Positions 1 through 64,000 of a stretch of DNA of 64,000 nucleotides are shown here, piece after piece (the stretch's first letter is position 1; each line of letters opens with the position of its first letter). The stretch is taken from positions 1-64,000 of IMG/VR virus record IMGVR_UViG_3300009104_000006. One strand, written 5' to 3'. The translations under genes were made by a program, and so were the position numbers. Origin of the DNA: a virus. Under the pieces are notes generated by a model that ran no database searches, had not been told where the DNA came from, and was given only the letters and a program-made list of their open reading frames with translations.

Positions 1-761
1 TCTCCCCACATCACTAATTCTTCAGTAGCGAGATTTCCACCGCTCCCCGGTATGAATGGGCAACCACCCATTCCTCCAATCGAAGAATCGAATTGTTCCA
101 CGCCACAATCGAAAGCAGCACTCAGATTATCCTTCATTCTGCCTCTTCTCTTACCATGATGGAGATGAAGGGCAATCTTAGCGTCTAACTCTTCTGTCCA
201 AGCCATCGTTTTGGTGATAAGAGGAGGGTTAGCCTTGCCGACCGTATCACATAGAACAATTGTAGAGCCCAATGTATCTGCCCAATCGAGCGCCTTCTCC
301 ATTAAGTTTCTTGGAATCTCGCCTGCAATAGGACAACCAAAAGAAGTGGAGAGATATACTCTGATGTTATCCTTCGGAACACCAGCAAGAGCATGGCAAT
401 AAGACGTGAAGATATGAGACATGGTTCTTCCGTGATTTCTCGTATTGAAGTAATCAGACGGTGAAAAGAAGACATTGTATTGGGTGACTCCTATATCCAT
501 TGCTCTCTCTATACCTTTTCTATTTGGAACGAGCATTCCTAATTCGCATTGAGACTGCAGCCAAGCCACTCTACTGAAAACCACTTCGCTATCAGCCATA
601 TTTGGAACCTTATCAGGATTCACCATAGCACCGACTTCAATCTTATCAATGCCCACTTGTGCTATCTTCTTGATGAGTTCTACTTTCTTATGAGTAGATG
701 TAATAGTGTCGCTACTTTGTAATCCGTCTCTCGGTCCCACTTCGTAAATGCTGAAGTCCAT
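1..761 (-). CDS. hmgL: Hydroxymethylglutaryl-CoA lyase (DRE-TIM family), C-terminus runs off the window
   Basis: Missing from the ORF track. Manual translation from ATG at 761: MDFSIYEVGPRDGLQ...STSFGCP...LCDTVGKANP...ALHLHH...FDSSIGGMGGCPFIPGSGGNLATEEL, the hallmark HMG-CoA lyase motifs. Confidence 0.92.
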   Translation of the reverse strand, partial: MDFSIYEVGPRDGLQSSDTITSTHKKVELIKKIAQVGIDKIEVGAMVNPDKVPNMADSEVVFSRVAWLQSQCELGMLVPNRKGIERAMDIGVTQYNVFFSPSDYFNTRNHGRTMSHIFTSYCHALAGVPKDNIRVYLSTSFGCPIAGEIPRNLMEKALDWADTLGSTIVLCDTVGKANPPLITKTMAWTEELDAKIALHLHHGKRRGRMKDNLSAAFDCGVEQFDSSIGGMGGCPFIPGSGGNLATEELVMWG

Positions 762-770
762 AAAACGGAC

Positions 771-1217
771 TTAGACTGTCTTTTGATTTAGAGGAATCGG
801 CACCAGTCGTTCTCTTGGTATCGCATTAGGAAAATAAGGTATGCCTTGATACCTTTTCATATCCAATCCTCCCCCTCTTATTCCGAACATAGCAGGTGCT
901 TGATTTCTATCTTGACTTCTCCATCTGGCATACTCTGCTCCGCCTTGTGGGTCATTACTTGCATAAACGCCATGAGGATACCAATCTTGCACAGGCTTAC
1001 CTTGCAGTTGTGCTGCGGTCTGCTGCATATTCATCTGTGCTTCATATGGTAATTTAGGCTGTAATCCTTGAGTTCCAATTGCCGCAGCAGGACCAACAGT
1101 AGTCCCATGATATTGGGTTACAGGTCCATGTGGTGAGGGAAAATCGGGATGAAACTCGCCTAATGTGCTCTGACGGGTCTGTTTCAGCAAAAGCCACGCT
1201 TGGTTGAAGGGGGTCAT
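771..1217 (-). CDS. Leader-bearing ADP-ribosyltransferase-fold protein (Tpt1/PARP-like) with PIP-box-like QSTLGEF
   Basis: Start MTPFNQAWLLLK at 1217 behind a GGAGTGA SD; motifs QYHGT..AAAI..QGL, GVYAS..A.YA and IPRERL typical of HYx ART folds. Confidence 0.65.
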   Translation of the reverse strand: MTPFNQAWLLLKQTRQSTLGEFHPDFPSPHGPVTQYHGTTVGPAAAIGTQGLQPKLPYEAQMNMQQTAAQLQGKPVQDWYPHGVYASNDPQGGAEYARWRSQDRNQAPAMFGIRGGGLDMKRYQGIPYFPNAIPRERLVPIPLNQKTV

Positions 1218-1225
1218 CCGTGAGT

Positions 1226-1696
1226 TCACTCCATGACTTTGACTGGTAAGGGCGTATCACCGTGACCACGAGCGAAGAGTTCAGCCATTCTATGTCTCCC
1301 TTCATGATATGTTTCAGGCTGAGAATCGGGAAAAACATATGGCATACCGAACTTGATGTCCTCTCCCGCTTGTGCTCTGTCCATCAACTCTTGATAGAAA
1401 GTATCATCTGACTCTCTTGGAGACTTTTTTCTTCCTAATGCGTCAATATATATACCGCCCTTTTCCTCTCCAGTAGTCATTTTTCCGTATTCACCGGGTG
1501 TTATGTGCTGAATCTCCCCCTGAGGAAAATTTAGACTGTGTCCTTTACTTGGGTCATCGGGAACGTAGCCGTATACATTCTCTTGTGACCTCCAATGGGG
1601 GTCATCTTCGCCTTGTGTAACAAAATTGATGTTGGGAATACCCGTTTCATAAATTGGTGCTTTAAGTAAAGCCCATGCTTGGTCGAAGGGGTTCAT
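1226..1696 (-). CDS. Leader-bearing ParB/Sulfiredoxin-like domain protein
   Basis: MNPFDQAWALLK leader; HEGRHRMA...LPVKV resembles the ParB/Srx (D/E)GxHR motif. Confidence 0.6.
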   Translation of the reverse strand: MNPFDQAWALLKAPIYETGIPNINFVTQGEDDPHWRSQENVYGYVPDDPSKGHSLNFPQGEIQHITPGEYGKMTTGEEKGGIYIDALGRKKSPRESDDTFYQELMDRAQAGEDIKFGMPYVFPDSQPETYHEGRHRMAELFARGHGDTPLPVKVME

Positions 1697-2400
1697 TGTT
1701 GTCCCTCCATGCTAAACATTTCGGGAGTGAGTTCCAAATTCCTTTCCTTATCATATTGCCCTCGTAGTTTCACACCAACTAAATCATCCATCATTTCTTG
1801 TGTGGCCGGATGAGGATATTCACCCCGATGTCCGCGATTATCGTCATAATCATCCGTTGAAATCTGCACAGGCACTGGCTCATCACCCATCAAATTATGA
1901 ATAGCCGCCATCCTGTGTCTCCCTTCGTGACCTATAACATTCCCCCTACTCACATTAAGATTTGGAATAAAAGTGGGCACGCCCGCCCTCATATTTTCCT
2001 CAATACCCTTGCCCGTCTTTGATTCTAAATAATGGCTAATATCAAGATTACCCTTTTCGTCGGCCCCGTAATATCCCGGCTCGTTCGTCGACGCCAAACT
2101 GAGAAAATCCGAGGGGCGCATCATAACTTTGCCCGCCATCCTACCAAACCACGGACTCCCACCCATCGGAAAATAATTCGGGACAATACGTTTGCTTTCC
2201 CAATCATGCCAATCGTCCCTCCAATGACTCGGCTTCTCGCCTAAATCCCTCGTTTGTGGAAAACCCTTTTCATCAAACCATTTTTTGTCCTCTTCATCTT
2301 CACCTGAATAAATCGGCTCATCCCTATCCCAAAATTCAGTCGGCCCAACTTTGTATCTCGCCATTTTGAGAACTTGCCACGCTTGGTCGAAGGGGGTCAC
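1693..2400 (-). CDS. Leader-bearing ParB/Sulfiredoxin-like domain protein
   Basis: GTG start overlaps the upstream stop (ATG at 2403 is an alternative); TPFDQAWQVLK leader; GHEGRHRMAAI...VPVQI. Confidence 0.6.
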   Translation of the reverse strand: MTPFDQAWQVLKMARYKVGPTEFWDRDEPIYSGEDEEDKKWFDEKGFPQTRDLGEKPSHWRDDWHDWESKRIVPNYFPMGGSPWFGRMAGKVMMRPSDFLSLASTNEPGYYGADEKGNLDISHYLESKTGKGIEENMRAGVPTFIPNLNVSRGNVIGHEGRHRMAAIHNLMGDEPVPVQISTDDYDDNRGHRGEYPHPATQEMMDDLVGVKLRGQYDKERNLELTPEMFSMEGQQ

Positions 2401-3044
2401 CATCTAAAACCACCTCTTTTAATCCGCTCCTCTTCCTCACGTCGCCATTGACGATATGAGTCTGCGGCAGGATTCTTTACTTTCACTCTTTCATCATCAC
2501 GCGCTTTCCCCCATTCATGAGAATGACTCACCGTAGACAACGGATGCCTCAAAGCCTCGGCAGGGTCATGCCTTGAAGCCATTAGTTCATGGACTAACTG
2601 TAATTGAACCATAGGCTTAACATCCCCTTGTTTAAGACTCGCGTATGCATTTTTGAAAGCACTAATCATCTCAGGTGTATTCTGTATAGCCTCATGGGTG
2701 CTTTCATGAGCGGCTGCATCTATAACATTCTCCATCAAAGGTTGGTCATATTTCTTGTCATAAGTGTCCCAACTGGTATTTCTAAAATCATCAATCTTGG
2801 GGTCATAATTTATCCCAAAACGACCATCTACACCCTCATAATCGCCCGCCTTATTGGGCCAACCTCTATGTGCTAAATTGACTCTACCTACCGAATTACC
2901 TGTTACATCGGTGTTATAGAAGCCCGGTGAAAAATCTCGGATAGGCAACGGATAGTGTTCTATCTCATCCTTAAACGGACTCTCTTCCGAATCAAGGAGA
3001 AATTCGGTTTTCAGCAAAAGCCACGCTTGGTTGAAGGGGTTCAT
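2397..3044 (-). CDS. Leader-bearing putative zincin metallopeptidase
   Basis: MNPFNQAWLLLK leader; AAHESTHEAI (HExxH) with a downstream HELMA glutamate. Confidence 0.55.
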   Translation of the reverse strand: MNPFNQAWLLLKTEFLLDSEESPFKDEIEHYPLPIRDFSPGFYNTDVTGNSVGRVNLAHRGWPNKAGDYEGVDGRFGINYDPKIDDFRNTSWDTYDKKYDQPLMENVIDAAAHESTHEAIQNTPEMISAFKNAYASLKQGDVKPMVQLQLVHELMASRHDPAEALRHPLSTVSHSHEWGKARDDERVKVKNPAADSYRQWRREEEERIKRGGFRW

Positions 3045-3697
3045 CTTTGCCCCCTATGCGGCCAATTACTTCTATCCTTGTGTTTCGCCCACATTCTTTC
3101 AGCATTATTGGTTTGGTTATCATCGCGCACAATTACATGACCTCCTCGTGTCTCCCTGTCGAGAACATCAGCAGCCATATCATACATGGCAGTCCCATGA
3201 CCCTGATGTTTGTAATTATCCAACATTATCATATAATCCATCAAACTGATGTCTGAATGTTCAGGATTATCTTTTTTCCAATCTTCAAATCCTTTCACTC
3301 TTCTCATTGGTCCAGCATCCTTGACTCTCGGCATACCTATCATGTTCCTGTTGGCGAAGTTATTATCGCTTTCTTGAGGTCGAAAGGAAGCCTCTGCTAT
3401 TGAGTGCCTGTAACCGTCATCGACCCATTCTTTTGGCACATCGCCCACATCATGATTAGGTGGTAAAATGTTCATGTTTATCGTCGGATATGAAAATCTC
3501 CCATACGCCGTGTCTGTTTCGGCATGATTGATGTCAGCCACCATCGGGTGCATCTCGCCAGTCTCAGGATGCTTGAAGTCAGCGACATAGCGAACGTTCT
3601 CATCCCCCTCATTATCTTGCCACGTGTCGCGCCTTTCTAAACTACCATCGACCATAGGTGCTTTGAGAAAAGTCCACGCTCGGTTGAAAGGGGTCAT
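3041..3697 (-). CDS. Leader-bearing GNAT acetyltransferase
   Basis: MTPFNRAWTFLK leader; YKHQGHGTAMYD (acetyl-CoA motif A) and QTNNAERMW. Confidence 0.65.
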   Translation of the reverse strand: MTPFNRAWTFLKAPMVDGSLERRDTWQDNEGDENVRYVADFKHPETGEMHPMVADINHAETDTAYGRFSYPTINMNILPPNHDVGDVPKEWVDDGYRHSIAEASFRPQESDNNFANRNMIGMPRVKDAGPMRRVKGFEDWKKDNPEHSDISLMDYMIMLDNYKHQGHGTAMYDMAADVLDRETRGGHVIVRDDNQTNNAERMWAKHKDRSNWPHRGQR

Positions 3698-5214
3698 TGG
3701 AAGCCTCCGGGTATTCTCTCAGCCATATCATCTCTGGAAATCGGTCCCAGCACGTGGTTGCGATTCTTATCATAGAAGGTATACATCCCATCTCTCTGTT
3801 CCCATCCCATTATGTTGTCTGCTGCACCATCAGGCATCAATCCTTGAATAAATGCATTTGGTAAATGCCCCCACTCTCGGTTGTGTTTGTTTCCATAGTA
3901 TTGCGGGGTCCAGTTTTTCGGCACACCCCCAGTAACGAGTTGCTCTGGTGGAAAATCCCCCTCAATATAGGCCTCTGCTCCTTCTGCAGAATGCCCAGTG
4001 TTAGCAAATTGCCCCGTCATTTTAGACGGGTCTCCTCTTACTCCTACCCATTGACTGACCTCACTATCGTTTCCTCCAAAGCCCACTGGCTTTACACGGT
4101 CTGTTTTTTCCTTCGATGAGTCACGGAGTCCTCCAAATTCCCTGCTTAAGTAGGCATCAACGTCATCAATTGCAGGCGCAGGAGACATAAAATTACCAAG
4201 ATAAGGATTTTCTTCGTCATGATAAGTCGAATCACCTATCTGGACCGGTGGCCCCGCTTCAAAAGGCATCCTCTTGCCATAATCTACTCTGCGAGGGTCA
4301 TGCTCGTGCTCCCACATCTGAGAATCTTCATGCATTTCGCGCCCTTTAATTCCCCGTTTTCGCGCATCCATCGCATGTTCGGGGTTCATATATCGTAAAG
4401 CGCTAACTGGTTCCACGCCCTCCCAACCAGTAGTCCTATCGAGACTCCAATCGTGCTCAGGTAAAATGCTATCACGAGAAGTCTCTGGATTGAGAATGGG
4501 GCTAAAAGGCATAGCATAATGCCTCGGTAGTTCTCTGTCTTCGCTAAATCCTAACTCTTCTAACTTGTTCCAATTGTTATTGATATCGGGATTAAACTTA
4601 ATTGAGTTGGCCCGCATCTCATCATAGGTTATCTGCCCCGCATGATAAGCACGGAGAGACTGTTCTCTTTTGTTAGCCAAATCTTCCAGATGAGCAACTT
4701 GTTCAGGAAGAGTTCTCGATACTGGTTGGTCTCTTAGATACCATTTTTCTTGAGGCGTAAGAAGTAAGCCATCTTCACCAAACCATTCCTTCCGTTGTTT
4801 AGATGTCGGTGAGCGATACGAAATCCGCTCTTCATTCCCTCTAAGCCTGTGTAGCCTTTCCGCCCATTCCCTTGCTTTTGCTTTGTTTTGTGCGTCAATA
4901 TGGTCCTGAGTCACTGGGAACGACAAACCGTCACCTTGATTCAGAAGCCTCTCGTGCACAACCTCATCGAGCCCCCAAGGCGCAAATGTCTTTAGTTCAT
5001 CCATCTCATTTGCGAACTCGTGAGGGTAATGTTCGTGATTTTTGGGCAACAAATACATCTTTACCGAGTTAGGAACCTCATCGTAGCGACGAAACCTCTC
5101 TAATTTTTCAAAAATTTTATTGTCCCTTCTCGGCACTGGTTTTGGCTTCATTCCCCATTGGTCTAACGTAGTCTGAGCCTTCAGAATATCGAATGCACTG
5201 TCGATAGGGTCCAC
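3694..5214 (-). CDS. Leader-bearing ~500-aa protein with PIP-box-like QTTLDQW and a possible ART-like C-terminal domain
   Basis: Likely GTG start at 5214 gives MDPIDSAFDILKA, a leader variant (ORF track starts at 5271); ALRYM..., GNFMSP, WVGVRG and AEAYIEGDFPPEQLV resemble ART-fold strands. Confidence 0.55.
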   Translation of the reverse strand: MDPIDSAFDILKAQTTLDQWGMKPKPVPRRDNKIFEKLERFRRYDEVPNSVKMYLLPKNHEHYPHEFANEMDELKTFAPWGLDEVVHERLLNQGDGLSFPVTQDHIDAQNKAKAREWAERLHRLRGNEERISYRSPTSKQRKEWFGEDGLLLTPQEKWYLRDQPVSRTLPEQVAHLEDLANKREQSLRAYHAGQITYDEMRANSIKFNPDINNNWNKLEELGFSEDRELPRHYAMPFSPILNPETSRDSILPEHDWSLDRTTGWEGVEPVSALRYMNPEHAMDARKRGIKGREMHEDSQMWEHEHDPRRVDYGKRMPFEAGPPVQIGDSTYHDEENPYLGNFMSPAPAIDDVDAYLSREFGGLRDSSKEKTDRVKPVGFGGNDSEVSQWVGVRGDPSKMTGQFANTGHSAEGAEAYIEGDFPPEQLVTGGVPKNWTPQYYGNKHNREWGHLPNAFIQGLMPDGAADNIMGWEQRDGMYTFYDKNRNHVLGPISRDDMAERIPGGFQ

Positions 5215-5353
5215 TGCACTCACGAATGACGGAAAGCGGTCAACCTCTTTGACGTTTCGATGAATAAACAATTGATAAATGAAACAAAGTCGCTTTGCGC
5301 GTGGATTATCTGTTTTTGTGAAAATTTTCTCCAGCGCTGTGCGTGACTATAGA

Positions 5354-5753
5354 GCGGTATGCTATTGCGGTATGCCCTATTGCTCCGGCTAAGGCTGCGG
5401 TATGCCCTGCGGTATGCACCACTGCGGCGGTGCAGTTTCCACACCATCTTGCGGTATGCCCTGCGGTATGCTTGCGGTATGCTATTGCTTTCGTGCGCTC
5501 ATATGACCGGCACACCCGCAAGCGGTGTGCCTCTCGCGTGTGCCGCAAGACGGCACTACGCTCGCACTATGCACCCATATACGCTCGTTTGCTAAGGGTC
5601 AAGGCTACAACAAAACCGCTATACTGCGCGGCTACGCCTTAACATCAACGCCAGCCCTTGCACCGCTTTGGATTCCCCACCCATGTGGTTGGTCGTATCA
5701 AATACACCTCTCCCCTACGCGGTTTGCTTTTGCGGTATGCTACTGCGGTATGC
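5354..5753 (+). repeat. Array of short GCGGTATGC repeats (9 exact copies plus variants)
   Basis: Exact copies start at 5354, 5367, 5397, 5409, 5451, 5463, 5474, 5732 and 5745; variants GCGGTGTGC and GCGGTTTGC. Confidence 0.9.
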
Positions 5754-5823
5754 TCCGAATCCTCTCGCATCACGCCTTGCGTCGCACGTAAGAGTAAGTA
5801 AATCCGCCCCCTTCTTTCATGCT

Positions 5824-5846
5824 TTGGTATTTAAACGAAGATAGTA
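5824..5846 (+). promoter_or_regulatory. Conserved 23-bp motif, copy 1 (putative viral early promoter)
   Basis: TTGGTATTTAAACGAAGATAGTA, identical in 9 copies; upstream of the 5875 gene. Confidence 0.8.
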
Positions 5847-5874
5847 TAGTGTATTTGCCGGACAACGGCGGAGA

Positions 5875-6636
5875 ATGAAAATGAATATGACAAGGAAACT
5901 GACAATGATTATGAAAGATTTGGTGGATGCTCTCATCCGAGTATGGGGGGGAGAGAGTATAACTCTCGACTTCGACTGCTCCGGTGCGGCACCCGTCAAG
6001 GTTGGCTCAACACGAGCCGATGGAACGATTGTAGGCCCATACAAGCCTACCAAGACCCAAGCCAAGAATGCCCTGCATAGATACATCAAGGATGCGGTTG
6101 CTAACCAAAAGGCAGCCAGCAACCTGCCGGTCAAGTGCGACCATGCTGGTGCAATCAAGGCGAGCAAGGTCAAATTCACACCATCAGCAAAGACGGGCAA
6201 AGTGCCTGTGCTTGCTTACCACATGAACAAACTGCACGGCGATGCGAAGCGTGCTTTGAAGGCGAGCAAGCGACAGGCTGGACTTGAGAAGGCCATCGCT
6301 GACGGCGGCGTGTGGATAGCACGCGGTGTCTTCGACAAGAATGGCGACATTCGTGGCTACCCAAGCCAAAAGAAGGCAGCCGCAGCATGGTGTCGCACCT
6401 TCATCCCACCTACGGATGGAGTGCAGTGGTTCGAGCGAGAGGATGCAAAAGACCTACGAAAGGTCGGTCGCACCCACACTCAGCGAGCGGCTTGGCTCAT
6501 CATGGATGGCCTCACCATCACCACTGAGGGCGGACTCAGCCAAGACGAGGTAGTCCTCATGGCCGCAAAGGAGTTCGGCTTCAAGGGCAAGACGGTGAAG
6601 GGCGCACAGGCGTTCCTTGACCGCAACGTCGCTTGA
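5875..6636 (+). CDS. Basic Lys/Ala-rich hypothetical protein, stand-alone transcription unit
   Basis: 253-aa ORF behind motif copy 1 and a GGAG SD; C/G-rich third positions unlike neighbouring genes; no family recognised. Confidence 0.75.
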   Translation: MKMNMTRKLTMIMKDLVDALIRVWGGESITLDFDCSGAAPVKVGSTRADGTIVGPYKPTKTQAKNALHRYIKDAVANQKAASNLPVKCDHAGAIKASKVKFTPSAKTGKVPVLAYHMNKLHGDAKRALKASKRQAGLEKAIADGGVWIARGVFDKNGDIRGYPSQKKAAAAWCRTFIPPTDGVQWFEREDAKDLRKVGRTHTQRAAWLIMDGLTITTEGGLSQDEVVLMAAKEFGFKGKTVKGAQAFLDRNVA

Positions 6637-6659
6637 ATAGGCTCACACCGACTACGCAA

Positions 6660-6891
6660 CCGCCCCCTGTCCAAGCGGCAGGGGTGCGGCAACACCCTCA
6701 CAAACAGGGGGGCAGGGCGCGACCAGCCAGCGATGGCGGCGATGCCCTGTCCTCCTACCCACACGAACCTGCTGATGTCCTTTGGTGGTGCTTAGGACTT
6801 GCCCGTTGGCTACAACCAACGGGAGCGGCGTGATATGGGGAGCGCACCTCCCACCCTCGCCCCGCACTCGCGGGGTGGGGGCATTTTTTTT
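6660..6891 (+). ncRNA. Putative structured ncRNA or structured 3' UTR (at least 5 stems)
   Basis: Stems 6660-6689; 6706-6719/6743-6756 (14 bp, all 3 non-Watson-Crick pairs are G-U) capped by GCCA-GCGA-TGGC (GNRA loop); 6777-6798; 6802-6823 (perfect 8 bp); 6854-6881. Confidence 0.6.
6854..6891 (+). terminator. GC-rich hairpin followed by T8
   Basis: CCCTCGCCCCGC-ACTC-GCGGGGTGGGGG then CA and T8 at 6884-6891. Confidence 0.7.
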
Positions 6892-6924
6892 GGCTTGGCT
6901 TCATGCTACACGCGCGGGCTAAGT

Positions 6925-7039
6925 CAGACCGCAGACTGTATGGTATCTGAGAGCAGACCGCAGCCGTATGCGTGGGCTATCTGAGCAGACCGCAGGGCAT
7001 CTGAGAGCAGACCGCAGGGCATCTGAGAGCAGACGGCGG
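6925..7039 (+). repeat. Tandem ATCTGAGAGCAGACCGCAG(GGC) repeats
   Basis: CAGACCGCAG at 6925, 6954, 6986 and 7008, variant at 7030; GCAGACCGCA is the reverse complement of TGCGGTCTGC, one mismatch from the left-array unit TGCGGTATGC. Confidence 0.85.
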
Positions 7040-7325
7040 GGCTGGTCTTCGTCATTGATGTTCTTCGTTCCACAACCGCAGGCGGTTTATCGTGGCTCAC
7101 AACATCACTTGCCTCGCCCACCCATACGGTTGGTATTCTCATAGAATATCCTCTCACTATCGGAGAGAGATACACGCCCAGTTAGCCTTGACTTAAGTAG
7201 CGATGCTGATTTCGGTGTGTCCTATGCTCCCCCGCATGGTTGTGTATCGCTGATGATTATGCAGACTGTGCTAATTTGCACATACGCACATGAGGACAGC
7301 GCGGATTCGGACAGACGGCAGAACC

Positions 7326-7440
7326 TTTCCGAAGTTTCCTTAGTATTGTCTAAACAAGGAGAATAATAGTGTAGTATAGAGAGGTAGTAGGACAATCGAA
7401 CTGTCCGATTGTATAGACAAGACAATAGAATCATCGGAAA
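7326..7440. repeat. 32-bp imperfect inverted repeat, candidate origin or protein-binding site
   Basis: 7326-7357 TTTCCGAAGTTTCCTTAGTATTGTCTAAACAA vs reverse complement of 7409-7440 TTTCCGATGATTCTATTGTCTTGTCTATACAA (25/32 identical); the same element recurs at 44313-44390. Confidence 0.7.
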
Positions 7441-7532
7441 ACTATGGTATCACACGCACAAAAACAGGATACCACGCTCATGTTGCTGACCCTCAATCCA
7501 AAACCTCGATGAAATCTTGACGAAAAAAGGCT

Positions 7533-7555
7533 TTGGTATTTAAACGAAGATAGTA
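7533..7555 (+). promoter_or_regulatory. Conserved 23-bp motif, copy 2
   Basis: Exact copy heading the run of small early genes. Confidence 0.8.
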
Positions 7556-7566
7556 TAGTGGAATTG

Positions 7567-7698
7567 ATGCTGAATAGTATTACTGAACAAAGAATGGAGT
7601 TGCCCTACCCTTGCACTTGTGCAACAGTAGGGATAGTGAAAGCCAAGTATAGAGGAATGGTTCTATGCACACACTGTAAGATACGGAGGGATGAATGA
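7567..7698 (+). CDS. Small Cys-rich hypothetical protein
   Basis: 43-aa ORF directly after motif copy 2; ATGA overlap with next ORF. Confidence 0.45.
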   Translation: MLNSITEQRMELPYPCTCATVGIVKAKYRGMVLCTHCKIRRDE

Positions 7699-7856
7699 TG
7701 CCCGCCATCGGTAAGATGAGGACACGCTGGCACATCACCTGCTTGTGTGAGCCCACCTACACCAACCAAATGAGGAAGGACAAGGTGCTACACCGCATAG
7801 ATATGCACATCGAAACGTGTCCTGTCTATACTTGGATAATGGAGGGGCGACCATGA
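7695..7856 (+). CDS. Small hypothetical protein
   Basis: 53-aa ORF with ATGA overlaps at both ends. Confidence 0.5.
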   Translation: MMPAIGKMRTRWHITCLCEPTYTNQMRKDKVLHRIDMHIETCPVYTWIMEGRP

Positions 7857-8164
7857 ACAAAGATGAAAATAGGAACACCCCTTATCACAAACTTGAGTGG
7901 ATTCACTTCGCAATTCAAGAGGCTATGAATGGAAACATAGAGGAACTCGACCGAGCACTCCCTCTCGTTGAGGACTTAAGGGAATACTCCATTCAAACAC
8001 GACTCAAAGCAAACGCACCACTACAACTCGCGGAAGTCAATCGGTTGCGTGAATTGTTAAGTGAAACAGAATACCGATTGGAGATAGCCGAAGATGTATT
8101 GGGTCGCTCGGATTGGAATACTATTTACCGTGAGATTATTGACGAGGATGGTGGAGAAGAATGA
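7853..8164 (+). CDS. Hypothetical protein with APLxLAEVxRLR module
   Basis: ATG 7853 overlaps upstream stop; shares NAPLQLAEVNRLRE with the 14.4-15.7 kb paralogs; ends GGEE. Confidence 0.7.
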   Translation: MNKDENRNTPYHKLEWIHFAIQEAMNGNIEELDRALPLVEDLREYSIQTRLKANAPLQLAEVNRLRELLSETEYRLEIAEDVLGRSDWNTIYREIIDEDGGEE

Positions 8165-8403
8165 ACGAAGACGAACACAAAAAGTTAGATGCTTTGATTG
8201 ACGCACACTTCAAGGTGGTGGATATAGATTCAGCCATCCTTGATTATGATAACCATTGGACTTTTGAGGAATACAAAGACATGGTGATGCACGCCGATTG
8301 GCTCATCGATTTATCAAGTGGAAGGACATACCTATTATCTCGCAGATGGGAAGACGACATTCAAGCACGACTACAAAAAATAAAGGAGAGTGAGGAGGAA
8401 TGA
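8161..8403 (+). CDS. Hypothetical protein
   Basis: ATGA-coupled, ends EEE. Confidence 0.65.
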   Translation: MNEDEHKKLDALIDAHFKVVDIDSAILDYDNHWTFEEYKDMVMHADWLIDLSSGRTYLLSRRWEDDIQARLQKIKESEEE

Positions 8404-8636
8404 GCGAGGACAAGCGCCATCCTCCATACACTATGCTCACCATTCGTGAGGTCATAGACACGATGCGTCTTCTCATAGAGAAAGAGGACTGTGAATTAGA
8501 TACGCCCATCGTGTGGTATCACTTAGCAGATGATTGCTTGACCGCTATGACACATGAGTGTTGTCATGTATTTCATGAGGATGAGTCATGGGTGGAACTG
8601 ACTCTCCATAACCCACATGGAGGCGAGGAAGAATGA
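8400..8636 (+). CDS. Hypothetical protein
   Basis: ATGA-coupled, ends GGEEE. Confidence 0.65.
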   Translation: MSEDKRHPPYTMLTIREVIDTMRLLIEKEDCELDTPIVWYHLADDCLTAMTHECCHVFHEDESWVELTLHNPHGGEEE

Positions 8637-8923
8637 GTATGATGAATGAAACAGATGAACACAACAAATGGAAGCATGGATATTGGAGATTGAAGAAAGA
8701 GAACAGCACGCTTAGGCTTAGGCTGGAGGTAGCCACGACGCGCATTGATGAATACAAAGAAGAACATGAGAGAGAAGTCATAGAGTTATGCGAGGAAATA
8801 GATGGGCTACGAAGGCAAGTGATAGAGGCAAGGGCAGGCGCAAGGATGGTTATGCACTTGACTCGTGAAGGCACACTCACTCCTGAAGATGGCGAGTGGC
8901 TGATTGATGAGGTGTATGTATGA
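8633..8923 (+). CDS. Hypothetical coiled-coil protein
   Basis: ATGA-coupled ORF with heptad-like middle. Confidence 0.65.
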   Translation: MSMMNETDEHNKWKHGYWRLKKENSTLRLRLEVATTRIDEYKEEHEREVIELCEEIDGLRRQVIEARAGARMVMHLTREGTLTPEDGEWLIDEVYV

Positions 8924-9096
8924 GCGATTGCAGAACTGAGAGAGTGAGTATCACAGACCACCATTGGGAGATGAGTGATATGTTTTGGGATGAGCCATAC
9001 GAACAGTTCCGAATAACGATTACGTGTAGTAAATGTGGGCGCTCAGGATGGGGCTGGGTTGATTTGCCTGCGATGATAGGAGGCGAGGAAGAATGA
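8920..9096 (+). CDS. Small CxxC hypothetical protein
   Basis: 58 aa, below the ORF-track cutoff; ATGA overlaps; ends GGEEE. Confidence 0.6.
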   Translation: MSDCRTERVSITDHHWEMSDMFWDEPYEQFRITITCSKCGRSGWGWVDLPAMIGGEEE

Positions 9097-9398
9097 GCAG
9101 CCACACTGACCCCGAAGTGATAGGAACGATTTGGTTTGACGATGCTTCGTCTTACCCACAGGCCTTGTCATTCATCGAAGAAGTATCTGAATTACTATGG
9201 GGTGCTAACGATGATGGAACAAGAGAACCTTACTCGATAGAAGAAAGCATTGAAAGGATGAAGGAATATACTCTCAAGTCATACGCTTGGGATTTGTTAG
9301 AGGAACACTTCTTTGTTGCTGATTGGGATATGGATAACGACACGGAAGAAAAGTATGAGATGCGCGAACTGATGAACCGACTGATGGGAGGCGAGTGA
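9093..9398 (+). CDS. Hypothetical acidic protein
   Basis: ATGA-coupled ORF. Confidence 0.65.
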   Translation: MSSHTDPEVIGTIWFDDASSYPQALSFIEEVSELLWGANDDGTREPYSIEESIERMKEYTLKSYAWDLLEEHFFVADWDMDNDTEEKYEMRELMNRLMGGE

Positions 9399-12071
9399 AT
9401 GATTACACCAAACAAAGACGACATGATGAGGATGGTAAGGGCGTTCGTGTCCATTCATCACGAAGTGAATAGCATTCACATCAAAGACGACATTGGACCT
9501 AACGCACCGGATGCTCCCTTCTTCAAGCGAGTGGCTGCTAAGGATGAGATGGATGAGGAAGACTACATCGAGATGAGCCAACGCTTCCGCAAATACATCG
9601 GCACTCAATTACCTGAGATTATGGAGATAGCGGGCTACGCACCTACTACTGATTGGGGTAAAGCATTAGATGGACTACATCAGATAGGTGAGGAAGCGAA
9701 AGAGAAGAGGCTTGAGCGTGAGAAGATACAACGAGAGTATGCAAAGAAATTGAGCAAGGGTGAGCAGAAGGTGAATAGTTATGTGGATGACCTCATTACC
9801 CAGAAGGGTTGCGAGTCATACTTCACACCTCTATCCGATAGCGAACTGAAGTCCTTGAAGAATGAACTCTTAGACATAGGTATAGATGTAGCGTCAGTCA
9901 ATGAGTTAGTGGATGGTGCTAACGAGAGTGGGTTGAGTAAGTTAGAATACTTCAAGTCGCAGTTCTCTCTCGACGTGGAGGAATACGAAGAAGTATGGTA
10001 TAGCAAGAACGACTACCAACAAAGATACCCACGTAAGAGTAAGAGATTGAAACTTGTATGGAAGGGGCGCAACACCAAGTTATACTATGACCTCAAGACG
10101 GCAGTGCCTTTCCCTTCGTTTAAGTATCAAAACTATACCATGTCTTGCTCGCTCGATAGCATGGTTATCGAGAAGGTATCTTCTATACTATCCAAGCATG
10201 GCTACGACACAAGCAAACTCGATGTTGTCGGTGCATCAATCAAGACTACTGAACCTAAGACTAACAGTAGTGGGTATGCAGTGCGTTTGAAGGGCGATGT
10301 TTTGTTCCTCAAACTACCTTACAACGATACTACGTGTAGGAATGTAGTCAAAGGACTCAACGGGCGTAAGTGGATTCCCGATGCTAAACAATGGACTGTT
10401 CCAATAAGCGAGGCTAATATCTTCATCAAGAAACTCAAAGAGGCAAGTGAATGGGATGATAACCCCGCCTCCTTACTTACTGAATTGGAAGGGATAGATG
10501 AACTGAATGATTACCTAAAGGGTAAGGCTGAACGCATAGCAATCAGTGGTGCAGCCACGCTCACAGATGATAAGGTAGTCAAGGAGATGGAGAGTAGGCT
10601 GGCTAAGATATTTCCAGACGGTCGCACACTCTATCCATTCCAATACGCAGGCGTGCGCTTTGCTGAGTTAGCACCTAACAAGTCGTGTCTAATTGGAGAT
10701 GACATGGGTGTAGGTAAGACAATTCAAGCACTCGCTTATGCTGCACTGCATGAGGAACTATGGCCTGTGCTTGTAGTATGCCCTGCGAATGTGAAATACA
10801 ATTGGCTCAAGGAGATACAGACTTGGCTTCCACACGTAGGTGTTCAAGCAGTGAAGACAGGAAAGGAAGACATAGAATGTGAAACATTCACCATCATTAA
10901 CTACGACTTGGCGAAGCGACAACAGGATAATCTTCATGCACTCGGAGCGAAACTAATCATCTTCGATGAATCTCACTACCTCAAGAACTCAAAGGCACAA
11001 AGAACACAGGCTTGCGTAGCATTAGCAGGAGAGGCTGACTCGGTGTTGTGTCTAAGCGGCACAGCCATTACCAACAGGCCTGTTGAACTATTCACTACGC
11101 TGGAAATGATTAGACCTGCTGAATACAAAGGGAACTTCTTTCAGTATGCAAAGAGATACTGTGGTGCTGAACAAAATAGATGGGGATGGGATTTCACAGG
11201 AGCATCTAACATCGAAGAACTACATGAGAAACTACGTGATTGTATGATTCGCAGACTCAAGAAGGAAGTGTTGGATGAACTACCAGATAAGGTGCGTCAG
11301 TTTATTCCCGTCGTTCCTAATCAGAAAGAGATGGCGGCATACAAGCGAGCACATAGAACATGGATGACTGACTACGCTCACTACAAAGCAGAAGGGAGAA
11401 TCCCTCTTGGCTTCGTTCTCAATATGCTGACTGACTTACGCCACCATGCGGGAACGCTCAAGGTAGGAGCGACCATTGATTGGGTGGCTGACTACAAGGA
11501 ACAGAATGAAGACAAACCAATCATCATATTCTATCATCACAAAGATGTAGGGGCTGGCTTGTTAGACATGATGACTAACGATAAGAGATACAACCACAAG
11601 AGATGGAGGGTAATAGCAGGCGGCACACCATCAATCAAGCGACAACAATATGTTGAACAGTTCCAAGCAGGTATGTTAGATGGATTACTTTGCTCCACGA
11701 TAGCAGCAAAGGAAGGACTTACTCTTACTGCCGCAGACACAGTAGTGTTCATCGAGCGCGAGTGGGTGCCCGGATGGGAAGAGCAAGCCGAAGATAGAAT
11801 CAACAGGATAGGACAGGACAACGACACAGTGTGGGCGATTTACTTATCGGTCGTAGGAACGATAGACGAAAAGTTCGACAGGATAGTGGAGGAAAAGAGG
11901 CGCATAACTTCCGCCGTTCTCGATGGTGGAGATGTAGGAGAAGATAGAGCAGGGATTGCGATTGCCCTGCTCAAAGCGATGGTCGATGCCGGAGAAATAC
12001 CTGCCGATATGCTGAAGCATATGGGTAGCAAACCAAAGGCACACGATAACAAGGAGGAAGAAGAAGAATGA
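9399..12071 (+). CDS. SNF2/SWI2-family helicase (SMARCAL1/HARP-like)
   Basis: GDDMGVGKTIQAL, IIFDESHYLKN, LSGTAITNRP, QAEDRINRIGQ; HARP-like segment RKWIPDAKQWTVP. Confidence 0.92.
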   Translation: MITPNKDDMMRMVRAFVSIHHEVNSIHIKDDIGPNAPDAPFFKRVAAKDEMDEEDYIEMSQRFRKYIGTQLPEIMEIAGYAPTTDWGKALDGLHQIGEEAKEKRLEREKIQREYAKKLSKGEQKVNSYVDDLITQKGCESYFTPLSDSELKSLKNELLDIGIDVASVNELVDGANESGLSKLEYFKSQFSLDVEEYEEVWYSKNDYQQRYPRKSKRLKLVWKGRNTKLYYDLKTAVPFPSFKYQNYTMSCSLDSMVIEKVSSILSKHGYDTSKLDVVGASIKTTEPKTNSSGYAVRLKGDVLFLKLPYNDTTCRNVVKGLNGRKWIPDAKQWTVPISEANIFIKKLKEASEWDDNPASLLTELEGIDELNDYLKGKAERIAISGAATLTDDKVVKEMESRLAKIFPDGRTLYPFQYAGVRFAELAPNKSCLIGDDMGVGKTIQALAYAALHEELWPVLVVCPANVKYNWLKEIQTWLPHVGVQAVKTGKEDIECETFTIINYDLAKRQQDNLHALGAKLIIFDESHYLKNSKAQRTQACVALAGEADSVLCLSGTAITNRPVELFTTLEMIRPAEYKGNFFQYAKRYCGAEQNRWGWDFTGASNIEELHEKLRDCMIRRLKKEVLDELPDKVRQFIPVVPNQKEMAAYKRAHRTWMTDYAHYKAEGRIPLGFVLNMLTDLRHHAGTLKVGATIDWVADYKEQNEDKPIIIFYHHKDVGAGLLDMMTNDKRYNHKRWRVIAGGTPSIKRQQYVEQFQAGMLDGLLCSTIAAKEGLTLTAADTVVFIEREWVPGWEEQAEDRINRIGQDNDTVWAIYLSVVGTIDEKFDRIVEEKRRITSAVLDGGDVGEDRAGIAIALLKAMVDAGEIPADMLKHMGSKPKAHDNKEEEEE

Positions 12072-12322
12072 GTAATGAAATTACAAGAATGAATGAATGG
12101 AAAATAGTATGCTGCGAGTGTAAGGCAGAAGATAGCATAATGTCAGACGAGAGAATCTATGCGACCTACCGAGTGAATGCTTGTGCTACTGATGAAATAG
12201 ACTATGACAGCGCAAGCGAGAAGATATACACCTCAACGACTGAGGGCTACTTCTGTGAAGAATGTCAGGAGAACTTCAGCCATGATGAGGTATTAGATAT
12301 GATTAGAAAGGTGAGTGAATGA
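12068..12322 (+). CDS. Zn-ribbon protein
   Basis: CCECK and CEEC pairs. Confidence 0.65.
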   Translation: MSNEITRMNEWKIVCCECKAEDSIMSDERIYATYRVNACATDEIDYDSASEKIYTSTTEGYFCEECQENFSHDEVLDMIRKVSE

Positions 12323-12648
12323 TTAACACAAATGAAGAAATGAATGTGCCTAAGACATGGGCAATAGATGTGTATGCTATGTGGCGTATGCTTGACCGAG
12401 ATGAGTGGCTTGCCGATAGGGTTGCCGATACCATACAAGACATTGATGAGGTGCTTACTGCAAGACAAATCATCAATGTATTGTTTGAAAGGAACAGGAA
12501 CTTAGCCGAGATGACTCTCGACTATATGTCTGACCTACATGCCGATGCATCAGGCTCTTGGGATGATGATGGAAAGGATAACAACATGATACTACTTTCT
12601 TGGGATGCCTACTACGAACTATACCCTGAAGAAAAGGTGAGTGAATAA
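12319..12648 (+). CDS. Hypothetical protein
   Basis: ATGA-coupled ORF ending KVSE like the preceding gene. Confidence 0.65.
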   Translation: MINTNEEMNVPKTWAIDVYAMWRMLDRDEWLADRVADTIQDIDEVLTARQIINVLFERNRNLAEMTLDYMSDLHADASGSWDDDGKDNNMILLSWDAYYELYPEEKVSE

Positions 12649-12649
12649 T

Positions 12650-13780
12650 ATGAGCAGCAATACAGGAACATGGTATAAGAGAAGTAGCACAGGTAAGATG
12701 GTTGAATGGTCGGGGTGGTCGCAAGGCGACACCTACTACGTCAAGAGTGGGCAAGTCGAAGGGAAGAAGACTACTACTGCTGGTGTAGTATGCACAGGCA
12801 AACAGGGGCGCAGTGATAGCGAGCAAGCGGAGTTCCAATTGAATGCTAAACTCAACAAGAAGAAAGATGACGGGTATCTTAACGACTACGATAAAGCCTT
12901 GACTCATGTAGTAATGCTACCAATGCTGGCTCACTCATACAAGAAGAGAAGCCACAACATCTCCTTCCCTTGCATAGTGCAAAGGAAGTTCGATGGAGTG
13001 CGGTGCTTCGCCATGCCGGATGGTAGGCTGCTCTCTCGTAAGGGCAAAGAGTTCCCTCATCTCAATCACCTTAGACACATACACATACACGTGCCGAAGA
13101 TTAACAATAACCCAATAGTGTTTGACGGTGAGTTATACTCAGACCACATGACCTTTCAAGAGTTAGTCGGATTAGTCAAGAGAGAGGCACTGAAGGCTGG
13201 CGATAAAGAGAGGATGAAACTAATCAAACTACGAGTGTATGATTGTTATGATACGGAGAACATCGACACCCCCTTCAAGGGTCGTGCTACTTTGATTCAA
13301 TGGATGCTATCTCGAAATTATATTGGAACTAATGTGTTGCGAACCAGAACAGCCATGCCGAAGGGTTGGGAGGCAGTGGAGAACTTCACTGCTAACAATG
13401 AGGATGACATATACAGGTTGCAGAAACAGTTTATCGAAGAAGGCTACGAGGGTGCTATGGTTAGGAATCTTCACGGCGCGTATGCGCTGGGTAAGAGGTC
13501 AGCCAATCTTCAGAAGGTCAAGACCTTCCTCGATGGTGAGTATAAGATAGTAGGATTCACCGAAGGTGAGGGTGGAGAAACAGGCTGCGTGATATGGAAG
13601 TGCAGCACTGCGAGCCATACCTTCAACGTTAGACCGAAAGGCACACGTGAGCAAAGAAGAGTATGGTTCAACAATGGTAATTCATACATCAATAAGATGC
13701 TTACGGTTAAATATCAAGAATTAACTGATGACGGCATCCCCCGCTTCCCTGTGGGGATAGCAGTGAGGAACTACGAATGA
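12650..13780 (+). CDS. lig: ATP-dependent DNA ligase (compact viral type)
   Basis: QRKFDGVRC (motif I), FDGELY, VYDC, GYEGAMVR, LQKVK, GIPRFPV; AGGTGA SD before ATG 12650. Confidence 0.93.
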   Translation: MSSNTGTWYKRSSTGKMVEWSGWSQGDTYYVKSGQVEGKKTTTAGVVCTGKQGRSDSEQAEFQLNAKLNKKKDDGYLNDYDKALTHVVMLPMLAHSYKKRSHNISFPCIVQRKFDGVRCFAMPDGRLLSRKGKEFPHLNHLRHIHIHVPKINNNPIVFDGELYSDHMTFQELVGLVKREALKAGDKERMKLIKLRVYDCYDTENIDTPFKGRATLIQWMLSRNYIGTNVLRTRTAMPKGWEAVENFTANNEDDIYRLQKQFIEEGYEGAMVRNLHGAYALGKRSANLQKVKTFLDGEYKIVGFTEGEGGETGCVIWKCSTASHTFNVRPKGTREQRRVWFNNGNSYINKMLTVKYQELTDDGIPRFPVGIAVRNYE

Positions 13781-14224
13781 GAGAACTATGCGACTGCTGG
13801 CCTACTGAATGGCATCAAGAGGTATATGCTGATGGTGCTAACAAGTGTAAGCACTGCGGTTTGCTCATGCCTAAGTTTGCGAGTGTGAATTGATGATGCA
13901 GTGTAGTGTGGATGGTTGTTATCGTTGGGCTAATACGCTCACAAGACTGTGCTACTACCACTTAACTTGGGGAGGCGAAGAAGAATGATGGCTGAGATTA
14001 TACTCACCCTTGTTGCTATCGTTTTCACGTGGTTCTTCGCCTATACTTTTCACTTCCTTTACACTAATAGTGTGAGTTTCATAAACATCGAAGAAGAATG
14101 ATACGCGCCTACAATTGATAGTAGTCTGTTGCGTTGTTCATATACTCTCGCAATCGTATATGCTGATGTATGTATTCGCGCATGACATTTGATGATAGTC
14201 GTTTTTTTTGGTGTTGAAGAACCT

Positions 14225-14247
14225 TTGGTATTTAAACGAAGATAGTA
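14225..14247 (+). promoter_or_regulatory. Conserved 23-bp motif, copy 3
   Basis: Exact copy, preceded by a T8 run at 14202-14209 (likely terminator). Confidence 0.8.
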
Positions 14248-14266
14248 ATAGGAGAATGAGAACAAT

Positions 14267-14443
14267 ATGAAAATAGGTAAATGGATTAACTTCGCAAGGT
14301 GGAGTGATAGAGCAAACTGCATAGGCAAGGGGCGCATACGTAATTGCGAAGTGCAAGATGATGCTCTAATGATTGATATGACGCTCGATGGTGTGCGCTA
14401 CATCGGCACGCTATACCAATACAAGGAGGATGAAGAAGAATGA
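14267..14443 (+). CDS. Small hypothetical protein
   Basis: 58 aa MKIGKW...KEDEEE; ATGA overlap with next gene. Confidence 0.6.
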   Translation: MKIGKWINFARWSDRANCIGKGRIRNCEVQDDALMIDMTLDGVRYIGTLYQYKEDEEE

Positions 14444-14757
14444 TTGATACACACAAATACGAAGGACACACGGAAGGACTGTGGGAATACAATACCGACG
14501 ATGATGGTTGGACACTTGCGGCTATCCATGAACGGAACGACCCTGACCGAGATGAGTTCATGGTGCTGATGACAAAACCGAATGGCGACCCTTACCTCAC
14601 AATGAATCCTGACCTCGCACTCATAGCAGACGCACCACTACTCCTTGAAGAAGTCAAGGACTTACAGAAGAAATTAGACAACCTGCGTGAGTATTGTCAT
14701 GCAGAAGGTTATGACATTTTCAATTGGGAAGTAAAGAACATTGAGGTGATTGAATGA
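14440..14757 (+). CDS. MIDTDKY-family paralog 1
   Basis: MIDTHKYEGHTEGLW...IADAPLLLEEVK. Confidence 0.7.
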   Translation: MIDTHKYEGHTEGLWEYNTDDDGWTLAAIHERNDPDRDEFMVLMTKPNGDPYLTMNPDLALIADAPLLLEEVKDLQKKLDNLREYCHAEGYDIFNWEVKNIEVIE

Positions 14758-14936
14758 TTGACACAGACAAATACAAGGAACTAAGAGAAGAAATAGAAAT
14801 GACTTTTCAGATTTACCAAGAGGATAAAGAGGAACTATTGAGAACAAACGGTGAAGAAGTTTGGGGTTGGATTCAAGCACTTGATTATGTCTTATATCAG
14901 ATGGATTTAGCAGAAAAGGAAGGTGAAGAGGAATGA
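14754..14936 (+). CDS. MIDTDKY-family paralog 2
   Basis: MIDTDKY start, GEEE end. Confidence 0.65.
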   Translation: MIDTDKYKELREEIEMTFQIYQEDKEELLRTNGEEVWGWIQALDYVLYQMDLAEKEGEEE

Positions 14937-15463
14937 TTGACACAGACAAATACCATAAGGCGAAACTCACAGAAGGGCCGTGGAAATACAAACGAGAAGA
15001 ATTGGAAGGAGATGGAAATTACCCTCGTGCTGATTTCAGGGCATACATTGTTGCCGGTCAAGATAGAATTGCTAAGATGATAACCCACACATACTACGAT
15101 GCACAACTCATGGCAGACGCACCACTACTACTCGCAGAAGTCGAGCGGTTGCGTCATCTATGTGATACATTATTCATCTATGCACATAACATTGAAACCG
15201 GACAATCCACCATCGAGAAATCCAATGGAGAGCCTCTAAGCACAATAGATTTTGAGAAAGATATGACTTGGGTGAATTGGGTGAATCAGCCCAAAATAAG
15301 CAACATCAAAATCGGGGGAATACCCCACCTAAAGATTGTCGATGATTCTATCCATTCAGACGGTGAGGCGGATTATGTCTTAGCGACTGAGTGTAAAGCA
15401 GGTCATTTGGTTGGGGAAATAGGATATGAGGATTGTCCTAATTGTGGTGGTGAAGAAGAATGA
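14933..15463 (+). CDS. MIDTDKY-family paralog 3
   Basis: MIDTDKY...TEGPW...MADAPLLLAEVERLR...CPNCGGEEE. Confidence 0.7.
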   Translation: MIDTDKYHKAKLTEGPWKYKREELEGDGNYPRADFRAYIVAGQDRIAKMITHTYYDAQLMADAPLLLAEVERLRHLCDTLFIYAHNIETGQSTIEKSNGEPLSTIDFEKDMTWVNWVNQPKISNIKIGGIPHLKIVDDSIHSDGEADYVLATECKAGHLVGEIGYEDCPNCGGEEE

Positions 15464-15750
15464 TTGACACAGACAAATACGAAGGACACATAGCAAGCGA
15501 AGGACAGACTTGGGTTTGGTCTAAGTGGATGCTAAAGAACGCTGAAACGATTGACCAACATGAGGCTACCTCCGCACTATTGAATGACGCACCACTACTA
15601 CTCGCAGAAGTCAAGCGGTTGCGTGAAGTAATAGATACATCACTTGAGTATATCAAGCGACCCGATATTGATGATGACTCACACACATTGAGTGTTGTGA
15701 AGAACACATTGAGTGTTGTGAAGAAGATATTGGAAGGTGTTGAGGAATGA
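15460..15750 (+). CDS. MIDTDKY-family paralog 4
   Basis: MIDTDKYEGH...NDAPLLLAEVKRLRE; internal 21-bp tandem duplication at 15683-15724. Confidence 0.7.
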   Translation: MIDTDKYEGHIASEGQTWVWSKWMLKNAETIDQHEATSALLNDAPLLLAEVKRLREVIDTSLEYIKRPDIDDDSHTLSVVKNTLSVVKKILEGVEE

Positions 15751-16235
15751 TTGACGAAGATAAACCAAAGAGGCTTACGCTTAAGGAGAACACGGCAAGG
15801 CATAGGAAGGAGCATCCTAACGATATTCTCTCCTTCTCGGAAGGTAAAATCGAGGATGAGTATTCGGGTATTTTCAGTAGCGTGACCCATTACGGGACGC
15901 TACATGTGCCAAGCAAGAAAGAATTGAAACCTAAGCGAAAGAAGAAGATGCTCTCACTCATTGAGAAACATAACCGAGAGGAACTTACATTATTTAGCAG
16001 ACGTGAATTACTATTGTTAGGACACGAGTGGCTTCGTATGTTCAGACACAATAGCGAAATCGAAGCACCGGATATGCCCATAGACAATAGTGGAGAGGTC
16101 ATAGATTATCCCGCAGGGAGAGGTCGCGGAAAAACAGCGATAGCCGAGTGGTTGTGTAAATACGAGTCGCACTACAATGAACTACAGATGAAAGCGGATT
16201 TAGATGAGAGAATAGAACAAACTCTTTTGGGATGA
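15747..16235 (+). CDS. Hypothetical protein
   Basis: ATGA-coupled, MIDEDK start. Confidence 0.65.
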   Translation: MIDEDKPKRLTLKENTARHRKEHPNDILSFSEGKIEDEYSGIFSSVTHYGTLHVPSKKELKPKRKKKMLSLIEKHNREELTLFSRRELLLLGHEWLRMFRHNSEIEAPDMPIDNSGEVIDYPAGRGRGKTAIAEWLCKYESHYNELQMKADLDERIEQTLLG

Positions 16236-16244
16236 AAACAACCT

Positions 16245-16267
16245 TTGGTATTTAAACGAAGATAGTA
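16245..16267 (+). promoter_or_regulatory. Conserved 23-bp motif, copy 4
   Basis: Exact copy upstream of the 16293 gene. Confidence 0.8.
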
Positions 16268-16292
16268 TAGTGAAAACAGTGGAGATAGAAAG

Positions 16293-18725
16293 ATGACAAT
16301 TGAAAAGAAGTATGAAAAGATGGATGCGACGGACCTGTTTGCATCCATTTGGGATGAAATGTCAGACGAAGTGCATGAAGAGAAGGCGAGTGGAAAGACG
16401 CTTGCTGAAACAGTCACGACCGCTCGTCTTGCATTAACTAAATCTCAGAAGGCTAAGTCGTTCCTCAAGTATGTGCAATCATACAAACAGGGTAAGGCGA
16501 AGTGGAAAGCCCCCATGACTGAAGTGATACTATTGGATGATGACTACGATATAGTCGAGGCATCGTATAAGCGTGTCATGGCTCATGACTTTGATGGTAA
16601 AGGTATAGCATTCTTACGAGCCTGTCCGGAGTTTGCGAGGCATGGCGTTCTTGAGTCTATCAAGGTGGATGACACCTCACTAAGAGATGATTGGAAGAAC
16701 TTGCGTGATAAGATGTTAGAGCATGACCCCAATGGGTGTATGATACTACAACCATTCGTCAGTGCTACATCGTCTTCGGTTCTCGGACCACAGGAATACG
16801 CAGCAATCAGCGAAGGACACGACGGTATCACGGCAGGGTGGGGAAGGGTGCTTTACTTCATACTGAACCCCGACGATACACTCATGACTGAACACATGGC
16901 ATCTATCGGCCATAAGCATGGAGAGTATGAGATGGAGTTTGTATATCAGCGTGATGAAAACTTCAAGGTCGCAAAGTCAAGTGGCCCTCAAGCATACATT
17001 ACACAGATTCGTGGCGCACCACCTCATGCACCGAGAGCATCTCCGTTCTCCTTCATAGATGCTAATGGAAACGCGAGAATCGCTACGGTGGACGTTGCTA
17101 TACCCGGCGGCACAGTCGTAGTTAAGCAAGCGTATGTGGCTACCGGATTAGAAGAAATGCAAGAGTTAGAAGAGAAGGTGAATAAGGAAACCATGCCGGA
17201 AGGATTCGTCATATCGCATCCCGATGGCTCTCTCATGTCTCACGTTTGCGCTCATGCAAGACAACATGGAATCCCCTACATAGTAGGCGAGGTAAATGAA
17301 GGAGAGATATGGGTTGAAGGCTCTCCGTCTTGGGGTGCGTATTACTTAGAAGGAATGACCCCAATTGAGGCTCAACCATACGACCCATGCGCGCCGGAGT
17401 ATGTGGAATCATTCAAGGCGGGATTGAGTAGGAGTCAGACTCATTGGCAAAGACAACACGGCTGGCTCGGCCACTTCTTTCATCAATGGGCTGGTATGAA
17501 TTACAATGGGAAGGCAGGTGCTTTCCTTGCTGGAGGTTTTGTTGGTTGGATGGCTAAAGGTATACTTGCGCTATGTCTGGGTGAAATGAGATATGCTAAA
17601 TCACTCAAGAAGAATGCTATGGTGGACTTGTGGCCTACCCTAACTGCTATGGTTGGCACAGACGAGTGGAAGGAACTCAAAGAAGACTACAACGGTAAAG
17701 AGAGTTCACTTGGCGTAGCAAGTGGAAGCGAGAGGAAGCACTACTACATGGCTATGGAGAGAGTGAATGTGGATTTCCTTGAATTGAAGGCTGCACTACA
17801 ATGGTGCGTAGTCAATTTCAAAACAGGATGGTCCGGTGCTTATGGTGGTAAGGCATGGAGTGAGTGCGCTCAACATGGGGTGAATGTGTGCAACGCAGTA
17901 ATAGAGTTCACTAAATCACCGGACGAAGAATCCCTCCAAGAACTCATGGGCGTAGTCAATAACGCTAAGAATGCTGAACACAATAACGGCTTCCTGTATG
18001 GAAAGTTCCTCGACCAAAGAGCATTCGACTACTCAAGTGCGCATCCGGGTAAGGATTCTGAGGGCAATCCCAAGACGAATGGGTTATTCCCTCACAATAC
18101 ACACGGCCTCAGTTCCATGTTCCGAACGTATGAATTAGCGAGACTATTCATGGATGGGGCGCAGAATGAAAAGTGTTCACCTCCACCTACTGATTGGCTA
18201 CTTATGTTCAATTTCCTCAAGGGCAAGAGTGCGAATTATTGGCGACAACACTTCATAGCCCTTGATGCAGATATACCAGCAGGCTTGCGAAATGCAGCCA
18301 TAGAGTGTGGGCCTAAACTCATGCACTTAGGAAACAAATATACTCAATCAAACAATTTCATCCCCTGTGGGATTGAAGAGTGTAAGCACTGTAAGGATAA
18401 CGATGTTCTCGTTATGAAACTCAAATATGGAAAGGATGCAACCGCCATACTTCTTACTCCTATGTTCCCCGAAGCGTTCATGGTTGATTCAGATACCAAT
18501 AAATCAAGCATAGACGCATATGCCGTGTGTCAATTATTGAGAGATAAGAAGTATTCCGAAATAACTCCTACCATGTGGGTGGACGCATGGAATGCACTAA
18601 ACAACCAAGACCCTACTTATCCCATGCTCTCAGAATTACTAACTAAGTTCGCTAAGAATCAGATGGGTGATAATCCCGAATGGACTGATGCGGTATTAGC
18701 GATATTGAAGGAGGAAACAGAATGA
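16293..18725 (+). CDS. PEP-synthase/PPDK-like phosphotransferase (ATP-grasp + phospho-His swivel domain + unknown C-terminal domain)
   Basis: GSLMSHVCAHARQHGIPYIVG matches the PEP-utiliser mobile domain (GxxSHxAxxARxxGIP); MILQPFV, EMEFVY and YITQIR resemble PPDK-type ATP-grasp motifs. Confidence 0.7.
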   Translation: MTIEKKYEKMDATDLFASIWDEMSDEVHEEKASGKTLAETVTTARLALTKSQKAKSFLKYVQSYKQGKAKWKAPMTEVILLDDDYDIVEASYKRVMAHDFDGKGIAFLRACPEFARHGVLESIKVDDTSLRDDWKNLRDKMLEHDPNGCMILQPFVSATSSSVLGPQEYAAISEGHDGITAGWGRVLYFILNPDDTLMTEHMASIGHKHGEYEMEFVYQRDENFKVAKSSGPQAYITQIRGAPPHAPRASPFSFIDANGNARIATVDVAIPGGTVVVKQAYVATGLEEMQELEEKVNKETMPEGFVISHPDGSLMSHVCAHARQHGIPYIVGEVNEGEIWVEGSPSWGAYYLEGMTPIEAQPYDPCAPEYVESFKAGLSRSQTHWQRQHGWLGHFFHQWAGMNYNGKAGAFLAGGFVGWMAKGILALCLGEMRYAKSLKKNAMVDLWPTLTAMVGTDEWKELKEDYNGKESSLGVASGSERKHYYMAMERVNVDFLELKAALQWCVVNFKTGWSGAYGGKAWSECAQHGVNVCNAVIEFTKSPDEESLQELMGVVNNAKNAEHNNGFLYGKFLDQRAFDYSSAHPGKDSEGNPKTNGLFPHNTHGLSSMFRTYELARLFMDGAQNEKCSPPPTDWLLMFNFLKGKSANYWRQHFIALDADIPAGLRNAAIECGPKLMHLGNKYTQSNNFIPCGIEECKHCKDNDVLVMKLKYGKDATAILLTPMFPEAFMVDSDTNKSSIDAYAVCQLLRDKKYSEITPTMWVDAWNALNNQDPTYPMLSELLTKFAKNQMGDNPEWTDAVLAILKEETE

Positions 18726-20020
18726 GTGGTTGCCATAAGAAAAATCCGTTGGTGTTCGACACCGGCACAGTGAAGGTATATGCAGGTGGAACGAATCGAG
18801 AGGGTGGGTGGCATAGAATGCCCAACAAACCCGATTTAGCGATGGGTCCGTTAGGTGTGATTGCATCGAATAAGACGGCAGACTTACTACCGAAGGGATG
18901 GAAGTCATCAAGCAACGTCATTGGAAACATACCAACAGTAGTGATGGAGATTGATTGGCCCGACTACGGCATACCAAAGAATCTCGGACCATCGTGGTGG
19001 GATGCGTTGGTGGAGGACATAGAAAGTAAGAATATCACTACCATCTCCACTCAGTGTATGGGAGGACATGGGAGAACAGGAGTTCAATTGGCTATTCTTG
19101 CGCACAAACTGATACCAGAAAAGGACCACACGTGGAAGGATGCGGCAGAACTCATCGCGTTCATCCGAGAATCCTACTGTAAACACGCAGTCGAATCCAA
19201 GCAACAACAAACCTACGTGGCAGACTGCTGCGGTCTTTCTGAAGGCGAAGCGATGACCTCAGTGCAAAAGAACGCATGGGCTGGCGTGGAGTTTGACGAC
19301 TCGGCACTTATGACCGACGATGAAATGGATGCTCAGATTCGTGAGAACGAAAGAAAGCGACGGGGTAAACCGAAGCCTCAGAAAGGTAAGGGGCGCAAGC
19401 GGGAACACTACGATGACCCAATCAAGAAGAATTGGACGCTCACTAAGTGCGACGATTGCCTTGACTATGAATGGAGGCGAACCACAGAAGAGGATATGGA
19501 CATACCTTGTCGAACTTGTGGCTCGCAAGCAATTATGCAAGCAGACATAGAATTGTTAGACGGTTATGGACTCACTCAATGCGCTCACACGAATCAGATG
19601 TGGCACCCTATCGAAATGTATGATGATAAAATGTCGTTCAAAGCAATCGCACTGGATAGACGTATGCAGGTAAGAGATGTGGAAGATAGTAATGGCGAAT
19701 ATCTCGGAACTGAAATCAAACTCAATACAGTTTGGCAACCTACATGGTGGATAACTCTCGATGAAAAAGATGACCTCGTCTCAGTGAGTAAAATTTACGG
19801 ACAGATGAGAAAGACCGAGAGGGAGTTCAAGAAGAAGAATAAGCCTACCTTAGATGATTACACAAATAAGAGGCCGAAGAAGCACCACCCTAACGATACA
19901 AGACTCGACGCATATAGAGAGAAGCGCAAGAGAGGCGAAGTCGAAGATGACTTCGATAGACTCATGGGCGACGACCTACATGGGCGAGCAACAAACGAAG
20001 AAATAGAAGCGGAGGACTGA
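18722..20020 (+). CDS. Cys-based protein tyrosine/dual-specificity phosphatase with Zn-finger C-terminal region
   Basis: IDWPDYGIP (WPD-like loop), QCMGGHGRTG (CX5R), AVESKQQ (Q-loop). Confidence 0.85.
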   Translation: MSGCHKKNPLVFDTGTVKVYAGGTNREGGWHRMPNKPDLAMGPLGVIASNKTADLLPKGWKSSSNVIGNIPTVVMEIDWPDYGIPKNLGPSWWDALVEDIESKNITTISTQCMGGHGRTGVQLAILAHKLIPEKDHTWKDAAELIAFIRESYCKHAVESKQQQTYVADCCGLSEGEAMTSVQKNAWAGVEFDDSALMTDDEMDAQIRENERKRRGKPKPQKGKGRKREHYDDPIKKNWTLTKCDDCLDYEWRRTTEEDMDIPCRTCGSQAIMQADIELLDGYGLTQCAHTNQMWHPIEMYDDKMSFKAIALDRRMQVRDVEDSNGEYLGTEIKLNTVWQPTWWITLDEKDDLVSVSKIYGQMRKTEREFKKKNKPTLDDYTNKRPKKHHPNDTRLDAYREKRKRGEVEDDFDRLMGDDLHGRATNEEIEAED

Positions 20021-20022
20021 AA

Positions 20023-20469
20023 ATGGAAACAATGATGGAAGAAGAAAGACTGCAAGTAAAGTGCAATTACGACGATGAATTGATGCACATACAAGGTGTA
20101 TCGGGGAAGACCCAAATGGGGAGAGAGTATGGAATTGCGGAGAAAATAAGGACGACGATGGACGTTAGTATGTGGTTGCGCGAGCAACCTCCTGTCCTCA
20201 AGTCTGCGGCATCTGGTGAACTGCTATACACACCTTTCACCATATACAGGTATGCAAATGGAGTGATGCAGATGTTCATTCCCGGCACGCCCGCTAACCA
20301 CCCACAAGGTGCTATGTTGGGATTACACCCCCTTTCTGAGGGAGTAAAGAGAGTGCTGACTTTCGCTAAGAAGGCCGGATTCATACAAGAGGCAGACACT
20401 GACCCGTATGTGCCGGAAGAAACGCTTAACCTCGATGCTGGACTATTCATAGAGGGGGAAGAGGAATGA
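20023..20469 (+). CDS. Hypothetical protein
   Basis: ORF with SD, ends GEEE. Confidence 0.65.
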   Translation: METMMEEERLQVKCNYDDELMHIQGVSGKTQMGREYGIAEKIRTTMDVSMWLREQPPVLKSAASGELLYTPFTIYRYANGVMQMFIPGTPANHPQGAMLGLHPLSEGVKRVLTFAKKAGFIQEADTDPYVPEETLNLDAGLFIEGEEE

Positions 20470-20708
20470 GCGATACCGGTTATCCGGCATGGATGCTCTA
20501 TCGTTTACATACCTCAAGTGGAGAATCGTGGATTGATTTTAGGCAGGTGTGTGCAATAGTTTGCCACCTACCTAATAGGGAGAACTTCAACATAGATGTG
20601 CATATGAAGAATGGAAGCATATTCACCGTGATTGATACTAACCACGCTCACCGCAAAGAAATCATGAACGCATGGAAAAACATAATTCAAGCGGAGGGGA
20701 ACGAATGA
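20466..20708 (+). CDS. Hypothetical protein
   Basis: ATGA-coupled ORF. Confidence 0.6.
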   Translation: MSDTGYPAWMLYRLHTSSGESWIDFRQVCAIVCHLPNRENFNIDVHMKNGSIFTVIDTNHAHRKEIMNAWKNIIQAEGNE

Positions 20709-21286
20709 AGTTTGAGAATGATACAGTAGCGAAGATTGCAGACACCTTGCAGACACTCAACAATGAGTTAGGTAAGGACTTCCCCATACCCCCGAAGACT
20801 GCTAAAATGATTGCAGATAGACGTAAGTCCTTTAGACGCTTCCAGCGTATGTGTGATGATAGTCGCCTTCAGCACTTTGGTTGGATAACACATATGCCAC
20901 CAATTGATTCACTTACGGACCCATTGACTATGTTCATGTTATGGGAAGAATTAGCGGAGATACACGACTTACCTATGGCATTCTTCTCAGCACTTGGATT
21001 ACATATGCGAACAGACCCCGGCATTATGAAGGTATACAATAAGGGTGTATGGGTATTCTTTACTGACAAGGATGGACAACCTACCTTAGAAGAGAAGCAC
21101 GCAAAACTGACCACGCCTGCATTTCATAGAGCGGCGTGGGATGGCGCATTAGCAGGATTTTGGGATATGGAGGACGTGATGATGTTCCCTTCATGTGTGG
21201 ATATGCCTACTGAGACACTGATGGAGATTACCGAACAAACACCCCAAGTGGGAGCGGAGATTTACTTCGTTGAACCATTAGAATGA
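20705..21286 (+). CDS. Hypothetical protein
   Basis: ATG 20705 overlaps upstream stop, GGAGG SD. Confidence 0.65.
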   Translation: MKFENDTVAKIADTLQTLNNELGKDFPIPPKTAKMIADRRKSFRRFQRMCDDSRLQHFGWITHMPPIDSLTDPLTMFMLWEELAEIHDLPMAFFSALGLHMRTDPGIMKVYNKGVWVFFTDKDGQPTLEEKHAKLTTPAFHRAAWDGALAGFWDMEDVMMFPSCVDMPTETLMEITEQTPQVGAEIYFVEPLE

Positions 21287-21290
21287 AGGT

Positions 21291-21313
21291 TTGGTATTTA
21301 AACGAAGATAGTA
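21291..21313 (+). promoter_or_regulatory. Conserved 23-bp motif, copy 5
   Basis: Exact copy followed by ATAGGAGAATGAGAAACATG. Confidence 0.8.
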
Positions 21314-21321
21314 ATAGGAGA

Positions 21322-21861
21322 ATGAGAAACATGACAAAAATAATGAAAATGATTTGTGGAACGGATTTCGGGCATCCTCGAACAGGGAGAACGTCGAGAA
21401 CGTGGATTTCTGCTTTAGAGAGCGAGCGGGGATTCTATGGAATCCGTAATAAGGAAACAGGAGAGATACACGTGCCGAGCGTATACTACGTCGAGTTTTG
21501 TCGAGGCGAATCGCAGACGTATTGGGATAGTGAGACGAACACCACCTACATCAAAGGCATATGGAAGATAACAAGATTTAACGACGACATTAAATTGTTG
21601 CTAAAGCGGTATCGCAAGAAAGAGAGCGACTTTGAGATTATTGCATTCAGCATGAAGGACGGCAAAGGACTTCCATTCAATCAAGGGTATGGTGGAATAA
21701 ACCGCATATACGAGGCTGGTCCATCACCTATGCAAAGAGATGACGCACAAAACATTCAACAAATCGTGGTCTTGCAGACCTCATTAACCCCCTCAGATAA
21801 GGGCGAAGTGCAGGTAGTCAAGAAGAATGCGATTGTTGCATTAGAAGTGAAGGAGGTATGA
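21322..21861 (+). CDS. Hypothetical protein
   Basis: Start reassigned to ATG 21322 (or 21331) downstream of motif copy 5. Confidence 0.65.
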   Translation: MRNMTKIMKMICGTDFGHPRTGRTSRTWISALESERGFYGIRNKETGEIHVPSVYYVEFCRGESQTYWDSETNTTYIKGIWKITRFNDDIKLLLKRYRKKESDFEIIAFSMKDGKGLPFNQGYGGINRIYEAGPSPMQRDDAQNIQQIVVLQTSLTPSDKGEVQVVKKNAIVALEVKEV

Positions 21862-23573
21862 ATATGAGCGGAGAAAGACAAGGTTGGTCCACATGGGCAA
21901 GATATGAGGAAGCAGGTATCGTCGGTAACGATATGATGTTTACTGACGATAAAATTGAGATAGCGCACGCTATTGGTAAGACGAGAGATACGATTGGCAA
22001 GTGTTGGCCTATGGATGCGGCAGTGGCGTTTAGCCTCGCATCTAAAGGGCCGGGCGTGAGTTTGAAAGCCGAAGATTTGGTTAATCAACACACGAAAATG
22101 GCGGCGGCTATGATGACTCAGATGGTTGGATATGGCACTGTGCCAGACCCAAGAGTCGAATCATGCGGACATGATGAGGTTGATGCCCGCCTTGTAAAGT
22201 GGAGAACACCCTACCTTGATGATGGAATCATCAAATGGCGCATCCAGAAACATAGCGGATTACAAGGATTGCTTGAGACAATGAAGAAGTCGTGGGATTT
22301 CCGTATATGTGGAGAAGCACCGGACTTTAGTATTCCAGAAGCACATGGCATCTTGATGAGTCCGAAATTCGCTCCACTGCGAATACAGATAGAGAAGAAA
22401 CTCAAAAGCACTAAGTGGGATTGTGCGAGCGAACCTTTCACTTACAGTAATACTCTTGGAGAGTGCAAATGGAAGGGCGAGGTATACCCTGAAGGCCACG
22501 AACAAGCAGGTAGTCCGAGATTGTGCGCTCACCACGACCAACCATCCTATACCGGATGGGTTCTCATTAAGAGAATAAAGGACGGAAAAATCAACGACAA
22601 GAGGTTTGTGAAAATATGGAATAGGGGAGCAGGCGTAGGTTCAGTGCATCAAGGCTGGAACAACGATATGATTGCCCAAAAGATGGGATATTATGGGTCT
22701 AAGCATATAGCGGTTAAGAGAGTCGTGTTATGGGATAAGGTAGCGAGAAGCCTCTCTAACACTATATGGGAGAACGACCCTAAGTTTGTTATCAAGAACA
22801 TTAAGGAAGCATTGAGGCGTATGCAGTCAAGGAACTTAAACTGCGTAGCAAGAGATGGAGAACGTAGCGAAACTTCGGGCAGAATGCTACCCTCCACAGT
22901 CACATATAGGTGGAAGAATTGGGAATGGCTTGCTCAATTGAAGGCTTGGATAGCACAGACAAGTAAGAAGAATCGTAAAGAGCATGACCTCGTAAATGGC
23001 TGGAAATGGACAAAGTATGATGCTAAACAATCCTACGGGTTTGAAATTGCTAAGTTCAAGTGGATTCCGGGTAAGGCGAACGAAGATTATGTCGAGGCAG
23101 AACACAAGAGTGGTGTGGGGAACGATGCGGTTTACACCACACCACCTGCAATCGAAGACAAGATTTACACTTACTACGTAAACATAGGTGGAAACTCTTG
23201 GAACTCTAAAGGACTCCCGTATAGATTCAAGAGCAAGCAAGAGGCTTACAAGTTCAAGAACTTCCTTTCTATGATGGCAGGTAAGTGCGGTGCCGTAAAC
23301 TCAGAAGGCAGAACATGGGATGGAAGTGCAGGTATAGAAGCGGTTGATGGAAACGAAGCCTTCTCGGTAATGAGAACCGCTCATAACCTTGAGATGGGGA
23401 TGGATATAGACCCCGAAAACACACCGAATCCTACCGAGATAATGCAAGCCATCCTCTTCGGCACACCCCAAGAGTATGACGAACACATCGAATACCTTAC
23501 CAAAGCGTGTGCAACTGATTACAAACGCCCCGTTATTATGGAAGTGGAAGAAGAGCAAAAGGTGGTCGCTTGA
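21858..23573 (+). CDS. Large hypothetical protein
   Basis: 571-aa ORF, GGAGGT SD, no motif recognised. Confidence 0.75.
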   Translation: MNMSGERQGWSTWARYEEAGIVGNDMMFTDDKIEIAHAIGKTRDTIGKCWPMDAAVAFSLASKGPGVSLKAEDLVNQHTKMAAAMMTQMVGYGTVPDPRVESCGHDEVDARLVKWRTPYLDDGIIKWRIQKHSGLQGLLETMKKSWDFRICGEAPDFSIPEAHGILMSPKFAPLRIQIEKKLKSTKWDCASEPFTYSNTLGECKWKGEVYPEGHEQAGSPRLCAHHDQPSYTGWVLIKRIKDGKINDKRFVKIWNRGAGVGSVHQGWNNDMIAQKMGYYGSKHIAVKRVVLWDKVARSLSNTIWENDPKFVIKNIKEALRRMQSRNLNCVARDGERSETSGRMLPSTVTYRWKNWEWLAQLKAWIAQTSKKNRKEHDLVNGWKWTKYDAKQSYGFEIAKFKWIPGKANEDYVEAEHKSGVGNDAVYTTPPAIEDKIYTYYVNIGGNSWNSKGLPYRFKSKQEAYKFKNFLSMMAGKCGAVNSEGRTWDGSAGIEAVDGNEAFSVMRTAHNLEMGMDIDPENTPNPTEIMQAILFGTPQEYDEHIEYLTKACATDYKRPVIMEVEEEQKVVA

Positions 23574-23884
23574 TTACCCCCGAAGTAGGAATGGGCGCGA
23601 CCATGTGTGTTGGCTCGGACCGATACCCCGCTACCATCATTGAAGTGGAGTTCAATGCGGATGGGCTTGTTAAGACAATAGCGGTTCAAGAGGATAGTGC
23701 GAAAACCATAGGTGGAAAATGGCCTAACCTCGATTACGAGTATCACCCTAACCCAAAAGGGAATATCGTATACTACTCAATGCGGAAGACAGGGAGATTC
23801 AAGCAGAAAGGCTGGCCCCTACGTTCTCCGGGTGGAGGAATCGGGATAGGACATAGGCGGTATTACCAAGACCCGTCGTTTTGA
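23570..23884 (+). CDS. Conserved viral hypothetical protein
   Basis: GMGAT...SDRYPATIIEV...RRYYQDPSF pattern typical of small phage proteins. Confidence 0.65.
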   Translation: MITPEVGMGATMCVGSDRYPATIIEVEFNADGLVKTIAVQEDSAKTIGGKWPNLDYEYHPNPKGNIVYYSMRKTGRFKQKGWPLRSPGGGIGIGHRRYYQDPSF

Positions 23885-23897
23885 AGGAGAGAGAAGA

Positions 23898-24602
23898 ATG
23901 AACGAACAATGGAAACCAACGAAAGAACTGATAGAATGGGCGAAGGAACACTTTGCGCAAATGAGTGTAGGCGGTCTATGGATGCCCGAAGGAAGTGGGC
24001 TGACGTATATCAAGGAGACAGAAAACAAGTGGCGACTACAATCCATGATAGAGAGCGATGAAGTGAGAGAGAATCACGACAGAATGAAGACACTGATGTG
24101 GGACGCGGGAGTCTCCGTATTGGATGACGATGTGGCTATACTACCACTACCGGAAACGGCGGAAGAGGCTTACCTCCAAGAGATAACAATGAAGAGAGAG
24201 GTCGCTAAAGGATGGGCCGATAAGGATGGAACCTTGCTTATAGATATGGGGCTGGAAAATTTGTGGCCGGAATATATTGAAAACAGGGAGATTCTTCTCG
24301 ATGATGGTGAGACTAAGTCCATCGAAATATGGGGCTACAAAGCACTCAATCCAAACACAGGCGAGCAGATTGTGATTGACCCCGACGACTACCATCTGCT
24401 GATGGGAGATGAATACTTCATGCGATTTAGGGCCAAAGAAAGATGGTATAGTGCTTTGAGTCGAGAAGAGATGGTGGCATATTTGGATGCGGGTGAAACA
24501 GGCGTAGGAGTAGGCTCCTTAATCGACGAAGTAAGAGTTCCGCCTTGGCTATGGGGAACCTACTGTGAAGAGACGACCATCACAAAGGAAGAAGAGGAAT
24601 GA
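23898..24602 (+). CDS. Hypothetical protein
   Basis: 234-aa ORF ending EEEE. Confidence 0.7.
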   Translation: MNEQWKPTKELIEWAKEHFAQMSVGGLWMPEGSGLTYIKETENKWRLQSMIESDEVRENHDRMKTLMWDAGVSVLDDDVAILPLPETAEEAYLQEITMKREVAKGWADKDGTLLIDMGLENLWPEYIENREILLDDGETKSIEIWGYKALNPNTGEQIVIDPDDYHLLMGDEYFMRFRAKERWYSALSREEMVAYLDAGETGVGVGSLIDEVRVPPWLWGTYCEETTITKEEEE

Positions 24603-25984
24603 AAATGAATACTCTTAGCAATGACGAGTGGGAGGCCATACGAGCCTTTCTCTTAGTGTCTCCAAGTGAATTAGCATTCACATCTAAGGGAAGTTTATGC
24701 AACGATGTAGTTTTGCATCCGGTTAAATTGCCGAATACAAATATAGATTCTGGTCTATATTTCGATAGCGAAGGTGGATTCAATAAGTTCATCGAGATGA
24801 TTCCTATATTGGCGGAGAAATTCAACGCCGTGCATCAAACGCAAGAGAGAATATGGGATGGAGAGAAGGGTGTAAGCCTGTTGCCATCTGCACATCTTGG
24901 CATAGGTAAGACAAAATACCCGTCTGCCCTATCGTTTGGAAATGTAGGAACAGGAAGATACGGGGCATTGGAAATAATAAACGCAAGTAAGCAATTCATA
25001 GAAGACAATAGACTCCACATAGTGCGCCCTAAAAGAAGGCAGATATCCCTTAGTAAATTGGAAGAAGTAGGAATAGAAGTTAATTCCCCACACTATACTG
25101 CGGCAATCTCTCTTGGAGCAAGTGGATATGAGAACATAGCATCAGAAGATACGGGGCATTTACTGACGGGCCTCTTTACTGCCGAACAATGGGCGGCGGA
25201 TAATTTGAATGACGGCGTAGTAGGTCCAATAGAAATAATTAGAGACACTATCGCTTCTGATTTTGTCGTGAAGGCTCACGATGACTTAAGGAACGTGTTA
25301 ATTCAAATTAACGAAAGTGAAAGTAAGAAAGATAGACACATTACAACAGTCTCATTCAAAACGAAGTTCCAAAACTATTACACCTCGCCGGATAGGATAT
25401 TTCAAGCGTGGTTCGACAAATTCGCTGGAGGAAATTATCACGAAATTTACCATTCTTACAAAAAGACACCAATGTTCAAGGAGTATAAGAGGGAATACGA
25501 GCGAATCCAATCAGAAGCAATTGCCTATCTTAATTATGAAGGATTTGGTGATTTGCTCGACTCTCTAATCATAGAGGTGTGGCTTTCATCATCATCTAAC
25601 CCGCGTCAGTTAGATATAGAGAAAAATGCTGATGGGTTTTTCTTTGATTTACCATCCTTAGACACATACGATAGCGGAGCGTTCAGCATCGGCGAAGTTT
25701 ACCATCGAGATTTGGATAGGTGGTTCCCAAACCCAGAAGTGCAGGTGCGGTTGTATCACAAAGAAAATACCGAGCCACAAGCGTGGCACGTGTTGAGAAA
25801 TCTCCCCAAGATTTTCACTGAGTTAGAAACCTATCACAAAGTAATGAGTGAGATAGTAGCCTTAACACATAGAGATGATGGTGGGGAATTATTGGACGAC
25901 GATAGACGAAATGAAGTATTGGACGAGATTATCTCGCTCCTTGCTCCGTTCGACTACGCTGTGATGAAGGGGGAAGAGGAATGA
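24599..25984 (+). CDS. Hypothetical protein
   Basis: 461-aa ORF, ATGA-coupled, ends GEEE. Confidence 0.7.
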   Translation: MKMNTLSNDEWEAIRAFLLVSPSELAFTSKGSLCNDVVLHPVKLPNTNIDSGLYFDSEGGFNKFIEMIPILAEKFNAVHQTQERIWDGEKGVSLLPSAHLGIGKTKYPSALSFGNVGTGRYGALEIINASKQFIEDNRLHIVRPKRRQISLSKLEEVGIEVNSPHYTAAISLGASGYENIASEDTGHLLTGLFTAEQWAADNLNDGVVGPIEIIRDTIASDFVVKAHDDLRNVLIQINESESKKDRHITTVSFKTKFQNYYTSPDRIFQAWFDKFAGGNYHEIYHSYKKTPMFKEYKREYERIQSEAIAYLNYEGFGDLLDSLIIEVWLSSSSNPRQLDIEKNADGFFFDLPSLDTYDSGAFSIGEVYHRDLDRWFPNPEVQVRLYHKENTEPQAWHVLRNLPKIFTELETYHKVMSEIVALTHRDDGGELLDDDRRNEVLDEIISLLAPFDYAVMKGEEE

Positions 25985-26054
25985 TTACTGAGGCTCTATT
26001 ACGGATTCTTCCTAAGTGGTTTATTCTATTGGGGGATTTAGTGGAGGTATTAAA

Positions 26055-26342
26055 ATGAATAACTACGAAATAGAATGGTATTCACAGACCGACGATTGCA
26101 TGAAAACCACATCATTAACGATGAAGGATTTGGCTGACTTCTTCCTACAAATTAGAGGTTTTCCAAGCATACTATTCTTGGGTTCAATTGCAGGTGAAGG
26201 ACAATCGGGCGGTCGGTTTATCACCGAATGCGCTAAGGATTTAGAGCGAGCCATCATTGACGATTTAGGCATGGATGAATACACGAGACAGATGGATGAG
26301 ATGATAAATCCTCATCGGTTAATGGGAGATGGTGCTCGATGA
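26055..26342 (+). CDS. Hypothetical protein
   Basis: GGAGGT SD before ATG 26055. Confidence 0.6.
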   Translation: MNNYEIEWYSQTDDCMKTTSLTMKDLADFFLQIRGFPSILFLGSIAGEGQSGGRFITECAKDLERAIIDDLGMDEYTRQMDEMINPHRLMGDGAR

Positions 26343-26614
26343 CTTCTGACGAGATAGCGTGGAAGAGTCCGAGCATGGAAGGTAAGTGGAAGGACAACAA
26401 GGGAGTTATTCACCTGCGCTCCATCGAATACTACGGCAAGGATTGGATAGATATGCGTATCATGAATATGTCCAAGACTCCACCTCATTTCACTCGACAC
26501 GGAGTTAGACTCACACTAACGCAAGCAAAGGAGATGGTTGCGGTATTGAAGGAGATGGTTGCGGCCATGCAAGAGAAGAGGGAGAAGGATGAGAGGAAGA
26601 GCGGCGAGCATTGA
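26339..26614 (+). CDS. PC4/p15-like ssDNA-binding protein
   Basis: IEYYGKDWIDMR...FTRHGVRLT.TQ matches the PC4-family pattern. Confidence 0.7.
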   Translation: MTSDEIAWKSPSMEGKWKDNKGVIHLRSIEYYGKDWIDMRIMNMSKTPPHFTRHGVRLTLTQAKEMVAVLKEMVAAMQEKREKDERKSGEH

Positions 26615-26840
26615 CCATGCTGAGTATGAAATCCTGCGCGTCTTAATCGACGACATAGACCTGCGTAGGCTTCGCCAATCTATGTGTCCGGACGATAAGG
26701 ACACCAAGAAGAAAGAAACGGCAGAAAACCGATTCGATAAGGCTGCTGCGAATGTAGCAGTATTGATACAGAACATGATGGATAGAAGAGCGCACAAACT
26801 ACCAAAGAACCACGTCGATTACAAGGAGAAGAGCAAATGA
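26589..26840 (+). CDS. Hypothetical protein
   Basis: ORF whose stop overlaps the next start. Confidence 0.55.
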   Translation: MRGRAASIDHAEYEILRVLIDDIDLRRLRQSMCPDDKDTKKKETAENRFDKAAANVAVLIQNMMDRRAHKLPKNHVDYKEKSK

Positions 26841-27493
26841 AACACTACAATTACTTTCACGGAAACTATGGCAAGCCCACTTACATCACCGAAGTGCCTC
26901 GTGTTCGTATTGGCGGAACGCGAGAGGAAATCGCTGAGTTCATAGGACTTATGGCACAAAGACAGACCGCCTTCGGGAATGAGGAATCACACATACACAA
27001 AGTGAATAACGCACTCAATGGGAAGAAATCGCCGGGCCATCCCGCGATTCCTACGCATCCTGATGGACTCCATATATGTCTTCGTTTGGAACAAAAAGGC
27101 AACGTATACGTTAGCCGCACCTATATGTGGGGCTTTAATTACAAAACGGAAAGAAGAGTTAGCACCTTTGAGAGGAATAATAGGAGGCTTCCTTCGACGA
27201 ATAATGTCCTCATTCTTTCGCTTGTGCTAAAGCGATGGCCTCCCGCAGCAGAACAACGCACCCCATCAGACTACCTCGAAAGAATAGAACGCGAACTTGA
27301 AACGGGAGAATCGCATATTAACAGAACGTTTGAACCTATCAATTCGACGCTTGTCGAACCCTCGACAATAGAAGAGGATGATATGCCTGTCTTAGATGAG
27401 AAGAATATGAAACCTTGGTATGCGTATCATACTCCCATGTATAAGCCCAAGACTGAGGATGAAGAAGTATTTGAGGATGAAAATCATGGCTAA
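26837..27493 (+). CDS. Hypothetical protein
   Basis: 218-aa ORF, ATGA-coupled. Confidence 0.65.
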   Translation: MKHYNYFHGNYGKPTYITEVPRVRIGGTREEIAEFIGLMAQRQTAFGNEESHIHKVNNALNGKKSPGHPAIPTHPDGLHICLRLEQKGNVYVSRTYMWGFNYKTERRVSTFERNNRRLPSTNNVLILSLVLKRWPPAAEQRTPSDYLERIERELETGESHINRTFEPINSTLVEPSTIEEDDMPVLDEKNMKPWYAYHTPMYKPKTEDEEVFEDENHG

Positions 27494-27812
27494 GACACCG
27501 ACTCGTATTCACATATACATGGGAGCCTTTTACCCTCTATGGGAAGACGGTAGCCTATGTAAAAATGCAAAGAAAGAAGCAGGTTGGAGCGACGCTTACA
27601 TGAGCGAATCCAAAGGTCTGTATCAGAAATTACCGAGATGTGAGGACTGCACATCTGAACTTGAGCGAAGGAATAAACTGCGAGAACAATGGTATGTTAA
27701 TGAGAACGTGGATAGAGCGAAACCAAAGAAACTCGGCATCTATGCAAAACGCACACCCACGCGTGATGATAGTCCTCTCTATTTGAGAGAGTATCTTAAT
27801 CTTGGTATTTAA
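27486..27812 (+). CDS. Hypothetical protein whose stop codon lies inside motif copy 6
   Basis: ATG 27486; ends LGI* encoded by CTTGGTATTTAA. Confidence 0.6.
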   Translation: MAKTPTRIHIYMGAFYPLWEDGSLCKNAKKEAGWSDAYMSESKGLYQKLPRCEDCTSELERRNKLREQWYVNENVDRAKPKKLGIYAKRTPTRDDSPLYLREYLNLGI

Positions 27813-27824
27813 ACGAAGATAGTA
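27802..27824 (+). promoter_or_regulatory. Conserved 23-bp motif, copy 6
   Basis: Exact copy followed by ATGGGAGAATGAGAAACATG. Confidence 0.8.
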
Positions 27825-27832
27825 ATGGGAGA

Positions 27833-28126
27833 ATGAGAAACATGGCAAGAAAATACGATGAAGAAATAGCAAAACTAACAGACGAACGACAAGCACTTGC
27901 GGGTAAATTAAGCGACCTCATGAAGCAAAGAGACATACAGAAGTATTTGGAGGTCTGCCGCGACGAGGGCCACGTATGGACTCTAACGACAGTAAACTCA
28001 GATATGTGGGAGATTGGGAATGTCCACCTCCTTTGCACCCGATGTAGTGCTGAGTGCATAACAGAAGGCGGAACATTAGGTTGGCAGAAGTCTGATGTTG
28101 AGGACTTGATGGAAATGTTGGAGTGA
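27833..28126 (+). CDS. Hypothetical coiled-coil/Zn-binding protein
   Basis: C...GH.W...CTRC pattern. Confidence 0.6.
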   Translation: MRNMARKYDEEIAKLTDERQALAGKLSDLMKQRDIQKYLEVCRDEGHVWTLTTVNSDMWEIGNVHLLCTRCSAECITEGGTLGWQKSDVEDLMEMLE

Positions 28127-28297
28127 ATATAATGCGTTATCCCGAAAGAAGCACTTGGCATCCCGAAGATGATTTGCCCGGTTGGGTGTTTGAAACTTCA
28201 GAATGCGACAAGTGTGAAGGTATAATTGATTCATACGAAGGGCATGACTATGCAGAATACGATATGCAGATGTGTTGTTGTGAGGAGGAAGAGTAAT

Positions 28298-28546
28298 ATG
28301 AAGAAGAAAATCACGGCCTTCCTCGATTTCAATGATGACGGAGAACTAACAGTCGAAGATATACAGGCGTTAGCGCCGAGAATCATACGACACGAAGGAA
28401 TGTTCGTAGCAGGTATAGTCATAGCAATAGGAAGCCTATCGAATGTATTAGGCTATTCAGACATTGATAGCGATTTGTTTTGGTGCTTTGCTGGTGTGGC
28501 GGCGATACTCGAATACATAGACGACATACGGAAGCGGAGGCGGTGA
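28298..28546 (+). CDS. Small membrane protein with EF-hand-like loop
   Basis: DFNDDGELTVED loop followed by two hydrophobic segments. Confidence 0.6.
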   Translation: MKKKITAFLDFNDDGELTVEDIQALAPRIIRHEGMFVAGIVIAIGSLSNVLGYSDIDSDLFWCFAGVAAILEYIDDIRKRRR

Positions 28547-28550
28547 GTGT

Positions 28551-29249
28551 ATGAACAAGGAATCAGTGTGTAAAATCTGCGACGAAGCCTTCACTTACGA
28601 AGTGAAACGTGGACGCACGCCGAGTATGTGCGCCAAAGAATCATGCTTGAAGAAATACAGGAAGCAAATGAGGAAACCTAAACCTCGCGTAGTGCGAAAG
28701 CGCATTTGTGAGAACGAAGACTGCGATACTGAAATTACACAGAAAGGAAAAGGGCGCACAATCAAGCGGTGTGAAGAATGCCGGACCAAACTCAAGAAGA
28801 AGCAAAATGCTGAATATCGAGCCAAGACATTCAGACCGATTATTCGTGAACAAGGCATTTGCATTGACTGCGAAACTCCTTTGGGAACTAAGAAAGGACG
28901 AGGTAAACTCGCTACAAGATGCCCTGTGTGTCAATTGAAGCAACGCAACGAAATCGCAAGAGTCTCGGCATTGAAGAACTACGACCCCGTTATACGGGTC
29001 TATACTTGTGAGAAATGTAAGCAAGAGAAAGAGCAGAAAGGACGAGGCAAACTGCGCAAAACCTGCCCCGATTGCATGAACAACAAGAAGGTAAAGAGGG
29101 ATGCGAAGAGTGAATTAGAGTCTTTACTTGAGATGAAGCAAGCAAAACAGATTGAGAAAGTCGAAGCCATGATACAGGAGGCGGAAGACGAATATGACGA
29201 CGTTGGACACGCTATGTGGAGCGGAATACTCAAATCTATGGATGATTGA
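28551..29249 (+). CDS. Basic multi-Zn-finger protein (4 repeats)
   Basis: Four C-x2/4-C...(K/R)GR...CxxC-like modules. Confidence 0.7.
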   Translation: MNKESVCKICDEAFTYEVKRGRTPSMCAKESCLKKYRKQMRKPKPRVVRKRICENEDCDTEITQKGKGRTIKRCEECRTKLKKKQNAEYRAKTFRPIIREQGICIDCETPLGTKKGRGKLATRCPVCQLKQRNEIARVSALKNYDPVIRVYTCEKCKQEKEQKGRGKLRKTCPDCMNNKKVKRDAKSELESLLEMKQAKQIEKVEAMIQEAEDEYDDVGHAMWSGILKSMDD

Positions 29250-29258
29250 TTAAATAGG

Positions 29259-30041
29259 GTGGTAAATATGTCGTATGTAAGAACGTGTCGAAAATGCGAG
29301 AAACCATTTCGTGCGATGTCATTCACGTCTAAACGCTGGACGTGTGATGAGTGCAGTCCGAGAGTAAAGAACCTACACAGACAAATAAAGAAAAGAAGTG
29401 ATGATATGAGCAAAGACGCATACAAGAGATTGAGAGAAATAGAAGACAAATTAGGAGCGCTTGAACTCACTGTTGAAATCCAACAGGGAGAACAAAACAC
29501 GATAGTGAGAGACATAGAAACACGCGCTCTTGATTTGCTTACGGAAGCAGTCGAGAAAAAGGTGGAGCAGATATTTGATGAGAAAATCGCTCTCGTGGAT
29601 AGCATGGAAAAGAAGTTTTCAGAAAAACTCGCTATCGTAAACTCTCGAATCACTAAGGCATTCGAGAATGCGAACATACCTACGCCGAGTCCAAATCTAA
29701 TAGACGAAACACCGGCAAAAACTCTAACGCCGATGCAGAAAAGGAGATTCAAAACTCTCACGAAGTTCTTAGAGATGAGGGGAACCCCGACGACTAAGGC
29801 ACAAATCCTCGAATGGGCATGGCAGGACGTGCCAAGAGGTTCTGCTGGCAAATTGTTATTGTTGGGTGAAGAACTCAAAATCATCAAAAGAATAGGCAAC
29901 AAATTAAGAGCGAAGAACTCTAACGCCAAAGGAAGAAGAGAGCACCAATACGTATTAGTCAGCGAGGAAAAGTCGGAAGTTAAGGACAAGTATCTCTATA
30001 ATGAGGACGAGGCTCCGATTAACCCAACGGTGTATGAATGA
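29259..30041 (+). CDS. Zn finger + coiled coil + possible winged-helix DNA-binding protein
   Basis: CRKC..CDEC, long heptad region, basic C-terminal domain. Confidence 0.6.
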   Translation: MVNMSYVRTCRKCEKPFRAMSFTSKRWTCDECSPRVKNLHRQIKKRSDDMSKDAYKRLREIEDKLGALELTVEIQQGEQNTIVRDIETRALDLLTEAVEKKVEQIFDEKIALVDSMEKKFSEKLAIVNSRITKAFENANIPTPSPNLIDETPAKTLTPMQKRRFKTLTKFLEMRGTPTTKAQILEWAWQDVPRGSAGKLLLLGEELKIIKRIGNKLRAKNSNAKGRREHQYVLVSEEKSEVKDKYLYNEDEAPINPTVYE

Positions 30042-30715
30042 TGGACCCTTTAGCGAAGGCATGGGAACATCTTCAAGCAAGCGACCCTCGATACTTAGGC
30101 GGCTCCACAGGAGCAGTGCAAATGACCCTCCCTTCGGGGGAGAAAGTGGTTGTGAAGCGCGGCGCTCACGCTAAACACATCGATAACGAGTTTGATTTCA
30201 ATAGGTATCTCCACGAATTGGGGGTGGGCGTGCCTAAAGCATCGCTGCAAAGAGATGAGAGTGGAATGCCGCTAATGCTCACCGAGTTCGAGAGTGGGGC
30301 AAGACCGCCCTCGCTCTCTAACAGGAAGGATATTGGGGTATTACAGGAAGGTTTTGTTCCTCAAGCCCTCATAGCGAATTGGGATGTATTAGGGGCGAAT
30401 ATGGATAATGTGTTAATGCGACCCGACGGCACTCCTACCTATGTGGACGTGGGCGGTTCTGGCCCATATAGAGCGCAAGGAGGCGAAAAGGGGCAAGCAT
30501 GGGGAGATGCAGTAGGTGAGTTAGAGACTATGCGTTGGAAGCCACCATTTACAGAAGACGTGTTTGGAAGTATGGGTGATAAAGAACTTGGACAGTCTTA
30601 CGATGCTTACGGTGGCTCAGATGCTATGGAACAAGCCCTCTCGGTTTTGAGAGATAAACAGACAAGAGATGTGATGGGCCGTCGAATTGACTCGCTCCGT
30701 CGTCGCTTAGATTGA
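30038..30715 (+). CDS. Leader-bearing HipA/PI3-PI4K-like kinase
   Basis: MDPLAKAWEHLQA leader; GGSTGA Gly loop, VVVK, NEF, LIANWD...DNVL, YVDVG. Confidence 0.75.
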   Translation: MMDPLAKAWEHLQASDPRYLGGSTGAVQMTLPSGEKVVVKRGAHAKHIDNEFDFNRYLHELGVGVPKASLQRDESGMPLMLTEFESGARPPSLSNRKDIGVLQEGFVPQALIANWDVLGANMDNVLMRPDGTPTYVDVGGSGPYRAQGGEKGQAWGDAVGELETMRWKPPFTEDVFGSMGDKELGQSYDAYGGSDAMEQALSVLRDKQTRDVMGRRIDSLRRRLD

Positions 30716-30739
30716 TTGGCTTCGCCGCCGCTCAGATGT

Positions 30740-30762
30740 TTGGTATTTAAACGAAGATAGTA
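30740..30762 (+). promoter_or_regulatory. Conserved 23-bp motif, copy 7
   Basis: Exact copy. Confidence 0.8.
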
Positions 30763-30787
30763 TAGAGGGTATAGGAGATAGAGAAGA

Positions 30788-31102
30788 ATGTGGATAGGAT
30801 TGAATGACGGTTGGTTGAGTATAGTGAAGAACTACAATGATGATGAAACACTGTTAGTGAGAGCAAGAAAATTAACTCACCTTACTAACGTATTTCCAAA
30901 ATGCGACTACTTCAAGGACTCCTTAGCAGATTACCCATATAGGGCATTCATACCGAGAGAAGAAGTCGGAGAAGCAGTGAAGAATAGATTGAAAGAAACA
31001 GGTTATACCAATTTCAAAGGCTCAGTCAAAGATAAGCAATTGAAAGCACTATACAACGAAATGTGGAGTCTCGTAGCATATACCTTCGTTAATGATAGGT
31101 GA
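30788..31102 (+). CDS. Conserved viral hypothetical protein
   Basis: MWI..DGWLSIV...LLVRAR...DYPYRA...YTNFK pattern. Confidence 0.65.
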   Translation: MWIGLNDGWLSIVKNYNDDETLLVRARKLTHLTNVFPKCDYFKDSLADYPYRAFIPREEVGEAVKNRLKETGYTNFKGSVKDKQLKALYNEMWSLVAYTFVNDR

Positions 31103-31106
31103 TTGA

Positions 31107-31427
31107 ATGAAATTCCATAAGTCTAAGTTCATGGAGGCCTCAATTTACTCGTTAGGTATGGAATTGGGATTGAAGCCTTCTCAAGTCAATGCGGCGTATA
31201 CATTGTATCATCAAGTGCGAAAGAACTCACACTATTCCAATAGAAGAACAGACAAATGTTTGTTGATTGATTGCATATTTCTAATGACGCGCAACCAGCC
31301 CGATTTGAAAATAAGCATCAAAGATGTTGAGAAAGCAACCATGAGGATATTCGGAGAAAAAACAAAGCCAAACCCCAATAAGTGGGTGTCTTCCGTTCCA
31401 CATTTGATAGAAGATGCGCTTCAGTGA
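31107..31427 (+). CDS. Single cyclin-fold repeat, TFB/TFIIB core-like protein
   Basis: LGLKPSQVNAAYTLY...NRRTDKCLLIDCIFLMTR...ISIKDV parallels the TFIIB repeat pattern LxLP..V...A..IY...GRS...AACLY.ACR...L.EI. Confidence 0.5.
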   Translation: MKFHKSKFMEASIYSLGMELGLKPSQVNAAYTLYHQVRKNSHYSNRRTDKCLLIDCIFLMTRNQPDLKISIKDVEKATMRIFGEKTKPNPNKWVSSVPHLIEDALQ

Positions 31428-32673
31428 GTTAGCAATTGTATGCGAACGCATACGCTTAGGCGATTCTGAATTAACACTGACGCTGGACGAGGCCGAAGCA
31501 AGACAAGCATACGCCCTCTTGTTTCCTAATGAAACCTTGACCGAAAGACAATTAGTTTTTAAAGTGGCTAACGAATTAGGCGTTCCATACGAAGTCCTCA
31601 TGTCCTTAGAGGCGAGCAGTATATCGGTTTTACTTGCGTCTGAAAGCAGTGCCTCTAATTCAAGCGAGTGGTCGTTAGAGGAAGCGCTCCGCGTTAGGAA
31701 TGCAACCACCACACTCTTATTTTCATTCCTTTCCTTAAGCAAACAGATGGACGAAATAGATGCGCGCTTATTTTGGGATAGTGTTTTAGGCAAGCGAATG
31801 CCCATCTCTTCCTTGCGTTTTCTCAAGTCTCTCAACCCCGAAGTGCCGCACGAAACGATAACTAATAGCCGGTCTTTCCTTACAGATTCTGAAATAATTG
31901 CCTCTCTATATGGGAATACAGATGCCCTTCTTGACCCCAAACGGTGGTATGAGAAGCCGACTGCTGGATTACGTAAGCGCAAATGGAAGGCTTGGAATGA
32001 ATATACAACGGTTGCCTTAGATACATTTCAAGCGATACCGAGCGGCACAGTTACGGTCGAATATGACGAAGATGAAAATATAATCATAGAAAAAGTAGGA
32101 AAGACAATTACCGATATAGCATATCCCGAACACCCAACCCTTTCTCTCAAAGAGCGACTCGACAAATATGCAGACTCACACGAAGAGGCAAACATAGCGT
32201 GGCCCGAAATGATACCGTCGTGGGATAGTATAGTCAAGCGAGAAGGCACGATAAGGTTCCCAAATACGGGAGCATTCTCTCCAACGGAATACGGAGGCTA
32301 TATTCTCGTAAAGCAATCGCATATCAGCAAACTACGCATCGCATCATACAAGTCTGGAGATGCGCTATACGTGAAATTACACGCACTTGATGGAGACGAA
32401 TACATTGATGTTGGACTTCTCACGGTTCAAATACCCTCAGAACGAGCGGCAGTGATATTCAACATAGAAAGAATGATTGGTTCTAATACAGAAGAAGCCA
32501 AGTCGTGGCGAGAAATCTCCGATGACGTTTGCATTGTCTTAGGCGTCAGTTCTCCTTTTGTGGATAGGAGGACAAATACACTGAGCGAGCCATCTCTCGT
32601 TGAGGTGATGAGCGATATGGGTATATCTGACTTGACACAATATGTAGATTTGGTGGGTATAGATGCAAACTAA
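31414..32673 (+). CDS. Degenerate archaeal-type DNA ligase homolog (DNA-binding domain + OB fold, no KxDG)
   Basis: MRFSELAIVCERI, YALLFP and EIDARLFW resemble the ligase N-terminal domain; C-terminal TLSEPSLVEVMSDM resembles motif VI; no motif I recognised. Confidence 0.5.
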   Translation: MRFSELAIVCERIRLGDSELTLTLDEAEARQAYALLFPNETLTERQLVFKVANELGVPYEVLMSLEASSISVLLASESSASNSSEWSLEEALRVRNATTTLLFSFLSLSKQMDEIDARLFWDSVLGKRMPISSLRFLKSLNPEVPHETITNSRSFLTDSEIIASLYGNTDALLDPKRWYEKPTAGLRKRKWKAWNEYTTVALDTFQAIPSGTVTVEYDEDENIIIEKVGKTITDIAYPEHPTLSLKERLDKYADSHEEANIAWPEMIPSWDSIVKREGTIRFPNTGAFSPTEYGGYILVKQSHISKLRIASYKSGDALYVKLHALDGDEYIDVGLLTVQIPSERAAVIFNIERMIGSNTEEAKSWREISDDVCIVLGVSSPFVDRRTNTLSEPSLVEVMSDMGISDLTQYVDLVGIDAN

Positions 32674-33091
32674 TGACCGACGCGAGGAATGGATGGGGTT
32701 AGGCATCATCCTAACGGAGATACGCTTTAGAACATGGGTCGAAAAGAGGGCTGACGCTCGATGGGGCTATCGTGTGAGAAGGAGAATATGCTGGCGTTCC
32801 TTATTCAAAACGGGAACGGGTAGTCAATTACAATGCGTGAAGATATTTCTCACGCCTTTTGGTATTGAACTCAAGGAGAAATACGAAGAACGCGAAGAGA
32901 TAGAAAAATGGTTTCATCTCTTGAATCGCCAATGGAGCGAAGCGATAACAGATAGGGCGGGGTTGAATATGATGGAATGGGTTACTGCAAATCCCATTCC
33001 GCGTAAATCTGCAAATGACGCGGATTTCCTTAATTGGATTGAGTCATTCGATAATGAAAAAGAGATGCTTGAAAATGCCTTTGGTATTTAA
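32663..33091 (+). CDS. Hypothetical protein, possibly a degenerate LAGLIDADG fold; stop inside motif copy 8
   Basis: MGLGIILTEIRF...WGYRVR pattern weakly LAGLIDADG-like; ends FGI*. Confidence 0.5.
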   Translation: MQTNDRREEWMGLGIILTEIRFRTWVEKRADARWGYRVRRRICWRSLFKTGTGSQLQCVKIFLTPFGIELKEKYEEREEIEKWFHLLNRQWSEAITDRAGLNMMEWVTANPIPRKSANDADFLNWIESFDNEKEMLENAFGI

Positions 33092-33103
33092 ACGAAGATA
33101 GTA
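33081..33103 (+). promoter_or_regulatory. Conserved 23-bp motif, copy 8
   Basis: Exact copy 9 nt before the clamp-loader ATG. Confidence 0.8.
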
Positions 33104-33112
33104 TAGAGAATC

Positions 33113-34072
33113 ATGGACCTCGCAGAAATAGCGATACCGAAAACTTTGACCGAATTGGTTGGGTTGGACGAACTCGTTGCAGACGTAAATGGGTGGGCTG
33201 ATGCAGATGATTGGCCTCAAGCCCTTCTCTTCTATGGGCCTTCGGGAACGGGTAAGACGAGTTCGGCCCACGTCATAGCACGAACACTACTCGATGATTG
33301 GTTCAACGATATGAACTTCATTGAGAGCAACGCCAGCGACGATAGGGGCATAGACTTCATTCGCAACGAACTCAAGTCTGCGATGCGTAGCAAACCTCTC
33401 GGAACGCCGAGAAAAATCATCCTACTCGATGAGGCAGACGGCCTCACACCAAGCGCGCAAGACGCTATGAGACAATTGATAGAGAAGTATAGTCATAATG
33501 CGATGGTCATAATGACGTGCAACGAATTAGAGAAGATACGCCCAGCCATACGCTCACGATGCAAAGCGTATGCGTTTACGCCTGTGCCAGCAGGACCGGG
33601 GGCGATGCGTCTAATCTCGGTGCTACATAATGCTGATGAGAACTTTGTGGGTTCGTCGGTTTTAGCCGATAAACTTCAAAATCTGATTGAACTCATGAAC
33701 GGTGATATGCGTGCATCTATTATGTTCCTCGATTCAATTGATATAGAGCAATTAGGAGAGAGACTATCACGCTTAGAGGAAACAATGGGTGAGGATGCGA
33801 TTGCCCACGCCATAGGAGACGAGTGGTGGAAAGTGCGCAATAACTTCCATGAGATGCTCAAGAACGGGCGTTCCCTACATCAAGTGATGAGGAACTTCTA
33901 TCTGAACATATACGATTACTTTGATGAAGAGGATAACCTCGATTCTATATGGGATATAATGGCGGCATACGGCGACGTGATGACGCATAGATACACATGG
34001 CCCGGCGATGACTACTCCTACTGCGATTATGCGGTGGCGAAAATGAGAGAAAAGGTGAAGAAAAATGAATGA
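33113..34072 (+). CDS. rfcS: Replication factor C small subunit-like clamp loader
   Basis: LLFYGPSGTGKT, NASDDRGID, LDEADGLT..AQ.A.R, IRSRC. Confidence 0.92.
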   Translation: MDLAEIAIPKTLTELVGLDELVADVNGWADADDWPQALLFYGPSGTGKTSSAHVIARTLLDDWFNDMNFIESNASDDRGIDFIRNELKSAMRSKPLGTPRKIILLDEADGLTPSAQDAMRQLIEKYSHNAMVIMTCNELEKIRPAIRSRCKAYAFTPVPAGPGAMRLISVLHNADENFVGSSVLADKLQNLIELMNGDMRASIMFLDSIDIEQLGERLSRLEETMGEDAIAHAIGDEWWKVRNNFHEMLKNGRSLHQVMRNFYLNIYDYFDEEDNLDSIWDIMAAYGDVMTHRYTWPGDDYSYCDYAVAKMREKVKKNE

Positions 34073-35408
34073 AGAAAAGAAGACAGATAGCAAGAATCCG
34101 TTTAGTAAAACGGAGAAGGAACAGAAGGAGTGGCCTTCCGAGGTCATGGAACGCTTCAAAATGCAGGCCGAAAGGACTGGCGAGAGCGTCGAGAAGGTCG
34201 TAGCAGCCTACACTAAGCACATAGCCACAACATACGGTTGTGATGATTGGCAGAAAGAGGACACAGACCTTCTAATTGATTGGAGCGAGATGATGTTCAT
34301 GGAGGACCGAAAGTCCAATGTGAGCGGCGGAGGCGGAGAGACGCTTACCTTCGTTGGTGAATGGCTCGGTGTTGAAGACAAGATGAACGACAGGAACGGA
34401 TGGGCAGTTAGGAACGCTACACAAAGATGGACAGATGACGCTAACGAAGCACTATCGTCTGGCCTCGTAGGGCATTACTACGTTGAAGGAGACGTATGGT
34501 GTATCAGCACGAGCCTCAAGCAGATAGTAACTGAGGAAACTTCTGAGGAAGAGCCTACTATGGGCTTCAAGGTCGGAGATGAGTGGCTATGTCTATTGTC
34601 GAAGGCAGGACGACCATATCCATGTGTAAGGATGGGGCGATATTACCGATTCTTGGGCAACGAGAAGGGAGCATTCTTGAATCAAGGCGAGATAAAGCCT
34701 TGGCGAGTGGACTTGACCGGCACTAACGCACACTTACCAATACACGTTGGCGTGCCTGTGGAGATACAGGTAAGACTACCTACATCGAAGAACGAAGCAT
34801 TCCAAGACGTGCTTGGAACGAACTTCAATTTCTCGGAAACTATGGTATACACAAACGAGTGGTGTCCAGAAAGCGAAAGAAGCCTTCTCAACCCATTCAA
34901 ACTATGGACAGATGAGGAACTAATAGATGACCTGTATGTTCCGCTACATGAACTTGAAGAAGCCTTCGACTCACGAAAGAGGCACTTCAAAGGGCGAGAT
35001 GGAAACGACGGCACAATCGGTCCAGACATAATCGTGAAGGGAAGAGTTACGAGAATGTCCACTGAGGGCAGGGAATCCGAGTGGGATGAGACAGGAAGGA
35101 ATTTCAGTCTCTCCATAACATCACGGTCGCTCGAAGACACTTATGGAACGAAGAATAGAGGCGAGATTCCATGTTGGGTAAGCGGCGCGTGCCACGACTT
35201 AGCGCACCCCTTCCACTTCATAGACGTGGACGATGAACTATGGGGCTTTGCGGAGAAAAGCACAATTCTCATTCATGGAAGATTGAAGATGAGGGTGCAA
35301 GACGGCAATAGACTCCCACAGATTACGGTATGGGGCATCTATGCAGACAACAGAAGGTCCACGAGACGAGTGGACGGTGGAGACACTGACCTATCGCAAT
35401 TCGATTGA
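34065..35408 (+). CDS. OB-fold single-stranded DNA-binding protein (RPA-like)
   Basis: Position in the replication operon; OB-like strands IIVKGRVTRM, ILIHGRLKMR, QITVWGIY; acidic C-terminus. Confidence 0.55.
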   Translation: MNEEKKTDSKNPFSKTEKEQKEWPSEVMERFKMQAERTGESVEKVVAAYTKHIATTYGCDDWQKEDTDLLIDWSEMMFMEDRKSNVSGGGGETLTFVGEWLGVEDKMNDRNGWAVRNATQRWTDDANEALSSGLVGHYYVEGDVWCISTSLKQIVTEETSEEEPTMGFKVGDEWLCLLSKAGRPYPCVRMGRYYRFLGNEKGAFLNQGEIKPWRVDLTGTNAHLPIHVGVPVEIQVRLPTSKNEAFQDVLGTNFNFSETMVYTNEWCPESERSLLNPFKLWTDEELIDDLYVPLHELEEAFDSRKRHFKGRDGNDGTIGPDIIVKGRVTRMSTEGRESEWDETGRNFSLSITSRSLEDTYGTKNRGEIPCWVSGACHDLAHPFHFIDVDDELWGFAEKSTILIHGRLKMRVQDGNRLPQITVWGIYADNRRSTRRVDGGDTDLSQFD

Positions 35409-35422
35409 AAGGAGAGAAAAAA

Positions 35423-35692
35423 ATGACAACAAAAGACATGACTAAGGATGAATTGAAGAAAGAATTGACCAAGATTAAGACGGAGTTAAATGACACCATC
35501 ACTCGGTATAACGAACTTGCTGCGCAAGCCACCCTAATGGAGAAAGAGCATTCTCGTAGGTTGGCTTACCTACGCTCGTTTGAGCGGTTCGCTAACACGA
35601 TTGACCAAACGATGAACCAATTGAAGACAGACATAGGAGAACTGAACCGAATGTTCTCAGTGGATGAAAGCGACACGGATGGTGGTGAGTGA
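35423..35692 (+). CDS. Small coiled-coil protein
   Basis: Heptad-rich 89 aa with GGAG SD. Confidence 0.65.
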   Translation: MTTKDMTKDELKKELTKIKTELNDTITRYNELAAQATLMEKEHSRRLAYLRSFERFANTIDQTMNQLKTDIGELNRMFSVDESDTDGGE

Positions 35693-35961
35693 TGGCGGGA
35701 TTCGGAAAGACGAAGGCGGCACAGGAAGAGAAGAAGTCGGCAAGCAAGGCTGCTAACACCGACCCATTTGCGGAACTACGTGCAGAACTCGCAGACGTGA
35801 ATGCTAACAAACCGAAGACTCACATCTTCATGGCGTTGGTGGGGAAGGAGAATACGGGTAAGAGTGCCATCATATTCGACTTCTATCAGCGATACTGCGA
35901 CAAACATAAGGGGAAGGGCAGACAAACTACTCTTGACGAGTTTGAAGAGGTGAAGGCATGA
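35689..35961 (+). CDS. N-terminal part of a split RecA-superfamily (RadB/Sak4-like) ATPase with PIP-box-like tail
   Basis: FMALVGKENTGKS (Walker A); ends GRQTTLDEFEEVKA. Confidence 0.7.
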   Translation: MMAGFGKTKAAQEEKKSASKAANTDPFAELRAELADVNANKPKTHIFMALVGKENTGKSAIIFDFYQRYCDKHKGKGRQTTLDEFEEVKA

Positions 35962-36674
35962 GCGCGAAGCAATTTTGGGTTGTCGATTTCGACAATGGTG
36001 GCTCCGCTACTAAGTCAGCATACTATCCGAACAATGAGGGCATCAAGTGTTGGGAACCTTGGGTATACCTCAAGGGAGAGAGAACTGCCTACGACTACCC
36101 TGCTACCCATGACCGAACGATGAAAATCATGCAGTTCGCTATGGAGAAGCACGAGGATTTGTGGGGCGTTCTAATTACTGGCATAGACCTATGGGATAGC
36201 GTAGCGACTAACTGTATGAGAATACAAGACTTAGGACTCTCTAAGGATGGTATAGAGGCCGCAGACAATCGTGGTGCAGGCTCTAACGAAAGAGTGCAAC
36301 AGCAGTGGGATTGGGCGATTAGAGTTACCCGATTCCACCAATTGACTGCCGTCTGTCGCGCTTTGGTGAAGAGAGGCGTGAGAGTCTTTTGGGAGACACA
36401 CATGAAGGACGTATACGGTAAAGGCGGTAAGATGCTTGAGAGCGATGGCGCACCCGCATGGGAGAAGAGCAGTGCTGGATATATGTTCCAAATTGTTCAC
36501 TGTCGTCGCAAGGACGAGGTTGAGGATGGGAAGGTCGTAGGCGAAACGTTCACGGCCACCTTTGAGAAGAGCAAGACTGACGCCACGCTACAAGGGCAAC
36601 GGAGAACCATTCTAACAACGAGACAGGGCGAGAAACCTAACTTCATGGGTCTGCCGGAACTTGAGCGGTTGTGA
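35958..36674 (+). CDS. C-terminal part of a split RecA-superfamily ATPase
   Basis: WVVDFDNG, VLITGID (Walker B-like), VFWETHMK, FEKSK; own GAGGTGA SD; no Walker A. Confidence 0.7.
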   Translation: MSAKQFWVVDFDNGGSATKSAYYPNNEGIKCWEPWVYLKGERTAYDYPATHDRTMKIMQFAMEKHEDLWGVLITGIDLWDSVATNCMRIQDLGLSKDGIEAADNRGAGSNERVQQQWDWAIRVTRFHQLTAVCRALVKRGVRVFWETHMKDVYGKGGKMLESDGAPAWEKSSAGYMFQIVHCRRKDEVEDGKVVGETFTATFEKSKTDATLQGQRRTILTTRQGEKPNFMGLPELERL

Positions 36675-36678
36675 TTGA

Positions 36679-36999
36679 ATGAGCAAAGTGGAAGACGAAG
36701 TGTGCGCAATCATACAAGCAAGAGCGAAGAAGGTGCAAGCCACCGACAAATACGCTGGCGCTACAATGGAGCGCGATGACCTCACGCATGATGAGTGGTT
36801 GGAGCATCTGCAACACGAACTCATGGATGCGGTCATCTATATTCAGCGACTACGAACGAGAGAGCAAACGCTCGCATCAAAACTGTCTGAGTATTGTAGT
36901 GAAAGACGACTGACGAGGTCGGGTAGCACTACTCCTAAACTCGATGCGCTTCTTGAAGAATATCATGGGGTGAACGCAGATGGCGCAGATAACGCTTGA
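36679..36999 (+). CDS. MazG-like all-alpha NTP pyrophosphohydrolase
   Basis: KYAGATMERDDL..EWLEHLQHELMDAVIY. Confidence 0.55.
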   Translation: MSKVEDEVCAIIQARAKKVQATDKYAGATMERDDLTHDEWLEHLQHELMDAVIYIQRLRTREQTLASKLSEYCSERRLTRSGSTTPKLDALLEEYHGVNADGADNA

Positions 37000-37759
37000 T
37001 AGCAAGGAGTGGCTTGCCCACTTAGGTCAATTCAGCGACGTGATTAGTGATTTAGTAATCAACGTCTTTGAAACGCCAAACGCTATCGGTTATAGCGCAG
37101 GCTATCAGACCTTCTTCCTCAATGTATCTCGCGCCTACCCTGACGCTAAAGCAAAGGCAGGCCCACTTACTTTCTCAGACCTCACTAAAGCCTGTGCCTT
37201 CTTGAAGAAGTGTAGTGGAGATGTAACGATAAAGCAGGTGAAGAATGGAAACACGCTATACTTGTCAAGCGGCTCGTTCAAACTGTCGCTTCCTGTATCG
37301 GATAGCAAAAGCCAGCAATTAGTCAAGACCTACTCCAAACTCGTGAAGGAGGCTAAGGGGAACAAGTGGAAGACGTTTGGCGCCGATACCTACACAGTGC
37401 ATGGGAGAACGAAGATGAGCGAGATACTCAAACTCGCTTCGTTGAAGAACATCGTTACTAAATATGGGGCAGATTATAGTGTTACAATGGACATTGAGAA
37501 CGAAGAGATTTCTGCATCTGCGGGTAAGACTCACGATGCCAAGATATTTGCATCAAGCACAGTCACTGATGTAACTCTTGAGAAGAAAGGTATCAAGACT
37601 GTGAAGTCTAACTTCGGTCCATGGTTGCTCCCTTGCCTTGGCTTAGTGGATAGCGGCACTACGTGTCGTTTTCACTTTGGTGATGCGAGTGGGCTTGTGA
37701 TAGAACAGACCGAAACGGACTTGAAGAGACTACTGATAATCATAGACCAGCAGGAGTGA
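36980..37759 (+). CDS. Sliding clamp (PCNA-like)
   Basis: 259 aa, two-domain alpha/beta pattern, lies between clamp loader and PolB; sequence divergent. Confidence 0.6.
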   Translation: MAQITLDSKEWLAHLGQFSDVISDLVINVFETPNAIGYSAGYQTFFLNVSRAYPDAKAKAGPLTFSDLTKACAFLKKCSGDVTIKQVKNGNTLYLSSGSFKLSLPVSDSKSQQLVKTYSKLVKEAKGNKWKTFGADTYTVHGRTKMSEILKLASLKNIVTKYGADYSVTMDIENEEISASAGKTHDAKIFASSTVTDVTLEKKGIKTVKSNFGPWLLPCLGLVDSGTTCRFHFGDASGLVIEQTETDLKRLLIIIDQQE

Positions 37760-37860
37760 GCCAGCATGAGTAAGGAAATCGGACGTTGTGGTAAGTGCCA
37801 CAAGATTGGGCCTTTGTGGTCTAACGAAAATCAGATACTATTGTGTAGGAAGTGCGCTCA

Positions 37861-40254
37861 ATGATAATTGACTATTACTATCCCGATGACGAGTGGGAAG
37901 GCGTTGGTTATCCACACGTTTACTACCGATATAGGGGAGCAGATGGGGAAATAATCGAACACACGATAAATCCCAACGAAAACTCCGACATTGATGACCC
38001 GCTTTGGATTCCCCCACATTGTTGGGTGGCGGAGAACACCCATCCGAAGAAATTGTCTCGTTTGACTGCACGCTATCCGGGCGTTAAGGTGCGCTCGGAC
38101 ATTAAGGCGAAAGGGATAGATAAAGCATCATTGATACGTCTCGACGTGCCTAATCCAATACACCTTTACGACATTAAGAGTGAGATTCAGACTTATGAGG
38201 CAGATATGCCTTACACAGACCAATTGATTATTCATGCTTATCCCGACAACAAGAACATACCGGACTTTCATCCGAGAATTTGGTATTTCGATATGGAATG
38301 GCAACCCGAAGGGTGTCCACATGAAGGCGCAATTACCATGATTTCGATTGACGACACTATGGGAAATCGACCATTGGTATTCGCTTGGAAAGAAAAGGAA
38401 GATGGTTGCACCATAGACCACATAGAAAGAGAAGGAGGATATGATAGATACCTCTATGGAAGCGAACAGGAAATGCTCGACGCTTTTCTTAAGCACTTGA
38501 ATAAGTGCAACCCCGACATTCTCATCGCGCACGCCATCTATTGGGCCGACTTGCCTAAACTCGTTGAGCGTTTAGGAAATAGAGCAGACAAACTCAGTCC
38601 ATTGGGGCAAACAGTAAGGCCACGCAAAAAGGATGGCTACCACGATAATGCTCAACCAATTTTAGGAAGGCTCGTTTACGACACTGCGCTCGCGTGGAAT
38701 ACAGGAAGCGGATTGGAGGCAGTTTGGCAGAAGAATGGACGTGGAACATTCAGAAACAAGAAACTCGCAACCATCGCAGAAGATTTAGAGTTAGCCAAAG
38801 AGTTAGGTGAGCAAGGAGAAAAGATGGATGCTGATGTATTTACATGGTGGGTTGAGAACTTTGATGAGTTCGTTGATTACTGTGTGCGCGATACTACACT
38901 ATTGAGGCATTGTGCTGAAAAGGTGAATGCGATACCTTACCATTTGGCTATGCAGAAAGAATGTGGAGTCGTCTTCAAAAGCACCTGCAACGTATCTCGT
39001 TTTGTAAGAGGGCGTATCTCTCGCCATACTGACATAAAGGCTCTCACCACTCACTACCACCAACGCGACCAATACGATGGCGCAGACGTGCCGGAAACTG
39101 TTGGTGGACGACACGAAGGAGTCGCCTGTATTGACTTCAAGTCCATGTATCCTCAGATTTGCGTGGATGCGAATCTATGCCCAACGACAAAACAGAAAAG
39201 TGGCGGTGAAGAAATCCGAAGCGTTGGAAACGGAACGCATTGGAGAAAAGAGGCATCGGGCATAGGCGTCATTCCAGCCATCATTTCGGGTATGCTTGAA
39301 CTGCGACAAGACTACAAGAAGAAAATGAAAGCAGCAAAGAGCGAAGACGAGAAACTCAAATGGGATTTATTGCAGACTGCCGTTAAAGTCGCAACCAACG
39401 CAATCTATGGCTATATGTCTCAGAAGAAAGTAAGTGGTGGATGGATAGACCCCGATGTGGGTCGCACCATCACCTACTATGGAAGAGAGTGCATCAACAC
39501 CCTTCTGCTGGAAAGTGAGAAGGCTGGTTATACGGCTCTCGCAGGCCACACCGATTCCGGTTATATTCAAATTCCATTTGATGAGATAGACGCTCACCTC
39601 AAGAGCCTCAACAAAATCATTAGAACTCGATACGAACTTCCCATGATGGAAATCGAGTTAGAAGCCTACTTTGACTATTGGCTAACTGCTGATGTGAAGA
39701 ATCAAAACTTCGGATTTATGATTTGGCCTCCCGAAAAGAAGGGGCAATTGAAAGTAACAGGATTTTCATACAAGGCTTCCAGCGTATCTCCACTCACAAA
39801 GACGATACAAGGGAAGATATTCGATTTAGTCGGAACAGGAGCAGATGAAGAAGAAGTTACGAAGGCGATTAGAAAAATATCACTTGACGTTCTTGCGGGA
39901 AATTGGACGTGGGATGCGCTTTCACCGTATGGAAAAATAGGCAAAGCAGAATACAAGAGAACGCCGCCTATGGCCGTGAGAGGGGCATACTACTACAATG
40001 ACCATATCAACCCTAAAAATCCCTTTAGGGTCGGAGAAAGCCCACAGTGGTGCTATGTGCTACAAACTCCCAAAGATATGCCCCCGACTCTTGTCGTTGG
40101 ATTTAGGGATGCGACAGAAGTCAAGGATTTCCAAATTGATTATGCCGTGTGTGTTCAGAAGTTTATCGAAAAGAAAATTGAGAACATATATCGGGTTTTG
40201 GATTGGGATATTGGAGAGGCAATTGGGAGACAAAAACCCAAGACGCATTGGTGA
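37861..40254 (+). CDS. polB: Family B DNA polymerase
   Basis: ExoI WYFDMEW, ExoIII YCVRD, DFKSMYP, KVATNAIYG, AGHTDS. Confidence 0.95.
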   Translation: MIIDYYYPDDEWEGVGYPHVYYRYRGADGEIIEHTINPNENSDIDDPLWIPPHCWVAENTHPKKLSRLTARYPGVKVRSDIKAKGIDKASLIRLDVPNPIHLYDIKSEIQTYEADMPYTDQLIIHAYPDNKNIPDFHPRIWYFDMEWQPEGCPHEGAITMISIDDTMGNRPLVFAWKEKEDGCTIDHIEREGGYDRYLYGSEQEMLDAFLKHLNKCNPDILIAHAIYWADLPKLVERLGNRADKLSPLGQTVRPRKKDGYHDNAQPILGRLVYDTALAWNTGSGLEAVWQKNGRGTFRNKKLATIAEDLELAKELGEQGEKMDADVFTWWVENFDEFVDYCVRDTTLLRHCAEKVNAIPYHLAMQKECGVVFKSTCNVSRFVRGRISRHTDIKALTTHYHQRDQYDGADVPETVGGRHEGVACIDFKSMYPQICVDANLCPTTKQKSGGEEIRSVGNGTHWRKEASGIGVIPAIISGMLELRQDYKKKMKAAKSEDEKLKWDLLQTAVKVATNAIYGYMSQKKVSGGWIDPDVGRTITYYGRECINTLLLESEKAGYTALAGHTDSGYIQIPFDEIDAHLKSLNKIIRTRYELPMMEIELEAYFDYWLTADVKNQNFGFMIWPPEKKGQLKVTGFSYKASSVSPLTKTIQGKIFDLVGTGADEEEVTKAIRKISLDVLAGNWTWDALSPYGKIGKAEYKRTPPMAVRGAYYYNDHINPKNPFRVGESPQWCYVLQTPKDMPPTLVVGFRDATEVKDFQIDYAVCVQKFIEKKIENIYRVLDWDIGEAIGRQKPKTHW

Positions 40255-40259
40255 TTGAA

Positions 40260-40391
40260 ATGAATGGTAAAGATATAGACAAGTGGTCTGAGATGCACGT
40301 GGGCAGCCTTGCTCTTACACGAACTATCGTAGGTTTCGTGAATGTAATCTTGAGCGTTATAGTAGTAGCGAAATTATTTGGGTGGATATGA
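40260..40391 (+). CDS. Small membrane protein
   Basis: 43 aa with a C-terminal hydrophobic helix. Confidence 0.5.
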   Translation: MNGKDIDKWSEMHVGSLALTRTIVGFVNVILSVIVVAKLFGWI

Positions 40392-40512
40392 TGTTGTCTC
40401 AATGCGTATGTGGATGGCATGGTATTACCACAACCTGTATGGTGAACGGAACGCCTACTTGTCCAAACTGTCGAAAACCATTCACCAATATGAGATGTGA
40501 GGGGTGTTCTGA

Positions 40513-41511
40513 ATGAAGTTTAATCCGAATGAAGAGGCTTTCTTTGAGCGGCGCACTGAAGCGCATACGCCGGAACTGCTTGAATCATACAACAGGTCGT
40601 GCTATAATTGGACACCCGACATGAAGGATATGATACTGAGGGCAAGTAAATCGTCTATCAATGACTATGATTGGTGTCCTCATCAATACAAACTCAAGAA
40701 TATCTATCGTCTCTCCGAACCGGAAAACGATGACATGATTCGTGGAACGAACGTGCATAGCATAGTCGAGTATTTCTGGGATAACGTAGGAGCAAAGATT
40801 CCCGAAGCCCTCGTGCTTATGAGAGAAGGAAAGAAGATGCTCGCAAAGGACTTACTGTGGCAGGTAATACCGACACCTCCGCTTCCATACCAATTTGGAG
40901 AAGAAGTAGTCATACGAAAGTGGTTTGATTGGCAGTGGGATAGATTTCTCATTACAGATGGAGAAAATTGGACACCCGTTGGAAACGAAATATCAGCACA
41001 CGGCGTCGTTATGGTGGAAGTGGATGGCGAAGAATATCCTGTCCATCTTCGAGGATTCATTGATACCATCTTCTCGGATGGAGAGGGCGGCTTCATACTG
41101 ATGGAACTTAAGACAGGTAAATGGCGAGAGAAGAAGACTGCCACTAAGATGAGAGTGGAAATGCAGATTTACAGAATGATGCTTGAAGAAGGAGAATACA
41201 CTGATTTTCTCCCTATCACACATTGGGCTTGGGAGTTCCCAAGAGGATATGTGAATGGCGGCGATAGGGCCGAATGGGAATTAGAAGAAACTGGAACACG
41301 AAAGACGCAATTCGCCCCTCGAACTGCGATGAGGAAATTACAGAACCTTGTGAAAGGACACCTATATGATTCATTTGAACCAAAAATACGAGAATGGAGA
41401 ACACCCAACGGAGAGACAATGACAAATTGCTCTTACTGTTCGTTTATGGAACTGTGTCCGGCTTGGGGAATGAATGAAGGAGAAAACGAATATGAGAATG
41501 AAGAAGAATGA
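40513..41511 (+). CDS. Cas4-like/RecB-family PD-(D/E)xK nuclease
   Basis: SKSS...WCP, RGTNVH, LRGFID, MELKTGK, MQIY, CSYCSFMELCP (four-Cys Fe-S pattern). Confidence 0.88.
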   Translation: MKFNPNEEAFFERRTEAHTPELLESYNRSCYNWTPDMKDMILRASKSSINDYDWCPHQYKLKNIYRLSEPENDDMIRGTNVHSIVEYFWDNVGAKIPEALVLMREGKKMLAKDLLWQVIPTPPLPYQFGEEVVIRKWFDWQWDRFLITDGENWTPVGNEISAHGVVMVEVDGEEYPVHLRGFIDTIFSDGEGGFILMELKTGKWREKKTATKMRVEMQIYRMMLEEGEYTDFLPITHWAWEFPRGYVNGGDRAEWELEETGTRKTQFAPRTAMRKLQNLVKGHLYDSFEPKIREWRTPNGETMTNCSYCSFMELCPAWGMNEGENEYENEEE

Positions 41512-41815
41512 ACTGAAAGAAAAAGTGAATAGAACGGCAGACATTTTGTCTGAGATGTTGAAAGGAGAAGATGAGAACATGGAAGTGAATGTAACTTACG
41601 GTATGTTGGGAACGGGAGATTTCAAGGCCCAATTAACCAAGCAGATGACGCTTGATTACTACACCGAAGAGAACGCAGAAGTTCCTTATTTTCACGTTCT
41701 TGACGTTGTGATAGACAAGCGCGCATTTACGTATACTGAGAAGAACTTGTTTCCCGAAGGGCCAGCGTCCTTAGCAGTAAAAATCCATCGAAGATACAAG
41801 GATATGGCTGAGTAA
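41492..41815 (+). CDS. Hypothetical protein with PIP-box-like QMTLDYY
   Basis: ORF in the replication operon. Confidence 0.6.
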   Translation: MRMKKNELKEKVNRTADILSEMLKGEDENMEVNVTYGMLGTGDFKAQLTKQMTLDYYTEENAEVPYFHVLDVVIDKRAFTYTEKNLFPEGPASLAVKIHRRYKDMAE

Positions 41816-41816
41816 T

Positions 41817-42920
41817 ATGGCGTTTGCGTCATTGATACGCGACTTCCCAAGAGAAGTCCTTGAAGTAAGTTCGAGCGGTAAGCACGGAGGGCGTTATATC
41901 GTCCGCGATTGGGAAGCGTTGGAAAAGTATTGGAGAGGGAAGAACGGGTCTGGTAATGCGTATCACACTGCATATGGGTATCGAAGCACCCAAGCGCCCA
42001 AGCACCATAGAGTCGAATACAATACTGCAATAGTCAGACACTTTGTAATGGACTTTGACTGCAAGGACTTCAAGAATGGAGGTGTTGATGTTGATTTCTC
42101 CTTCATGCAAGAACAAGTGCAACGCCTTCACAGACACCTATTGGACAATGACTACCAACACTACATCTTCTTTACAGGAGGTGGATTTCACATCTATATT
42201 CCTTTGTCTGAAGCATTCCTACCAATAGACGGATTGGAGGTAACAAGAATCAAAAGTGCCGGAAGAAGGCTAATGAAACGCTGGCATGATAACCTCAACC
42301 TCTCATGTAACGACCCTACTGTTGCATTCGACCTTGCGGGAATGATACGCATCCCTAACTCCTACAACGCAAAGAGAGGGTGTTGGGTTATACCGATTGA
42401 AAGTGATGAACTCATGTCCTTAGATTTCGAGACTATTTACGAAATAGCACAGGATTACAGACGTGGCTACATCGTTCAAGGAAGCAAACCACTCAAACTC
42501 ATTCTGCCTAAGAAGAATAATGCCTTTAGCAAGAAAGAGCGAAAGAATGTATCTGATTTACCCACAGTCTCGTTAGGCTCAATCAAGGTTCTGCCTTGTA
42601 TAGCCCAAGCGGCTCTTGGAGCAGGTAATCCAACACATAGAGCGAGATACCATCTCGCATCCTATCTCGCAGACAGGCTTCGTTGGTTCTTTCCGATTGA
42701 TAATGTGCCGAAAGAAGACTTGCCGAAACACGTCGAGCAGATTGTGCAGATATGCTCGGAGCAAGGATGGGTCGATTGGAACGAAAACATAACGAGAACC
42801 CAAGTCGAGAGCATAGTGTTCAAGGGTTATGCTCATGCACGTTGTGAAACTTTGATGCAAGAAGGCCTGTGTGCAGGTAAATGCAAGTATTACGATGGAA
42901 CTGCGGAGGATTTGCTATGA
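41817..42920 (+). CDS. Archaeo-eukaryotic primase, catalytic domain fused to a PriL-like Fe-S domain
   Basis: VMDFD, TGGGFHIY, MIRIPNSYN, then LPCI...H.AR...ARCETL..GLC.GKC. Confidence 0.88.
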   Translation: MAFASLIRDFPREVLEVSSSGKHGGRYIVRDWEALEKYWRGKNGSGNAYHTAYGYRSTQAPKHHRVEYNTAIVRHFVMDFDCKDFKNGGVDVDFSFMQEQVQRLHRHLLDNDYQHYIFFTGGGFHIYIPLSEAFLPIDGLEVTRIKSAGRRLMKRWHDNLNLSCNDPTVAFDLAGMIRIPNSYNAKRGCWVIPIESDELMSLDFETIYEIAQDYRRGYIVQGSKPLKLILPKKNNAFSKKERKNVSDLPTVSLGSIKVLPCIAQAALGAGNPTHRARYHLASYLADRLRWFFPIDNVPKEDLPKHVEQIVQICSEQGWVDWNENITRTQVESIVFKGYAHARCETLMQEGLCAGKCKYYDGTAEDLL

Positions 42921-43132
42921 GAGAGTGTAGCGAATGTGGCGCCAAGTTAAGCCATAGGAACCCCCAAAGAAAAGCGAATGGAAAATACTCATTCAGAAAA
43001 TTATGCCAGCCTTGTTTCAATAATCCAAAGGCCGAAGACCGTTGCATCGCCTTAACTGCGAAAGGGAAGAGGTGCAAACTTAGACGTCTTCCCGAATCAA
43101 AAAGGAATATGTGTGCGATGCACAGGAGGTGA
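42917..43132 (+). CDS. Small basic Zn-finger protein
   Basis: CSEC, CQPC, C.A.T.KG.RC...C.MH. Confidence 0.6.
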   Translation: MRECSECGAKLSHRNPQRKANGKYSFRKLCQPCFNNPKAEDRCIALTAKGKRCKLRRLPESKRNMCAMHRR

Positions 43133-43136
43133 ACAG

Positions 43137-43610
43137 ATGCAACCAATCAACGTATCTAATACGACTCTATCCACATACAAGGGGAGAAGACACCGTAAGT
43201 TCGACGCTAAACAAAAGAAGCGGCATGACTTTGGAAAAGCACAGTGTGTGATTTGTGATGAGGTATTTACCAAATATACACATAACACAAAAGTGTGTTC
43301 TAAAGAGTGTAGGAAGAAAAAGAAAACACGCAATAATCGCAAGTATAACGAAGAAAATCCTGAGAAGCAAAAAGCGTATGCACGCAAGTATCGTGAAAAG
43401 AATCGTGAGAAGATAAAAACGGAAGCACGCAAGTGGCGCGAAGAGAATCGTGAGAAAGAAGCGGCGAGAAGCCGCAAGTATCGCAAAGAGAATCGTGAGA
43501 AGACAAATGCGTATGGCCGCAAGTATTACGAAAAGAATCGTGAGAAGGTATTAGCGAGAGACCGCGCACGATATCACGCAAAGAAAAAACAAGAGGAAGT
43601 GAACAGATGA
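43137..43610 (+). CDS. Basic protein with Zn finger and five 15-aa repeats
   Basis: CVIC...CSKEC then RK(Y/W)xxxNxEK x5 at a 45-bp period. Confidence 0.65.
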   Translation: MQPINVSNTTLSTYKGRRHRKFDAKQKKRHDFGKAQCVICDEVFTKYTHNTKVCSKECRKKKKTRNNRKYNEENPEKQKAYARKYREKNREKIKTEARKWREENREKEAARSRKYRKENREKTNAYGRKYYEKNREKVLARDRARYHAKKKQEEVNR

Positions 43611-44287
43611 CTGACTTATTCATAGACACCAACGAGAGAGGCAGATTATGCGAATCCGTGATACGCAAGGCCGAAAGTGCAGGCTTGTGTGTTGAAAGAA
43701 AGACGCTTGTGGTTGGCGATTACCTGTTAGGCGCAGCGTGCATCGAAGCCAAATCGGTTAGCGACTTCCTCCATTCTTGCGACACCGGACACCTGTGGAA
43801 GCAATTGGATAACATGGATGCTAATTACGAACGCTTCTTCTTATTGATACACGGCAGTATATCAGCCTACGTCAAAATGAACAAGAAGCATTCATACAGC
43901 CGCATCCAAAGTAAGATGGTAGGACTCATAGCGCGCACTATGGCAGATTTTGACTGCCAAGTCTTGTTTACTCCAAACGTCAGTGAAGCCGCCTCATTCG
44001 TGGTGAAACTACACAACAAACTCCACAAGCCAGCGTCTCAACATGGCGCACAGGGAATACGTAGGGTCAGCACAAACGATGTGCGGAAGGACATACTTCT
44101 GTGCATACCCGGCATAGGCTCAGTCATGGCTGATAGATTACTCAAGGAATGTGGCTCTATTGAAGAGATGCTTTTCTTAGACTCACTCAAGAAGGTGAAA
44201 GGGTTGGGCGACAAGTCAGCGAAGAAAATCATCAAGGCATTAACCAGCGAATCTCCTGTTCACATCGAAAGGAAGGTGTTCAATTGA
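43607..44287 (+). CDS. ERCC4/XPF (Hef-like) endonuclease with HhH motifs
   Basis: IDTNE, GDY, IEAKSVSDF, IPGIG, VKGLG. Confidence 0.88.
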   Translation: MTDLFIDTNERGRLCESVIRKAESAGLCVERKTLVVGDYLLGAACIEAKSVSDFLHSCDTGHLWKQLDNMDANYERFFLLIHGSISAYVKMNKKHSYSRIQSKMVGLIARTMADFDCQVLFTPNVSEAASFVVKLHNKLHKPASQHGAQGIRRVSTNDVRKDILLCIPGIGSVMADRLLKECGSIEEMLFLDSLKKVKGLGDKSAKKIIKALTSESPVHIERKVFN

Positions 44288-44288
44288 T

Positions 44289-44311
44289 TTGGTATTTAAA
44301 CGAAGATAGTA
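44289..44311 (+). promoter_or_regulatory. Conserved 23-bp motif, copy 9
   Basis: Exact copy upstream of the MCM-like gene. Confidence 0.8.
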
Positions 44312-44312
44312 A

Positions 44313-44390
44313 TTCCGATTATTCCGAAACAATGTCTAAACAGGGAGAATTAAATACGAGTGTATAGACGGGACGAAGGAATACTCGGAC
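44313..44390. repeat. 30-bp inverted-repeat pair homologous to 7326-7440
   Basis: TTCCGATTATTCCGAAACAATGTCTAAACA (44313-44342) and TGTATAGACGGGACGAAGGAATACTCGGAC (44361-44390). Confidence 0.7.
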
Positions 44391-44415
44391 AGGAGATAAG
44401 GGGAGAGAAAAGAAA

Positions 44416-45828
44416 ATGAAGAAGGCAAGTGAATATGAAGCAGTGAAGAAGTTCTCCGTGTTTGACGGCTACGTCAAGCACTTCGGGAACATATCAATGG
44501 ACAACGATATACCAGCGATGCTATCGTTCTTCTTTGTGCAGGGCCAATTAGCAGTGCCATACGTGCGTATACCTTGGGGGGCAACCCACTTGGACCCGCG
44601 TGTGCATTCGTTTTGGATTCAATCAAGCAGAACGGGCAAGTCAATTGCATGGGAGTTCGTAGGCGACGTATTGAAGGACGTGGGAATCCCTACGGACCTC
44701 TATACCACAGGAACTGACGCAGGATTGATAGGCGGGTTCGAGGAAACATTGGTGGATGGAAACAAGGAAGTCGAATTGAAGGAAGGCTTCTTGAACGGAC
44801 GAAAGGCGTTGAACTTCGATGAAGGTTCAATCATCCTCAATCCAAACAAGCATAGCCAAGAGACGGTTCTGTATCTGCAATCGGCGTGCAACCCTGTTGG
44901 AAGCAACAACAACATACTCGTCAAGCACACCAAACAAGGACGAATTGAAACTGAATCGCTGGTATCACTGTGGATTACCACATATCCACCTGCCGGCGTT
45001 AAGGAATATGTGCTGACGAAAGGAATCTTCCAACGAGTTCTGCTATATTGGTCTAATTGGAGCATGGATAGAAGAAAGAACGTCAGTCAAATGAGAGGGG
45101 AAAAGTGCTACAAGAGTATACCCAAAATGAAAGTCTCTTACGATGAGATAGTGGAATACTTCGTCTCATTGGAAAAGAGATTAAGAGACAAGGTGCTTGA
45201 ACTCACGGAAACCTCCTTCGTTGAATGGGATGCTATGTCGAGAGCGGAGCAAGAAACCATATTACAGGATTGTATGACTGAGATGTTCAGTGCAGATGAA
45301 GGAACATTCTATGCCGCACTTGCTGGTTCGATAGACGACTATTACGAATTGATGGATGGATTAGGGCCGGGCATCAGCGATGTAGTGGCGTCCTTCATAC
45401 CCGCTATGGAGAACTACACGGCTATCCTATCGACGCACATGGCTATGCTGGATGATAAATGGATTGTAACGGGCGACCACGTGGATATGGCAACGGAAAT
45501 TTTGTATGACCTATTCAAGAATCTCATACAGTGGCTTGAAGGCGAAGTCGAGATTGGACCGAAAGTGGCTGAAAGAGCAACACAAAGGAACAAGTGGATT
45601 GTTGCTTACCAAGCCACCGAATCTGTGGAACTTGGAAACAAGGGCGACGCATGGCGCAAAAAGAACGGAGTGATTGGTGCTTACCTATCACAGACAGGAG
45701 TTACTCGTGGCACAGGCTACGCTCACTATGCTAAATGGGCAGTGAAATTGTTTGATAATGCTAAAGATGGCACTACGGGATATGTGCGACTAAAGGAGGA
45801 GTTCAAGAATGACAGTAAGAAAGCGTAA
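44416..45828 (+). CDS. Divergent MCM-like AAA+ replicative helicase
   Basis: WIQSSRTGKS (Walker A), GTDAGLIG, LNFDEG (Walker B), GIFQR (Arg finger); short N-terminus. Confidence 0.7.
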   Translation: MKKASEYEAVKKFSVFDGYVKHFGNISMDNDIPAMLSFFFVQGQLAVPYVRIPWGATHLDPRVHSFWIQSSRTGKSIAWEFVGDVLKDVGIPTDLYTTGTDAGLIGGFEETLVDGNKEVELKEGFLNGRKALNFDEGSIILNPNKHSQETVLYLQSACNPVGSNNNILVKHTKQGRIETESLVSLWITTYPPAGVKEYVLTKGIFQRVLLYWSNWSMDRRKNVSQMRGEKCYKSIPKMKVSYDEIVEYFVSLEKRLRDKVLELTETSFVEWDAMSRAEQETILQDCMTEMFSADEGTFYAALAGSIDDYYELMDGLGPGISDVVASFIPAMENYTAILSTHMAMLDDKWIVTGDHVDMATEILYDLFKNLIQWLEGEVEIGPKVAERATQRNKWIVAYQATESVELGNKGDAWRKKNGVIGAYLSQTGVTRGTGYAHYAKWAVKLFDNAKDGTTGYVRLKEEFKNDSKKA

Positions 45829-46034
45829 GATGTGCGTCGAATGTAAAGGGCGCGGTGTAGTATGCTATCAAAATGTTGATGGAGAGTATGAACTCGAACT
45901 ATGTATGTGCGCAGCATACCCAAGGGAGATGATGCAGGAATGACGGACCCGCGAATTAAGTTATTTTGGATTCAAGCCTGTCGTAGTGGCAGATGTGGTT
46001 GTAAGATGCCATGGGCTTGTATGGAGGAAGAGAA

Positions 46035-46643
46035 ATGACGGACATAATGGCATTAGACATAGAGACAAGCAATTACTCATGGGAGATTGGTGGTTGGGAT
46101 AACAAAGCCCTCTTCGACACATCAGTCGTAGCCACATGGAATGGAACGGAAGGACACATATTCACGAAAGCAGACGTCTCTCTCGACGGGTGTGAAACAC
46201 ATGACCTTCATCCAAGGGTTCTTGGCGACCACATAAGTAACCACGTTGCGAAAGGTGGGAGGATGCTCGGCCACAACATTATCGGATTCGACTTTCCTGT
46301 CCTTAAGCAATCGCTTGACTGCTGGGCGATAGGAGATGTAATGCAGAAATCTGAGAATGTGATTGATACTAAACTACTCTTTCAGAAGGCGTCGTTATCA
46401 TACGGTAAACTTGAGTCATCTCTCCAATCACTCTCCAATCACAATTTGGGAGAAAGCAAGAGCATGAAAAGCGTCGATGCGCCCATAGGCTGGAGAGAAG
46501 GAAAATATGAGGAAGTATGCGATTACTGCCTCAAAGACGCCAAACTAACGTATGACCTATACAAGTATGGGAAAGACAATGGTGTATTGAAGTCAAGGTC
46601 ATTTGAGACCGGAGACATAGTGGAGGTTGAGATAGGATGGTAG
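46035..46643 (+). CDS. DEDD/RNase H-like 3'-5' exonuclease
   Basis: ALDIET, GHNIIGFDFPVL, YCLKDAKLT. Confidence 0.85.
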   Translation: MTDIMALDIETSNYSWEIGGWDNKALFDTSVVATWNGTEGHIFTKADVSLDGCETHDLHPRVLGDHISNHVAKGGRMLGHNIIGFDFPVLKQSLDCWAIGDVMQKSENVIDTKLLFQKASLSYGKLESSLQSLSNHNLGESKSMKSVDAPIGWREGKYEEVCDYCLKDAKLTYDLYKYGKDNGVLKSRSFETGDIVEVEIGW

Positions 46644-46915
46644 AATACAAACCAAGAGGCGAATTGCCCGAAATAGACGATACGACAGACGACGAGAACT
46701 ACAAACTCAAGCGAGCATTAGACATATTGTTCAGCATGATACAGGGTGGAAGAAATCTATACGACATAAGTAGGGTGGCATCTAAACTTGCAGAAGAAGT
46801 AGGCTATCCGTATTTGCGAAAACCGGCTACATTGAAGGAGACATATGAGATATTAGCCGAAGCGGAAAATGCCAACCCCATCAAAAAAGACTATCCATCG
46901 GAGGAAGAGGAATAA
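46637..46915 (+). CDS. Hypothetical protein
   Basis: 92-aa ORF ending EEE. Confidence 0.6.
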   Translation: MVEYKPRGELPEIDDTTDDENYKLKRALDILFSMIQGGRNLYDISRVASKLAEEVGYPYLRKPATLKETYEILAEAENANPIKKDYPSEEEE

Positions 46916-47084
46916 TGGATGATGAAGGATTCCTACTACACGAAGTTATTCCCGAAGGAGCCAATATACTATTTTTCTGTTGGGTTTGCGACACTCCATC
47001 AAATAGTGAGATTGGATTTACAGTGGGATATTGCACTCAAGAGTGCTTTGAAAAGGACTTAGAAAGATTACAGGGGGAAGAAAA

Positions 47085-48617
47085 ATGACAGAAGGAGATA
47101 GTGAAACGACACTAAGAAGCAACATAGAGGCAGTAAAGACGATTGTAAAAACGGTGAAGACTACGCTTGGACCGCTTGGGCGCGACAAATTGCTGGTTGA
47201 TGATGGTGGGAACACCATCGTAACCAACGACGGAGCAACAATTCTCCGTGAACTCGACGTAAGTCATCCCGCAGGGAAGATGATAATCGAATGTTCGCAA
47301 ACACAGGAGAGCCTGTGCTACGATGGCACTACTACGGCCGTTGTGCTTGCTGGTGAATTATTGACTAATAGTGCTGCACTTCTGAATAAAGGACTTCACC
47401 CTAATGTTGTATGTAAGGGCTACAACGATGCTGCTACTATGGCAGTGGATTACCTAATGAATGAAATTGCCTTGAAGAATAAAGAACACTCGTATGTGAG
47501 TGATAGTCCCCTTGATACAAATAGCCACACCGAATATGCAGTCGCAAAGACGGCGATAACCGGAAAAACTGTGGATGCGGCACTTGACGCAGTAGCACAT
47601 CTGTGTGTATCGGCAGTGGAAAAGGCAGGAGATGCTGACAAAGTGAGGGTGCTATGTCTTCCGGGTGGAAGCCTAAAGGACTCGTATCTTTTCAATGGGG
47701 CAATCGTCAATAAGGACTTAGTCATTGAAGACGAGATAGATGGAGATTTACACATTGTCCTTTTGAATGGAGGGCTTGAACCACAGAAGACAGAAGATAA
47801 TGTAACTGTCCAATTAGATATGCAGGGATATACGCAATTCAAATCATCCACTAATGAAGGAGTGTTGGAGCAAGCGAAGCAGATAAGCGAACACTTACCG
47901 GAAGGAGGTTTGGCCTTTGTGAGAGACGGCGCGTTGGATAGCGTGGTAAACTACCTACGAAAGAACAACGTCCACACTATCAGAAATCTCCCACAAAGCA
48001 CAATGCGTGCGCTCTCAGCGACTCTTGGCCTTTCAGTGGCTCAGACCCCTTCGGACATAGAATGCGCCGCACAGGCAAAGGTCCACAAAGAGCGACATTA
48101 TGATGTGAATTACATTTTCGTGCAAGGAGTGGTTGATTCAGACCAATCCACGCTTGTATTGCGAGGTGCAACCACCACTACACTCGATGAGATAGAGCGA
48201 GGATTTGATGATGCGCTCGGTGTAGTATCATTGGTGAAGAATGGCGACAGTGTAGTGCCGGGAGGCGGTAGCACATACGCGGCTATGGCATCCCATCTCC
48301 GTTCCGAAGCCGCTTCAGTGTCGGGAAGAGCGCAGATGGCGATAGAAGCATTTGCTGACTCGTTGGAGATAATTCCAGCCACGATAGCGGAGAATGGAGG
48401 GCAAGACCCTCTTGACTGCATCCTTGCACTCAGACACTCCATACAAGACGGCGTAACTGATATGGGGCCGGATTTAGAGCATGAGGGCATCGTTTCGATG
48501 TTAGACAATAACGTAATGGAGCCTGTGTCGTTGGTTAGACAAGCAGTTCTAAGTGCAACCGAAGTAACAACCTCAATCCTCAAGATTGACGACATGATTG
48601 CCAAGCGAGGCGAATGA
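47085..48617 (+). CDS. Group II chaperonin (thermosome subunit)
   Basis: TTLGPLGRDKLLVD, VTNDGATIL, DGTTTAVVLAGELL, VPGGG, ILKIDD. Confidence 0.95.
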   Translation: MTEGDSETTLRSNIEAVKTIVKTVKTTLGPLGRDKLLVDDGGNTIVTNDGATILRELDVSHPAGKMIIECSQTQESLCYDGTTTAVVLAGELLTNSAALLNKGLHPNVVCKGYNDAATMAVDYLMNEIALKNKEHSYVSDSPLDTNSHTEYAVAKTAITGKTVDAALDAVAHLCVSAVEKAGDADKVRVLCLPGGSLKDSYLFNGAIVNKDLVIEDEIDGDLHIVLLNGGLEPQKTEDNVTVQLDMQGYTQFKSSTNEGVLEQAKQISEHLPEGGLAFVRDGALDSVVNYLRKNNVHTIRNLPQSTMRALSATLGLSVAQTPSDIECAAQAKVHKERHYDVNYIFVQGVVDSDQSTLVLRGATTTTLDEIERGFDDALGVVSLVKNGDSVVPGGGSTYAAMASHLRSEAASVSGRAQMAIEAFADSLEIIPATIAENGGQDPLDCILALRHSIQDGVTDMGPDLEHEGIVSMLDNNVMEPVSLVRQAVLSATEVTTSILKIDDMIAKRGE

Positions 48618-48871
48618 ATGTTGATAGATTTGGTAATAGAACTTGCGTTGTTGGGAGCGTTGTCCTTTACCTTAGTTTACGGAATGTGGTATGTCGGCTT
48701 ATTCATGGATGCGTTTATGCGCTCCATATATGGTATGGAATGAGGGATTCCAATGAGTAAGTATTGCGATTGCATAAAGAAAGATTGGAAAATAACAGAT
48801 TTTCATTATGCAAGATGTTTACAATGCAAAAAATGGATTCCTACACATGAAGTAATTAGGGCGTGGCACGA

Positions 48872-49069
48872 ATGGGACGTTTGATGGAGAGACTAAAAGT
48901 CCACTGTCGCAATTGTGAATACAAACATATTCCTCGCTCTCTCGTAGCGCGTTATTCTGGCTACTCAAATGTGCGAGTTGCAGGTAGCACTCCAAAGCAA
49001 ATCCAATTATGGGAGTGTAAAGAGTGCGGCCATATTTGGCAAGATACTGCATTCGAGAAGAAAAGTTAG
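48872..49069 (+). CDS. Zn-ribbon protein
   Basis: CRNC...WECKECGHIW. Confidence 0.65.
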   Translation: MGRLMERLKVHCRNCEYKHIPRSLVARYSGYSNVRVAGSTPKQIQLWECKECGHIWQDTAFEKKS

Positions 49070-49095
49070 TATAGAGGCGGTGTATTTTTCGCACC

Positions 49096-49377
49096 GTGTT
49101 TCAGTGGTTGGCTCGCCGCCTTATCTCGTTAATGGGTAATATCTATGTCTGGCTGGATAAGAAAATCCAATATACAGACGAGGAAACAGGCACCGTTCTC
49201 GGTCTTGAGATAGACGATGACTTGCGTGTAAACTCGCGCTACGAACTATGTCAAAGAGTGGAAGAAACCTTCGGCTTAGAAAAGGAGACATTTTGGCATT
49301 TACTAAGCACACAGAAGATTCGTTTTGCCGTTCAACAGGCAAGAAACTTACAGAAAGAGGCTACCAATGGACGATAA
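49096..49377 (+). CDS. Hypothetical protein
   Basis: 93-aa ORF near the end of the plus-strand block. Confidence 0.55.
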   Translation: MFQWLARRLISLMGNIYVWLDKKIQYTDEETGTVLGLEIDDDLRVNSRYELCQRVEETFGLEKETFWHLLSTQKIRFAVQQARNLQKEATNGR

Positions 49378-49460
49378 CGATAACGATATTGGTTTAGATG
49401 TCGAGGGAGTTTGGTTGTGGCTACTTCGGAAAATAGGAACAATCCCAAATTGATGGGTAA

Positions 49461-49790
49461 TCAGCAATCCACGCCGTCAGTGAAGCCGTCTTTGGTCTTC
49501 AAGTCAAGATAAGATTGTTTGATGAGATTGTATTGATTCTTAGAGCCAGCCGCATCTAACTCAAACGAACCGTTGAAGCCACCAATCGGTGATGCCCCAT
49601 CGTTATAGGCTGACAGTGATGCGAAAATCTTACCACTGTAATTGATATCGAAAGTCGTAGTGCTAATTTCATCACCGTTCTCGTCTTCCGTAATTTCCAC
49701 TTCTTTGTTCACCCTTGCATCTCTTACAATGCAGTGCGCGCTTTCACAAGTTATTCCATAATGCGTTTCATATTCTATTCTTAGTGCCAT
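49461..49790 (-). CDS. Small tail-fibre-associated protein
   Basis: MALRIEYET...QSYLDLK.KDGFTDGVDC, last gene of the fibre module. Confidence 0.6.
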   Translation of the reverse strand: MALRIEYETHYGITCESAHCIVRDARVNKEVEITEDENGDEISTTTFDINYSGKIFASLSAYNDGASPIGGFNGSFELDAAGSKNQYNLIKQSYLDLKTKDGFTDGVDC

Positions 49791-49801
49791 TTTACTACTT
49801 C

Positions 49802-50356
49802 CTATTCCCAATTCCAACCATTCATTTGCTCTATGTAATCACCATACCTGTCCTGCATTCTGGCTATATAGTCAATGAGGCTTTCATCGTGAGTTACCCA
49901 AGTATCAAACCAACCAATATCCCAAGATGTGCCTTCTGGTGGATTCCATGTGTTAATATCTGCGTGAATGAGTTTGAAGCGCCCGTCCTTAGCACAGTGT
50001 TCCCAAACTAAATCTATCACATCTTGATTCTTTTCAACGATAGTGATACTCTTTGCATCCGAAGCCAATAGAGGGATATTGAGCATACCCACTCCTAAAC
50101 CAGCGACTAATACATCTCCAGCCATCTTATCCATCATCCATGCGTGTTCGCCATATTCTCTTTCAGTGTCTTGCATGATATTCAGATAGGATAGACCAAA
50201 TTTCTCGAATAGAACAGTATATGTTCCTTCAGGTATGTTAGCATTTTGAACATAATTTAGCCAAGAGTCATGACCGGAAGATTCAGTGCAAGACTTGATA
50301 GAAAACTTACCTACTTCCCCATCGGGTATTCCAGATACTTCCCATCTACTCATCAT
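49802..50356 (-). CDS. Class I SAM-dependent methyltransferase (spermidine-synthase-like)
   Basis: GDVLVAGLGVG, VEKN.DVIDLV, IHADI, WDIGWFDTW; GAGGTG SD before 50356. Confidence 0.8.
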   Translation of the reverse strand: MMSRWEVSGIPDGEVGKFSIKSCTESSGHDSWLNYVQNANIPEGTYTVLFEKFGLSYLNIMQDTEREYGEHAWMMDKMAGDVLVAGLGVGMLNIPLLASDAKSITIVEKNQDVIDLVWEHCAKDGRFKLIHADINTWNPPEGTSWDIGWFDTWVTHDESLIDYIARMQDRYGDYIEQMNGWNWE

Positions 50357-50364
50357 TTGACACC

Positions 50365-50985
50365 TCATACGAACGTAATTTTTATCTGGATATCTGGGTC
50401 TGCCAAGGTCGAGCCGCAAGCGTTAATGGCATTGGCTCTCATATCCCATTGAACGTAATCCTCTTCGTCCAACGCCAGATAACCCCTTCCACCAGAAACA
50501 TGGGCGATTTGAGCATATTCGCCGGTCCCAGACGAAGTAGCATCTTGGCTTGTTGATGCACTACCGCCTATTGATGCTGAAGAAACTGCATTTGTATTGC
50601 TATCATCGTAAGTAAGGCTTTTCATTACCCATGACCATGAGGTTGCTTCTCTCGTTAGAGTGTTGGCATCTCGTATGTAGCCCTTACAACCGAATCTTAG
50701 GACTCCACTGTTATTGTTGAGCATAGCGTTGTAGTTTGAGTCCACAACAAACTCAATCTCGGCAGTAGACATTCCACTATTCATTGAAAATCCATTCCCA
50801 TTATTACTACTCAACGCATCTTCACCACTACTACCCAGATTTATGGAGTATACTATGAGTGCATCGTCATAGTTACCAGACGAAGATGTAGCCATTGAGA
50901 CAGTTTCTGGGGCTTGTAAACAGCCGCCGCCAGCACTTTGATTTCCTTGTTGGGCTACAACCCCAACTGCGCCTATGAAACTCAT
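50365..50985 (-). CDS. Putative fibre-tip/receptor-binding protein
   Basis: MSFIGAVGVVAQQG start overlaps the fibre gene stop; Ser/Gly/Asn-rich. Confidence 0.55.
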   Translation of the reverse strand: MSFIGAVGVVAQQGNQSAGGGCLQAPETVSMATSSSGNYDDALIVYSINLGSSGEDALSSNNGNGFSMNSGMSTAEIEFVVDSNYNAMLNNNSGVLRFGCKGYIRDANTLTREATSWSWVMKSLTYDDSNTNAVSSASIGGSASTSQDATSSGTGEYAQIAHVSGGRGYLALDEEDYVQWDMRANAINACGSTLADPDIQIKITFV

Positions 50986-53378
50986 GCTCCAACCTGCACC
51001 CATTGACTTTCGCTACTACTGATATTAACACAGACATAGGCCGTAGCATCATTATCTGCTATTGCCGCATTAGAAGCCCATGAACCAGCCATAGCATCGC
51101 CCGAACCTAATGATACGGTAACACTACCACCTGTGTTATTGAAAATGGTATATTGTGTTCCTACTGCCGCATCTGCCGGTAAAGTCAATGTTCCCGCCGT
51201 CCAATACACATACGAGCCGCTTTGTGCCTGTGTGAGCGTTGTATTTCCTGTGACTGCTACCACATCAGCCAATTGATTGAGTGACACATTACCATTTGAG
51301 TCACCTGTAATCCACACAGGGGAACCATCGCCCGAAGAAATTGAGAGTTGGTCTGAACCTGTTGCGCTTGCTGCATCTGCTCCACCAATCATTACGTTAT
51401 TTGAGCCTGTTGTGATGTTATCTGCGGCCTGATAACCAATTCCTATGTTCTTTGAACCGGAAGAAATACCTTTGAGAGAATCAGCGCCAAATGCCGTGTT
51501 ATAATTTCCTGTTTGATAATTGGTTGTTCCGGCTAATGCAAACTCTCCAACTGCGGTATTGTAGCCTGTCCCTGCTCGTGCATACAACATAGCATACTTT
51601 CCAACTGCCGTGTTATGGCTACTTGTGGTTTCATTATGTGCAACACCTTTACCGATGAATGTATTACTTGCTCCTGTTGTTAGATTATATGCGGTTTGAT
51701 GTCCTACCGCAGTATTGTAATCTCCCCCGCTTGCTTGACTGAAAAGAGTATTAGTTCCTATTGCAACAGAATAATGCCCTCCGGCAGTTTGCATCGCACT
51801 TCTTCCTATTACTGTATTTTCTTGGCTGTTAGTGACGCTATTACCGCTTAATGCGAGATGTCCTATTGCTACGGTGCTTGCTGAGGTAGTTTGTAATAAA
51901 CCTGCACTTCTCCCGATAAAATTGTTATAATTAGCCGATGTTAATGCACTACCCGCTTCATGTCCAATTGTTATATTCTCATCACCGGAAGTAATTGCAT
52001 CTCCGGCATAGTTCCCAATAGCGATATTCTTCTCGCCACCATTCGGATTATAGAGGGCTTCAAAACCGATTGCGATATTATCTGCTTCTGTTGTTGCACT
52101 ATCTAATGCTTGAACGCCAATGGCTATGTTTCTTGTTCCACTTGTATTTCCGTAAAGGGTGCGATAACCAAGAGCAGTATTGGAATTACCGGTTGTTGCT
52201 TTCAAAGCAGATGCTCCCACACCTGTGTTCTGAGTTGCTGAATTGGCTGTGCTTAACACATTTGAACCAATAGCGGTGTTATTAGCACCATTACCAATAC
52301 CACCACCAGCAAAATAACCCACTGCTGTATTATCATTAACTGTTGTAATTTCCTTTAATGCACCATATCCAATTGCGACATTGTAATGGCCGCTTGTTAA
52401 GTCTTCTAATGCTACACCGCCAATACCCACATTCATCAATGAGGAGGCTATTGCGCTGAATACACTTGCGCCAATACCAATGTTATGATTTGCGCTTGCT
52501 AATGTTCCTGTTGTCGGTGCTGAACCACCGCTATCTGTCTGAATAAGAAGTGAAGATGCAAAGTTAGTTCCTGATTGCTTAACATCGGTTAAGTCGCCCA
52601 ACACAGAAGCACCGCCACCACCTGCGGCTTCTAATCCAATAGTCCCTGCTGAATGGTCGTAAGTCATTACATAGTTATCTTGACCCGAACCTACGCTTTG
52701 GTCTGCATCAAGAGTGAAATTACCTAATGCAAGATTTCCTGTTCCCGATGGGGTTATGAACATATCAAAATTAGAATTACCTGTATCTTTCATCTTTGCC
52801 CCAATCTTTCCAGCGACATATCCACCATAGTTTATCTCTCCTAATCTAAACTCTAATTGTGTTCCAAAACCTGCTGCTCTTGTGCCTGATGTTATCGCAG
52901 TCGTCATGTGTGCTGCGGTCTGAATTGCATTAGTTGCAGTTGTTGGTGATGTAAAGGTAGCAGCAGTTGAACTGTTACTATTACCTTTAACCTGAAATGC
53001 GAAGGAATTAACAGAAGAAGCATAATTCACTAATACTGACCCTGTGCCGTTTGGGTTAATGTGTATATCCGCATTTGACGTGGTGACGATATCATTACCG
53101 TTCATGTCTAAATCACCACCCAACTGTGGTGTGTCATCTGCGGCTAAACTTGCTATACCACCACCACCTGCTGAACTCCATACAGCCTTACTTCCATCCC
53201 AAGTCAGAACATCATCTGACGAAGGGCTGTCCTGACCTATCTTGGTGATGTGCCCTGAGCCATCGAAGGTGAGAGCAGCGGTCCCGCCAGCCTCCTTTAG
53301 CGAGCCACCATCATCAAGCGTGATGTCGTCTGTAACGATTAGCCCGTTTTTTACTTTGAAGTCCTTTTTCGTTCCCAA
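50982..53378 (-). CDS. Tail fibre/adhesin with NxAxGxxAL beta-roll repeats
   Basis: Many ~14-aa NTAVG/NIAIG repeats; KDFKVKNGL N-terminus; TTG start with GGTGA SD. Confidence 0.8.
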   Translation of the reverse strand: MGTKKDFKVKNGLIVTDDITLDDGGSLKEAGGTAALTFDGSGHITKIGQDSPSSDDVLTWDGSKAVWSSAGGGGIASLAADDTPQLGGDLDMNGNDIVTTSNADIHINPNGTGSVLVNYASSVNSFAFQVKGNSNSSTAATFTSPTTATNAIQTAAHMTTAITSGTRAAGFGTQLEFRLGEINYGGYVAGKIGAKMKDTGNSNFDMFITPSGTGNLALGNFTLDADQSVGSGQDNYVMTYDHSAGTIGLEAAGGGGASVLGDLTDVKQSGTNFASSLLIQTDSGGSAPTTGTLASANHNIGIGASVFSAIASSLMNVGIGGVALEDLTSGHYNVAIGYGALKEITTVNDNTAVGYFAGGGIGNGANNTAIGSNVLSTANSATQNTGVGASALKATTGNSNTALGYRTLYGNTSGTRNIAIGVQALDSATTEADNIAIGFEALYNPNGGEKNIAIGNYAGDAITSGDENITIGHEAGSALTSANYNNFIGRSAGLLQTTSASTVAIGHLALSGNSVTNSQENTVIGRSAMQTAGGHYSVAIGTNTLFSQASGGDYNTAVGHQTAYNLTTGASNTFIGKGVAHNETTSSHNTAVGKYAMLYARAGTGYNTAVGEFALAGTTNYQTGNYNTAFGADSLKGISSGSKNIGIGYQAADNITTGSNNVMIGGADAASATGSDQLSISSGDGSPVWITGDSNGNVSLNQLADVVAVTGNTTLTQAQSGSYVYWTAGTLTLPADAAVGTQYTIFNNTGGSVTVSLGSGDAMAGSWASNAAIADNDATAYVCVNISSSESQWVQVGA

Positions 53379-53403
53379 GTTATCACCATAATTTCACTAT
53401 CCA

Positions 53404-56400
53404 TCAGGTTATGAGTTGTGTTGTGCAGAGACTGTATGTATGAGCCCCGTTTGCAGTAGGAGTAAATCTCACTTCGATATTACTGCCACTAACTGTAGCA
53501 TCCCAAGTTCCAACTACTGCAGAACCTGTGCTGATTTCCGCGTAGTGAGTTAGGAAGGCATTTGTGCCGTTGTATGTAATGAGTATCTCACCCGCATCTG
53601 TATCTACACTATCGTCCTTCTTAATATGATACAAGACTTTAGCCGCTCGGTATGTTGCCTTAGCGATGTTCATGAGAGATGTTGCGCCAGAAATTGATGC
53701 TCCACTACCTCTTGCTGTATCTATGATGGCTACTGCATCGGCGCTGAGTGTGGCGCCTTGCACTTGTCCATCGGAAGTTAGATTTCTAATTGTGGCTACA
53801 TCTCTGCTGGCGTCTACAGTTAGAGCCTTACTCGCTGCCACAGTCCCTACTGTAAGACCGTCTAAGACTCCTAACTCGGCGGTTGTAAGTGTAGTAGAAT
53901 CGAGAGTAAGCGAAGTATCTCCAGTAATTGTGCCCGAAACCGCCAGACTGGTTCCTGTAATTGCCCCTCCAGCAAGAGTGCCCGAAGTTGTGATATTAGA
54001 TGAGCCTGTGTTAATTGTGCCGAAGCCCGATGTGATACTACCTGAGTTGAGTGCTCCTACAGTGGTAAGACTCGATGCCGTAACTCCACTTCCAAGCGTG
54101 TTGGCGTTGAGAACTGATGTGCCACCAATCTTGTATGCAGGAGTGCTGATGGAAGTCAAGTTCATGTGATTGTTAGAAGTCCATGAGTCGGTCGAATCCA
54201 CCCAGATGAATGTCTTATCATCTCCGCTTGATTCAAGAGTAATTCCACCACCATCTATTGCCGCATCATTTCCGACACCGTTTCCAAGAGTAATGTTAGT
54301 ATCGGCTACGTCAATCGTAGTGCTGTTTACCGTGGTCGTTGTCCCGCGCACGATGAGATGACCCTTCACATCAACAGTCGATGTTGCGGCAGTTGCGCCA
54401 CCTGTGACTACAAGCACTTCGGCGAGAGCGCCACTTGTGGATGTCGCTACACTGAGACCTATCTCGCCGGTTTCTGAACCAGAAGTTGCTGCTGTCGTCT
54501 TTGTCTGTATCTTTCCAAAGGCTTGGTTGTTTTGTGCAGCATCGTCGGAGTAAAAGGTAATTGCGCCTGCTACATCACTGGCAGCACCAGCCGCCCCCTT
54601 GTCCTTTACGAAGCGCAGTTCAGAACCAGTCTGGTCATTAGTAGTATTCTTGATTTGAACCACAGGTTTAGTGCTCGTGCTACTCTCAATACTCAGTAAA
54701 GGAGTCGTAATTGTGCGTGAAGTGCTACTGGTCATACTACTGGTAGCAGCCGTCTGTGCAGCATTCACGCTCATCTCGCCACTGGAAGCAGAAAGACCTG
54801 TGCCAGCGAATAGCGTAGCAATCCTGTCCACTGTTGTCTTTCGGTTGGTTCCGCCTGCGCCATCATCGACTATGAATAAATCACCACTCGCAAGTCCTGC
54901 ACCGATGTCGGTCATTCCGTCAATGTCCAAAGAGAAAGTTAGGTCGTATGGGTCTCCGTCAGAGCCTGTTGATGTATCAGTCCAATTGATTTCTAATCCA
55001 TCTCCATCAATGAACTTCACTTCTTTGTCTTCATCAATTGTGACTTCTGTGCCGTCCCCATCCTCTAAGACAAATCCGCTACCCATTCCGTCTGCGCCTG
55101 AAGACGATTGGGCCCAAACTGCATTTCCTCCGCTTAATTTGAGAACATACCCATTTGTATGAGTGCTTCGTCCTATCCTTGTAACATTTCCAGACGCATC
55201 GAAAGTGAAAGACTCATCTCCGCCCGCTTCTTTGAGACTACCACCATCATCAAGAATAATATCTCCTTTGAACTTAGCCGTGCCGCCAGTGTCCAGAGTC
55301 ATTACGTAATTTTGAACGTTAAGAGGGTTATCGACGCTACTTGCGACGTTATCATAATCTTTAGCAATATATCCGATATGGAATATATTGGCTTGAGTTT
55401 CGCCACTTCCACCTGCTCTGTTGGCTTGCCTTCCCACACCCCAAGAGTTTCCTGTGCCGCTTCGACCTTGAGTGTATACCGTCCCTTGACCAACGTGGAT
55501 ATTTTCTGCTTGGTCTAAGACTAAGGCATTACCCATTCCGTTGTATGTGACGCCTGCAACATCATCATTAGCAATATCTGTATGAATACGGGCTTCCGCA
55601 TAATTCATAGTGGTGTCATTGGAGGAACCAGATAAAGCAGGCCCATTGACTTGAAACATTGAGTTAGTTTCTCTCGCAGTCCCATTCACTTTAGCCCAAG
55701 ATGTTGTTGTAAGATTAGTAAACTTCCCTGTGGAAGCAACATTTGCGCCAATAGTAGCACCATCCACTGTGCCCCCATTGATATCTACCGTTGTAAGGAT
55801 ACCCGCATCAGCCACAGTTCTACCTGCATTAGTCCAATTACCAGCCATTGAAGCGATAGTTGCTGCACCGCCATCAGTTAATCCGTAAGCACCAACTGTG
55901 AAGTTACCAGTATCAATATCCAAAGCAACTTGACCAGAAGTGCCAATAATTTTCAATTGCTCTTCAGAAGCATCCCATAACATATGGTCGCCAGAAGTGG
56001 CTGAATGGAATGTGACGTCTACGCCACTGCCAGCAGTGCCAGTAGTAACAGCACCGGTCGCACTGAGTGTCGTGAATGCTCCCGACCTTGGAGTAGCCGT
56101 GCCGATATCCGTATTGTCTATCGTGCCAGCGTTGATATCGACTGTAGTCAAAGTAGATGTGCCTGTTGCACTGAATGTCGTGAATGCTCCTGTAGAAGCA
56201 CCATTTGCACCGATAGGCGTGTCATCTATCGCACCACTGTCGATGTTCACATTAGTCATCGCTTCATCGGAGAAATCAACTGCGCCCGCTTGTTCGTAAG
56301 CGCCGAGTTTAGTGACTGTTAGCGTATCAGTAGCGAAAGTGAAATCGGAATCATCGGTCAATAAACCAGCAGTGGAAGCAAATGGAACTCGACCAGAAGT

Positions 56401-56880
56401 CAATCCATCGGCAGTAATACTCGCCGCTCTGAAATTGTAAGCGCCGATATCTATGTTCGCACTCGCTGTAATTCCAGCAGTTGTAAGTGCAGTAATTGTA
56501 GTAGCGGCGATTGTTCCTCCTTCGACTTTATCGCCACTAATCTGATTGTTAGCCAGAGTAAGAGTTCCGCCGGAAACATCGAGGGTTTTTCCAGAGCCAA
56601 CTGTAACATCCGATGTGGCTATCGTCGCACCATCTATCGTGCCAGCGTTAATGTCTACCTTAGTGATATTCACTTCTCCAGACCCTTTCGGGGTGATATT
56701 GATGTCGATATTGGTATCTGTGCCATCGGCTGCAAGTGTCGTGCCTGTAAGCGTAACACCGGCTGCAGCGACATTCGTATCGAATATCCCCGCTTTTACA
56801 GTATGGTCGCTCGCAAGCGTAACATCGCCGTCTTCTACTACCAATCCTTGCTTTACTCTGAAATCTTTTATCGTGCCCAT
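53404..56880 (-). CDS. Long tail fibre protein
   Basis: Thr/Gly/Ser-rich, GTIDxTxIG repeats, KDFRVKQGL N-terminus, YRAAKVL C-terminal domain. Confidence 0.8.
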   Translation of the reverse strand: MGTIKDFRVKQGLVVEDGDVTLASDHTVKAGIFDTNVAAAGVTLTGTTLAADGTDTNIDINITPKGSGEVNITKVDINAGTIDGATIATSDVTVGSGKTLDVSGGTLTLANNQISGDKVEGGTIAATTITALTTAGITASANIDIGAYNFRAASITADGLTSGRVPFASTAGLLTDDSDFTFATDTLTVTKLGAYEQAGAVDFSDEAMTNVNIDSGAIDDTPIGANGASTGAFTTFSATGTSTLTTVDINAGTIDNTDIGTATPRSGAFTTLSATGAVTTGTAGSGVDVTFHSATSGDHMLWDASEEQLKIIGTSGQVALDIDTGNFTVGAYGLTDGGAATIASMAGNWTNAGRTVADAGILTTVDINGGTVDGATIGANVASTGKFTNLTTTSWAKVNGTARETNSMFQVNGPALSGSSNDTTMNYAEARIHTDIANDDVAGVTYNGMGNALVLDQAENIHVGQGTVYTQGRSGTGNSWGVGRQANRAGGSGETQANIFHIGYIAKDYDNVASSVDNPLNVQNYVMTLDTGGTAKFKGDIILDDGGSLKEAGGDESFTFDASGNVTRIGRSTHTNGYVLKLSGGNAVWAQSSSGADGMGSGFVLEDGDGTEVTIDEDKEVKFIDGDGLEINWTDTSTGSDGDPYDLTFSLDIDGMTDIGAGLASGDLFIVDDGAGGTNRKTTVDRIATLFAGTGLSASSGEMSVNAAQTAATSSMTSSTSRTITTPLLSIESSTSTKPVVQIKNTTNDQTGSELRFVKDKGAAGAASDVAGAITFYSDDAAQNNQAFGKIQTKTTAATSGSETGEIGLSVATSTSGALAEVLVVTGGATAATSTVDVKGHLIVRGTTTTVNSTTIDVADTNITLGNGVGNDAAIDGGGITLESSGDDKTFIWVDSTDSWTSNNHMNLTSISTPAYKIGGTSVLNANTLGSGVTASSLTTVGALNSGSITSGFGTINTGSSNITTSGTLAGGAITGTSLAVSGTITGDTSLTLDSTTLTTAELGVLDGLTVGTVAASKALTVDASRDVATIRNLTSDGQVQGATLSADAVAIIDTARGSGASISGATSLMNIAKATYRAAKVLYHIKKDDSVDTDAGEILITYNGTNAFLTHYAEISTGSAVVGTWDATVSGSNIEVRFTPTANGAHTYSLCTTQLIT

Positions 56881-56892
56881 TTTCTATCCCTC

Positions 56893-59274
56893 TCATATTG
56901 TCATTGCTTGCCAAGAGATGCGCACGACTACCGCTTTACTGTTAGCCGTAGGCGTCACTTGTAATTCAACGTTCGCACCATCTATCGCTGCATCATAACT
57001 TCCCTGTAACGTTCCATGACTCGTTACAACACCGTATGTGGTGAGATATGCCTCTGTTGCATTGACCGAATCCGTTCCATTATGCGTTAGAACCATTTCA
57101 GCAGTTTCATATCTGGAATCGGTAGTATTCTGCACTTCAACAAGCACTTTCGCCGCTCTGAACTTCGTTTTATCAAAAAGAGTCACATCAATAGAAGTTG
57201 AAGTGCTTGAACTGCCTGTGCTATTCGTTGCATAGCCGAAACCAGTCTCCTTTACTTGGAATGTGGCCTCTGGGGAGGCTTGGAGTATACCGACTTTATC
57301 TCCGGCAGTATCTACTTTGAGCACATTCGTGTCGATTGTAACATCTCCGCTTCCAGTGATGGTGCCAGTAGTAAGTGCATCGAGATACCCAGTGGCGAAT
57401 CTGATGGTGTTAGAACCTAAGTTCAGCGCACTATCTGCACTTGGGTAAATATGCTGATTAAACGTCCAAGCATCATTGGCATCGACCCATGATATTGTCT
57501 TGTTAGTGCCACTCGATGATTCAAGAGTGATACCGCCTCCATCGACGGCAGCGTCGTTTCCTAAGCCATTACCGAGATTGATGTTTTTATCCTCCACGTC
57601 TATCGTAGCCACGTTCAATGTAGTAGTTGCTCCACTGACAATTAAATCACCAGTGACTGTGAGGTCATCGCTTACAGTAAGCGTTCCACTCGCTGGACCT
57701 ATTGACGTAATGCCCGTTTGGGCGGCATCAAGATTCAAAACACCACTGGATGCTGAAATGCCTGTGCCAGCCATCGCAGTAGCCAAATCAGCAATAGATT
57801 CTTTCTTGGAATTATTTGAGTCGTTAGCGTCAATGAATCCAATCGAATCGGCGGCGACATCCACAGCAGCAGCAGAAAGAGCATTCAAATTGGTGGCTAT
57901 GGAATCCCCATCAAGAAGCACCTTTGAGGTATTGAAGTATAACCTTGAATCATCAGAATCGCGCCATAGAGTAGTTGCTGAACCCGGATTAGTAGCCGTG
58001 CCAGTGCCAAATTGCACACCCGTAGGCGCACTAATGAGGCCTGCTGTTGATACTACGCCTACAGTAAGAGTGTTCGTTCCAGCATTGTAGGTGAAGGCAG
58101 ACTCGCCAGAGAATCCGCTTGACCCATCATTGTATTGAACATCACCAGTAGAGCCACCCGAAGCGCTCGAACTACTACTTGATGCGAATATCTTGACCCA
58201 TGCGCTGCCGTTGTATGCAAATACTGCTGCTGACGCAGGACCAACGGTGGAATTGATACCAGACGGGTCGAATGCTATATTGTGAGTAGCAGAAGCAGCG
58301 TTGTTTACTGTCACCGTATGACTTGGAGGAAATGTGCCACTTGGCGTTAGTGTGATGTTACCAGTAGGCGTAGCATGAAAGAAGTTTGGCCCATCGAATC
58401 TGAAAGTCTGCGAAGCATTACTCGTGCTAAGTTTGTCTGGACCGAGTCTGTATGACCTTCGCGCACCGCCTTGCTTACCACTGAAGTAAAGCACGTTATC
58501 CCCAGCATTACTGTAAGACATCCACAGAGCGCCTAACTCACTGTTAGTCAGTGCACCATTTTCATCTCCACCTCCGTGAATACCATCTAAGTCAGTGTGC
58601 ATGTCAACGCGATTTGAATCCGTAACAGTGGCTCCTACTGCACCTGTGCTTACGGGCGTCATGTAAATTGGTGATGGACGAAGGAAGGTCCGTCTGTCGA
58701 GTATCTCTCCTCCGGCTGTAGTCATATCCAAATCGCCTGTGCCGCTGGAATAGACACATTTCACTATTCCAAGAACCGTAGTTTGCTTAGACGAGAGTGA
58801 ATTATTGGGGTCAGAAAGGAATCCTTCTGGAGTTACAGGATAACCGCTCGATACAGGAGTGCCCATTTCAACATAGATATTCTTCTTCGTATTACTTCCA
58901 TCAGAGCAGACATAGACTACTAAAAGAACAGACTGACCACTTGTTAAAGCAGATTGGCTCCCTTCTATACGACTATCTTCAAGCGTCACTGTGTAATCAT
59001 CGGGCGCATTGCTATCGTAACCTCCTCCGAATGGCACTATGATGCCATCAATGACAGCATATCCACCCTTAATCGTCAATACATTGGTTGAAGCAGAAAT
59101 AGCGCCGGGCATATTCGCAGGTGTATTTCTATCACCATCTCCTACTGCCCCGTCTTCTAATGCTAAGATTCCATTACCATGAAGCCCCTCATAGAGATTA
59201 GTGAAAGATGGAGAAAGTATGTAGTCTCCATCTGTTAGGCCCGTTGTATGTCCAGATTTCGTATTATCGCCCAT
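56893..59274 (-). CDS. Proximal tail fibre protein
   Basis: GDVQYNDG..FSG repeat; shares DGGGITLESS and FRAAKVL modules with the 1158-aa fibre. Confidence 0.75.
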   Translation of the reverse strand: MGDNTKSGHTTGLTDGDYILSPSFTNLYEGLHGNGILALEDGAVGDGDRNTPANMPGAISASTNVLTIKGGYAVIDGIIVPFGGGYDSNAPDDYTVTLEDSRIEGSQSALTSGQSVLLVVYVCSDGSNTKKNIYVEMGTPVSSGYPVTPEGFLSDPNNSLSSKQTTVLGIVKCVYSSGTGDLDMTTAGGEILDRRTFLRPSPIYMTPVSTGAVGATVTDSNRVDMHTDLDGIHGGGDENGALTNSELGALWMSYSNAGDNVLYFSGKQGGARRSYRLGPDKLSTSNASQTFRFDGPNFFHATPTGNITLTPSGTFPPSHTVTVNNAASATHNIAFDPSGINSTVGPASAAVFAYNGSAWVKIFASSSSSSASGGSTGDVQYNDGSSGFSGESAFTYNAGTNTLTVGVVSTAGLISAPTGVQFGTGTATNPGSATTLWRDSDDSRLYFNTSKVLLDGDSIATNLNALSAAAVDVAADSIGFIDANDSNNSKKESIADLATAMAGTGISASSGVLNLDAAQTGITSIGPASGTLTVSDDLTVTGDLIVSGATTTLNVATIDVEDKNINLGNGLGNDAAVDGGGITLESSSGTNKTISWVDANDAWTFNQHIYPSADSALNLGSNTIRFATGYLDALTTGTITGSGDVTIDTNVLKVDTAGDKVGILQASPEATFQVKETGFGYATNSTGSSSTSTSIDVTLFDKTKFRAAKVLVEVQNTTDSRYETAEMVLTHNGTDSVNATEAYLTTYGVVTSHGTLQGSYDAAIDGANVELQVTPTANSKAVVVRISWQAMTI

Positions 59275-59278
59275 TTAC

Positions 59279-59623
59279 TCACTTCACTTCTACTATCAAT
59301 TGAATCTTCATTTCGTTATTTGCACTTTTCACTATTGGCCTGAAAACATGCCTTGTGATGGGTGTGAAACCGCTCGCTCCGCGTAACTGGACATAGACTT
59401 CCTTCAAAGTCTCATCGAATGTATTTGCTATACCGAGTGTTCCTTCGACAAGAAGCGTCGCATTATCAATCACTTTTACCGTTGGAGTGATGGTAACGGC
59501 AGGACGACCTGCAGAGCCATCACCAGATGTTGCTGGAGTGCCATCGAATCCTATCACCATCTCATTGATGTTCGATGCAATCGTATCAATCATCAATCTC
59601 TTCAAATGGTCGTTTGCTGGCAT
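59279..59623 (-). CDS. Small virion (tail) protein
   Basis: 114 aa within the structural operon. Confidence 0.6.
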   Translation of the reverse strand: MPANDHLKRLMIDTIASNINEMVIGFDGTPATSGDGSAGRPAVTITPTVKVIDNATLLVEGTLGIANTFDETLKEVYVQLRGASGFTPITRHVFRPIVKSANNEMKIQLIVEVK

Positions 59624-61035
59624 TAACTTTCACCTCGCATGATTACTGCGGCACTCTTGTTCAAGCCCATAGGCTTGTAGTTTTTACCGATTCTCCCTCT
59701 TTCGGCATTTTTTCCAATTATAAGCCCAGAAGACGACACTTGTCTTAATGTGATTATTGGTGTTATGAAAACATCCAATGAATCAAAGAAGGAAAGATTC
59801 TCATCCACAATCTGACTACTTTTATCTGGATTTTCAATTGAACCTCTTGAGATGCTACCGCTTGTGATATTCTGTAATACGCCCTCTATACCAGTATCTA
59901 ACGTCAAGAATGTAAAATCACTCGTCTTATTACTCAACTTGTGTTTTGATTCCATTACTACATACATATTATTGCCATATTCAACTACACTACCCGGTCT
60001 CAAATCCCAAGCATCTGGATGTCCATTTGTTACAATAGCCCCTCTCATAATCGAGTTTGCTTTCAATATCTGTCTTGCGACCTTCTTTGCACTCTGCACG
60101 CTGCTTATCGACGCATCATATATTGGTGTGGTGTTTTCGAGAATGTCTGTATCGAACTTACCCTGCTGTCTTGCACCATCGTCCATAGTAAGTATCAATT
60201 TCTCATTCAGAGCAATGGCCTCGCCCTGCACAGTAATTCGATTCTCTGTATTTTCCACTGGGCTTCTATCTTCACTCCCAGTTCTAAATTGTGGATTTAG
60301 TTGTTTAATTCCGCTTGAAAAGTTGAATGGCACGTATTGTAGTGCACCATGGCGATTGAATATCGAAATCCTGTTATCATGACGAGAGATGAATCTTAAT
60401 GCAGATAGCAGATTAACACCATTGAAATCTGCAGCAAGATACGTATTGCTTACCTTTCTTCTATTTTTACCCAAGTTCGCTATTGTGGGTGATTCGCCTA
60501 TCGTCACAGCAGTGATGGTGCCAGTGATAGAATTACCCAGTTTCATTGCCAAATCCGTTGTTCTCAACCCTACATCGACAATTTGACCAAAACGCAGTGC
60601 TTCTTCATCGAACCCTAAATCCTTCAATGTGCTACCTTTCAGATTCCTCACATTCACCCTTAATCCAGAAGTCGTGCTTTCATTACTACCTCCTATGATT
60701 CTATTCAACGGCTTATTTACACCATACATCAGAGATGTAGGCGCGTCTTTTCCTTTTCCTGTCCAGATAGTGCCTTTCAATGAGTGCCCATCTGTTTCGT
60801 TATGGGTGATATGCATACCAGATTCTGATTCTACAAATGTATATGTCTTTTCTGTCGCTAAATCGTAGTTCTGAGCATTCCTTGTCTCAATTGTAATTTT
60901 GCTCTTATTGCTACTTTGAGGTTGAATCTTAGCATAATGAACTGCATTATCTACGAATACAGGCTGTCTAACATCGTTCATTACTGAAGTGAGAGTGGTA
61001 TCGAAACGACCAACAGAAGATTGTATTAGTGTCAT
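59623..61035 (-). CDS. Putative tail/baseplate hub-like protein
   Basis: NRITVQGE, AKKVARQIL and DLRPGSVV resemble hub/tip proteins; operon context. Confidence 0.5.
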   Translation of the reverse strand: MTLIQSSVGRFDTTLTSVMNDVRQPVFVDNAVHYAKIQPQSSNKSKITIETRNAQNYDLATEKTYTFVESESGMHITHNETDGHSLKGTIWTGKGKDAPTSLMYGVNKPLNRIIGGSNESTTSGLRVNVRNLKGSTLKDLGFDEEALRFGQIVDVGLRTTDLAMKLGNSITGTITAVTIGESPTIANLGKNRRKVSNTYLAADFNGVNLLSALRFISRHDNRISIFNRHGALQYVPFNFSSGIKQLNPQFRTGSEDRSPVENTENRITVQGEAIALNEKLILTMDDGARQQGKFDTDILENTTPIYDASISSVQSAKKVARQILKANSIMRGAIVTNGHPDAWDLRPGSVVEYGNNMYVVMESKHKLSNKTSDFTFLTLDTGIEGVLQNITSGSISRGSIENPDKSSQIVDENLSFFDSLDVFITPIITLRQVSSSGLIIGKNAERGRIGKNYKPMGLNKSAAVIMRGES

Positions 61036-64000
61036 GCTCCATCCCCACTATGGTCTGTAATGCTAAATGAAATGTCCCCTTTGTGCCCCTTAGAATGCAA
61101 CGCTTGACTAAATCTTGGCTTAACAGAGAAGTCCATTCGCTTCATTTCGTCATCTGTATCTTCTTCTTGCCGCCTTCTTGGAGCATCGGAACGATGATGT
61201 TGTAGCGTATTATCAGAAATGACTAATCTACTCACTGTCGAGTTTAGACTCTCCTTGTCGAATCCAGAAACTTCTGTTCCGGGTAGTTTAGGACCGAAAC
61301 TCGTTGGTGCCGTGAAAGCCCCTGTGGGGTCGAATACGAATACTGGCAAGTAAGGCCCATTACCGTCCGGTAAACTTCTTCCAGATGCCAGATTCCCAGT
61401 GGCTGCTCTTCCATTACTAACTTCATACGTAAAGAGACCATATTTTCCACCAGATGATGCAAAGAGGTAATTCTGGTCGTATTGAGGAGTGCCAGTAACA
61501 ATTGAATTATGAATGCGATATACCTCTGTATGTTTAGAGTCTAAGGTTCTAATTGGTCGAAGTAAGAACTTTACATTCTTGTCTTTTTCGTTGTTTCTCA
61601 CTGATTTTGAGGTGTAGTCATCTGCATCTTGATATGGATTGCTCGTATCATTACTTCCCGTCAATGAAGCCACTCCCCAATTCGTATCATCAAACAATCC
61701 AGCATAGTTGCTTGCATCTAACACATAGGAACCGCCATAGGGTCTGAATGCGTTAGTGTGAGAATAGCGATGCACTGCACTTACAGGAGAGCCATTATTC
61801 TGTCTTCCAAATGCGCCACCTGTGTAATCGACATCGGCTATCGTATTAGTTCCAACTTGGAATCCACCATGAAGAACGACGCGCTGACCTACATTTCTGT
61901 CTGTATGAAGACTATGTGCCTCAGTATTGATAGCAATGTGATTTTGCTCTATTCCTTCAGTCACTTCAGCGTCTATTCCAATTCTGGGACTTGTTCTTGA
62001 TATTGCATCCTTATGAGGAGAAACGCCTACAAACTCTTCGATTCTATCACTTGCGACAGCCTCTGGCTTCAGTAACCCATTACTGTCTATCGCTAATTTA
62101 GCACTAATTCCCCTCTTGACTTCATCGGCTTGCAGTATAGCGTTACGGGGACGTAGCAAACCATCTCCAAAGAGCGGTTCGGCAGTATTATGACTCAAGA
62201 CTACACCCGTTTTGTGGATAGGGGCCGAAAGTTCAGTAAGCACATCCTCATTAAATCGCGTTGGATAACGCACGCCACGACCATTACCCATATCTCCCAC
62301 ACGCATAGAGTGAGTTGGCGCAAATACATCTACCAAATCATGGCCTGTATTAGTTGCATGTAAGTTCACATCGTTGTTTGTGCCACCAAATCTCGGTATC
62401 GTAGTCGTCACACTCACATTGCCGTTAGATAGATTAGCCACCCCCTTCATATTGAAAATTGGTTTAGCATTATTCCAAATTCTCCGATATGGGCTTCTGC
62501 TATTCCTTCTATCGTTCTCATAAGCGTCACCACAGTCCCATGCCGGTCTAATGCCGAATCCACGCACTGGAGCACGCCTTACATCCTCTCCTCGCTCGTT
62601 GCCCCACCAATCCACCAGATAATACTGAGAGGCCTCAGATAGGCTTGTTTTGTCCATAGCCACTTCATCTCCCCACCAGTCTCTTTGAGTTCCTGCGTTA
62701 TTGGTTAGTGTTCTCACAGGAGTCCCAAAGGGTCTGGTCATCCTTCTACCGTCGCTATAACGCACTTGCCAGTCCGCTTGGTCTTGAGCCAACATTCCTG
62801 TGAAATTGGTCTGTCTTTCCATAATTCCAACATATGTGGTAGGATGAGTCGCATTGGAAAGTCCCGAACCGCCTGCATAAGTCCATGTCGCAGTTTCAGT
62901 CTGAACCAGTGGCCCAGCGTCATAATCAAGAGTTTTGATGCCAGACCCGGTTGGATTTGTTTCATAGACTGCTCTGGTCGGACTGAGACCGTATGTAGGC
63001 CTGTTACAGGCTTGACGTATAGCGTTACGGTAGCCATACGGTTTTCTTCGAGAAGAGCCCATAGCGGCCGTTGTGATGCCCGAAGAGACAGAATAACTGC
63101 CGTCATCATCGCTATCTACCCATTCTCGAAGGTCGCTGGAAGTGAAATTGGGATTTCCATCGCTGTGATTGTGCACATTCCAAGATGCGCTTGCAAAACT
63201 GAAAAGGTCAAGTTTGCTGACATGAGGGCCGCCACGACTTCCACAAGGCCAAAAACCACTCAACATTACATCGGTTCCTCCCGCTTGATGGTCAGTGCCA
63301 GTTGTAGCGGCAACTGTTTCTCCTGTCTTCGATATGTTAGGTGTCATAATTAGGAAGTCAAATGGTCCGGCACTCATAGCATGTGTAAAATCATGATAAT
63401 GTATAGTCTCAAAGTGTTCTGGTATTGAATTATACGATGCTTTATCCACAGCAACACTTCCCCAAGTAGTTCGACTATCTGAGAAATACGTATTTGGCCT
63501 TCCTAAATTAGGATGCCACATACATAGGAAAGCATCTGGTGTATAAGATGAATATGTATCACGATTACCATTCACTATATCTGGTAGTATATTCGCAAAT
63601 ACACTCTTCTTTCTATCTGTAAGTAGTTTACTTGCAGATAATGTATTGTATGAATGTGATAATCGTAGTTCTGCACCATCGTATATATTGTCCCAGAAAT
63701 TATCTGAACCCGATTTAGCAGCCAAATAGATGGTATTCGGCACATTCACATTTGCAGCATCATTACCGCTTCTCTTTGTATACGGTTTAGAATAGATATC
63801 TCCATTCTTTGCCGTGTATTCAATCTCCTGAGCGTAATGAGAGGTTAATGGGAATAGATTTGCATTGTCTACGGTAATTGTCCCACCTGTATTGAAGGAT
63901 TCAACAATGCATTTTGGATTAAGGCTGACAATTTGTCGTAGTTTAGAGTATATGTCAAGGTATGTTGAGGTATATCCATTGATAGTTTGTTGATTGCCTA
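61032..64000 (-). CDS. Large virion protein, N-terminus beyond the window
   Basis: Reading frame stays open from 63749 to the window edge (checked by manual translation). Confidence 0.75.
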   Translation of the reverse strand, partial: GNQQTINGYTSTYLDIYSKLRQIVSLNPKCIVESFNTGGTITVDNANLFPLTSHYAQEIEYTAKNGDIYSKPYTKRSGNDAANVNVPNTIYLAAKSGSDNFWDNIYDGAELRLSHSYNTLSASKLLTDRKKSVFANILPDIVNGNRDTYSSYTPDAFLCMWHPNLGRPNTYFSDSRTTWGSVAVDKASYNSIPEHFETIHYHDFTHAMSAGPFDFLIMTPNISKTGETVAATTGTDHQAGGTDVMLSGFWPCGSRGGPHVSKLDLFSFASASWNVHNHSDGNPNFTSSDLREWVDSDDDGSYSVSSGITTAAMGSSRRKPYGYRNAIRQACNRPTYGLSPTRAVYETNPTGSGIKTLDYDAGPLVQTETATWTYAGGSGLSNATHPTTYVGIMERQTNFTGMLAQDQADWQVRYSDGRRMTRPFGTPVRTLTNNAGTQRDWWGDEVAMDKTSLSEASQYYLVDWWGNERGEDVRRAPVRGFGIRPAWDCGDAYENDRRNSRSPYRRIWNNAKPIFNMKGVANLSNGNVSVTTTIPRFGGTNNDVNLHATNTGHDLVDVFAPTHSMRVGDMGNGRGVRYPTRFNEDVLTELSAPIHKTGVVLSHNTAEPLFGDGLLRPRNAILQADEVKRGISAKLAIDSNGLLKPEAVASDRIEEFVGVSPHKDAISRTSPRIGIDAEVTEGIEQNHIAINTEAHSLHTDRNVGQRVVLHGGFQVGTNTIADVDYTGGAFGRQNNGSPVSAVHRYSHTNAFRPYGGSYVLDASNYAGLFDDTNWGVASLTGSNDTSNPYQDADDYTSKSVRNNEKDKNVKFLLRPIRTLDSKHTEVYRIHNSIVTGTPQYDQNYLFASSGGKYGLFTYEVSNGRAATGNLASGRSLPDGNGPYLPVFVFDPTGAFTAPTSFGPKLPGTEVSGFDKESLNSTVSRLVISDNTLQHHRSDAPRRRQEEDTDDEMKRMDFSVKPRFSQALHSKGHKGDISFSITDHSGDGA

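Follow-up and report, generated by a model that had tools for sequence, protein, structure and literature searches.

A recurrent ten-residue peptide on diverse late-strand proteins of group-A magroviruses, a possible analogue of the T4 capsid-targeting sequence

Why do six adjacent genes with otherwise different products begin with the same short peptide? Magroviruses, in which this question arises, are among the most abundant surface-ocean viruses; their hosts are uncultured, and most of their genes are without assigned function. The window, the 64,000-nt stretch of DNA analyzed here, covers the first 64 kb of a group-A magrovirus whose record is 102,093 bp long. An earlier note on this DNA had described six adjacent genes with a common N-terminal leader, and this was borne out: the degenerate DNA pattern of the 12-residue peptide M-x-[P]-[FI]-[DN]-x-A-[WF]-x-x-L-K (the tag) matched six times in the window, compared to 0.01 matches expected from shuffles, and had no match in the 64 kb outside the six array genes (Table 1). 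The motif was located two codons past the start in all six minus-strand ORFs.

The array is situated just upstream of the late module and on the same strand as TerL, portal, S78 protease-scaffold and major capsid protein (MCP) genes, in agreement with the previous assignment to the structural-gene strand. Its genes are translationally coupled, five of six junctions being 4-nt overlaps of the ATGA/GTGA type or an 8-nt gap. Directly downstream follows an HMG-CoA-lyase-like (HMGL) gene, whose position is kept in three relatives. In the related genomes G001 to G003 the array is followed by HMGL and further tagged genes and polyproteins, and then by TerL, portal, giant protein, protease and MCP in this order; in G000 additional tagged genes lie amid the head-tail genes, at 85565-86425 and 80972-81196. 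The virus also carries genes for its own thermosome and clamp loader.

Table 1. Features of the tagged array and its surroundings (window positions; the last four rows are positions on the 102,093-bp record)
Feature	Position	Strand	Details
HMG-CoA-lyase-like (DRE-TIM) gene	3-761	minus	without tag; truncated by contig end
Gene 1	771-1217	minus	tag MTPFNQAWLLLK at 1182-1217, then QTRQSTLGEF
Gene 1 cargo motifs	YHGTT 1098-1112; GTQGL 1062-1076	minus	possibly ART-like
Gene 2	1226-1696	minus	tag MNPFDQAWALLK at 1661-1696; HEGRHR at 1289-1306
Gene 3	1693-2400	minus	GTG start; tag (M)TPFDQAWQVLK at 2365-2400; HEGRHR at 1912-1929
Gene 4	2397-3044	minus	tag MNPFNQAWLLLK at 3009-3044; HExxH at 2694-2708
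Gene 5	3041-3697	minus	tag MTPFNRAWTFLK at 3662-3697; putative GNAT-like cargo; HQGHGTA at 3188-3208
Gene 6, first of array	3694-5214	minus	GTG start at 5214; tag MDPIDSAFDILK at 5179-5214
Divergent intergenic region	5272-5874		upstream of array; several copies of core CATACCGCA, about nine by eye
S78 protease-scaffold	89348-90730	minus	late module
MCP	88148-89314	minus	late module
Portal	97643-99433	minus	late module
TerL	100621-102084	minus	late module

Searching related sequences, we found 140 tag copies in 16 contigs, all of which carry the same MCP (76-100% identity). These copies lie on the late (MCP) strand throughout, save for chance-level matches, and share the ten-residue core [PA]-[FMI]-[DNE]-x-A-[WF]-x-h-L-K, whereas a reversed-pattern control gave no match. 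The strict pattern occurred in 28 stretches of a viral collection, often in several copies per stretch; the 596 Gb of prokaryote genomes searched gave only five single matches, in unrelated bacteria and at chance level. At the DNA level 129 of the 140 30-mers were unique, and codons for the same residue were identical in only 43-47% of pairs. Since synonymous codons of the tag vary, the constraint acts on the peptide. In both AF2 models the tag formed a detached helix of low confidence. The 12-mer had been called amphipathic, but in this it was not statistically distinctive: its hydrophobic moment of 0.42-0.48 was reached by 10-17% of shuffles.

Contrary to the idea of a strictly N-terminal leader, 34 of the 140 copies are internal. 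They lie at unit boundaries within polyproteins, where they are highly uniform (xGE-PMDIAFQLLK); a 960-aa protein in G002 holds four of them. In contig L059 (3097-4251) a zincin-like unit is followed by SE-PFDQAWTLLK and an HD unit, and this HD unit recurs as a stand-alone tagged gene in another relative, so that the same cargo exists fused and free. Both polypeptides combine two or more disparate domains; the window has separate genes, and only gene 4 holds two units, divided by a degenerate internal tag (AFKNAYASLK, 2631-2660). The view of the array as a polyvalent system split into genes gained from these observations, as in relatives these units are fused into polyproteins and a tag marks each junction.

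Fusion of the leader to diverse domains was likewise confirmed in the related contigs, where about 136 tagged cargo units fell into 76 BLAST clusters. Predicted cargo comprises ParB/Srx-like, ART-like, zincin-like, GNAT-like and HD hydrolase units as well as small basic or zinc-ribbon proteins. The claim that the six cargo domains of the array are mutually unrelated stood for five families, which compared without the tag had no profile-profile similarity (hhalign probability ≤0.6%), but not for genes 2 and 3, which are paralogues. None of the six array proteins had a match at significant E-value in Pfam or PHROGs, and for the families of genes 1, 2/3 and 6 no PDB profile was matched at E-values up to 10.

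Among the domain names proposed earlier, ParB/Srx-like for genes 2 and 3 and ART-like for gene 1 received weak support from predicted folds. ParB/sulfiredoxin folds carry a GxHR-type motif; the HEGRHR motif of genes 2 and 3 has an invariant core. In a Foldseek search of the PDB with the gene 3 model (pLDDT 60), sulfiredoxin, ParB, KorB, Noc or Osa chains filled the first 13 rows and most of those as far as rank 33 (best E-value 0.03, probability 0.75), which weakly suggests a ParB/Srx-like fold for both paralogues. The PHROG "ParB-like partition protein" was matched at 3e-5 by one of 110 tagged units scanned and is not tied to gene 2. For the gene 1 model (pLDDT 57) most of the top 34 rows of a wide VIA-align search were ADP-ribosyltransferase-fold chains (KptA/Tpt1, exotoxin A, PARPs, DarT; Z ≤4.4), and its YHGT...GL resembles the NAD-binding HG[ST] element of this fold; Foldseek gave no clear match for this model, and an ART-like fold is weakly indicated.

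GNAT and HExxH peptidase may be kept as leads. An Atlas feature search placed gene 5 with GNAT clusters at 0.92, and its HQGHGTA fits GNAT motif A (Q/R-x-x-G-x-G/A), pointing to a putative GNAT-like cargo. The Pfam GNAT profile was matched (E-value 0.004) by one of 110 tagged units scanned, not tied to the gene 5 family, and a relative of gene 5 (L050:8663-9130) scanned alone had no Pfam match. Gene 4 carries HESTH at residues 113-117, making it a candidate zincin-like peptidase; HExxH occurred in five independent tagged units, compared to about 0.6 expected. The designation of gene 6 as a second ART-like protein was not supported. In hhalign only the tag and QTTL aligned with the gene 1 family, or the probability was 0.6%, and searches of Pfam, PHROG and PDB profiles and of the Atlas gave no usable match. 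Gene 6 has AQTTLDQW directly after the tag and then a cargo of 494 aa; only five homologues were found, with the tag in all whose N-terminus is present.

We propose that the tag, as a removable head-loading address on diverse enzymes, is functionally analogous to the capsid-targeting sequence (CTS) of T4; this reading has in our estimate a probability of about 0.5. The ten-residue helix would serve the late proteins of group-A magroviruses as a portable module for both address and release; stand-alone genes have it at the N-terminus, and polyproteins have it wherever two units meet. Most likely it would dock the domain to which it is fused to one shared partner within the procapsid during assembly, whereupon the S78 prohead protease would remove it by cutting after L-K, and a changeable set of enzymes would enter the head along with the DNA and be injected into the Poseidoniales host. 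In favor of this reading, the cargo repertoire matches that of injected phage polyvalent proteins (PMC5512222) and the logic matches that of the T4 CTS (PMC9026906).

The CTS is found on the T4 internal proteins IPI-III and on Alt, and the internal-protein locus is polymorphic in T-even phages; CTS and magrovirus tag alike are N-terminal peptides of about ten residues on otherwise unrelated proteins (PMC9026906). The CTS ends in a prohead-protease motif used in head proteins, and the tag likewise ends in h-L-K, with cleavage being putative. In both systems the cargo set differs between relatives and includes ART, in magroviruses as a weakly assigned ART-like unit. CTS genes are expressed together with head genes, to which we liken the tagged genes by their late-strand position. 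The protease is gp21 in T4 and the HK97-type S78 in magroviruses, and the cut falls after Glu in the former and putatively after Lys in the latter. Unlike the CTS, the tag is also internal in polyproteins, its host is an archaeon, and its function is one we infer; its cargo spans far more families and is mostly acidic, whereas T4 internal proteins are basic. The tag sequence is also unlike that of the CTS. We regard the tag system as an analogue of the CTS and not as a member of its class, there being no homology to the gp21-type protease.

The h-L-K end of the tag recurs in head proteins, at sites where maturation is likely. It is conserved at MCP residue 34 as GSELLK|A in all four genomes compared and at the N-terminus of the giant head protein (SELLK|A). 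The S78 prohead protease, which matched Peptidase_S78 and HK97-type head-maturation-protease PHROGs, has it conserved at residue 22 (IAILK|G) and at the S78/scaffold junction (FSILK|ED). The tripeptide h-L-K is short, and two sites in a 460-aa protein exceed expectation only about fivefold. The portal lacks [IL]LK in 4/4 genomes and TerL in 3/4. Within the first 45 residues, h-[LIM]-K occurred in 65 of 229 late-strand ORFs versus 19 of 247 early-strand ORFs; at residues 45-90 the two strands did not differ. HK97-type proteases cut after Lys (HK97 gp5 K103|S104). The internal boundary copies together with the h-L-K common to MCP, protease and giant protein argue for a role in head maturation. 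Peptides that start after L-K in proteomes are ambiguous because trypsin also cuts after K, and our literature search found no paper on how capsid proteins of haloviruses or magroviruses are processed at the N-terminus.

The suggestion that the leader may resemble sites in scaffold or capsid proteins was not supported. The best scores of a tag PSSM against MCP, protease-scaffold, portal and TerL of four genomes were within the range of shuffles, and a half-motif PSSM (A-W-x-h-L-K) did not rank the MCP and protease sites. The scaffold tail MSWDEVH has only small-W-x-x-aliphatic in common with the tag. Because no head protein is matched significantly, neither a docking receptor nor a mimicked site has a candidate.

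This gives some room to docking without packaging, in which the helix (F/W/L at i, i+4, i+7) would bind one viral or host hub in the infected cell, such as a chaperonin, sliding clamp, polymerase or membrane complex, and the enzymes would be gathered late and never enter virions. A short helix conserved across unrelated proteins is what a linear docking motif typically looks like, and the thermosome and clamp loader genes of the virus are in line with such a hub, as is one tagged gene (MTIHDAWAFLK) that G002 and G003 have on the opposite strand, within the replication module. Furthermore, a PIP-like box (Q-x-x-L-x-x-aromatic) followed the tag in 9 of 140 units versus 0.75 expected. However, nearly all copies lie in or adjoining the head-tail module and on its strand, and the features pointing to head maturation are not accounted for; we consider hub docking unlikely. 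The PIP-like boxes belong to ART-like, gene 6 and DUF3293-like units. A more elaborate form of the head-loading reading would make the tagged proteins a virion-delivered effector arsenal, the first of an archaeal virus, with a two-part code: the helix would load the fused domain, and the cut after L-K by the HK97-type protease would, in this subset, expose the box that directs the injected enzyme to the host sliding clamp. This version is quite speculative and, in our judgment, improbable. A PIP box as the explanation of the tag itself was rejected, as Q at position 4 is not conserved (29/93 copies).

Alternatively, the tag might be a processing site only, at which the S78 protease or the tagged zincin-like peptidases cut, releasing or activating the units in the cytoplasm with no capsid targeting. 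The uniformity of the internal copies (GE-PMDIAFQLLK) between units and the frequency of HExxH units in the cargo would suit this function. Yet a 12-residue pre-sequence on a small stand-alone protein is of little use if merely removed, and conservation spans ten residues, including F2, A5, W6 and L9, beyond the h-L-K of the candidate head-protein sites, which renders this explanation rather unlikely. Very unlikely is an external virion adaptor that plugs variable proteins onto tail, neck or baseplate in the manner of the N-terminal anchors of phage receptor-binding proteins: two tagged genes do lie among head-tail and tail genes, but the cargo is small and enzyme-like or basic/nucleic-acid-binding-like rather than fibre-like, and an anchor does not explain polyproteins with four or five units. 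Finally, that the conserved 30-36 bp provide homology for cassette swapping, with the peptide as by-product, might be read from the identical 30-mer of genes 1 and 4, near-identical 30-mers before different cargo in G002 and tag variants that do not track cargo between G000 and G002, but as a main function it is largely ruled out by the codon variation across the 140 copies, by internal copies that hold the peptide with quite different codons and by a DNA identity within the genome (0.645) close to that between genomes (0.628), and may persist only as a side effect easing cassette exchange.

Returning to head loading, other systems offer partial parallels. Phage and plasmid polyvalent and MuF-linked proteins bring together enzyme domains of different kinds (ART, ParB-like, zincin peptidase and others) in a late or head gene context (PMC5512222). 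Like them, relatives of this virus join three to five units per polypeptide; unlike them, the magrovirus units are parted by a fixed ten-residue module and are often separate genes, with weak domain assignments, and no MuF domain was detected. The giant phages SPN3US and phiKZ package many head-internal ejection proteins that the head protease cuts at one short motif and that are ejected with the DNA (PMC10052503, PMC7411985). Their propeptides are long and dissimilar, with the motif A-x-E and a protease of another family, whereas magroviruses have one portable tag. Encapsulins load diverse enzymes through short terminal peptides that dock inside an HK97-fold shell, on its inner surface; these peptides are usually C-terminal, extended rather than helical and uncut, and neither DNA nor injection is involved.

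The tag is not mentioned in the magrovirus papers PMC5434244 and PMC11706807. If the head-loading reading is true, a single tag would assign a head-cargo fate to about one tenth of the genes of these genomes and to more than 70 protein families, and an archaeal virus with an HK97-type protease would have come to a T4-like cargo-loading logic independently. A further gain would be a small portable peptide with which foreign proteins could be loaded into HK97-fold particles. Whether archaeal tailed viruses inject proteins would become testable in recombinant procapsids without host culture.

As to transcription, a 23-bp motif that heads plus-strand early and replication units is absent from the intergenic region upstream of the array, and nine perfect early-promoter motifs were all on the plus strand (9/9), none before the array. 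The G000 early 23-mer was not conserved in G001 to G003, and comparison of the array upstream region with late intergenic gaps yielded no common late-promoter motif. Two array genes have alternative starts, a TTG at 5271 for gene 6 and an ATG at 2403 for gene 3, one codon upstream of its GTG.

The window encodes a family-B DNA polymerase, an RFC-like clamp loader, an ATP-dependent ligase, a SNF2 helicase and a thermosome-type chaperonin, the same gene combination as given for group-A magroviruses, which infect marine group II archaea (Philosof et al., PMC5434244). It makes up the opening 64 kb of a 102,093-bp IMG/VR virus record (G000). Plus-strand early and replication units occupy 5.8-49 kb of this record, and everything beyond 49.5 kb is the domain of minus-strand genes for fibre, tail and head. 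The six genes of the array share the minus strand, at the opposite record end from the head genes, and are joined by 4-nt start/stop overlaps with one exception, an 8-nt gap. In all six, the peptide P-[FI]-[DN]-x-A-[WF]-x-x-L-K, hereafter the tag, is placed two codons after the start, and a degenerate DNA pattern for it matched the window six times, always in the array, compared to 0.01 matches expected from shuffles. A degenerate internal copy lies within gene 4, two further tagged genes are found among the head-tail genes, one with both an N-terminal and an internal copy, and the giant protein carries one significant copy.

In three related contigs (G001-G003) a single strand holds, in order, the tag array, an HMG-CoA-lyase-like gene (HMGL-like, DRE-TIM), a 10-15 kb block with further tagged genes and polyproteins, TerL, HNH, portal, giant protein, protease-scaffold and major capsid protein (MCP). 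Since in G000 the contig start truncates the untagged HMGL-like gene, which directly follows the array as in these relatives, and only 9 bp separate the start of TerL from the other contig end, this block is probably missing from the G000 record. Within the late block, the HMGL-like gene is a possible auxiliary metabolic gene. A late-strand ORF of 5515 aa (5516 aa in G002) presumably encodes a giant tail or fibre protein.

Coordinates of features in G000 and in related contigs (L035-L059, G002)
Feature	Sequence	Position	Strand	Remark
HMGL-like gene	G000	3-761		
Tagged gene 1	G000	771-1217	minus	
Tagged gene 2	G000	1226-1696	minus	
Tagged gene 3	G000	1693-2400	minus	
Tagged gene 4	G000	2397-3044	minus	internal copy 2631-2660
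Tagged gene 5	G000	3041-3697	minus	
Tagged gene 6	G000	3694-5214	minus	
Divergent intergenic region	G000	5340-5760		CATACCGCA repeats
Early motif TTGGTATTTAAACGAAGATAGTA	G000	5824, 7533, 14225, 16245, 21291, 27802, 30740, 33081, 44289	plus	
5515-aa ORF	G000	61032-64000, on to 77579	minus	
Tagged gene	G000	80972-81196		
Tagged gene	G000	85565-86425		N-terminal and internal copy
MCP	G000	88148-89314	minus	
S78 protease-scaffold	G000	89348-90730	minus	
Giant protein	G000	90766-96435	minus	1889 aa
Portal	G000	97643-99433	minus	
TerL	G000	100621-102084	minus	
h-L-K site, MCP		residue 34		GSELLK-ADSP
h-L-K site, giant protein		N-terminus		SELLK-AIYD
h-L-K site, protease		residue 22		IAILK-GGND
h-L-K site, S78 domain/scaffold junction				FSILK-ED
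Protease-scaffold with conserved tail	L035	6348-7730		
Three-tag protein	L059	1946-3100		
Zincin-like/HD protein	L059	3097-4251		SE-PFDQAWTLLK between units
phrog_6437 domain	L044	14417-14692		
phrog_6437 domain	L059	2831-3097		
222-aa gene	L052 (G003)	1154-1822		
222-aa gene	G002	19748-20416		
Q-x-x-[LIM]-x-x-[FYW]	G000	1161-1181, 5155-5175		
Q-x-x-[LIM]-x-x-[FYW]	L044	13325-13350		
Q-x-x-[LIM]-x-x-[FYW]	L054	14328-14350		

The strict pattern matched 28 stretches in the viral collection, and 596 Gb of prokaryote genomes yielded five isolated matches in unrelated bacteria, about the chance number. We examined 16 contigs, 4 of them in full, all with the same MCP at 76-100% identity. They contain 140 motif copies, all on the MCP strand except for two chance-level matches, and a reversed-pattern control gave none in the same contigs. 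Altogether, these data solidly establish the tag, of which we found no mention in two magrovirus papers (PMC5434244, PMC11706807), as a real, portable and lineage-specific peptide module linked to late genes.

The tag occurs in two forms. The N-terminal consensus, M-[TNS]-[PA]-F-[DNE]-x-A-W-x-h-L-K (h, hydrophobic; 93 unique copies), usually has a helix N-cap residue preceding its Pro/Ala, while the internal consensus, x-G-E-P-M-D-I-A-F-Q-L-L-K (34 unique copies), is found between units of larger proteins, so that the strictly N-terminal location predicted in the earlier note does not hold. A 960-aa protein of G002 combines one degenerate N-terminal copy with four internal ones. In an L059 protein the tag separates a zincin-like unit from an HD hydrolase unit (phrog_990 at 2e-37; Pfam HD_4 at 9e-6), which recurs in G004 as a stand-alone tagged gene. 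This implies that 'tag plus domain' can be written as its own gene or within a polyprotein, and the internal copies favour the idea of a split polyvalent protein, as expected of a modular tag. In polyproteins, the last internal tag is regularly followed by a basic domain some 80 aa long (ERKSPxA...KLEYDKQY...DVSHTQGG...NRARH; phrog_6437; two examples in the table, eight others). This domain, apparently identical with the units matching Pfam DUF6321, may be a DNA-binding head-internal module.

The earlier note proposed the tag as a candidate virion-loading signal, possibly cut after LK, on unrelated injected effectors, and suggested that it may resemble sites in scaffold or capsid proteins. Searching TerL, portal, protease-scaffold and MCP of four genomes with a tag PSSM gave nothing significant, the scaffold tail included. 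This tail, ST(E/M)D(L/M)AxMSWD(E/D)VHxLA, ends the protease-scaffold and is conserved in four genomes. The last three residues of the tag, h-L-K, do recur where maturation cuts are expected, at four sites that at least three of the 4 genomes share, each with a putative cut after the lysine. In HK97, too, the protease cleaves behind a lysine. No [IL]LK occurs in any of the four portals, and TerL lacks it in three of the four genomes. h-[LIM]-K is present within the first 45 residues in 28% of late-strand ORFs compared to 8% of early-strand ORFs, and no such difference was found for residues 45-90. The capsid targeting sequence (CTS) of T4 internal proteins ends in the cleavage site that gp21 also recognises in head proteins (PMC9026906), and a predicted cleavage at h-L-K, common to tag and head proteins, would mirror this logic.

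A coherent reading, to which we assign a probability of about 0.5, is that the tag targets its cargo to capsids and is removed by the HK97-type prohead protease S78. Against this reading we count that no receptor was found for the tag, that the cargo is mostly acidic, that the amphipathicity ascribed to the tag proved not significant, and that G002 and G003 carry a tagged gene in the replication module. This 222-aa gene, which starts MTIHDAWA[FL]LK and runs opposite to the late genes, has the sole tag-like N-terminus off the late strand; Pfam gave no match for it, and G000 has no counterpart. A motif that docks proteins to a hub without packaging is a rival that we regard as unlikely. Slightly less probable still is a pure processing site, and an external virion adaptor seems improbable. 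Some pairs, genes 1 and 4 among them, have identical tag DNA, which makes it likely that tags now and then undergo conversion or cassette exchange. A DNA recombination anchor is largely refuted, as 129 of the 140 copies are unique 30-mers and identical-residue codons agree in only 43-47% of pairs, both within and between genomes, which places selection on the peptide and not on the DNA.

About 136 cargo units formed 76 BLAST clusters. As the earlier note had claimed, the array cargo is diverse: with the tag removed, profile-profile comparison revealed no similarity among the window's five families (probability at most 0.6%), genes 2 and 3 being paralogues with a common HEGRHR...GHGDTPxPV signature. 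Apart from the HD domain, the following assignments are leads. Foldseek with the gene-3 model (pLDDT 60) placed sulfiredoxin, ParB, KorB, Noc or Osa chains in its first 13 rows and in most of those as far as rank 33, at weak E values of at least 0.03. ADP-ribosyltransferase (ART) folds dominate the VIA list for the gene-1 model (pLDDT 57; Z at most 4.4), which contains a YHGT...GL element. Gene 5 is suggested to be a GNAT by an Atlas search (0.92) and motif A. Among 110 tagged units scanned, one matched a ParB-like PHROG and one Pfam GNAT (E 0.004), neither match being traced to a given gene. HExxH is present in gene 4 and is enriched among tagged units, in five independent cases compared to about 0.6 expected. 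Cargo in relatives includes HD hydrolases, DUF6321/phrog_6437 as basic C-terminal domain, zinc ribbons, DUF3293 and a weak SAM-lyase match. The cargo overlaps in domain repertoire with the polyvalent proteins that phages inject (PMC5512222). Immediately behind L-K, Q-x-x-[LIM]-x-x-[FYW] is found in 9 of 140 units (e.g. AQTTLDQW, RQSTLGEF; 0.75 expected), either a PIP-box-like motif that would become N-terminal once cut at L-K or the mere start of a shared ART-type domain.

The 23-bp early motif TTGGTATTTAAACGAAGATAGTA occurs in nine perfect copies, which all lie on the plus strand and never ahead of the tag array; allowing up to 4 mismatches added no copy across the 102 kb of the record, and G001-G003 do not share the motif. 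Between the array and the first plus-strand unit, the divergent intergenic region contains the core CATACCGCA several times, about nine by eye, and TRF resolved three short arrays whose periods are 11-13. As candidates, these repeats could be origin iterons or sites for a regulator.

Follow-up and report, generated by a model that had tools for sequence, protein, structure and literature searches.

The sequence comparisons described here moderately favor a reading in which nine identical motifs constitute the virus's own promoter class for its replicative (early/middle) block, used by the host polymerase together with an extra reader. This reading is the most likely of those considered, because no RNAP, TFB or TBP gene was found and because the likeness of the motif to a T7 promoter is absent from related viruses.

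Magroviruses rank with the most abundant viruses in surface ocean waters; they infect the Marine Group II archaea, which are uncultured. We identify the 102-kb genome, of which a 64,000-nt stretch forms the window, as that of a magrovirus, a tailed virus of these archaea. Its plus-strand block carries genes for PolB, an SNF2 helicase, an ATP ligase, an RFC-like clamp loader, nucleases and a group II chaperonin, and its minus-strand block carries the HK97-type head genes, the same layout as described for magroviruses (PMC5434244). The best annotated relatives of its PolB are those of HF1/HF2-type haloarchaeal viruses.

The initial annotation had reported nine identical 23-mers on the plus strand at gene heads. 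All nine were recovered as exact matches, against none expected from shuffled sequences even with 3 mismatches allowed, and each contains the TATA-like octamer TATTTAAA, an A/T-rich 8-bp element of the TATA-box type. The copies, with spacing given as the distance from the octamer to the start codon, are as follows.

Copy 1, 5824..5846, plus strand, octamer 5828-5835: opens the whole rightward block, in a divergent control region; the downstream gene (253 aa) starts at ATG 5875, 39 nt past the octamer, with GGAGA shortly before the ATG.
Copy 2, 7533..7555, plus strand, octamer 7537-7544: only short ORFs lie downstream; an ATG 22 nt past the octamer opens 43 codons.
Copy 3, 14225..14247, plus strand, octamer 14229-14236: preceded, at 23 nt, by a T8 run; a 58-aa gene starts at ATG 14267, 30 nt past the octamer, and its ATG is overlapped by a 4-codon frame whose ATG is 19 nt past the octamer.
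Copy 4, 16245..16267, plus strand, octamer 16249-16256: head of an 810-aa gene, ATG 16293, 36 nt past the octamer, with GGAGA 7 nt before the ATG.
Copy 5, 21291..21313, plus strand, octamer 21295-21302: 19 nt past the octamer there is an in-frame ATG (21322), and an SD-served ATG follows at 21331.
Copy 6, 27802..27824, plus strand, octamer 27806-27813: the ORF upstream takes its TAA stop from this copy; 19 nt past the octamer there is an in-frame ATG (27833), and an SD-served ATG follows at 27842; its operon includes a gene for a four-zinc-ribbon protein (28551-29249).
Copy 7, 30740..30762, plus strand, octamer 30744-30751: head of a conserved 104-aa gene, ATG 30788, 36 nt past the octamer, with GGAGA 9 nt before the ATG.
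Copy 8, 33081..33103, plus strand, octamer 33085-33092: the TAA that closes the upstream ORF comes from the motif; head of the RFC-like clamp loader gene, ATG 33113, exactly 20 nt past the octamer, with no SD.
Copy 9, 44289..44311, plus strand, octamer 44293-44300: a 115-nt leader precedes a 470-aa gene, ATG 44416.

An iteron-rich control region adjoins copy 1.

A search of both strands of the complete 102,093-bp virus record, allowing up to 3 mismatches, gave no further copy, and the structural block thus lacks the motif, in line with the initial annotation, which had noticed none there. The copies are confined to the replicative block (5.8-44.3 kb), point in the direction of the genes and lie 0-25 nt past the upstream stop codon or overlap it. 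Two upstream ORFs (27420-27812 and 32663-33091) terminate as GGT ATT TAA within the motif, in agreement with the earlier statement that it supplies the stop of two proteins. An extra 5´ T shared by eight of the nine copies extends the unit to 24 nt. The two subclasses of downstream sequence previously described also hold, namely TAG(T/A)G after copies 1, 2, 4, 7 and 8 and AT(A/G)GGAGAATGAGAA after copies 3, 5 and 6, with copy 9 outside both. There are almost no terminators between the motif-headed units.

Related viruses carry this signal too, at the heads of orthologous genes and each in a version of its own. Genomes G006 and G007 contain 12 and 11 copies, respectively, which follow the same placement rules, are co-oriented and are found only in the replicative block. 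For eight of our nine copies, the gene that follows has a motif-headed orthologue in both genomes (27-73% amino acid identity), copy 2 being the sole exception; the gene after copy 1 is the orthologue of the first motif-headed gene in each, and the leader after copy 9 keeps its length (115-118 nt). For the seven copies shared with a 93%-identical relative, none of 161 motif positions has changed, compared with 115 of 1217 flanking positions (9.4%, P ~ 1e-7). Between lineages (the types of this genome and of G007), about 8 of 26 positions differ, and each of these is uniform across the 9-12 copies that a genome has. A core of TGAC followed by TATATAAA and C is common to nine lineages; in eight other lineages the octamer, at the same place, reads TATATAAA, TACTTAAA or TATAAAAG, and this conserved TATA is located 11-12 nt before the motif end.

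Placement and conservation thus support the earlier proposal that the motif is a transcription signal heading the replicative operons. Perfect identity and the bias to one strand would also be compatible with a DNA site for replication, recombination, packaging or DNA entry, and the iterons beside copy 1 could be taken in the same sense. Such a role is nevertheless extremely unlikely, given that every copy sits at a gene head at a constrained distance from the start codon, across many lineages, and that none is found in the structural half.

Across 50 motif heads from 11 lineages, the spacing was 18-22 nt in 26 and exactly 20 nt in 17 (P 3.5e-11 for the peak), 23-26 nt in none and 27-39 nt in 24; all heads lacking an SD have a spacing of 20-21 nt. 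This bimodal distribution fits the expectation for leaderless versus leadered mRNAs begun by archaeal TBP, TFB and RNAP, and it fits a start about 20-22 nt past the TATA box rather than at the G directly after GTATA. The ATG of copy 8 at 33113 is accordingly predicted to be a leaderless start. Among 131 mapped promoters of M. jannaschii, the distance from the TATA box, measured at its 3´ edge, to the start is 23 ± 2 nt in 94% (PMC2699501), compared with the 20-22 nt deduced here, a value that depends on the register chosen. A point that speaks against the promoter reading is that, in many heads, SD-like G-runs lie 8-17 nt past the octamer, upstream of the presumed start, where they would either be used only on read-through transcripts or be part of the promoter.

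The spacing also bears on a role at the RNA level, in which the motif, carried within long polycistronic RNAs, would be a processing site or a translational operator before selected genes. The motif is strand-specific and has a fixed place just upstream of the SD or ATG, read-through is likely because terminators are lacking, and haloviruses have processed long primary transcripts (PMC8707807). We consider this role very improbable, however: the predicted RNA fold is neither stable nor shared (z-scores -1.8 to +0.5), a DNA-type TATA octamer is what the lineages conserve most, copy 1 opens the block, a place that requires a promoter, and the bimodal spacing is in keeping with a start site and not with cleavage.

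Under the favored promoter reading, host TBP would bind the TATA-like octamer (in this genome TATTTAAA, in relatives TATATAAA), the host's TFB and RNA polymerase would assemble there, and transcription would start ~19-23 nt past the octamer, which corresponds to 8-10 nt beyond the 23-mer. If the start codon coincides with this position, as predicted for copy 8 and probably for copies 5 and 6, the mRNA would be leaderless; the remaining heads would have a short leader with a Shine-Dalgarno site. Since terminators are few, read-through from upstream promoters would serve each head gene as well. Outside the octamer, the upstream TTTGG or TTGAC and ~11 nt downstream would be read by a further sequence-specific factor. 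Such a reader is indicated by the letter-perfect flanks within each genome and by their concerted change between lineages. It would most likely be a virus-encoded regulator or TFB-like specificity factor and, less likely, a factor specific to the host lineage; no candidate from a recognized DNA-binding family was found in this genome. The initial annotation had postulated a dedicated viral transcription factor or RNA polymerase: the invariance and the concerted change at orthologous sites argue for a reader beyond generic TBP and TFB, but its alternative of a T7-like polymerase is unsupported.

The motif shares with the canonical archaeal BRE/TATA/PPE/Inr promoter the 8-bp TATA element and the division into leaderless and SD-led heads. 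It differs in having no purine-rich BRE directly upstream of the octamer, as stated previously, where (T)TTGG is found in this genome and (T)TGAC in relatives; the comparison is with the general archaeal BRE, from which that of the host may differ. It differs also in the conservation of the stretch from TATA to start, in the fixation of lineage versions in all copies and in its information content, with 23-24 invariant positions (~46 bits) amounting to about four times the ~12 bits of a whole M. jannaschii promoter, of which the BRE contributes a low 2.6 bits (PMC2699501).

These differences have to be set against the simpler possibility that the motif is an optimized strong promoter for host TBP, TFB and RNAP with no virus-encoded reader, its identity within a genome arising from selection for strength together with copying or gene conversion, and its differences between lineages tracking host TFB or RNAP. 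The intergenic-repeat promoters of halovirus HF2 are active in Haloferax without viral genes, so that activity need not involve an extra reader, and their basal activity depends on the conserved region around the start (PMC8707807). No viral TFB, TBP or recognized DNA-binding regulator was found in our genome, and in the more distant lineages L054, L056 and L069 the 3´ half of the motif varies among copies. Yet the invariant positions hold about four times the information of mapped archaeal promoters, and selection acting separately on each site would hardly produce the parallel change of eight positions at eight orthologous sites. Nor is gene conversion known to be efficient for patches of 24 bp that lack flanking homology. 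We retain the host-only promoter as a possible but rather unlikely explanation.

A promoter for a virus-encoded or virion-delivered RNA polymerase, with a start at or just past the motif end, was the other prospect raised by the motif. T7-type promoters are conserved from -17 to +6, carry TATA at -4 to -1 and end at the start site, and T7-group phages are marked by many near-identical promoter copies, which co-vary from one related virus to another. The motif matches this hallmark in length (~23 bp), in its many near-identical copies per genome and in its version differences between related viruses, and SD sites 4-8 nt past its end would fall within the mRNA if transcription began there. The T7-like string noted in the initial annotation is indeed present in this genome, but the relatives' versions lack it: endings in GTATAG or GTAATAG are private to this lineage, the relatives have TGAAT or TGAAA, and the canonical TATA octamer is what is kept. 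The likeness of ACGA...TATA-G to a T7 promoter thus is not supported as a functional one. In contrast to T7-group promoters, the conserved core does not end at +1 but consists of a TATA box, which leaderless start codons follow at ~20 nt; the motif is found before the early/replicative genes and not before late ones; and a start at the motif end would leave both the 23-26-nt gap and the 20-nt spacing peak unexplained.

Nor was a cognate polymerase found. No T7-type RNAP, multisubunit RNAP, TFB or TBP family was detectable in six frames and ORFs, in line with the earlier remark that no RNAP gene is recognizable; Pfam scans of ORFs showed no RNAP family, and a six-frame search with PF00940 (single-subunit RNAP) gave no match, although it was a weak search in which the control was silent as well. 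N4 and crAss-like phages use virion RNA polymerases with their own early promoters, and the present virus resembles them in having a giant ORF in the virion block and a private signal before early genes; its promoters, however, are not hairpins. The giant ORF (5515 aa) has no Pfam, PHROG or PDB match and no conserved DxDGD-type motif, and its uniformly G/S/T/N-rich composition looks structural. The giant ORF thus shows no RNAP feature. The AF2 model of one segment (residues 1601-2200) was unusable (pLDDT 34), and a polymerase fold, for which the initial annotation had suggested a structure-based search, might still be hidden there or in a 1889-aa ORF of the virion block. We know of no archaeal virus that encodes its own RNAP, and the HF2-type relatives rely on that of the host (PMC8707807). 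On balance, a viral polymerase reading these sites is very improbable. It would be similarly surprising if the replicative block were an orthogonal transcription system whose motif is read by a co-evolving specificity device supplied by the virus. That device might be an unrecognizable RNA polymerase in the 5515-aa or 1889-aa virion proteins, delivered with the DNA, which would be the first case of an archaeal virus with its own transcription enzyme, or a factor that replaces TFB and re-targets the host polymerase, for example the four-zinc-ribbon protein of the copy 6 operon.

The closest known case is that of the promoter-bearing intergenic repeats of halovirus HF2, a likeness of kind, not of sequence. 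Repeated intergenic elements of HF2 are promoters with mapped starts, with TATA at -26 or at -19 to -26, and its authors propose that virus-encoded factors read the repeats (PMC8707807). Both viruses have multi-copy, virus-specific repeats that head the transcription units of an archaeal tailed virus and are conserved in place and in sequence among related viruses, and the HF2 PolB and head genes are the nearest characterized relatives of those of magroviruses. The class I repeats of HF2 span the early-middle region, including PolB, and the motif likewise occupies the replicative block. In each, a TATA box stands at an archaeal distance from the start (mapped in HF2, deduced here), sequence is conserved between and around TATA and start, and a viral RNAP is lacking in HF2 and was not found here. 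The motif shows no sequence similarity to the class I or II repeats, however, and the HF2 motifs TCTTTAAGTC and CGTCTNNTAGAG given in PMC8707807 are absent here; the HF2 repeats are 58 or 29 bp long with variable positions, compared with 23-25 bp that are letter-perfect in 9-12 copies; and no second (late) class of repeat was found in our genome. Promoter activity and starts are experimental for HF2, whereas for this virus of an uncultured host they are predicted from sequence.

In the magrovirus literature that we searched, there was no mention of a promoter and nothing on magrovirus transcription. A private promoter of this kind would define the operon map of the replicative half and permit start codons, leaderless ones included, to be corrected. 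The motif provides a ready probe for 5´-end mapping in metatranscriptomes and, for later genetic work in Marine Group II archaea, a strong promoter candidate. The accepted dependence of archaeal viruses on the polymerase of their hosts is not overturned. The motif presents a clean case of concerted promoter evolution, which should point the way to its reader.

The gene set, layout and size of this genome match those of the magroviruses (PMC5434244), which infect Marine Group II archaea, and would place it among them. Transcriptomic samples are mentioned in that paper for the Red Sea set. The record was judged complete at 102,093 bp, the window being its first 64 kb. The genes are oriented leftward between ~5.2 kb and 1, rightward between 5.9 and 48.6 kb, and leftward again between 102 and 49.5 kb. 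In the rightward block are genes for an SNF2 helicase, an ATP-dependent ligase, a family B polymerase, an RFC-like clamp loader, nucleases of the PD-(D/E)XK and ERCC4 types and a group II chaperonin. Terminase, portal, prohead protease and an HK97-type capsid protein are encoded in the leftward block, as are two ORFs 1889 and 5515 aa long. Among annotated proteins, the polymerase has its best relatives in HF1/HF2-type haloarchaeal tailed viruses (24% identity). No match was found by megablast against GenBank phages, and promoters are not mentioned in the magrovirus literature searched. When the chaperonin was compared with genome contigs, no Poseidoniales genome was among the matches; its best 120 homologues were all viral-type, and representative matches were unnamed or non-host thermosomes. 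NZQM01000043.1, 31 kb long and assigned to a Parvibaculum MAG, encodes a chaperonin that shares 49% identity with that of the virus and is probably a mis-binned magrovirus-like contig. A search of sequencing runs for this stretch listed no RNA run containing it, and a scan of metagenome contigs with the first 25 nt of the clamp-loader gene gave two matches, both DNA contigs. The clamp-loader gene head of metagenome contig Ga0208013_1000061 (116,349 bp) is identical to that of this genome, and the contig may be a longer version of the 102-kb record. We also noted a metabolic-type gene, unexpected at a genome end:

window 3-761, minus strand: HMGL-like (pyruvate carboxyltransferase-type) ORF, open at the left end of the record

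Exact matching found nine copies of the 23-mer in the window (numbered 1 to 9 along it), all on the plus strand, as the initial annotation had reported; chance would give none even if three mismatches were tolerated, and beyond the window neither strand of the record has a further copy. Eight copies share an extra 5´ T, and the unit counted with this T consists of 5´ TTTGG, a TATA-like octamer and 3´ CGAAGATAGTA. The two subclasses described for the sequence past the motif were also evident, and the two upstream ORFs said to stop inside it both end there with GGT ATT TAA. No RNA structure was found within the motif, and no late-promoter class was recognisable in the structural block.

Comparison with related viruses, which the initial annotation had proposed, revealed lineage-specific versions of the motif at orthologous gene heads (a head being a motif copy and the gene start after it). 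Of two IMG/VR contigs that share 93-96% identity with this genome, one has seven exact copies and the other two. Over the seven copies shared with the 93% relative, 0 of 161 motif positions have changed, versus 115 of 1217 in the 200-nt flanks (P about 1e-7). Every contig with a polymerase at 56-68% identity has a repeated signal of its own in equivalent places, as in two of these contigs, G007 and G006:

G007 signal: TTGACTATATAAACCGAGATTGAAT, 11 copies, coding strand, replicative block only
G006 signal: TTGACTACTTAAACAAAGAATGAAA, 12 copies, coding strand, replicative block only

For eight of the nine copies, the gene that follows has a motif-headed orthologue in G006 and in G007 alike (27-73% protein identity), and the sites are therefore old. 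An octamer-anchored alignment of all lineages gives (T)TGAC/TTTGG, a TATATAAA-like octamer and C, followed by a looser G-W-W-T-G-A-R theme. Between the version in this genome and that in G007, ~8 of 26 positions differ, each difference being fixed across all copies of a genome, a pattern of concerted evolution at orthologous sites.

The start site was predicted from the spacing between the octamer (counted from its last base) and the gene ATG in 50 non-redundant heads from 11 lineages. The distances were bimodal:

Octamer-to-ATG distances
18-22 nt: 26 heads, 17 of them at exactly 20 nt
23-26 nt: 0 heads
27-39 nt: 24 heads

All heads lacking a Shine-Dalgarno (SD) sequence have the ATG at 20 or 21 nt, including the clamp-loader head in eight lineages with diverged intervening sequence, and the same orthologous head can have 20 nt in one lineage and 33-36 nt in another. 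SD sites are in use in the genes of these viruses, GGAG-type words being most frequent at positions -15 to -11 relative to the start codon. An ATG locked at one distance, an avoidance of 2-5 extra bases and, beyond that, leaders with room for an SD would be expected of transcripts, leaderless or leadered, that start about 20-22 nt past the octamer. In this genome the start so predicted lies 8-10 nt past the end of the 23-mer, coincides with the clamp-loader ATG (copy 8) and meets in-frame ATGs 19 nt past the octamer at copies 5 and 6. This spacing agrees with that of mapped M. jannaschii promoters, in which the 3´ edge of TATA lies 23 ± 2 nt from the start (PMC2699501), a comparison to which the octamer register adds at most 2 nt, and with that of the halovirus HF2 repeats, which have TATA at -26 or an AT motif at -19 to -26 (PMC8707807).

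The initial annotation had noted a likeness to the T7 promoter (ACGA...TATA-G). A T7-like enzyme would start at the G right after GTATA, 12-14 nt past the octamer, but this would leave the octamer-to-ATG spacing pattern unexplained, and the T7-like letters are not conserved in the motif versions of the relatives. Several heads have an SD-like G-run 8-17 nt past the octamer, upstream of the predicted start, and in some lineages this run falls, in the alignment, on the motif's conserved WTGRR element. Read-through transcripts using these upstream runs are plausible, since motif copies adjoin or overlap the preceding stop codon and a T-run precedes just one of the nine.

The Pfam TFIIB, TBP and T7-type RNA polymerase models gave no match in six frames of this genome, nor did TFIIB in five relatives. 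A scan of essentially all ORFs likewise found no polymerase family and no classical regulator family. The giant virion ORF, suggested earlier as a place to look, has no sequence-level polymerase feature:

window 61032-64000, on to genome position 77579, minus strand: 5515-aa ORF in the virion block

It is kept over its full length in distant relatives (59-68% identity; >100 homologous contigs), is G/S/T/N-rich throughout, and has neither internal repeats nor a recognisable domain. A conserved DxDGD-type motif was sought and is absent, and searches against Pfam, PHROGs, PDB sequences and Atlas gave no matches. For the 600 residues conserved best (1601-2200; 26 sequences), AF2 gave an unusable model (pLDDT 34). 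Its product looks structural. Separately, TTGAC...TATAAA was rejected as a bacterial promoter of the sigma-70 or extended -10 kind because TTGAC abuts TATA, the wrong spacing.

The divergent control region is also full of repeats and is a candidate for an origin or a control region:

window 5341-5753: about twelve iterons TGCGGTATGC(Y), between the leftward block and copy 1
window 6924-7037: inverted iteron relatives (GCAGACCGCAGGGCAT), 1.5 kb away, past the first gene

Other loci were of note. The leader after copy 9 (window 44312-44415) is kept in length (115-118 nt) in G006 and G007 and has ATTCCGA-type repeats ahead of a 470-aa gene (73% conserved). Three adjoining small genes (window 14754, 14933 and 15460) share their first 21 nt (ATGATTGACACAGACAAATAC) and form a tandem paralogue array within the copy-3 operon. 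The structural block encodes a protein with a SAP domain, a eukaryote/archaea-type DNA-binding motif unusual among tail genes:

genome 80421-80531, minus strand: SAP-domain protein, 243 aa (E 1e-13)

Taken together, the spacing pattern, the lack of any RNA polymerase, TFB or TBP match and the non-conservation of the T7-like letters favour host polymerase, acting via TBP at the octamer, as the best reading, and a viral polymerase is unlikely to read the motif. The T7-like enzyme put forward earlier is unsupported; the other suggestion, a dedicated reader, is plausible. The motif's invariance amounts to ~46 bits, versus about 12 bits for mapped M. jannaschii promoters (PMC2699501), and, like the concerted change, speaks for a further, sequence-specific reader that would touch both sides of the TATA box in a TFB-like footprint. 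One basic protein is possibly this reader and could equally be a single-strand-binding protein (SSB):

window 28551-29249, plus strand: 232-aa protein with four tandem CxxC...CxxC zinc-ribbon-plus-helix modules

Each module has a K/R-G-K/R-G loop, the C-terminal tail is acidic, and the protein is conserved in all lineages, at 40-50% in seven. It was modelled by AF2 with pLDDT 87, neither a sequence profile nor Foldseek gave it a significant match in the PDB, and it is a predicted nucleic-acid binder.

The closest known system is that of the HF2 class I and II intergenic repeats, which have been shown to be host-polymerase promoters and are proposed to be bound by viral regulators (PMC8707807). 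Like them, the magrovirus motif, a putative promoter, is repeated, virus-specific and conserved among relatives; it differs from them in its shorter length, its letter-perfect copies and its concerted evolution, and it has no sequence homology to the HF2 repeats.

Follow-up and report, generated by a model that had tools for sequence, protein, structure and literature searches.

A hairpin-rich 3′ tail, probably with its own terminator, behind an orphan gene at a strand switch of apparently magrovirus-like genomes

Behind an isolated gene of a marine virus lies a non-coding stretch of 255 nt that ends in a run of eight thymines (T8) and is rich in predicted hairpins. Is such a stretch a small RNA gene in its own right, the end of the gene's messenger, a signal that acts as DNA or a short coding sequence? 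A first-pass annotation had taken it for an undescribed, free-standing non-coding RNA of about 230 nt, or a ribonucleoprotein, expressed first in infection. The analysis reported here leads to another reading, which we regard as probable without holding it firmly: positions 6637-6891 would form a modular, structured 3′ untranslated region (3′UTR) with its terminator instead of a free-standing 230-nt RNA, and this would correct the tempting reading of the region as a large novel non-coding RNA.

The DNA analysed (the window) makes up the first 64 kb of an IMG/VR virus record of 102,093 bp that is rated complete, and the stretch is also present in public runs, which are marine metagenomes. The genome encodes a family B DNA polymerase, an SNF2 helicase, an ATP-dependent ligase and a clamp-loader-like AAA+ protein, as well as a Cpn60/TCP-1 chaperonin and tail proteins. 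The top matches of the DNA polymerase among GenBank phages are haloarchaeal tailed viruses (24% identity), and a blastn search of positions 5200-7900 against the GenBank phages gave no match. What has been published on magroviruses, which are presumed to infect marine group II archaea, fits this genome (PMC5434244): it shares with them a marine genome of about 100 kb, polB, clamp loader, ligase, chaperonin, SNF2 helicase and a polymerase nearest to that of haloarchaeal viruses. The virus appears to be an archaeal-type, magrovirus-like marine virus of about 102 kb, with a probably archaeal host. Viruses of the magrovirus type abound in surface oceans; they and their hosts are uncultured, and their gene expression is barely known. 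As far as a term search shows, the words 'promoter', 'non-coding' and 'repeats' do not occur in the original magrovirus paper (PMC5434244), and one paper on Poseidoniales viruses, searched in the same way, does not mention terminators, hairpins, promoters or intergenic elements.

The gene, its surroundings and its relatives

The unit in the window runs from a TATA-like 27-nt motif through the gene of a 253-aa orphan protein and a string of hairpins to T8. The motif and the gene were both found where the first-pass annotation had placed them (5823-5849 and 5875-6636), in the following context:

5341-5495 and 5715-5754, plus strand: left arrays of the TGCGGTATGC unit, flanking context of the unit
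5676-5700, plus strand: left near-palindromic box (boxes and lineage-specific repeats are equally placed in the relatives)
5823-5849, plus strand: copy 1 of the 27-nt promoter-like motif, with a TATA-like core TATTTAAAC from 5828
5870-5873, plus strand: GGAG upstream of the 253-aa reading frame
5875-6636, plus strand: gene of the Lys/Ala-rich 253-aa orphan protein (alternative starts at ATG 5881 or 5911)
6924-7042, plus strand: right array, inverted units, flanking context of the unit
7117-7141, plus strand: second near-palindromic box, flanking context of the unit
7532-7558, plus strand: next copy of the promoter motif, from the search with the 27-nt motif

The 27-nt motif occurs nine times in the window, always on the plus strand (none in shuffled sequences, chance expectation 0), and its copies are confined to 5.8-44.3 kb of the genome. 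The same motif heads eight other units, and the proposal that this one is expressed first in infection is not supported. At the position equivalent to copy 1 the relatives have boxes of the TATATAAAG type, a conserved bacterial -10 element is absent there, and sigma-70-type promoters are not enriched (24 observed against 31.5 expected). From these observations and from the TATA-like core we infer that the motif is an archaeal-type promoter.

The gene was found in 15 further loci, 13 of them complete, which gives 14 complete loci with the window. The closest is a 116-kb metagenome contig (L002) with about 90% DNA identity to the window, and twelve complete IMG/VR loci carry distant homologs (L006 to L011, L017, L020, L028, L048, L061 and L078). 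The two incomplete loci are a 1-kb fragment (L003) and one cut inside the gene (L037); a further contig (L004/G001) stops just short of the unit and so adds no tail. Among the locus searches, those with the single protein and with the set A1 found no relative in viral contigs, and A1 found none in prokaryote genomes either. All 14 complete loci show the same order of parts: a near-palindromic box (CCCACCCRTAYGGNTGG), lineage-specific repeats, a TATA-like box, GGAGG, the gene (encoding homologs of about 250-290 aa), a tail of 84-255 nt with at least one inner hairpin, repeats of opposite orientation and a second box. The first-pass annotation had called the unit an isolated first unit, and this description extends to the whole set: in 14 of 14 complete loci it is the first plus-strand gene at a strand switch, with its left neighbours on the minus strand and its right neighbours on the plus strand after at least 0.7 kb that holds no large reading frame. 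This common order and position make the isolated first unit a landmark of the virus group.

The 253-aa protein has five close homologs at 55-80% identity (six at 55-100% with its own sequence included), and a profile search returned 38 cluster representatives, all of 150-320 aa; longer fused forms were not found. The protein itself had no match in Pfam, PHROGs, the PDB sequences or the ESM Atlas. Its AlphaFold2 model, built on a 30-sequence alignment, reached a pLDDT of 89.9, and Foldseek gave no match to this model in PDB or BFVD; an exhaustive structural search (VIA-align) reached a best Z of only 3.6. Neither an AAA+ or Rep domain nor a fold already described came out of these searches. The Pfam SAP profile is matched by one of 30 family members (1.2e-09), the C-terminal helix-loop-helix of several relatives is a textbook SAP/HeH motif, and the last two helices of the window protein (residues 223-233 and 241-252) align with these SAP/HeH tails. 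The SAP/HeH-like C-terminus points to DNA binding by the 253-aa protein. The gene is also rich in G+C (55% against 46%); a recent transfer was considered and rejected, because high G+C recurs across the homologs (46-66%, against 43-53% in their loci) and is a family trait.

Parts of the structured tail

The stretch between the stop codon and T8 holds the following parts:

6650-6659, plus strand: single-stranded motif just 5′ of hairpin H1, GACTACGCAA in the window and GACNGACNNACGCAA in the relatives (alignment A7, eight loci)
6660-6689, plus strand: hairpin H1, the conserved inner hairpin, 12 bp with one G-U pair
6710-6752, plus strand: hairpin H2, 18 bp with two G-U pairs and a GCGA tetraloop at 6730-6733, lineage-specific
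6753-6823, plus strand: weak branched part of the MFE structure, which includes an 8-bp hairpin at 6802-6823
6758-6849, plus strand: 92-nt strain-specific block with the hairpins of a 'three-way junction', absent from L002
6854-6881, plus strand: terminal GC-rich hairpin, 12 bp with two G-U and ten G-C pairs and an ACTC loop of 4 nt
6884-6891, plus strand: T8 run, the presumed transcript end, starting 2 nt after the stem

Positions 6637-6895 fold with -130.6 kcal/mol, compared with -107.3 ± 5.1 kcal/mol for 200 dinucleotide shuffles, none of which equals the native value (z = -4.6); for 6637-6891 the z-score is -4.6 to -4.8. The helices of the MFE structure confirm that consecutive stems exist in 6660-6891, as had been drawn by eye, and all 14 tails fold better than their shuffles (z from -3.0 to -7.7). 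The absence of a known RNA consensus was borne out as well: Rfam at gathering scores had no match in the window and the 13 related loci, a relaxed threshold on positions 5200-7900 returned only chance-level C/D-box matches outside the tail region, and ARAGORN found no tRNA or tmRNA. The tail element and its module are new to Rfam, and in kind the tail is a putative terminator behind a predicted array of 3′UTR stem-loops.

The best-kept part is the 3′ end. The 12-bp hairpin with two G-U pairs that the first-pass annotation had placed before T8 is indeed there, and together with T8 it is the best terminator-like site within positions 1-20000; the whole 102-kb genome has only three runs of at least seven thymines. 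In 14 of 14 loci a run of 6-9 thymines is preceded, at a distance of 0-2 nt, by a GC-rich hairpin (stem of 8-14 bp, loop of 4-5 nt), so that GC-rich stem, short loop and a T run directly 3′ on the coding strand are all present, as in an intrinsic terminator. The sequence of this hairpin varies widely among the loci and its pairing is kept: seven of eight aligned pairs change on both sides, with a covariation score that none of 500 shuffles reaches, and 85% of the alignment cells are paired; in shuffles the figure is 68%, and with the partner strand slid it is 43-61%. Archaeal terminators have been reported to require a U-tract and no hairpin (PMC8716108), and a hairpin kept so strictly in this setting calls for a further role.

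The middle of the tail behaves differently from its 3′ end. Outside the window H2 occurs only in L002, where its apex is replaced and has no GNRA loop; the GCGA tetraloop singled out earlier is therefore present at 6730-6733 and is not conserved. L002, whose flanks are 93-99% identical, also lacks 92 nt, and the block in the window is bordered by near-identical 10-mers (CCTCCYACCC) at 6751-6760 and 6847-6856; a 982-nt DNA contig of run X4, from a second strain, keeps it. The 'three-way junction' and the helix closing the multi-branch loop are found in the MFE structure and only partly in the centroid, and the block that holds the junction is the one absent from L002. Neither H2 nor the block has a similar copy elsewhere in the genome or in the other loci, for which reason a mobile repeat element was rejected. 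The missing 92 nt and the replaced apex in so close a relative indicate that the middle of the tail is dispensable, and they do away with the claim of a single RNA of about 230 nt with one conserved fold; tails in the relatives measure 84-184 nt, and in the more distant ones only 84-164 nt, against 255 nt in the window. Covariation, which had been proposed as a check, is positive for H1 and the terminal hairpin beyond the shuffled and slid controls, and for H2 and the branched part there are too few relatives.

Constraint, strand and promoter evidence

The single-stranded motif and H1 are present together in eight loci. Nine of the 11 pairs of H1 change on both sides (score reached by 0 of 500 shuffles), among them a U-A to C-G swap at 6668/6680 between the window on the one side and L002 and two DNA contigs of run X4 on the other. 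A covariance model of motif plus H1 (R1), run on 680 kb of virus DNA from relatives and non-relatives alike, finds only these eight sites, all of them downstream of homologous reading frames, and the element is single-copy. In viral contigs, the DNA pattern of the window's H1 had no match, and the motif pattern had 47, with the gene present only at loci already found. Between loci whose proteins share 29-31% identity and whose flanks have otherwise diverged, the H1 region keeps 80-86% DNA identity, and on this comparison the region is under sequence-level constraint.

A plain stabilising hairpin leaves this conservation of H1 in sequence unexplained, and a terminal hairpin kept by compensatory change next to an H1 kept in sequence gives room for a specific RNA signal. 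The motif and H1, alone or with the terminal hairpin, might then be a protein site, possibly for the SAP-tailed protein itself, or part of a processed small RNA; we consider this possible and on the whole improbable. It would fit with the single-stranded state in which GACNGACNNACGCAA is kept before H1, with the restriction of a single copy to the place behind this gene, with the greater stability of the plus strand (by 4-12 kcal/mol) in H1 of L007, L008, L009, L010 and L017, and with a contig of run X4 that has a window-type H1 in otherwise different surroundings. On the other hand, half of the family has no such motif and carries unrelated inner hairpins (L006, L011, L020, L028, L048, L061 and L078), and the sole recognisable feature of the protein, its SAP/HeH-like tail, is of a DNA-binding type.

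The strand on which the hairpins are best formed bears on whether they act as RNA at all. Whole-region counts of G-U pairs do not separate the strands (59 on the plus strand, 64 on the minus strand) and were dropped as uninformative in favour of a comparison hairpin by hairpin. Among the 160 bp of the terminal hairpins of 14 loci, 18 are G-U on the plus strand and 2 on the minus strand, and the plus strand is the more stable in 13 of the 14 (sums of -337 and -278 kcal/mol). The inner hairpins have 35 G-U pairs on the sense strand and 18 on the other. The window's H2 reaches -29.9 kcal/mol on the plus strand and -23.4 kcal/mol on the minus strand, and the inner hairpins of L011, L028 and L078 show a plus-strand advantage within the same 4-12 kcal/mol as H1. 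Taken with the T run, which always lies on the coding strand, the G-U bias of the hairpins supports selection on plus-strand RNA. This earlier claim applies to the conserved parts and does not extend to the hairpins within the 92-nt block, where no plus-strand bias was found.

The hairpins could alternatively act as DNA, as part of a replication-origin, packaging or genome-end region marked by the repeats and boxes, an explanation that we consider unlikely. Its attraction is that in all relatives the unit is embedded, at a strand switch, in a conserved series of box, repeats, gene, repeats and box; the minus strands of the tails also fold better than shuffles (z from -1.7 to -9.2, and -3.1 in the window), and the motif before H1 loosely resembles, by eye only, the lineage's repeat unit. 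The sense-strand excess of G-U pairs in both terminal and inner hairpins is, however, not expected of a cruciform or of a site that a protein binds symmetrically, the T run invariably stands 3′ of the hairpin on the coding strand, and an unwinding element calls for the contrary of stable GC-rich hairpins. It is the strand bias that makes a DNA-level role less likely.

If the tail acts as RNA, it could be transcribed on its own or together with the gene. The 27-nt motif does not recur between 5849 and 7532, and in 13 of 14 loci no AT-only run of at least 6 nt was found in the last 300 nt of the reading frame or in the tail, which leaves no place for a TATA-type promoter of a separate RNA; the structured RNA, if made, would form the 3′-terminal part of the mRNA of the gene. 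The original proposal, a non-coding RNA of about 230 nt that is a gene by itself and has a promoter to itself, is in our view very improbable: the strong fold speaks for it, as does the lack of matches to known families, which would make it new, but no promoter motif or AT-rich stretch separates reading frame and hairpins, H1 begins only 24 nt past the stop codon and the fold as a whole is not conserved. As for contigs from RNA libraries, one is identical to positions 5920-6190, and RNA contigs of a relative lie over the 5′ region and over the reading frame's 3′ end; such contigs prove neither transcription nor transcript ends. Two RNA runs gave no assembled contig over 6637-6846, from which absence cannot be read, and run X16 holds a contig that matches weakly (below 90%) at 6847-6882 with unrelated flanks.

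That the tail encodes a small protein, from the 66-aa reading frame 6633-6833 or an antisense frame, is hardly credible: frames are open on both strands, but few stop codons are expected anyway in GC-rich DNA, there is no PHROG match, and in L002 the frame 6633-6833 stops after 10 codons and is broken by indels of 15, 6 and 92 nt, while the open frames of L002 start and end elsewhere, so that the coding conservation whose finding would have overturned an RNA reading does not exist and the candidate was rejected.

Possible roles and comparison with known systems

In the reading that we prefer, a monocistronic mRNA would start at the TATA-like motif (5823-5849) and encode the 253-aa protein, and 6637-6891 would be its untranslated 3′ tail, a string of independent GC-rich stem-loops. 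Soon after the stop codon this tail would present the conserved motif and H1, followed by the strain-specific extra hairpins (H2 and the 92-nt branched block) and by the terminal hairpin and U8, which would end the transcript. Hairpin and U run may thereby halt transcription ahead of the downstream repeats, the box and the next promoter, and so act as insulation; the stem-loops may also shield the 3′ end from exonucleases and make for a long-lived mRNA.

A more specific proposal can be built on these parts, namely that the motif, H1 and the covarying hairpin with its U tract are together a virus-specific RNA signal that is read by the SAP-tailed protein, in the form of a self-regulating ribonucleoprotein or of a processed tail RNA. 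We put it forward as speculation, with the odds well against it. If it were true, the viruses of marine group II archaea, which are abundant, would hold a cis-regulatory RNA of a new class, at work in a host that needs no terminator hairpin.

The interest of the locus lies mainly in the combination of a conserved H1 with a bacterial-style terminator hairpin in an apparently archaeal virus. The virus group has a landmark, a single isolated gene at a strand switch that is framed by a putative TATA-like promoter and by a putative terminator of bacterial look, a hairpin with a U run, and one clade adds to it an RNA hairpin conserved in sequence, H1. Both provide handles for annotating magrovirus-type genomes, for finding out if termination or RNA stability depends on a hairpin in archaeal surroundings, and for approaching what the orphan protein and its repeat-rich neighbourhood do.

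Four known systems are close enough for comparison. The first are the intrinsic (Rho-independent) terminators of bacteria and phages, which the viral site resembles in its GC-rich hairpin (8-14 bp, loop of 4-5 nt, 0-2 nt away from 6-9 U), in its place close behind a gene on the coding strand and in a stem kept by compensatory changes. Unlike them, the site described here belongs to an apparently archaeal virus, and archaeal terminators are reportedly hairpin-free (PMC8716108). It is also the only such site in its genome.

REP-type hairpins and the lambda sib site are 3′ stem-loops that act as stabilisers or retroregulators of mRNAs. The viral tail resembles them in having one or more stable stem-loops, strain-variable in number, between the stop codon and the transcript end; it differs in being single-copy instead of dispersed and in an H1 that is conserved in sequence as well as in shape. 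Bacterial small RNAs that arise from mRNA 3′UTRs, such as CpxQ, share the terminator of their mRNA, and the arrangement of a conserved inner hairpin and a single-stranded motif upstream of the gene's own terminator is similar; the viral tail differs in that no target came to light and in its probably archaeal host. Finally, some origin regions are built of repeats around an initiator gene, such as the archaeal ORB boxes beside orc1/cdc6 and the plasmid iterons beside rep. Although the viral protein has neither an AAA+ or Rep domain nor a known fold, and the repeats lie outside the hairpin tail, the unit shares with these origins the opposed repeats and palindromic boxes that bracket the gene of a probable DNA-binding protein at a strand switch.

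Organization of the block at the strand switch

The 253-aa orphan gene (5875-6636) lies within a block (window 5300-7560) that is conserved as a whole in the window and in the related virus contigs that carry distant homologs of the gene (L006-L011, L017, L020, L028, L048, L061 and L078). The block opens with a box and short repeats, continues with the promoter, the gene and its tail, and closes with repeats in inverted orientation and a second box. In every one of these contigs the block sits at the strand switch, where the left neighbours are on the minus strand and the right neighbours on the plus strand. The near-palindromic box CCCACCCRTAYGGNTGG is common to the window (5676-5700 and 7117-7141) and the related contigs, and the repeat unit within the block is lineage-specific, being TGCGGTATGC in the window and of the GCGTAAC/GCGTAATGC type in other lineages. 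The block is a candidate for an origin or genome-end region together with its binding protein. A non-coding stretch at window ~7260-7300 is also conserved at the same place in L006-L010, with the 3' end (A/G)TGAGGACAG; in most relatives it separates the second box from the promoter that follows.

A possible genome end and genome-wide distribution of motifs

The relative L004 (IMGVR_UViG_3300025128_000049), a contig of 55.8 kb, ends at the equivalent of window ~5804, precisely where the unit's promoter motif would follow; this may be an assembly break where strains diverge or a hint of a physical genome end. A terminal repeat is absent from the record across the whole genome. All copies of the 27-nt promoter-like motif in the genome (9/9) are on the plus strand, between 5.8 and 44.3 kb, and runs of at least seven T are found only at 6884, at 14202, where the run is fused to a copy of the motif, and at 35417, on the minus strand.

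Variation between close relatives

Compared with the close relative L002, the gene shows 63-85% DNA identity per 100 nt (window 5900-6500) and 77% at the protein level, whereas the non-coding DNA flanking it on both sides is far less diverged (93-99% identity), which suggests diversifying selection or cassette exchange restricted to the coding part. Its N-terminus (MKMNM...) is encoded by a 6-nt AATGAA tandem of about seven copies (window 5874-5916). In this tract the contigs of other samples are interrupted or have a different sequence, and the methionine at 5911 may be the conserved start. The apex of the 18-bp tail hairpin (window 6710-6752) is replaced in L002 by 21 nt that exactly match a stretch of its own gene (L002:5827-5847 and L002:5230-5250), namely the part encoding the invariant CDHAGA motif. 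This looks like a small templated patch, with the ORF as source and the tail as destination.

Further to the right, two small ORFs of 115 and 80 aa (window 7857-8399) are both missing from L002, which also carries an insertion of ~490 nt near window 8600-8700; the early region varies by indels from strain to strain.

Follow-up and report, generated by a model that had tools for sequence, protein, structure and literature searches.

A conserved inverted-repeat element at three gene boundaries of magroviruses, a candidate operator set with one site beside the MCM-like helicase gene

RESULTS

Inverted half-sites in the control region and in front of the helicase gene

The window is the whole 64,000-nucleotide stretch of DNA analysed here (positions 1 to 64,000 of virus record IMGVR_UViG_3300009104_000006). 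In it, an element made of two facing 30-nt half-sites occurs once in the control region (site 1) and once upstream of the gene for P0001 (site 2), among the following features.

7117..7326, no strand: conserved non-coding block left of site 1, from alignment with G011, G016 and L160
7327..7356, + strand: left half-site of site 1, boxes TCCGA / TTCC / GTCTAAACA (half-site model R1, E 2e-5)
7357..7409, no strand: spacer of site 1, 53 bp, 40% GC, with a TATAGARGAGAG-like core
~7372-7400, in the spacer of site 1: decayed extra right half-site, read by eye from the sequence
7410..7439, - strand: right half-site of site 1 (half-site model, E 1.7e-6)
7535..7555, + strand: promoter-like 21-mer copy 2, at the head of the early operon that runs rightward, 95 bp beyond site 1
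44291..44311, + strand: promoter-like 21-mer copy 9, with TTTAAA at 44296-44301
44313..44342, + strand: left half-site of site 2, over the inferred transcript start ~25 nt after the TATA-like box
44343..44360, no strand: spacer of site 2, 18 bp, 39% GC
44361..44390, - strand: right half-site of site 2, ending 25 nt before the ATG
44416..45828, + strand: P0001, a 470-aa MCM-fold AAA+ protein (Walker A ..TGKS, Walker B ..DEGS)

Left of site 1, the conserved block opens with the near-palindrome CCACCCATACGGTTGG and also contains GCACATACGCACATGAGGACAG. Neither site region had a match in a phage collection searched with blastn in distant mode, and tRNA and Rfam scans of the window gave nothing.

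The four half-sites lie exactly where the earlier note had placed them, and its consensus, TCCGAnnWTTCY-n7-YGTCTAWACA, matched these four alone even when three mismatches were allowed. Shuffled sequences gave a chance expectation of 0.13 matches, and a consensus search of the whole 102,093-bp record found no further half-sites. This search is circular, the pattern having been derived from the same four half-sites; independent support comes from conservation in relatives. The spacer lengths were also correct as first described, and the second pair does begin 1 nt past copy 9 of the 21-mer. Two other descriptions held within this genome but not beyond it. The octamers AGGAGAAT and GGGAGAAT are present after both left half-sites here but are not kept in relatives, where the counterpart is AGGGGAAT in L075 and TTAAGAAT in G011 and is absent elsewhere; the internal spacing is identical among the four half-sites here, but both arms are 1 nt shorter in the alignment of L082 and L083.

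Each half-site consists of an outer box, (K)TCCGA, a second box ~8 nt inward (WTTCY, often a second TTCCGA) and an inner box, GTCTAWACA. Facing half-sites are separated by 17-21 bp (spacer GC content, 5-39%) or, in the control region, by 51-55 bp (25-40%), and the whole element, with its six boxes, measures 78-113 bp.

The element is conserved in related viruses and has a third site

Upstream of helicase orthologues, we found the element kept in ~10 magrovirus lineages, which removes the chief objection foreseen in the earlier note, that of an element without counterparts in relatives. When 79 loci (338 kb) were scanned with half-site model R1 at E<=10, all 39 matches (39/39) lay <=150 nt upstream of the start of a P0001 orthologue. 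The element is a real, conserved cis-element associated with the 5' region of the helicase gene. Full pairs precede the orthologues in G001, G006, G002, G003, G011 and G016, the G019-G022 clade has a 21-nt core form, GTCCGA-n6-GTCTATAC, and L098-110 and L092-97 have lone half-sites; in some lineages site 2 has been lost or reduced to a single half-site.

The two sites first described are real, but the picture of two sites was incomplete, since relatives carry a third that heads another operon. The present record is truncated and is without the ~15 kb where site 3 belongs. In the complete relative G011, the sites lie at 5.9, 43.2 and 55.1 kb, and site 3 is also found in G005, G012-G016 and L032-L039. 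The clade has three positions per genome: the control region, the boundary between the genes for an ERCC4-type nuclease and the MCM-like helicase, and the front of a small membrane-protein gene. The first rightward early promoter follows site 1 at a distance of 45-100 bp. Site 3 precedes the membrane-protein gene at the head of an operon in the long leftward block, and its spacers, of 18-20 bp, are very AT rich (5-17% GC). The control-region pair of G011, G016 and L160 keeps a 51- to 53-bp spacer and the TATAGARGAGAG-like core. Among the three sites, site 1 shows the weakest conservation, being missed by the half-site model in G016 and degenerate in G005.

A weak half-site at 16.8 kb in G011, inside an RFC-like coding region, was set aside as a chance match. 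Terminal inverted repeats of a MITE or transposon were likewise rejected, as the copies occupy the same three gene boundaries in divergent relatives.

The conserved symmetry points to protein contact rather than base pairing

Arm-to-arm identity was 90% at box positions and 38% elsewhere; because the boxes match and the positions between them do not, the element reads as a protein site, not as a stem. The 1-nt shortening seen in L082 and L083 is common to both arms, and the box motif is kept in single half-sites. To judge from these sequences, it is protein contact, not base pairing, that maintains the symmetry of the site. An RNA or cruciform stem-loop, acting as a leader structure, terminator or processing site, is scarcely tenable: site 2 can be folded into an interrupted hairpin (-22 kcal/mol, z -3.7), and transcribed leaders could include sites 2 and 3, but pairing is limited to the boxes, changes within them are uncompensated (TCCGA vs TCCGG in L082 and L083, A vs T in the inner box of both G000 pairs), half-sites are conserved singly, and Rfam offered no match. 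A stem kept by complementarity or compensatory change, by which a structured RNA or an intrinsic terminator would be recognized, was not found.

A tandem-HTH protein is a better candidate reader than the MCM-like protein

The earlier note's description of the 44416 protein as MCM-like was confirmed, as P0001 has an MCM fold and a winged-helix-like C terminus, its C-terminal domain spanning residues ~383-470. Sequence searches in Pfam, PHROGs and PDB gave no match, and the protein was identified by fold search alone, in which all of the top Foldseek matches were MCM2-7 or SsoMCM (E 1e-10, probability 1.0, TM about 0.5). The MCM N-terminal OB-fold/zinc domain is absent, and the P-loop, at residues 72-76, comes after only ~50 helical residues.

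The same note had P0001 or another viral initiator load head-to-head at one site and regulate its own gene at the other. In the specific form of this model, P0001 itself would bind through its C-terminal domain, load at site 1 as an origin and repress its own gene at site 2. The fold and C terminus of P0001 would suit that role, the element is tied to its gene across lineages, and site 2 lies over the expected transcript start. However, no part of the protein is less conserved than the winged helix (12% of positions invariant, 9/78, vs 54% in the AAA+ core), with 2 of the 15 positions of its recognition helix invariant, whereas the DNA boxes do not vary across those lineages. Moreover, this model leaves the third site, in front of an unrelated operon, without explanation, and the iterons of the control region differ from the half-site, unlike those of Rep-iteron systems. 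No MCM winged-helix domain is known to read sequence, and we regard P0001 in this double role as very unlikely.

The operon behind site 3 contains, 3.7-3.9 kb downstream of the site, a gene for a tandem CxxC-HTH coiled-coil protein; in G019, G020 and G022, site 3 is likewise 4 kb upstream of the HTH gene. The protein is found in 18 of 24 relatives, including every record >=90% complete except the present one, which lacks ~15 kb. All of the full-length intact copies show 62-80% identity; the G032 copy is 33% identical and has an in-frame stop. One copy (L032:5349-6065, the protein itself at 5382-6062) matches Pfam HTH_20 above the cut-off (E 1.6e-8), and in an AF2 model of modest confidence (pLDDT 65) two modules of three helices each lead into long helices. 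Invariant positions make up 67-71% of the predicted recognition helices, vs 37% of the whole protein. A fold search with the model gave no structural neighbour at E<=0.001, and a protein atlas returned only the protein's own unnamed viral clusters. Because these recognition helices are near-invariant and the winged helix of P0001 is that protein's least conserved part, the tandem-HTH protein is most likely, by sequence and predicted structure, the better candidate reader. Other readers cannot be ranked, because a Pfam search for a regulator among 20 small early proteins gave nothing above cut-offs.

The tandem-HTH gene sits among morphogenesis genes, and a small terminase or a virion protein is possible. 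Were the protein TerS, the sites would serve packaging or synapsis, as pac-type or concatemer-pairing sites. HTH modules followed by long helices in a protein of ~230 aa would be in keeping with this, as would a core gene that lies within the morphogenesis block, 5 kb ahead of TerL, and the terminal redundancy of magroviruses (PMC5434244). The gene is not adjacent to TerL, though, the 629-aa open reading frame between them encoding a disordered basic protein; PHROGs gave no terminase match; and three sites, one of them fixed before a helicase gene, are unlike known pac sites. We consider a packaging role most improbable. No terminase was recognized among the neighbours of the HTH gene, where 203-aa and 140-aa open reading frames are unannotated.

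Do the sites act as replication origins?

Site 1 had been put forward as an origin, and this claim fared poorly, since it is the least conserved site, GC skew is uninformative, and the iteron arrays of the same region are stronger candidates. The cumulative skew minimum, at ~6 kb, coincides with a coding-strand switch, and we rejected GC skew as an origin marker because it follows the coding strand. The control region holds lineage-specific iteron arrays (GCGGTATGC, CAGACCGCAG), beside a fast-evolving control-region gene, which fit the logic of an origin better and are better origin candidates than site 1. In G011, the iteron array lies at 44.6-45.1 kb. Rep-iteron autoregulation, in which operator half-sites share the iteron sequence, was not found, as both iterons are unlike the boxes. 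An orphan gene at 5875-6636 has no relatives by peptide patterns, and tblastn gave only a 28% identical match, in G011.

A more general proposal is that up to three sites per genome are replication origins or helicase-loading sites of the HSV-ori type. The inverted half-sites would be bound by the tandem-HTH protein, the MCM-like protein or a host factor, the spacer would melt, and the MCM-like helicase would be loaded. At site 3, inverted polar half-sites do surround a short, very AT-rich spacer; the element stays beside the helicase gene regardless of promoter position; site 1 lies in a divergent control region, at the cumulative skew minimum, and ends a 320-nt conserved non-coding block; and an element this long, with six boxes, suits a large assembly. 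Magroviruses carry genes for a nearly complete replisome but none for an initiator of the Cdc6_C type (PMC5434244 and our domain search, in which Cdc6_C, PF09079, had no match at E<=1 in G000, G011, G016, G019 and G022), and some other means of origin recognition is therefore needed. Against the proposal, the spacer of site 2 is not AT rich here (39% GC, vs a genome-wide 45%), an unwinding element would normally be longer than 17-21 bp, and some lineages are without site 2 or have one half-site; the skew, the weak conservation of site 1 and the iteron arrays count against it as well. Both the origin role and this loading scheme seem to us unlikely, if worth serious consideration. Quite doubtful is the more specific version in which the three sites are the magrovirus origins and are read by a new tandem zinc-HTH coiled-coil protein that recruits an N-terminally truncated MCM-like helicase.

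Promoter context and a candidate operator set

The 21-mer, whose promoter role we infer, has nine identical copies here, and the element follows the helicase copy alone. G011 has 10 copies of a different promoter-like motif, and the element again follows only the helicase copy. The suggestion that site 2 regulates the helicase gene finds support in that the site is placed where an archaeal operator would be, over the expected transcript start. The pair lies downstream of the general promoter in the G000, G011, G016 and L082 lineages and upstream of it in G019 and G022, and given this inconstant position a promoter-independent role fits equally well.

On the evidence of sequence, the likeliest role of the sites is to dock a single conserved DNA-binding protein of the virus, which controls the genes concerned. 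That the three of them form a small operator set is our candidate reading, to which we would give somewhat less than an even chance. One virus-encoded, sequence-specific protein would dock on the 30-bp half-sites and set three transcription units apart from the other, identical promoters. At site 2 here, the protein, once bound, would lie over the expected transcript start, presumably causing repression; at site 3, the AT-rich spacer may hold a TATA box. The reader would be the core tandem CxxC-HTH coiled-coil protein, which would also regulate its own operon behind site 3. Within a half-site, the outer and the inner box would each be contacted by one of the two HTH modules of a monomer, and pairing through the coiled coils would yield the inverted arrangement of half-sites. 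Two observations go against an operator: with six boxes over 78-113 bp, the element is larger than one expects of a simple operator, and the AT-rich spacers of site 3 are like origin unwinding elements.

DISCUSSION

In archaea and their viruses, dimeric HTH or wHTH regulators bind operators at TATA/BRE promoters, blocking recruitment of TBP/TFB or RNA polymerase or activating from upstream. The magrovirus sites share with these inverted-repeat operators the dyad arrangement, the placement of site 2 directly after a promoter-like motif and over the expected start, and the small number of sites per genome, at operon heads, with a candidate regulator gene behind one of them. They differ in that a half-site has 30 bp and three boxes, which puts the whole element far above the usual operator size, in that they lie on different sides of the promoter in different clades, and in that the regulator is a candidate only.

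HSV-1 oriS and oriL with UL9, SV40 T antigen site II and the papillomavirus E1 sites have inverted binding sites around a short AT-rich centre, of 18 bp in HSV, and magrovirus site 3, with 18-20 bp, resembles them in this. As with oriS and oriL, there are several copies per genome, in promoter-regulatory regions, in a virus with its own replisome and with a helicase gene nearby. Unlike there, the putative DNA-binding domain of the magrovirus helicase is poorly conserved and the site 2 spacer is not AT rich. Archaeal ORB-DUE-ORB origins, bound by Orc1/Cdc6, likewise have polar, ~30-bp inverted sites next to a replication gene. However, five magrovirus genomes lack a Cdc6_C domain, the neighbouring gene is MCM-like rather than orc1/cdc6, and the spacers seem much shorter than typical unwinding elements, which are AT rich and several tens of bp long; the boxes are also unlike what we take to be the ORB motif, a dyad plus G-string. 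In iteron plasmids, Rep binds direct iterons at the origin and an inverted half-iteron operator at its own promoter. Magroviruses similarly have an inverted repeat at a replication-gene promoter and iteron arrays in the control region, but their iterons are unrelated to the half-site.

Few viruses of ocean archaea are as abundant as the magroviruses, and both virus and hosts are uncultured. The thermosome homologues that we found were all viral, and a scan of genome contigs aimed at a Poseidoniales host returned a mis-binned virus contig and methanogens. Text searches for promoters, operators or origins came up empty in the founding magrovirus paper and in a 2025 survey. A conserved three-site element, a named candidate reader and a 78-bp target together offer a biochemical entry point, one that bears on how magroviruses time the expression of their helicase or start replication. 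Should the sites be origins, an MCM-type helicase would be brought to DNA without Orc1/Cdc6, and this would be a case of Orc1/Cdc6-independent MCM loading in an archaeal virus, with a layout like that of herpesvirus origins.

Two inverted pairs of a three-box half-site

The element consists of a 30-nt half-site with three boxes (outer KTCCGA, second WTTCY, and inner GTCTAWACA), and two half-sites in inverted orientation make up one site. The sites and the gene behind the second of them are as follows.

7327-7356 (+) and 7410-7439 (−): site 1, the control-region pair
44313-44342 (+) and 44361-44390 (−): site 2, the pair in front of the helicase gene
44416..45828 (+): gene for P0001, an MCM-like AAA+ protein

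Inspection of the sequence placed all four half-sites where the earlier note had put them, with the spacers that it claimed (53 bp in site 1 and 18 bp in site 2) and with site 2 starting 1 nt past copy 9 of a promoter-like 21-mer. This 21-mer (GGTATTTAAACGAAGATAGTA) has nine mismatch-free copies, all on the + strand and ahead of operons, and copy 2 lies 95 bp downstream of the end of site 1. The RGGAGAAT described behind both left half-sites is indeed there in this genome but is not retained in relatives. A consensus scan of the window matched these four half-sites only, with up to three mismatches allowed (0.13 matches expected by chance), and there is no other half-site anywhere in the 102,093-bp record; the consensus was built from these same four sites, so that the real test is conservation in relatives. 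The first open reading frame past copy 2 of the 21-mer (window 7596-7700) encodes a 34-aa CxC...CxxC microprotein that resembles a zinc ribbon.

The element is retained upstream of helicase orthologues

Conservation upstream of orthologous helicase genes, one of the checks proposed for the element, was found in relatives, where full inverted pairs precede the P0001 orthologues of genomes G001 and G006 (98-99% protein identity), loci L082 and L083 (76%), and genomes G011 and G016 (73-74%). The promoter-like motifs of G001/G006, L082/L083, G011, and G016 are quite different, and the element is kept; in L082 and L083, the two arms are shorter by 1 nt each, at an equivalent position. Among more distant clades, G019 to G022 carry a 21-nt core form (GTCCGA-n6-GTCTATAC), likewise as an inverted pair, others have a single half-site only, and a few lineages (L077/L080) have no element upstream of the orthologue. 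R1, a sequence-only model of the half-site, gave 39 matches at an E value of ≤10 in 79 orthologue loci (338 kb), and all 39 lay within 150 nt upstream of the orthologue start.

Two other features were seen in these leaders. Loci L128, L134, L136, and L148 have the inner-box sequence as two or three direct repeats (e.g., GTTGTATAG-GTTGTATAG) that replace the inverted pair and, like the inverted pairs, are located between the promoter-like motif and the P0001 orthologue. A GACC...GGTC hairpin lies ~30 nt before the orthologue start in L078, L084, L092 to L118, and L129 to L146 and also occurs at L032:1600-1650; it contains a Shine-Dalgarno-like GAGGTCA or GGGGTCA that directly precedes the ATG in many P0001 orthologues and in the membrane-protein gene described below. 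This hairpin, which is absent from the site 2 leader of this genome, may serve translational control or be a leader-stabilizing stem.

The boxes are almost certainly read as sequence

An inverted repeat in a leader could act through nucleic acid structure, and the predicted RNA fold of site 2 is stable (−22 kcal/mol; z, −3.7), but only the boxes are paired in it. In 11 pairs compared arm to arm, the bases agree at 168 of 187 box positions (90%) versus 54 of 141 other positions (38%). Because the arms match mainly at the boxes, their differences are uncompensated, and lone half-sites keep the motif, the element is almost certainly read as sequence, in duplex DNA, by a protein; a structural role is scarcely credible.

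A third site lies in the part absent from the record

The window encodes a family B DNA polymerase, an RFC-like clamp loader, an ATP-dependent ligase, an SNF2 helicase, a PD-(D/E)XK nuclease, a primase-like protein, an ERCC4/HhH nuclease, and a thermosome. This gene content is that published for the magroviruses (PMC5434244), a group of uncultured viruses with head-tail morphology that infect Marine Group II archaea. Genes run leftward from ~5.3 kb, rightward from ~5.8 to 49 kb, and leftward in the remainder of the record. Judged by alignment to relatives, the 102,093-bp record, of which the window is bases 1 to 64000, is incomplete despite its 100% CheckV rating. Its end (102093) falls within the large-terminase gene; contig L032 (L032:1-11345) overlaps this end with 97% nucleotide identity over 567 nt and extends 11 kb further, carrying the part that the record lacks; and mapping to the complete relative G011 (115,554 bp) indicates that ~15 kb is absent between record end and start. 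Some contigs with magrovirus genes (P0009, P0031, P0064, and L155) are filed in public MAGs labeled Phenylobacterium, Thorarchaeota, and Parvibaculum and are probably misbinned viral contigs.

A half-site scan of IMG/VR revealed a further class of inverted pairs, with spacers of 18 to 21 bp and 5 to 17% GC. This site 3 precedes the gene for a small membrane protein (MKMTGLIL...) by ~85 nt in G005, G011 to G016, and L032 to L039. In the present virus it falls in the absent 15 kb, and the close relative L032 carries it. The distant clade G019/G020/G022 has site 3 at the same place with the same 30-nt internal spacing, and the complete G011 has three sites in all, at 5.9, 43.2, and 55.1 kb. Since the upstream gene stops 3 to 12 nt ahead of the left arm, any promoter of the site 3 operon would have to sit in the AT-rich spacer.

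A tandem-HTH protein is the better candidate reader

According to the earlier note, the MCM-like protein itself might bind the element, for instance through its C-terminal domain. P0001 had no sequence-level family match; its AlphaFold model (pLDDT, 85) matched MCM2-7 and archaeal MCM chains (E = 1e-10), which bears out the MCM-like label at the level of the fold; the MCM annotated in PMC5434244 is presumably this protein. The model has no counterpart of the MCM N-terminal domain, and its C terminus resembles a winged helix. Over twelve lineages that retain the DNA boxes, conservation of P0001 is lowest in this winged helix, where 9 of 78 positions are invariant (2 of 15 for the recognition helix), versus 54% in the AAA+ core. 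That P0001 reads boxes that stay constant through so variable a domain is therefore quite improbable.

The site 3 operon encodes a protein of 238 aa in which two CxxC...HTH...HxxxH modules (Pfam HTH_20; E = 1.6e-8) are followed, in the structure model, by long helices predicted to form a coiled coil; it had no structural neighbor in the PDB. Its gene (L032:5349-6065; orthologues, L162 to L173) lies 3.7 to 3.9 kb downstream of site 3 and was found in 18 of 24 relatives; among records with a completeness of at least 90%, it is missing from this truncated one only. All full-length intact copies share 62 to 80% identity; one further copy, that of G032, is 33% identical and has an in-frame stop. 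Within the protein, conservation peaks in the predicted recognition helices (67 to 71% invariant versus 37% for the whole protein). Because constant DNA boxes demand a constant reading surface, sequence conservation suggests that this protein is a better candidate reader than P0001. Two HTH modules per chain, with chains paired through the coiled coil, would also account for the multibox, inverted layout. The protein may function as a regulator, as an origin-binding protein, or as a small terminase; a packaging role for the sites is very improbable.

Site 1 and the iteron arrays of the control region

The control-region pair is retained in G011, G016, and L160 (spacer, 51 to 53 bp), with more degenerate boxes in relatives and only one clear arm in G005. 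It lies at the right end of a conserved noncoding block of ~320 nt (window 7117-7439) common to G011, G016, and L160; the block contains GCACATACGCACATGAGGACAG, and conservation does not extend past the right arm of site 1. A near-palindrome, CCACCCATACGGTTGG (window 5678-5693 and 7117-7132), flanks an orphan-gene unit (promoter, gene, and terminator) and is retained in G005, G011, and G016 at both places or in both orientations. The same region holds iteron arrays.

This genome (G000), window 5330-5760 and 6920-7040: GCGGTATGC ~12 times and CAGACCGCAG 5 times
G011, 44575-45060 (L066:4575-5060): AGCATTACGC at least 9 times
G005, 78596-78742 (L073:18596-18742): CGCCAACGC at least 6 times

The arrays keep a fixed control-region position, differ in unit sequence by lineage, and adjoin an orphan gene (5875-6636) that encodes a basic protein and evolves fast (28% identity in G011 and undetectable in G005). 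Lineage-varying iterons at a fixed position beside the gene for a fast-evolving basic protein are what an origin or centromere and its specific binding protein typically show, and the arrays are candidates for such a locus with a coevolving binder.

Operator or origin

Origin function of the sites, as the earlier note proposed, would agree with the large size of the element (six boxes across 78 to 113 bp), the very AT-rich spacers of site 3, a layout resembling that of herpesvirus origins, and a virus-encoded replisome without a Cdc6-type initiator in the five genomes searched. Moreover, the element adjoins the helicase gene even when it lies upstream, not downstream, of the general promoter (G019/G022). 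Three observations argue against site 1 as the origin: it is the least conserved of the three sites, the iteron arrays in the same control region fit the origin or centromere pattern, and the cumulative GC-skew minimum at ~6 kb simply reflects the change of coding strand there. We consider an origin at these sites unlikely.

We tentatively favor a regulatory role, with the sites as operators. They stand at the heads of three distinct transcription units, one of which encodes the candidate reader. There are nine identical promoter-like motifs in this genome and ten in G011, and in each genome the helicase copy alone has a leader with the element, which would there cover the expected transcript start.

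Inverted-repeat docking sites at operon heads or origins are a known type of element. By text search, promoters, operators, and origins are not mentioned in the founding magrovirus paper (PMC5434244) or in a 2025 survey, and the element in magroviruses appears to be an undescribed instance of this type, unusual in its 30-bp three-box half-site and in the tandem zinc-HTH protein that is the candidate to read it.
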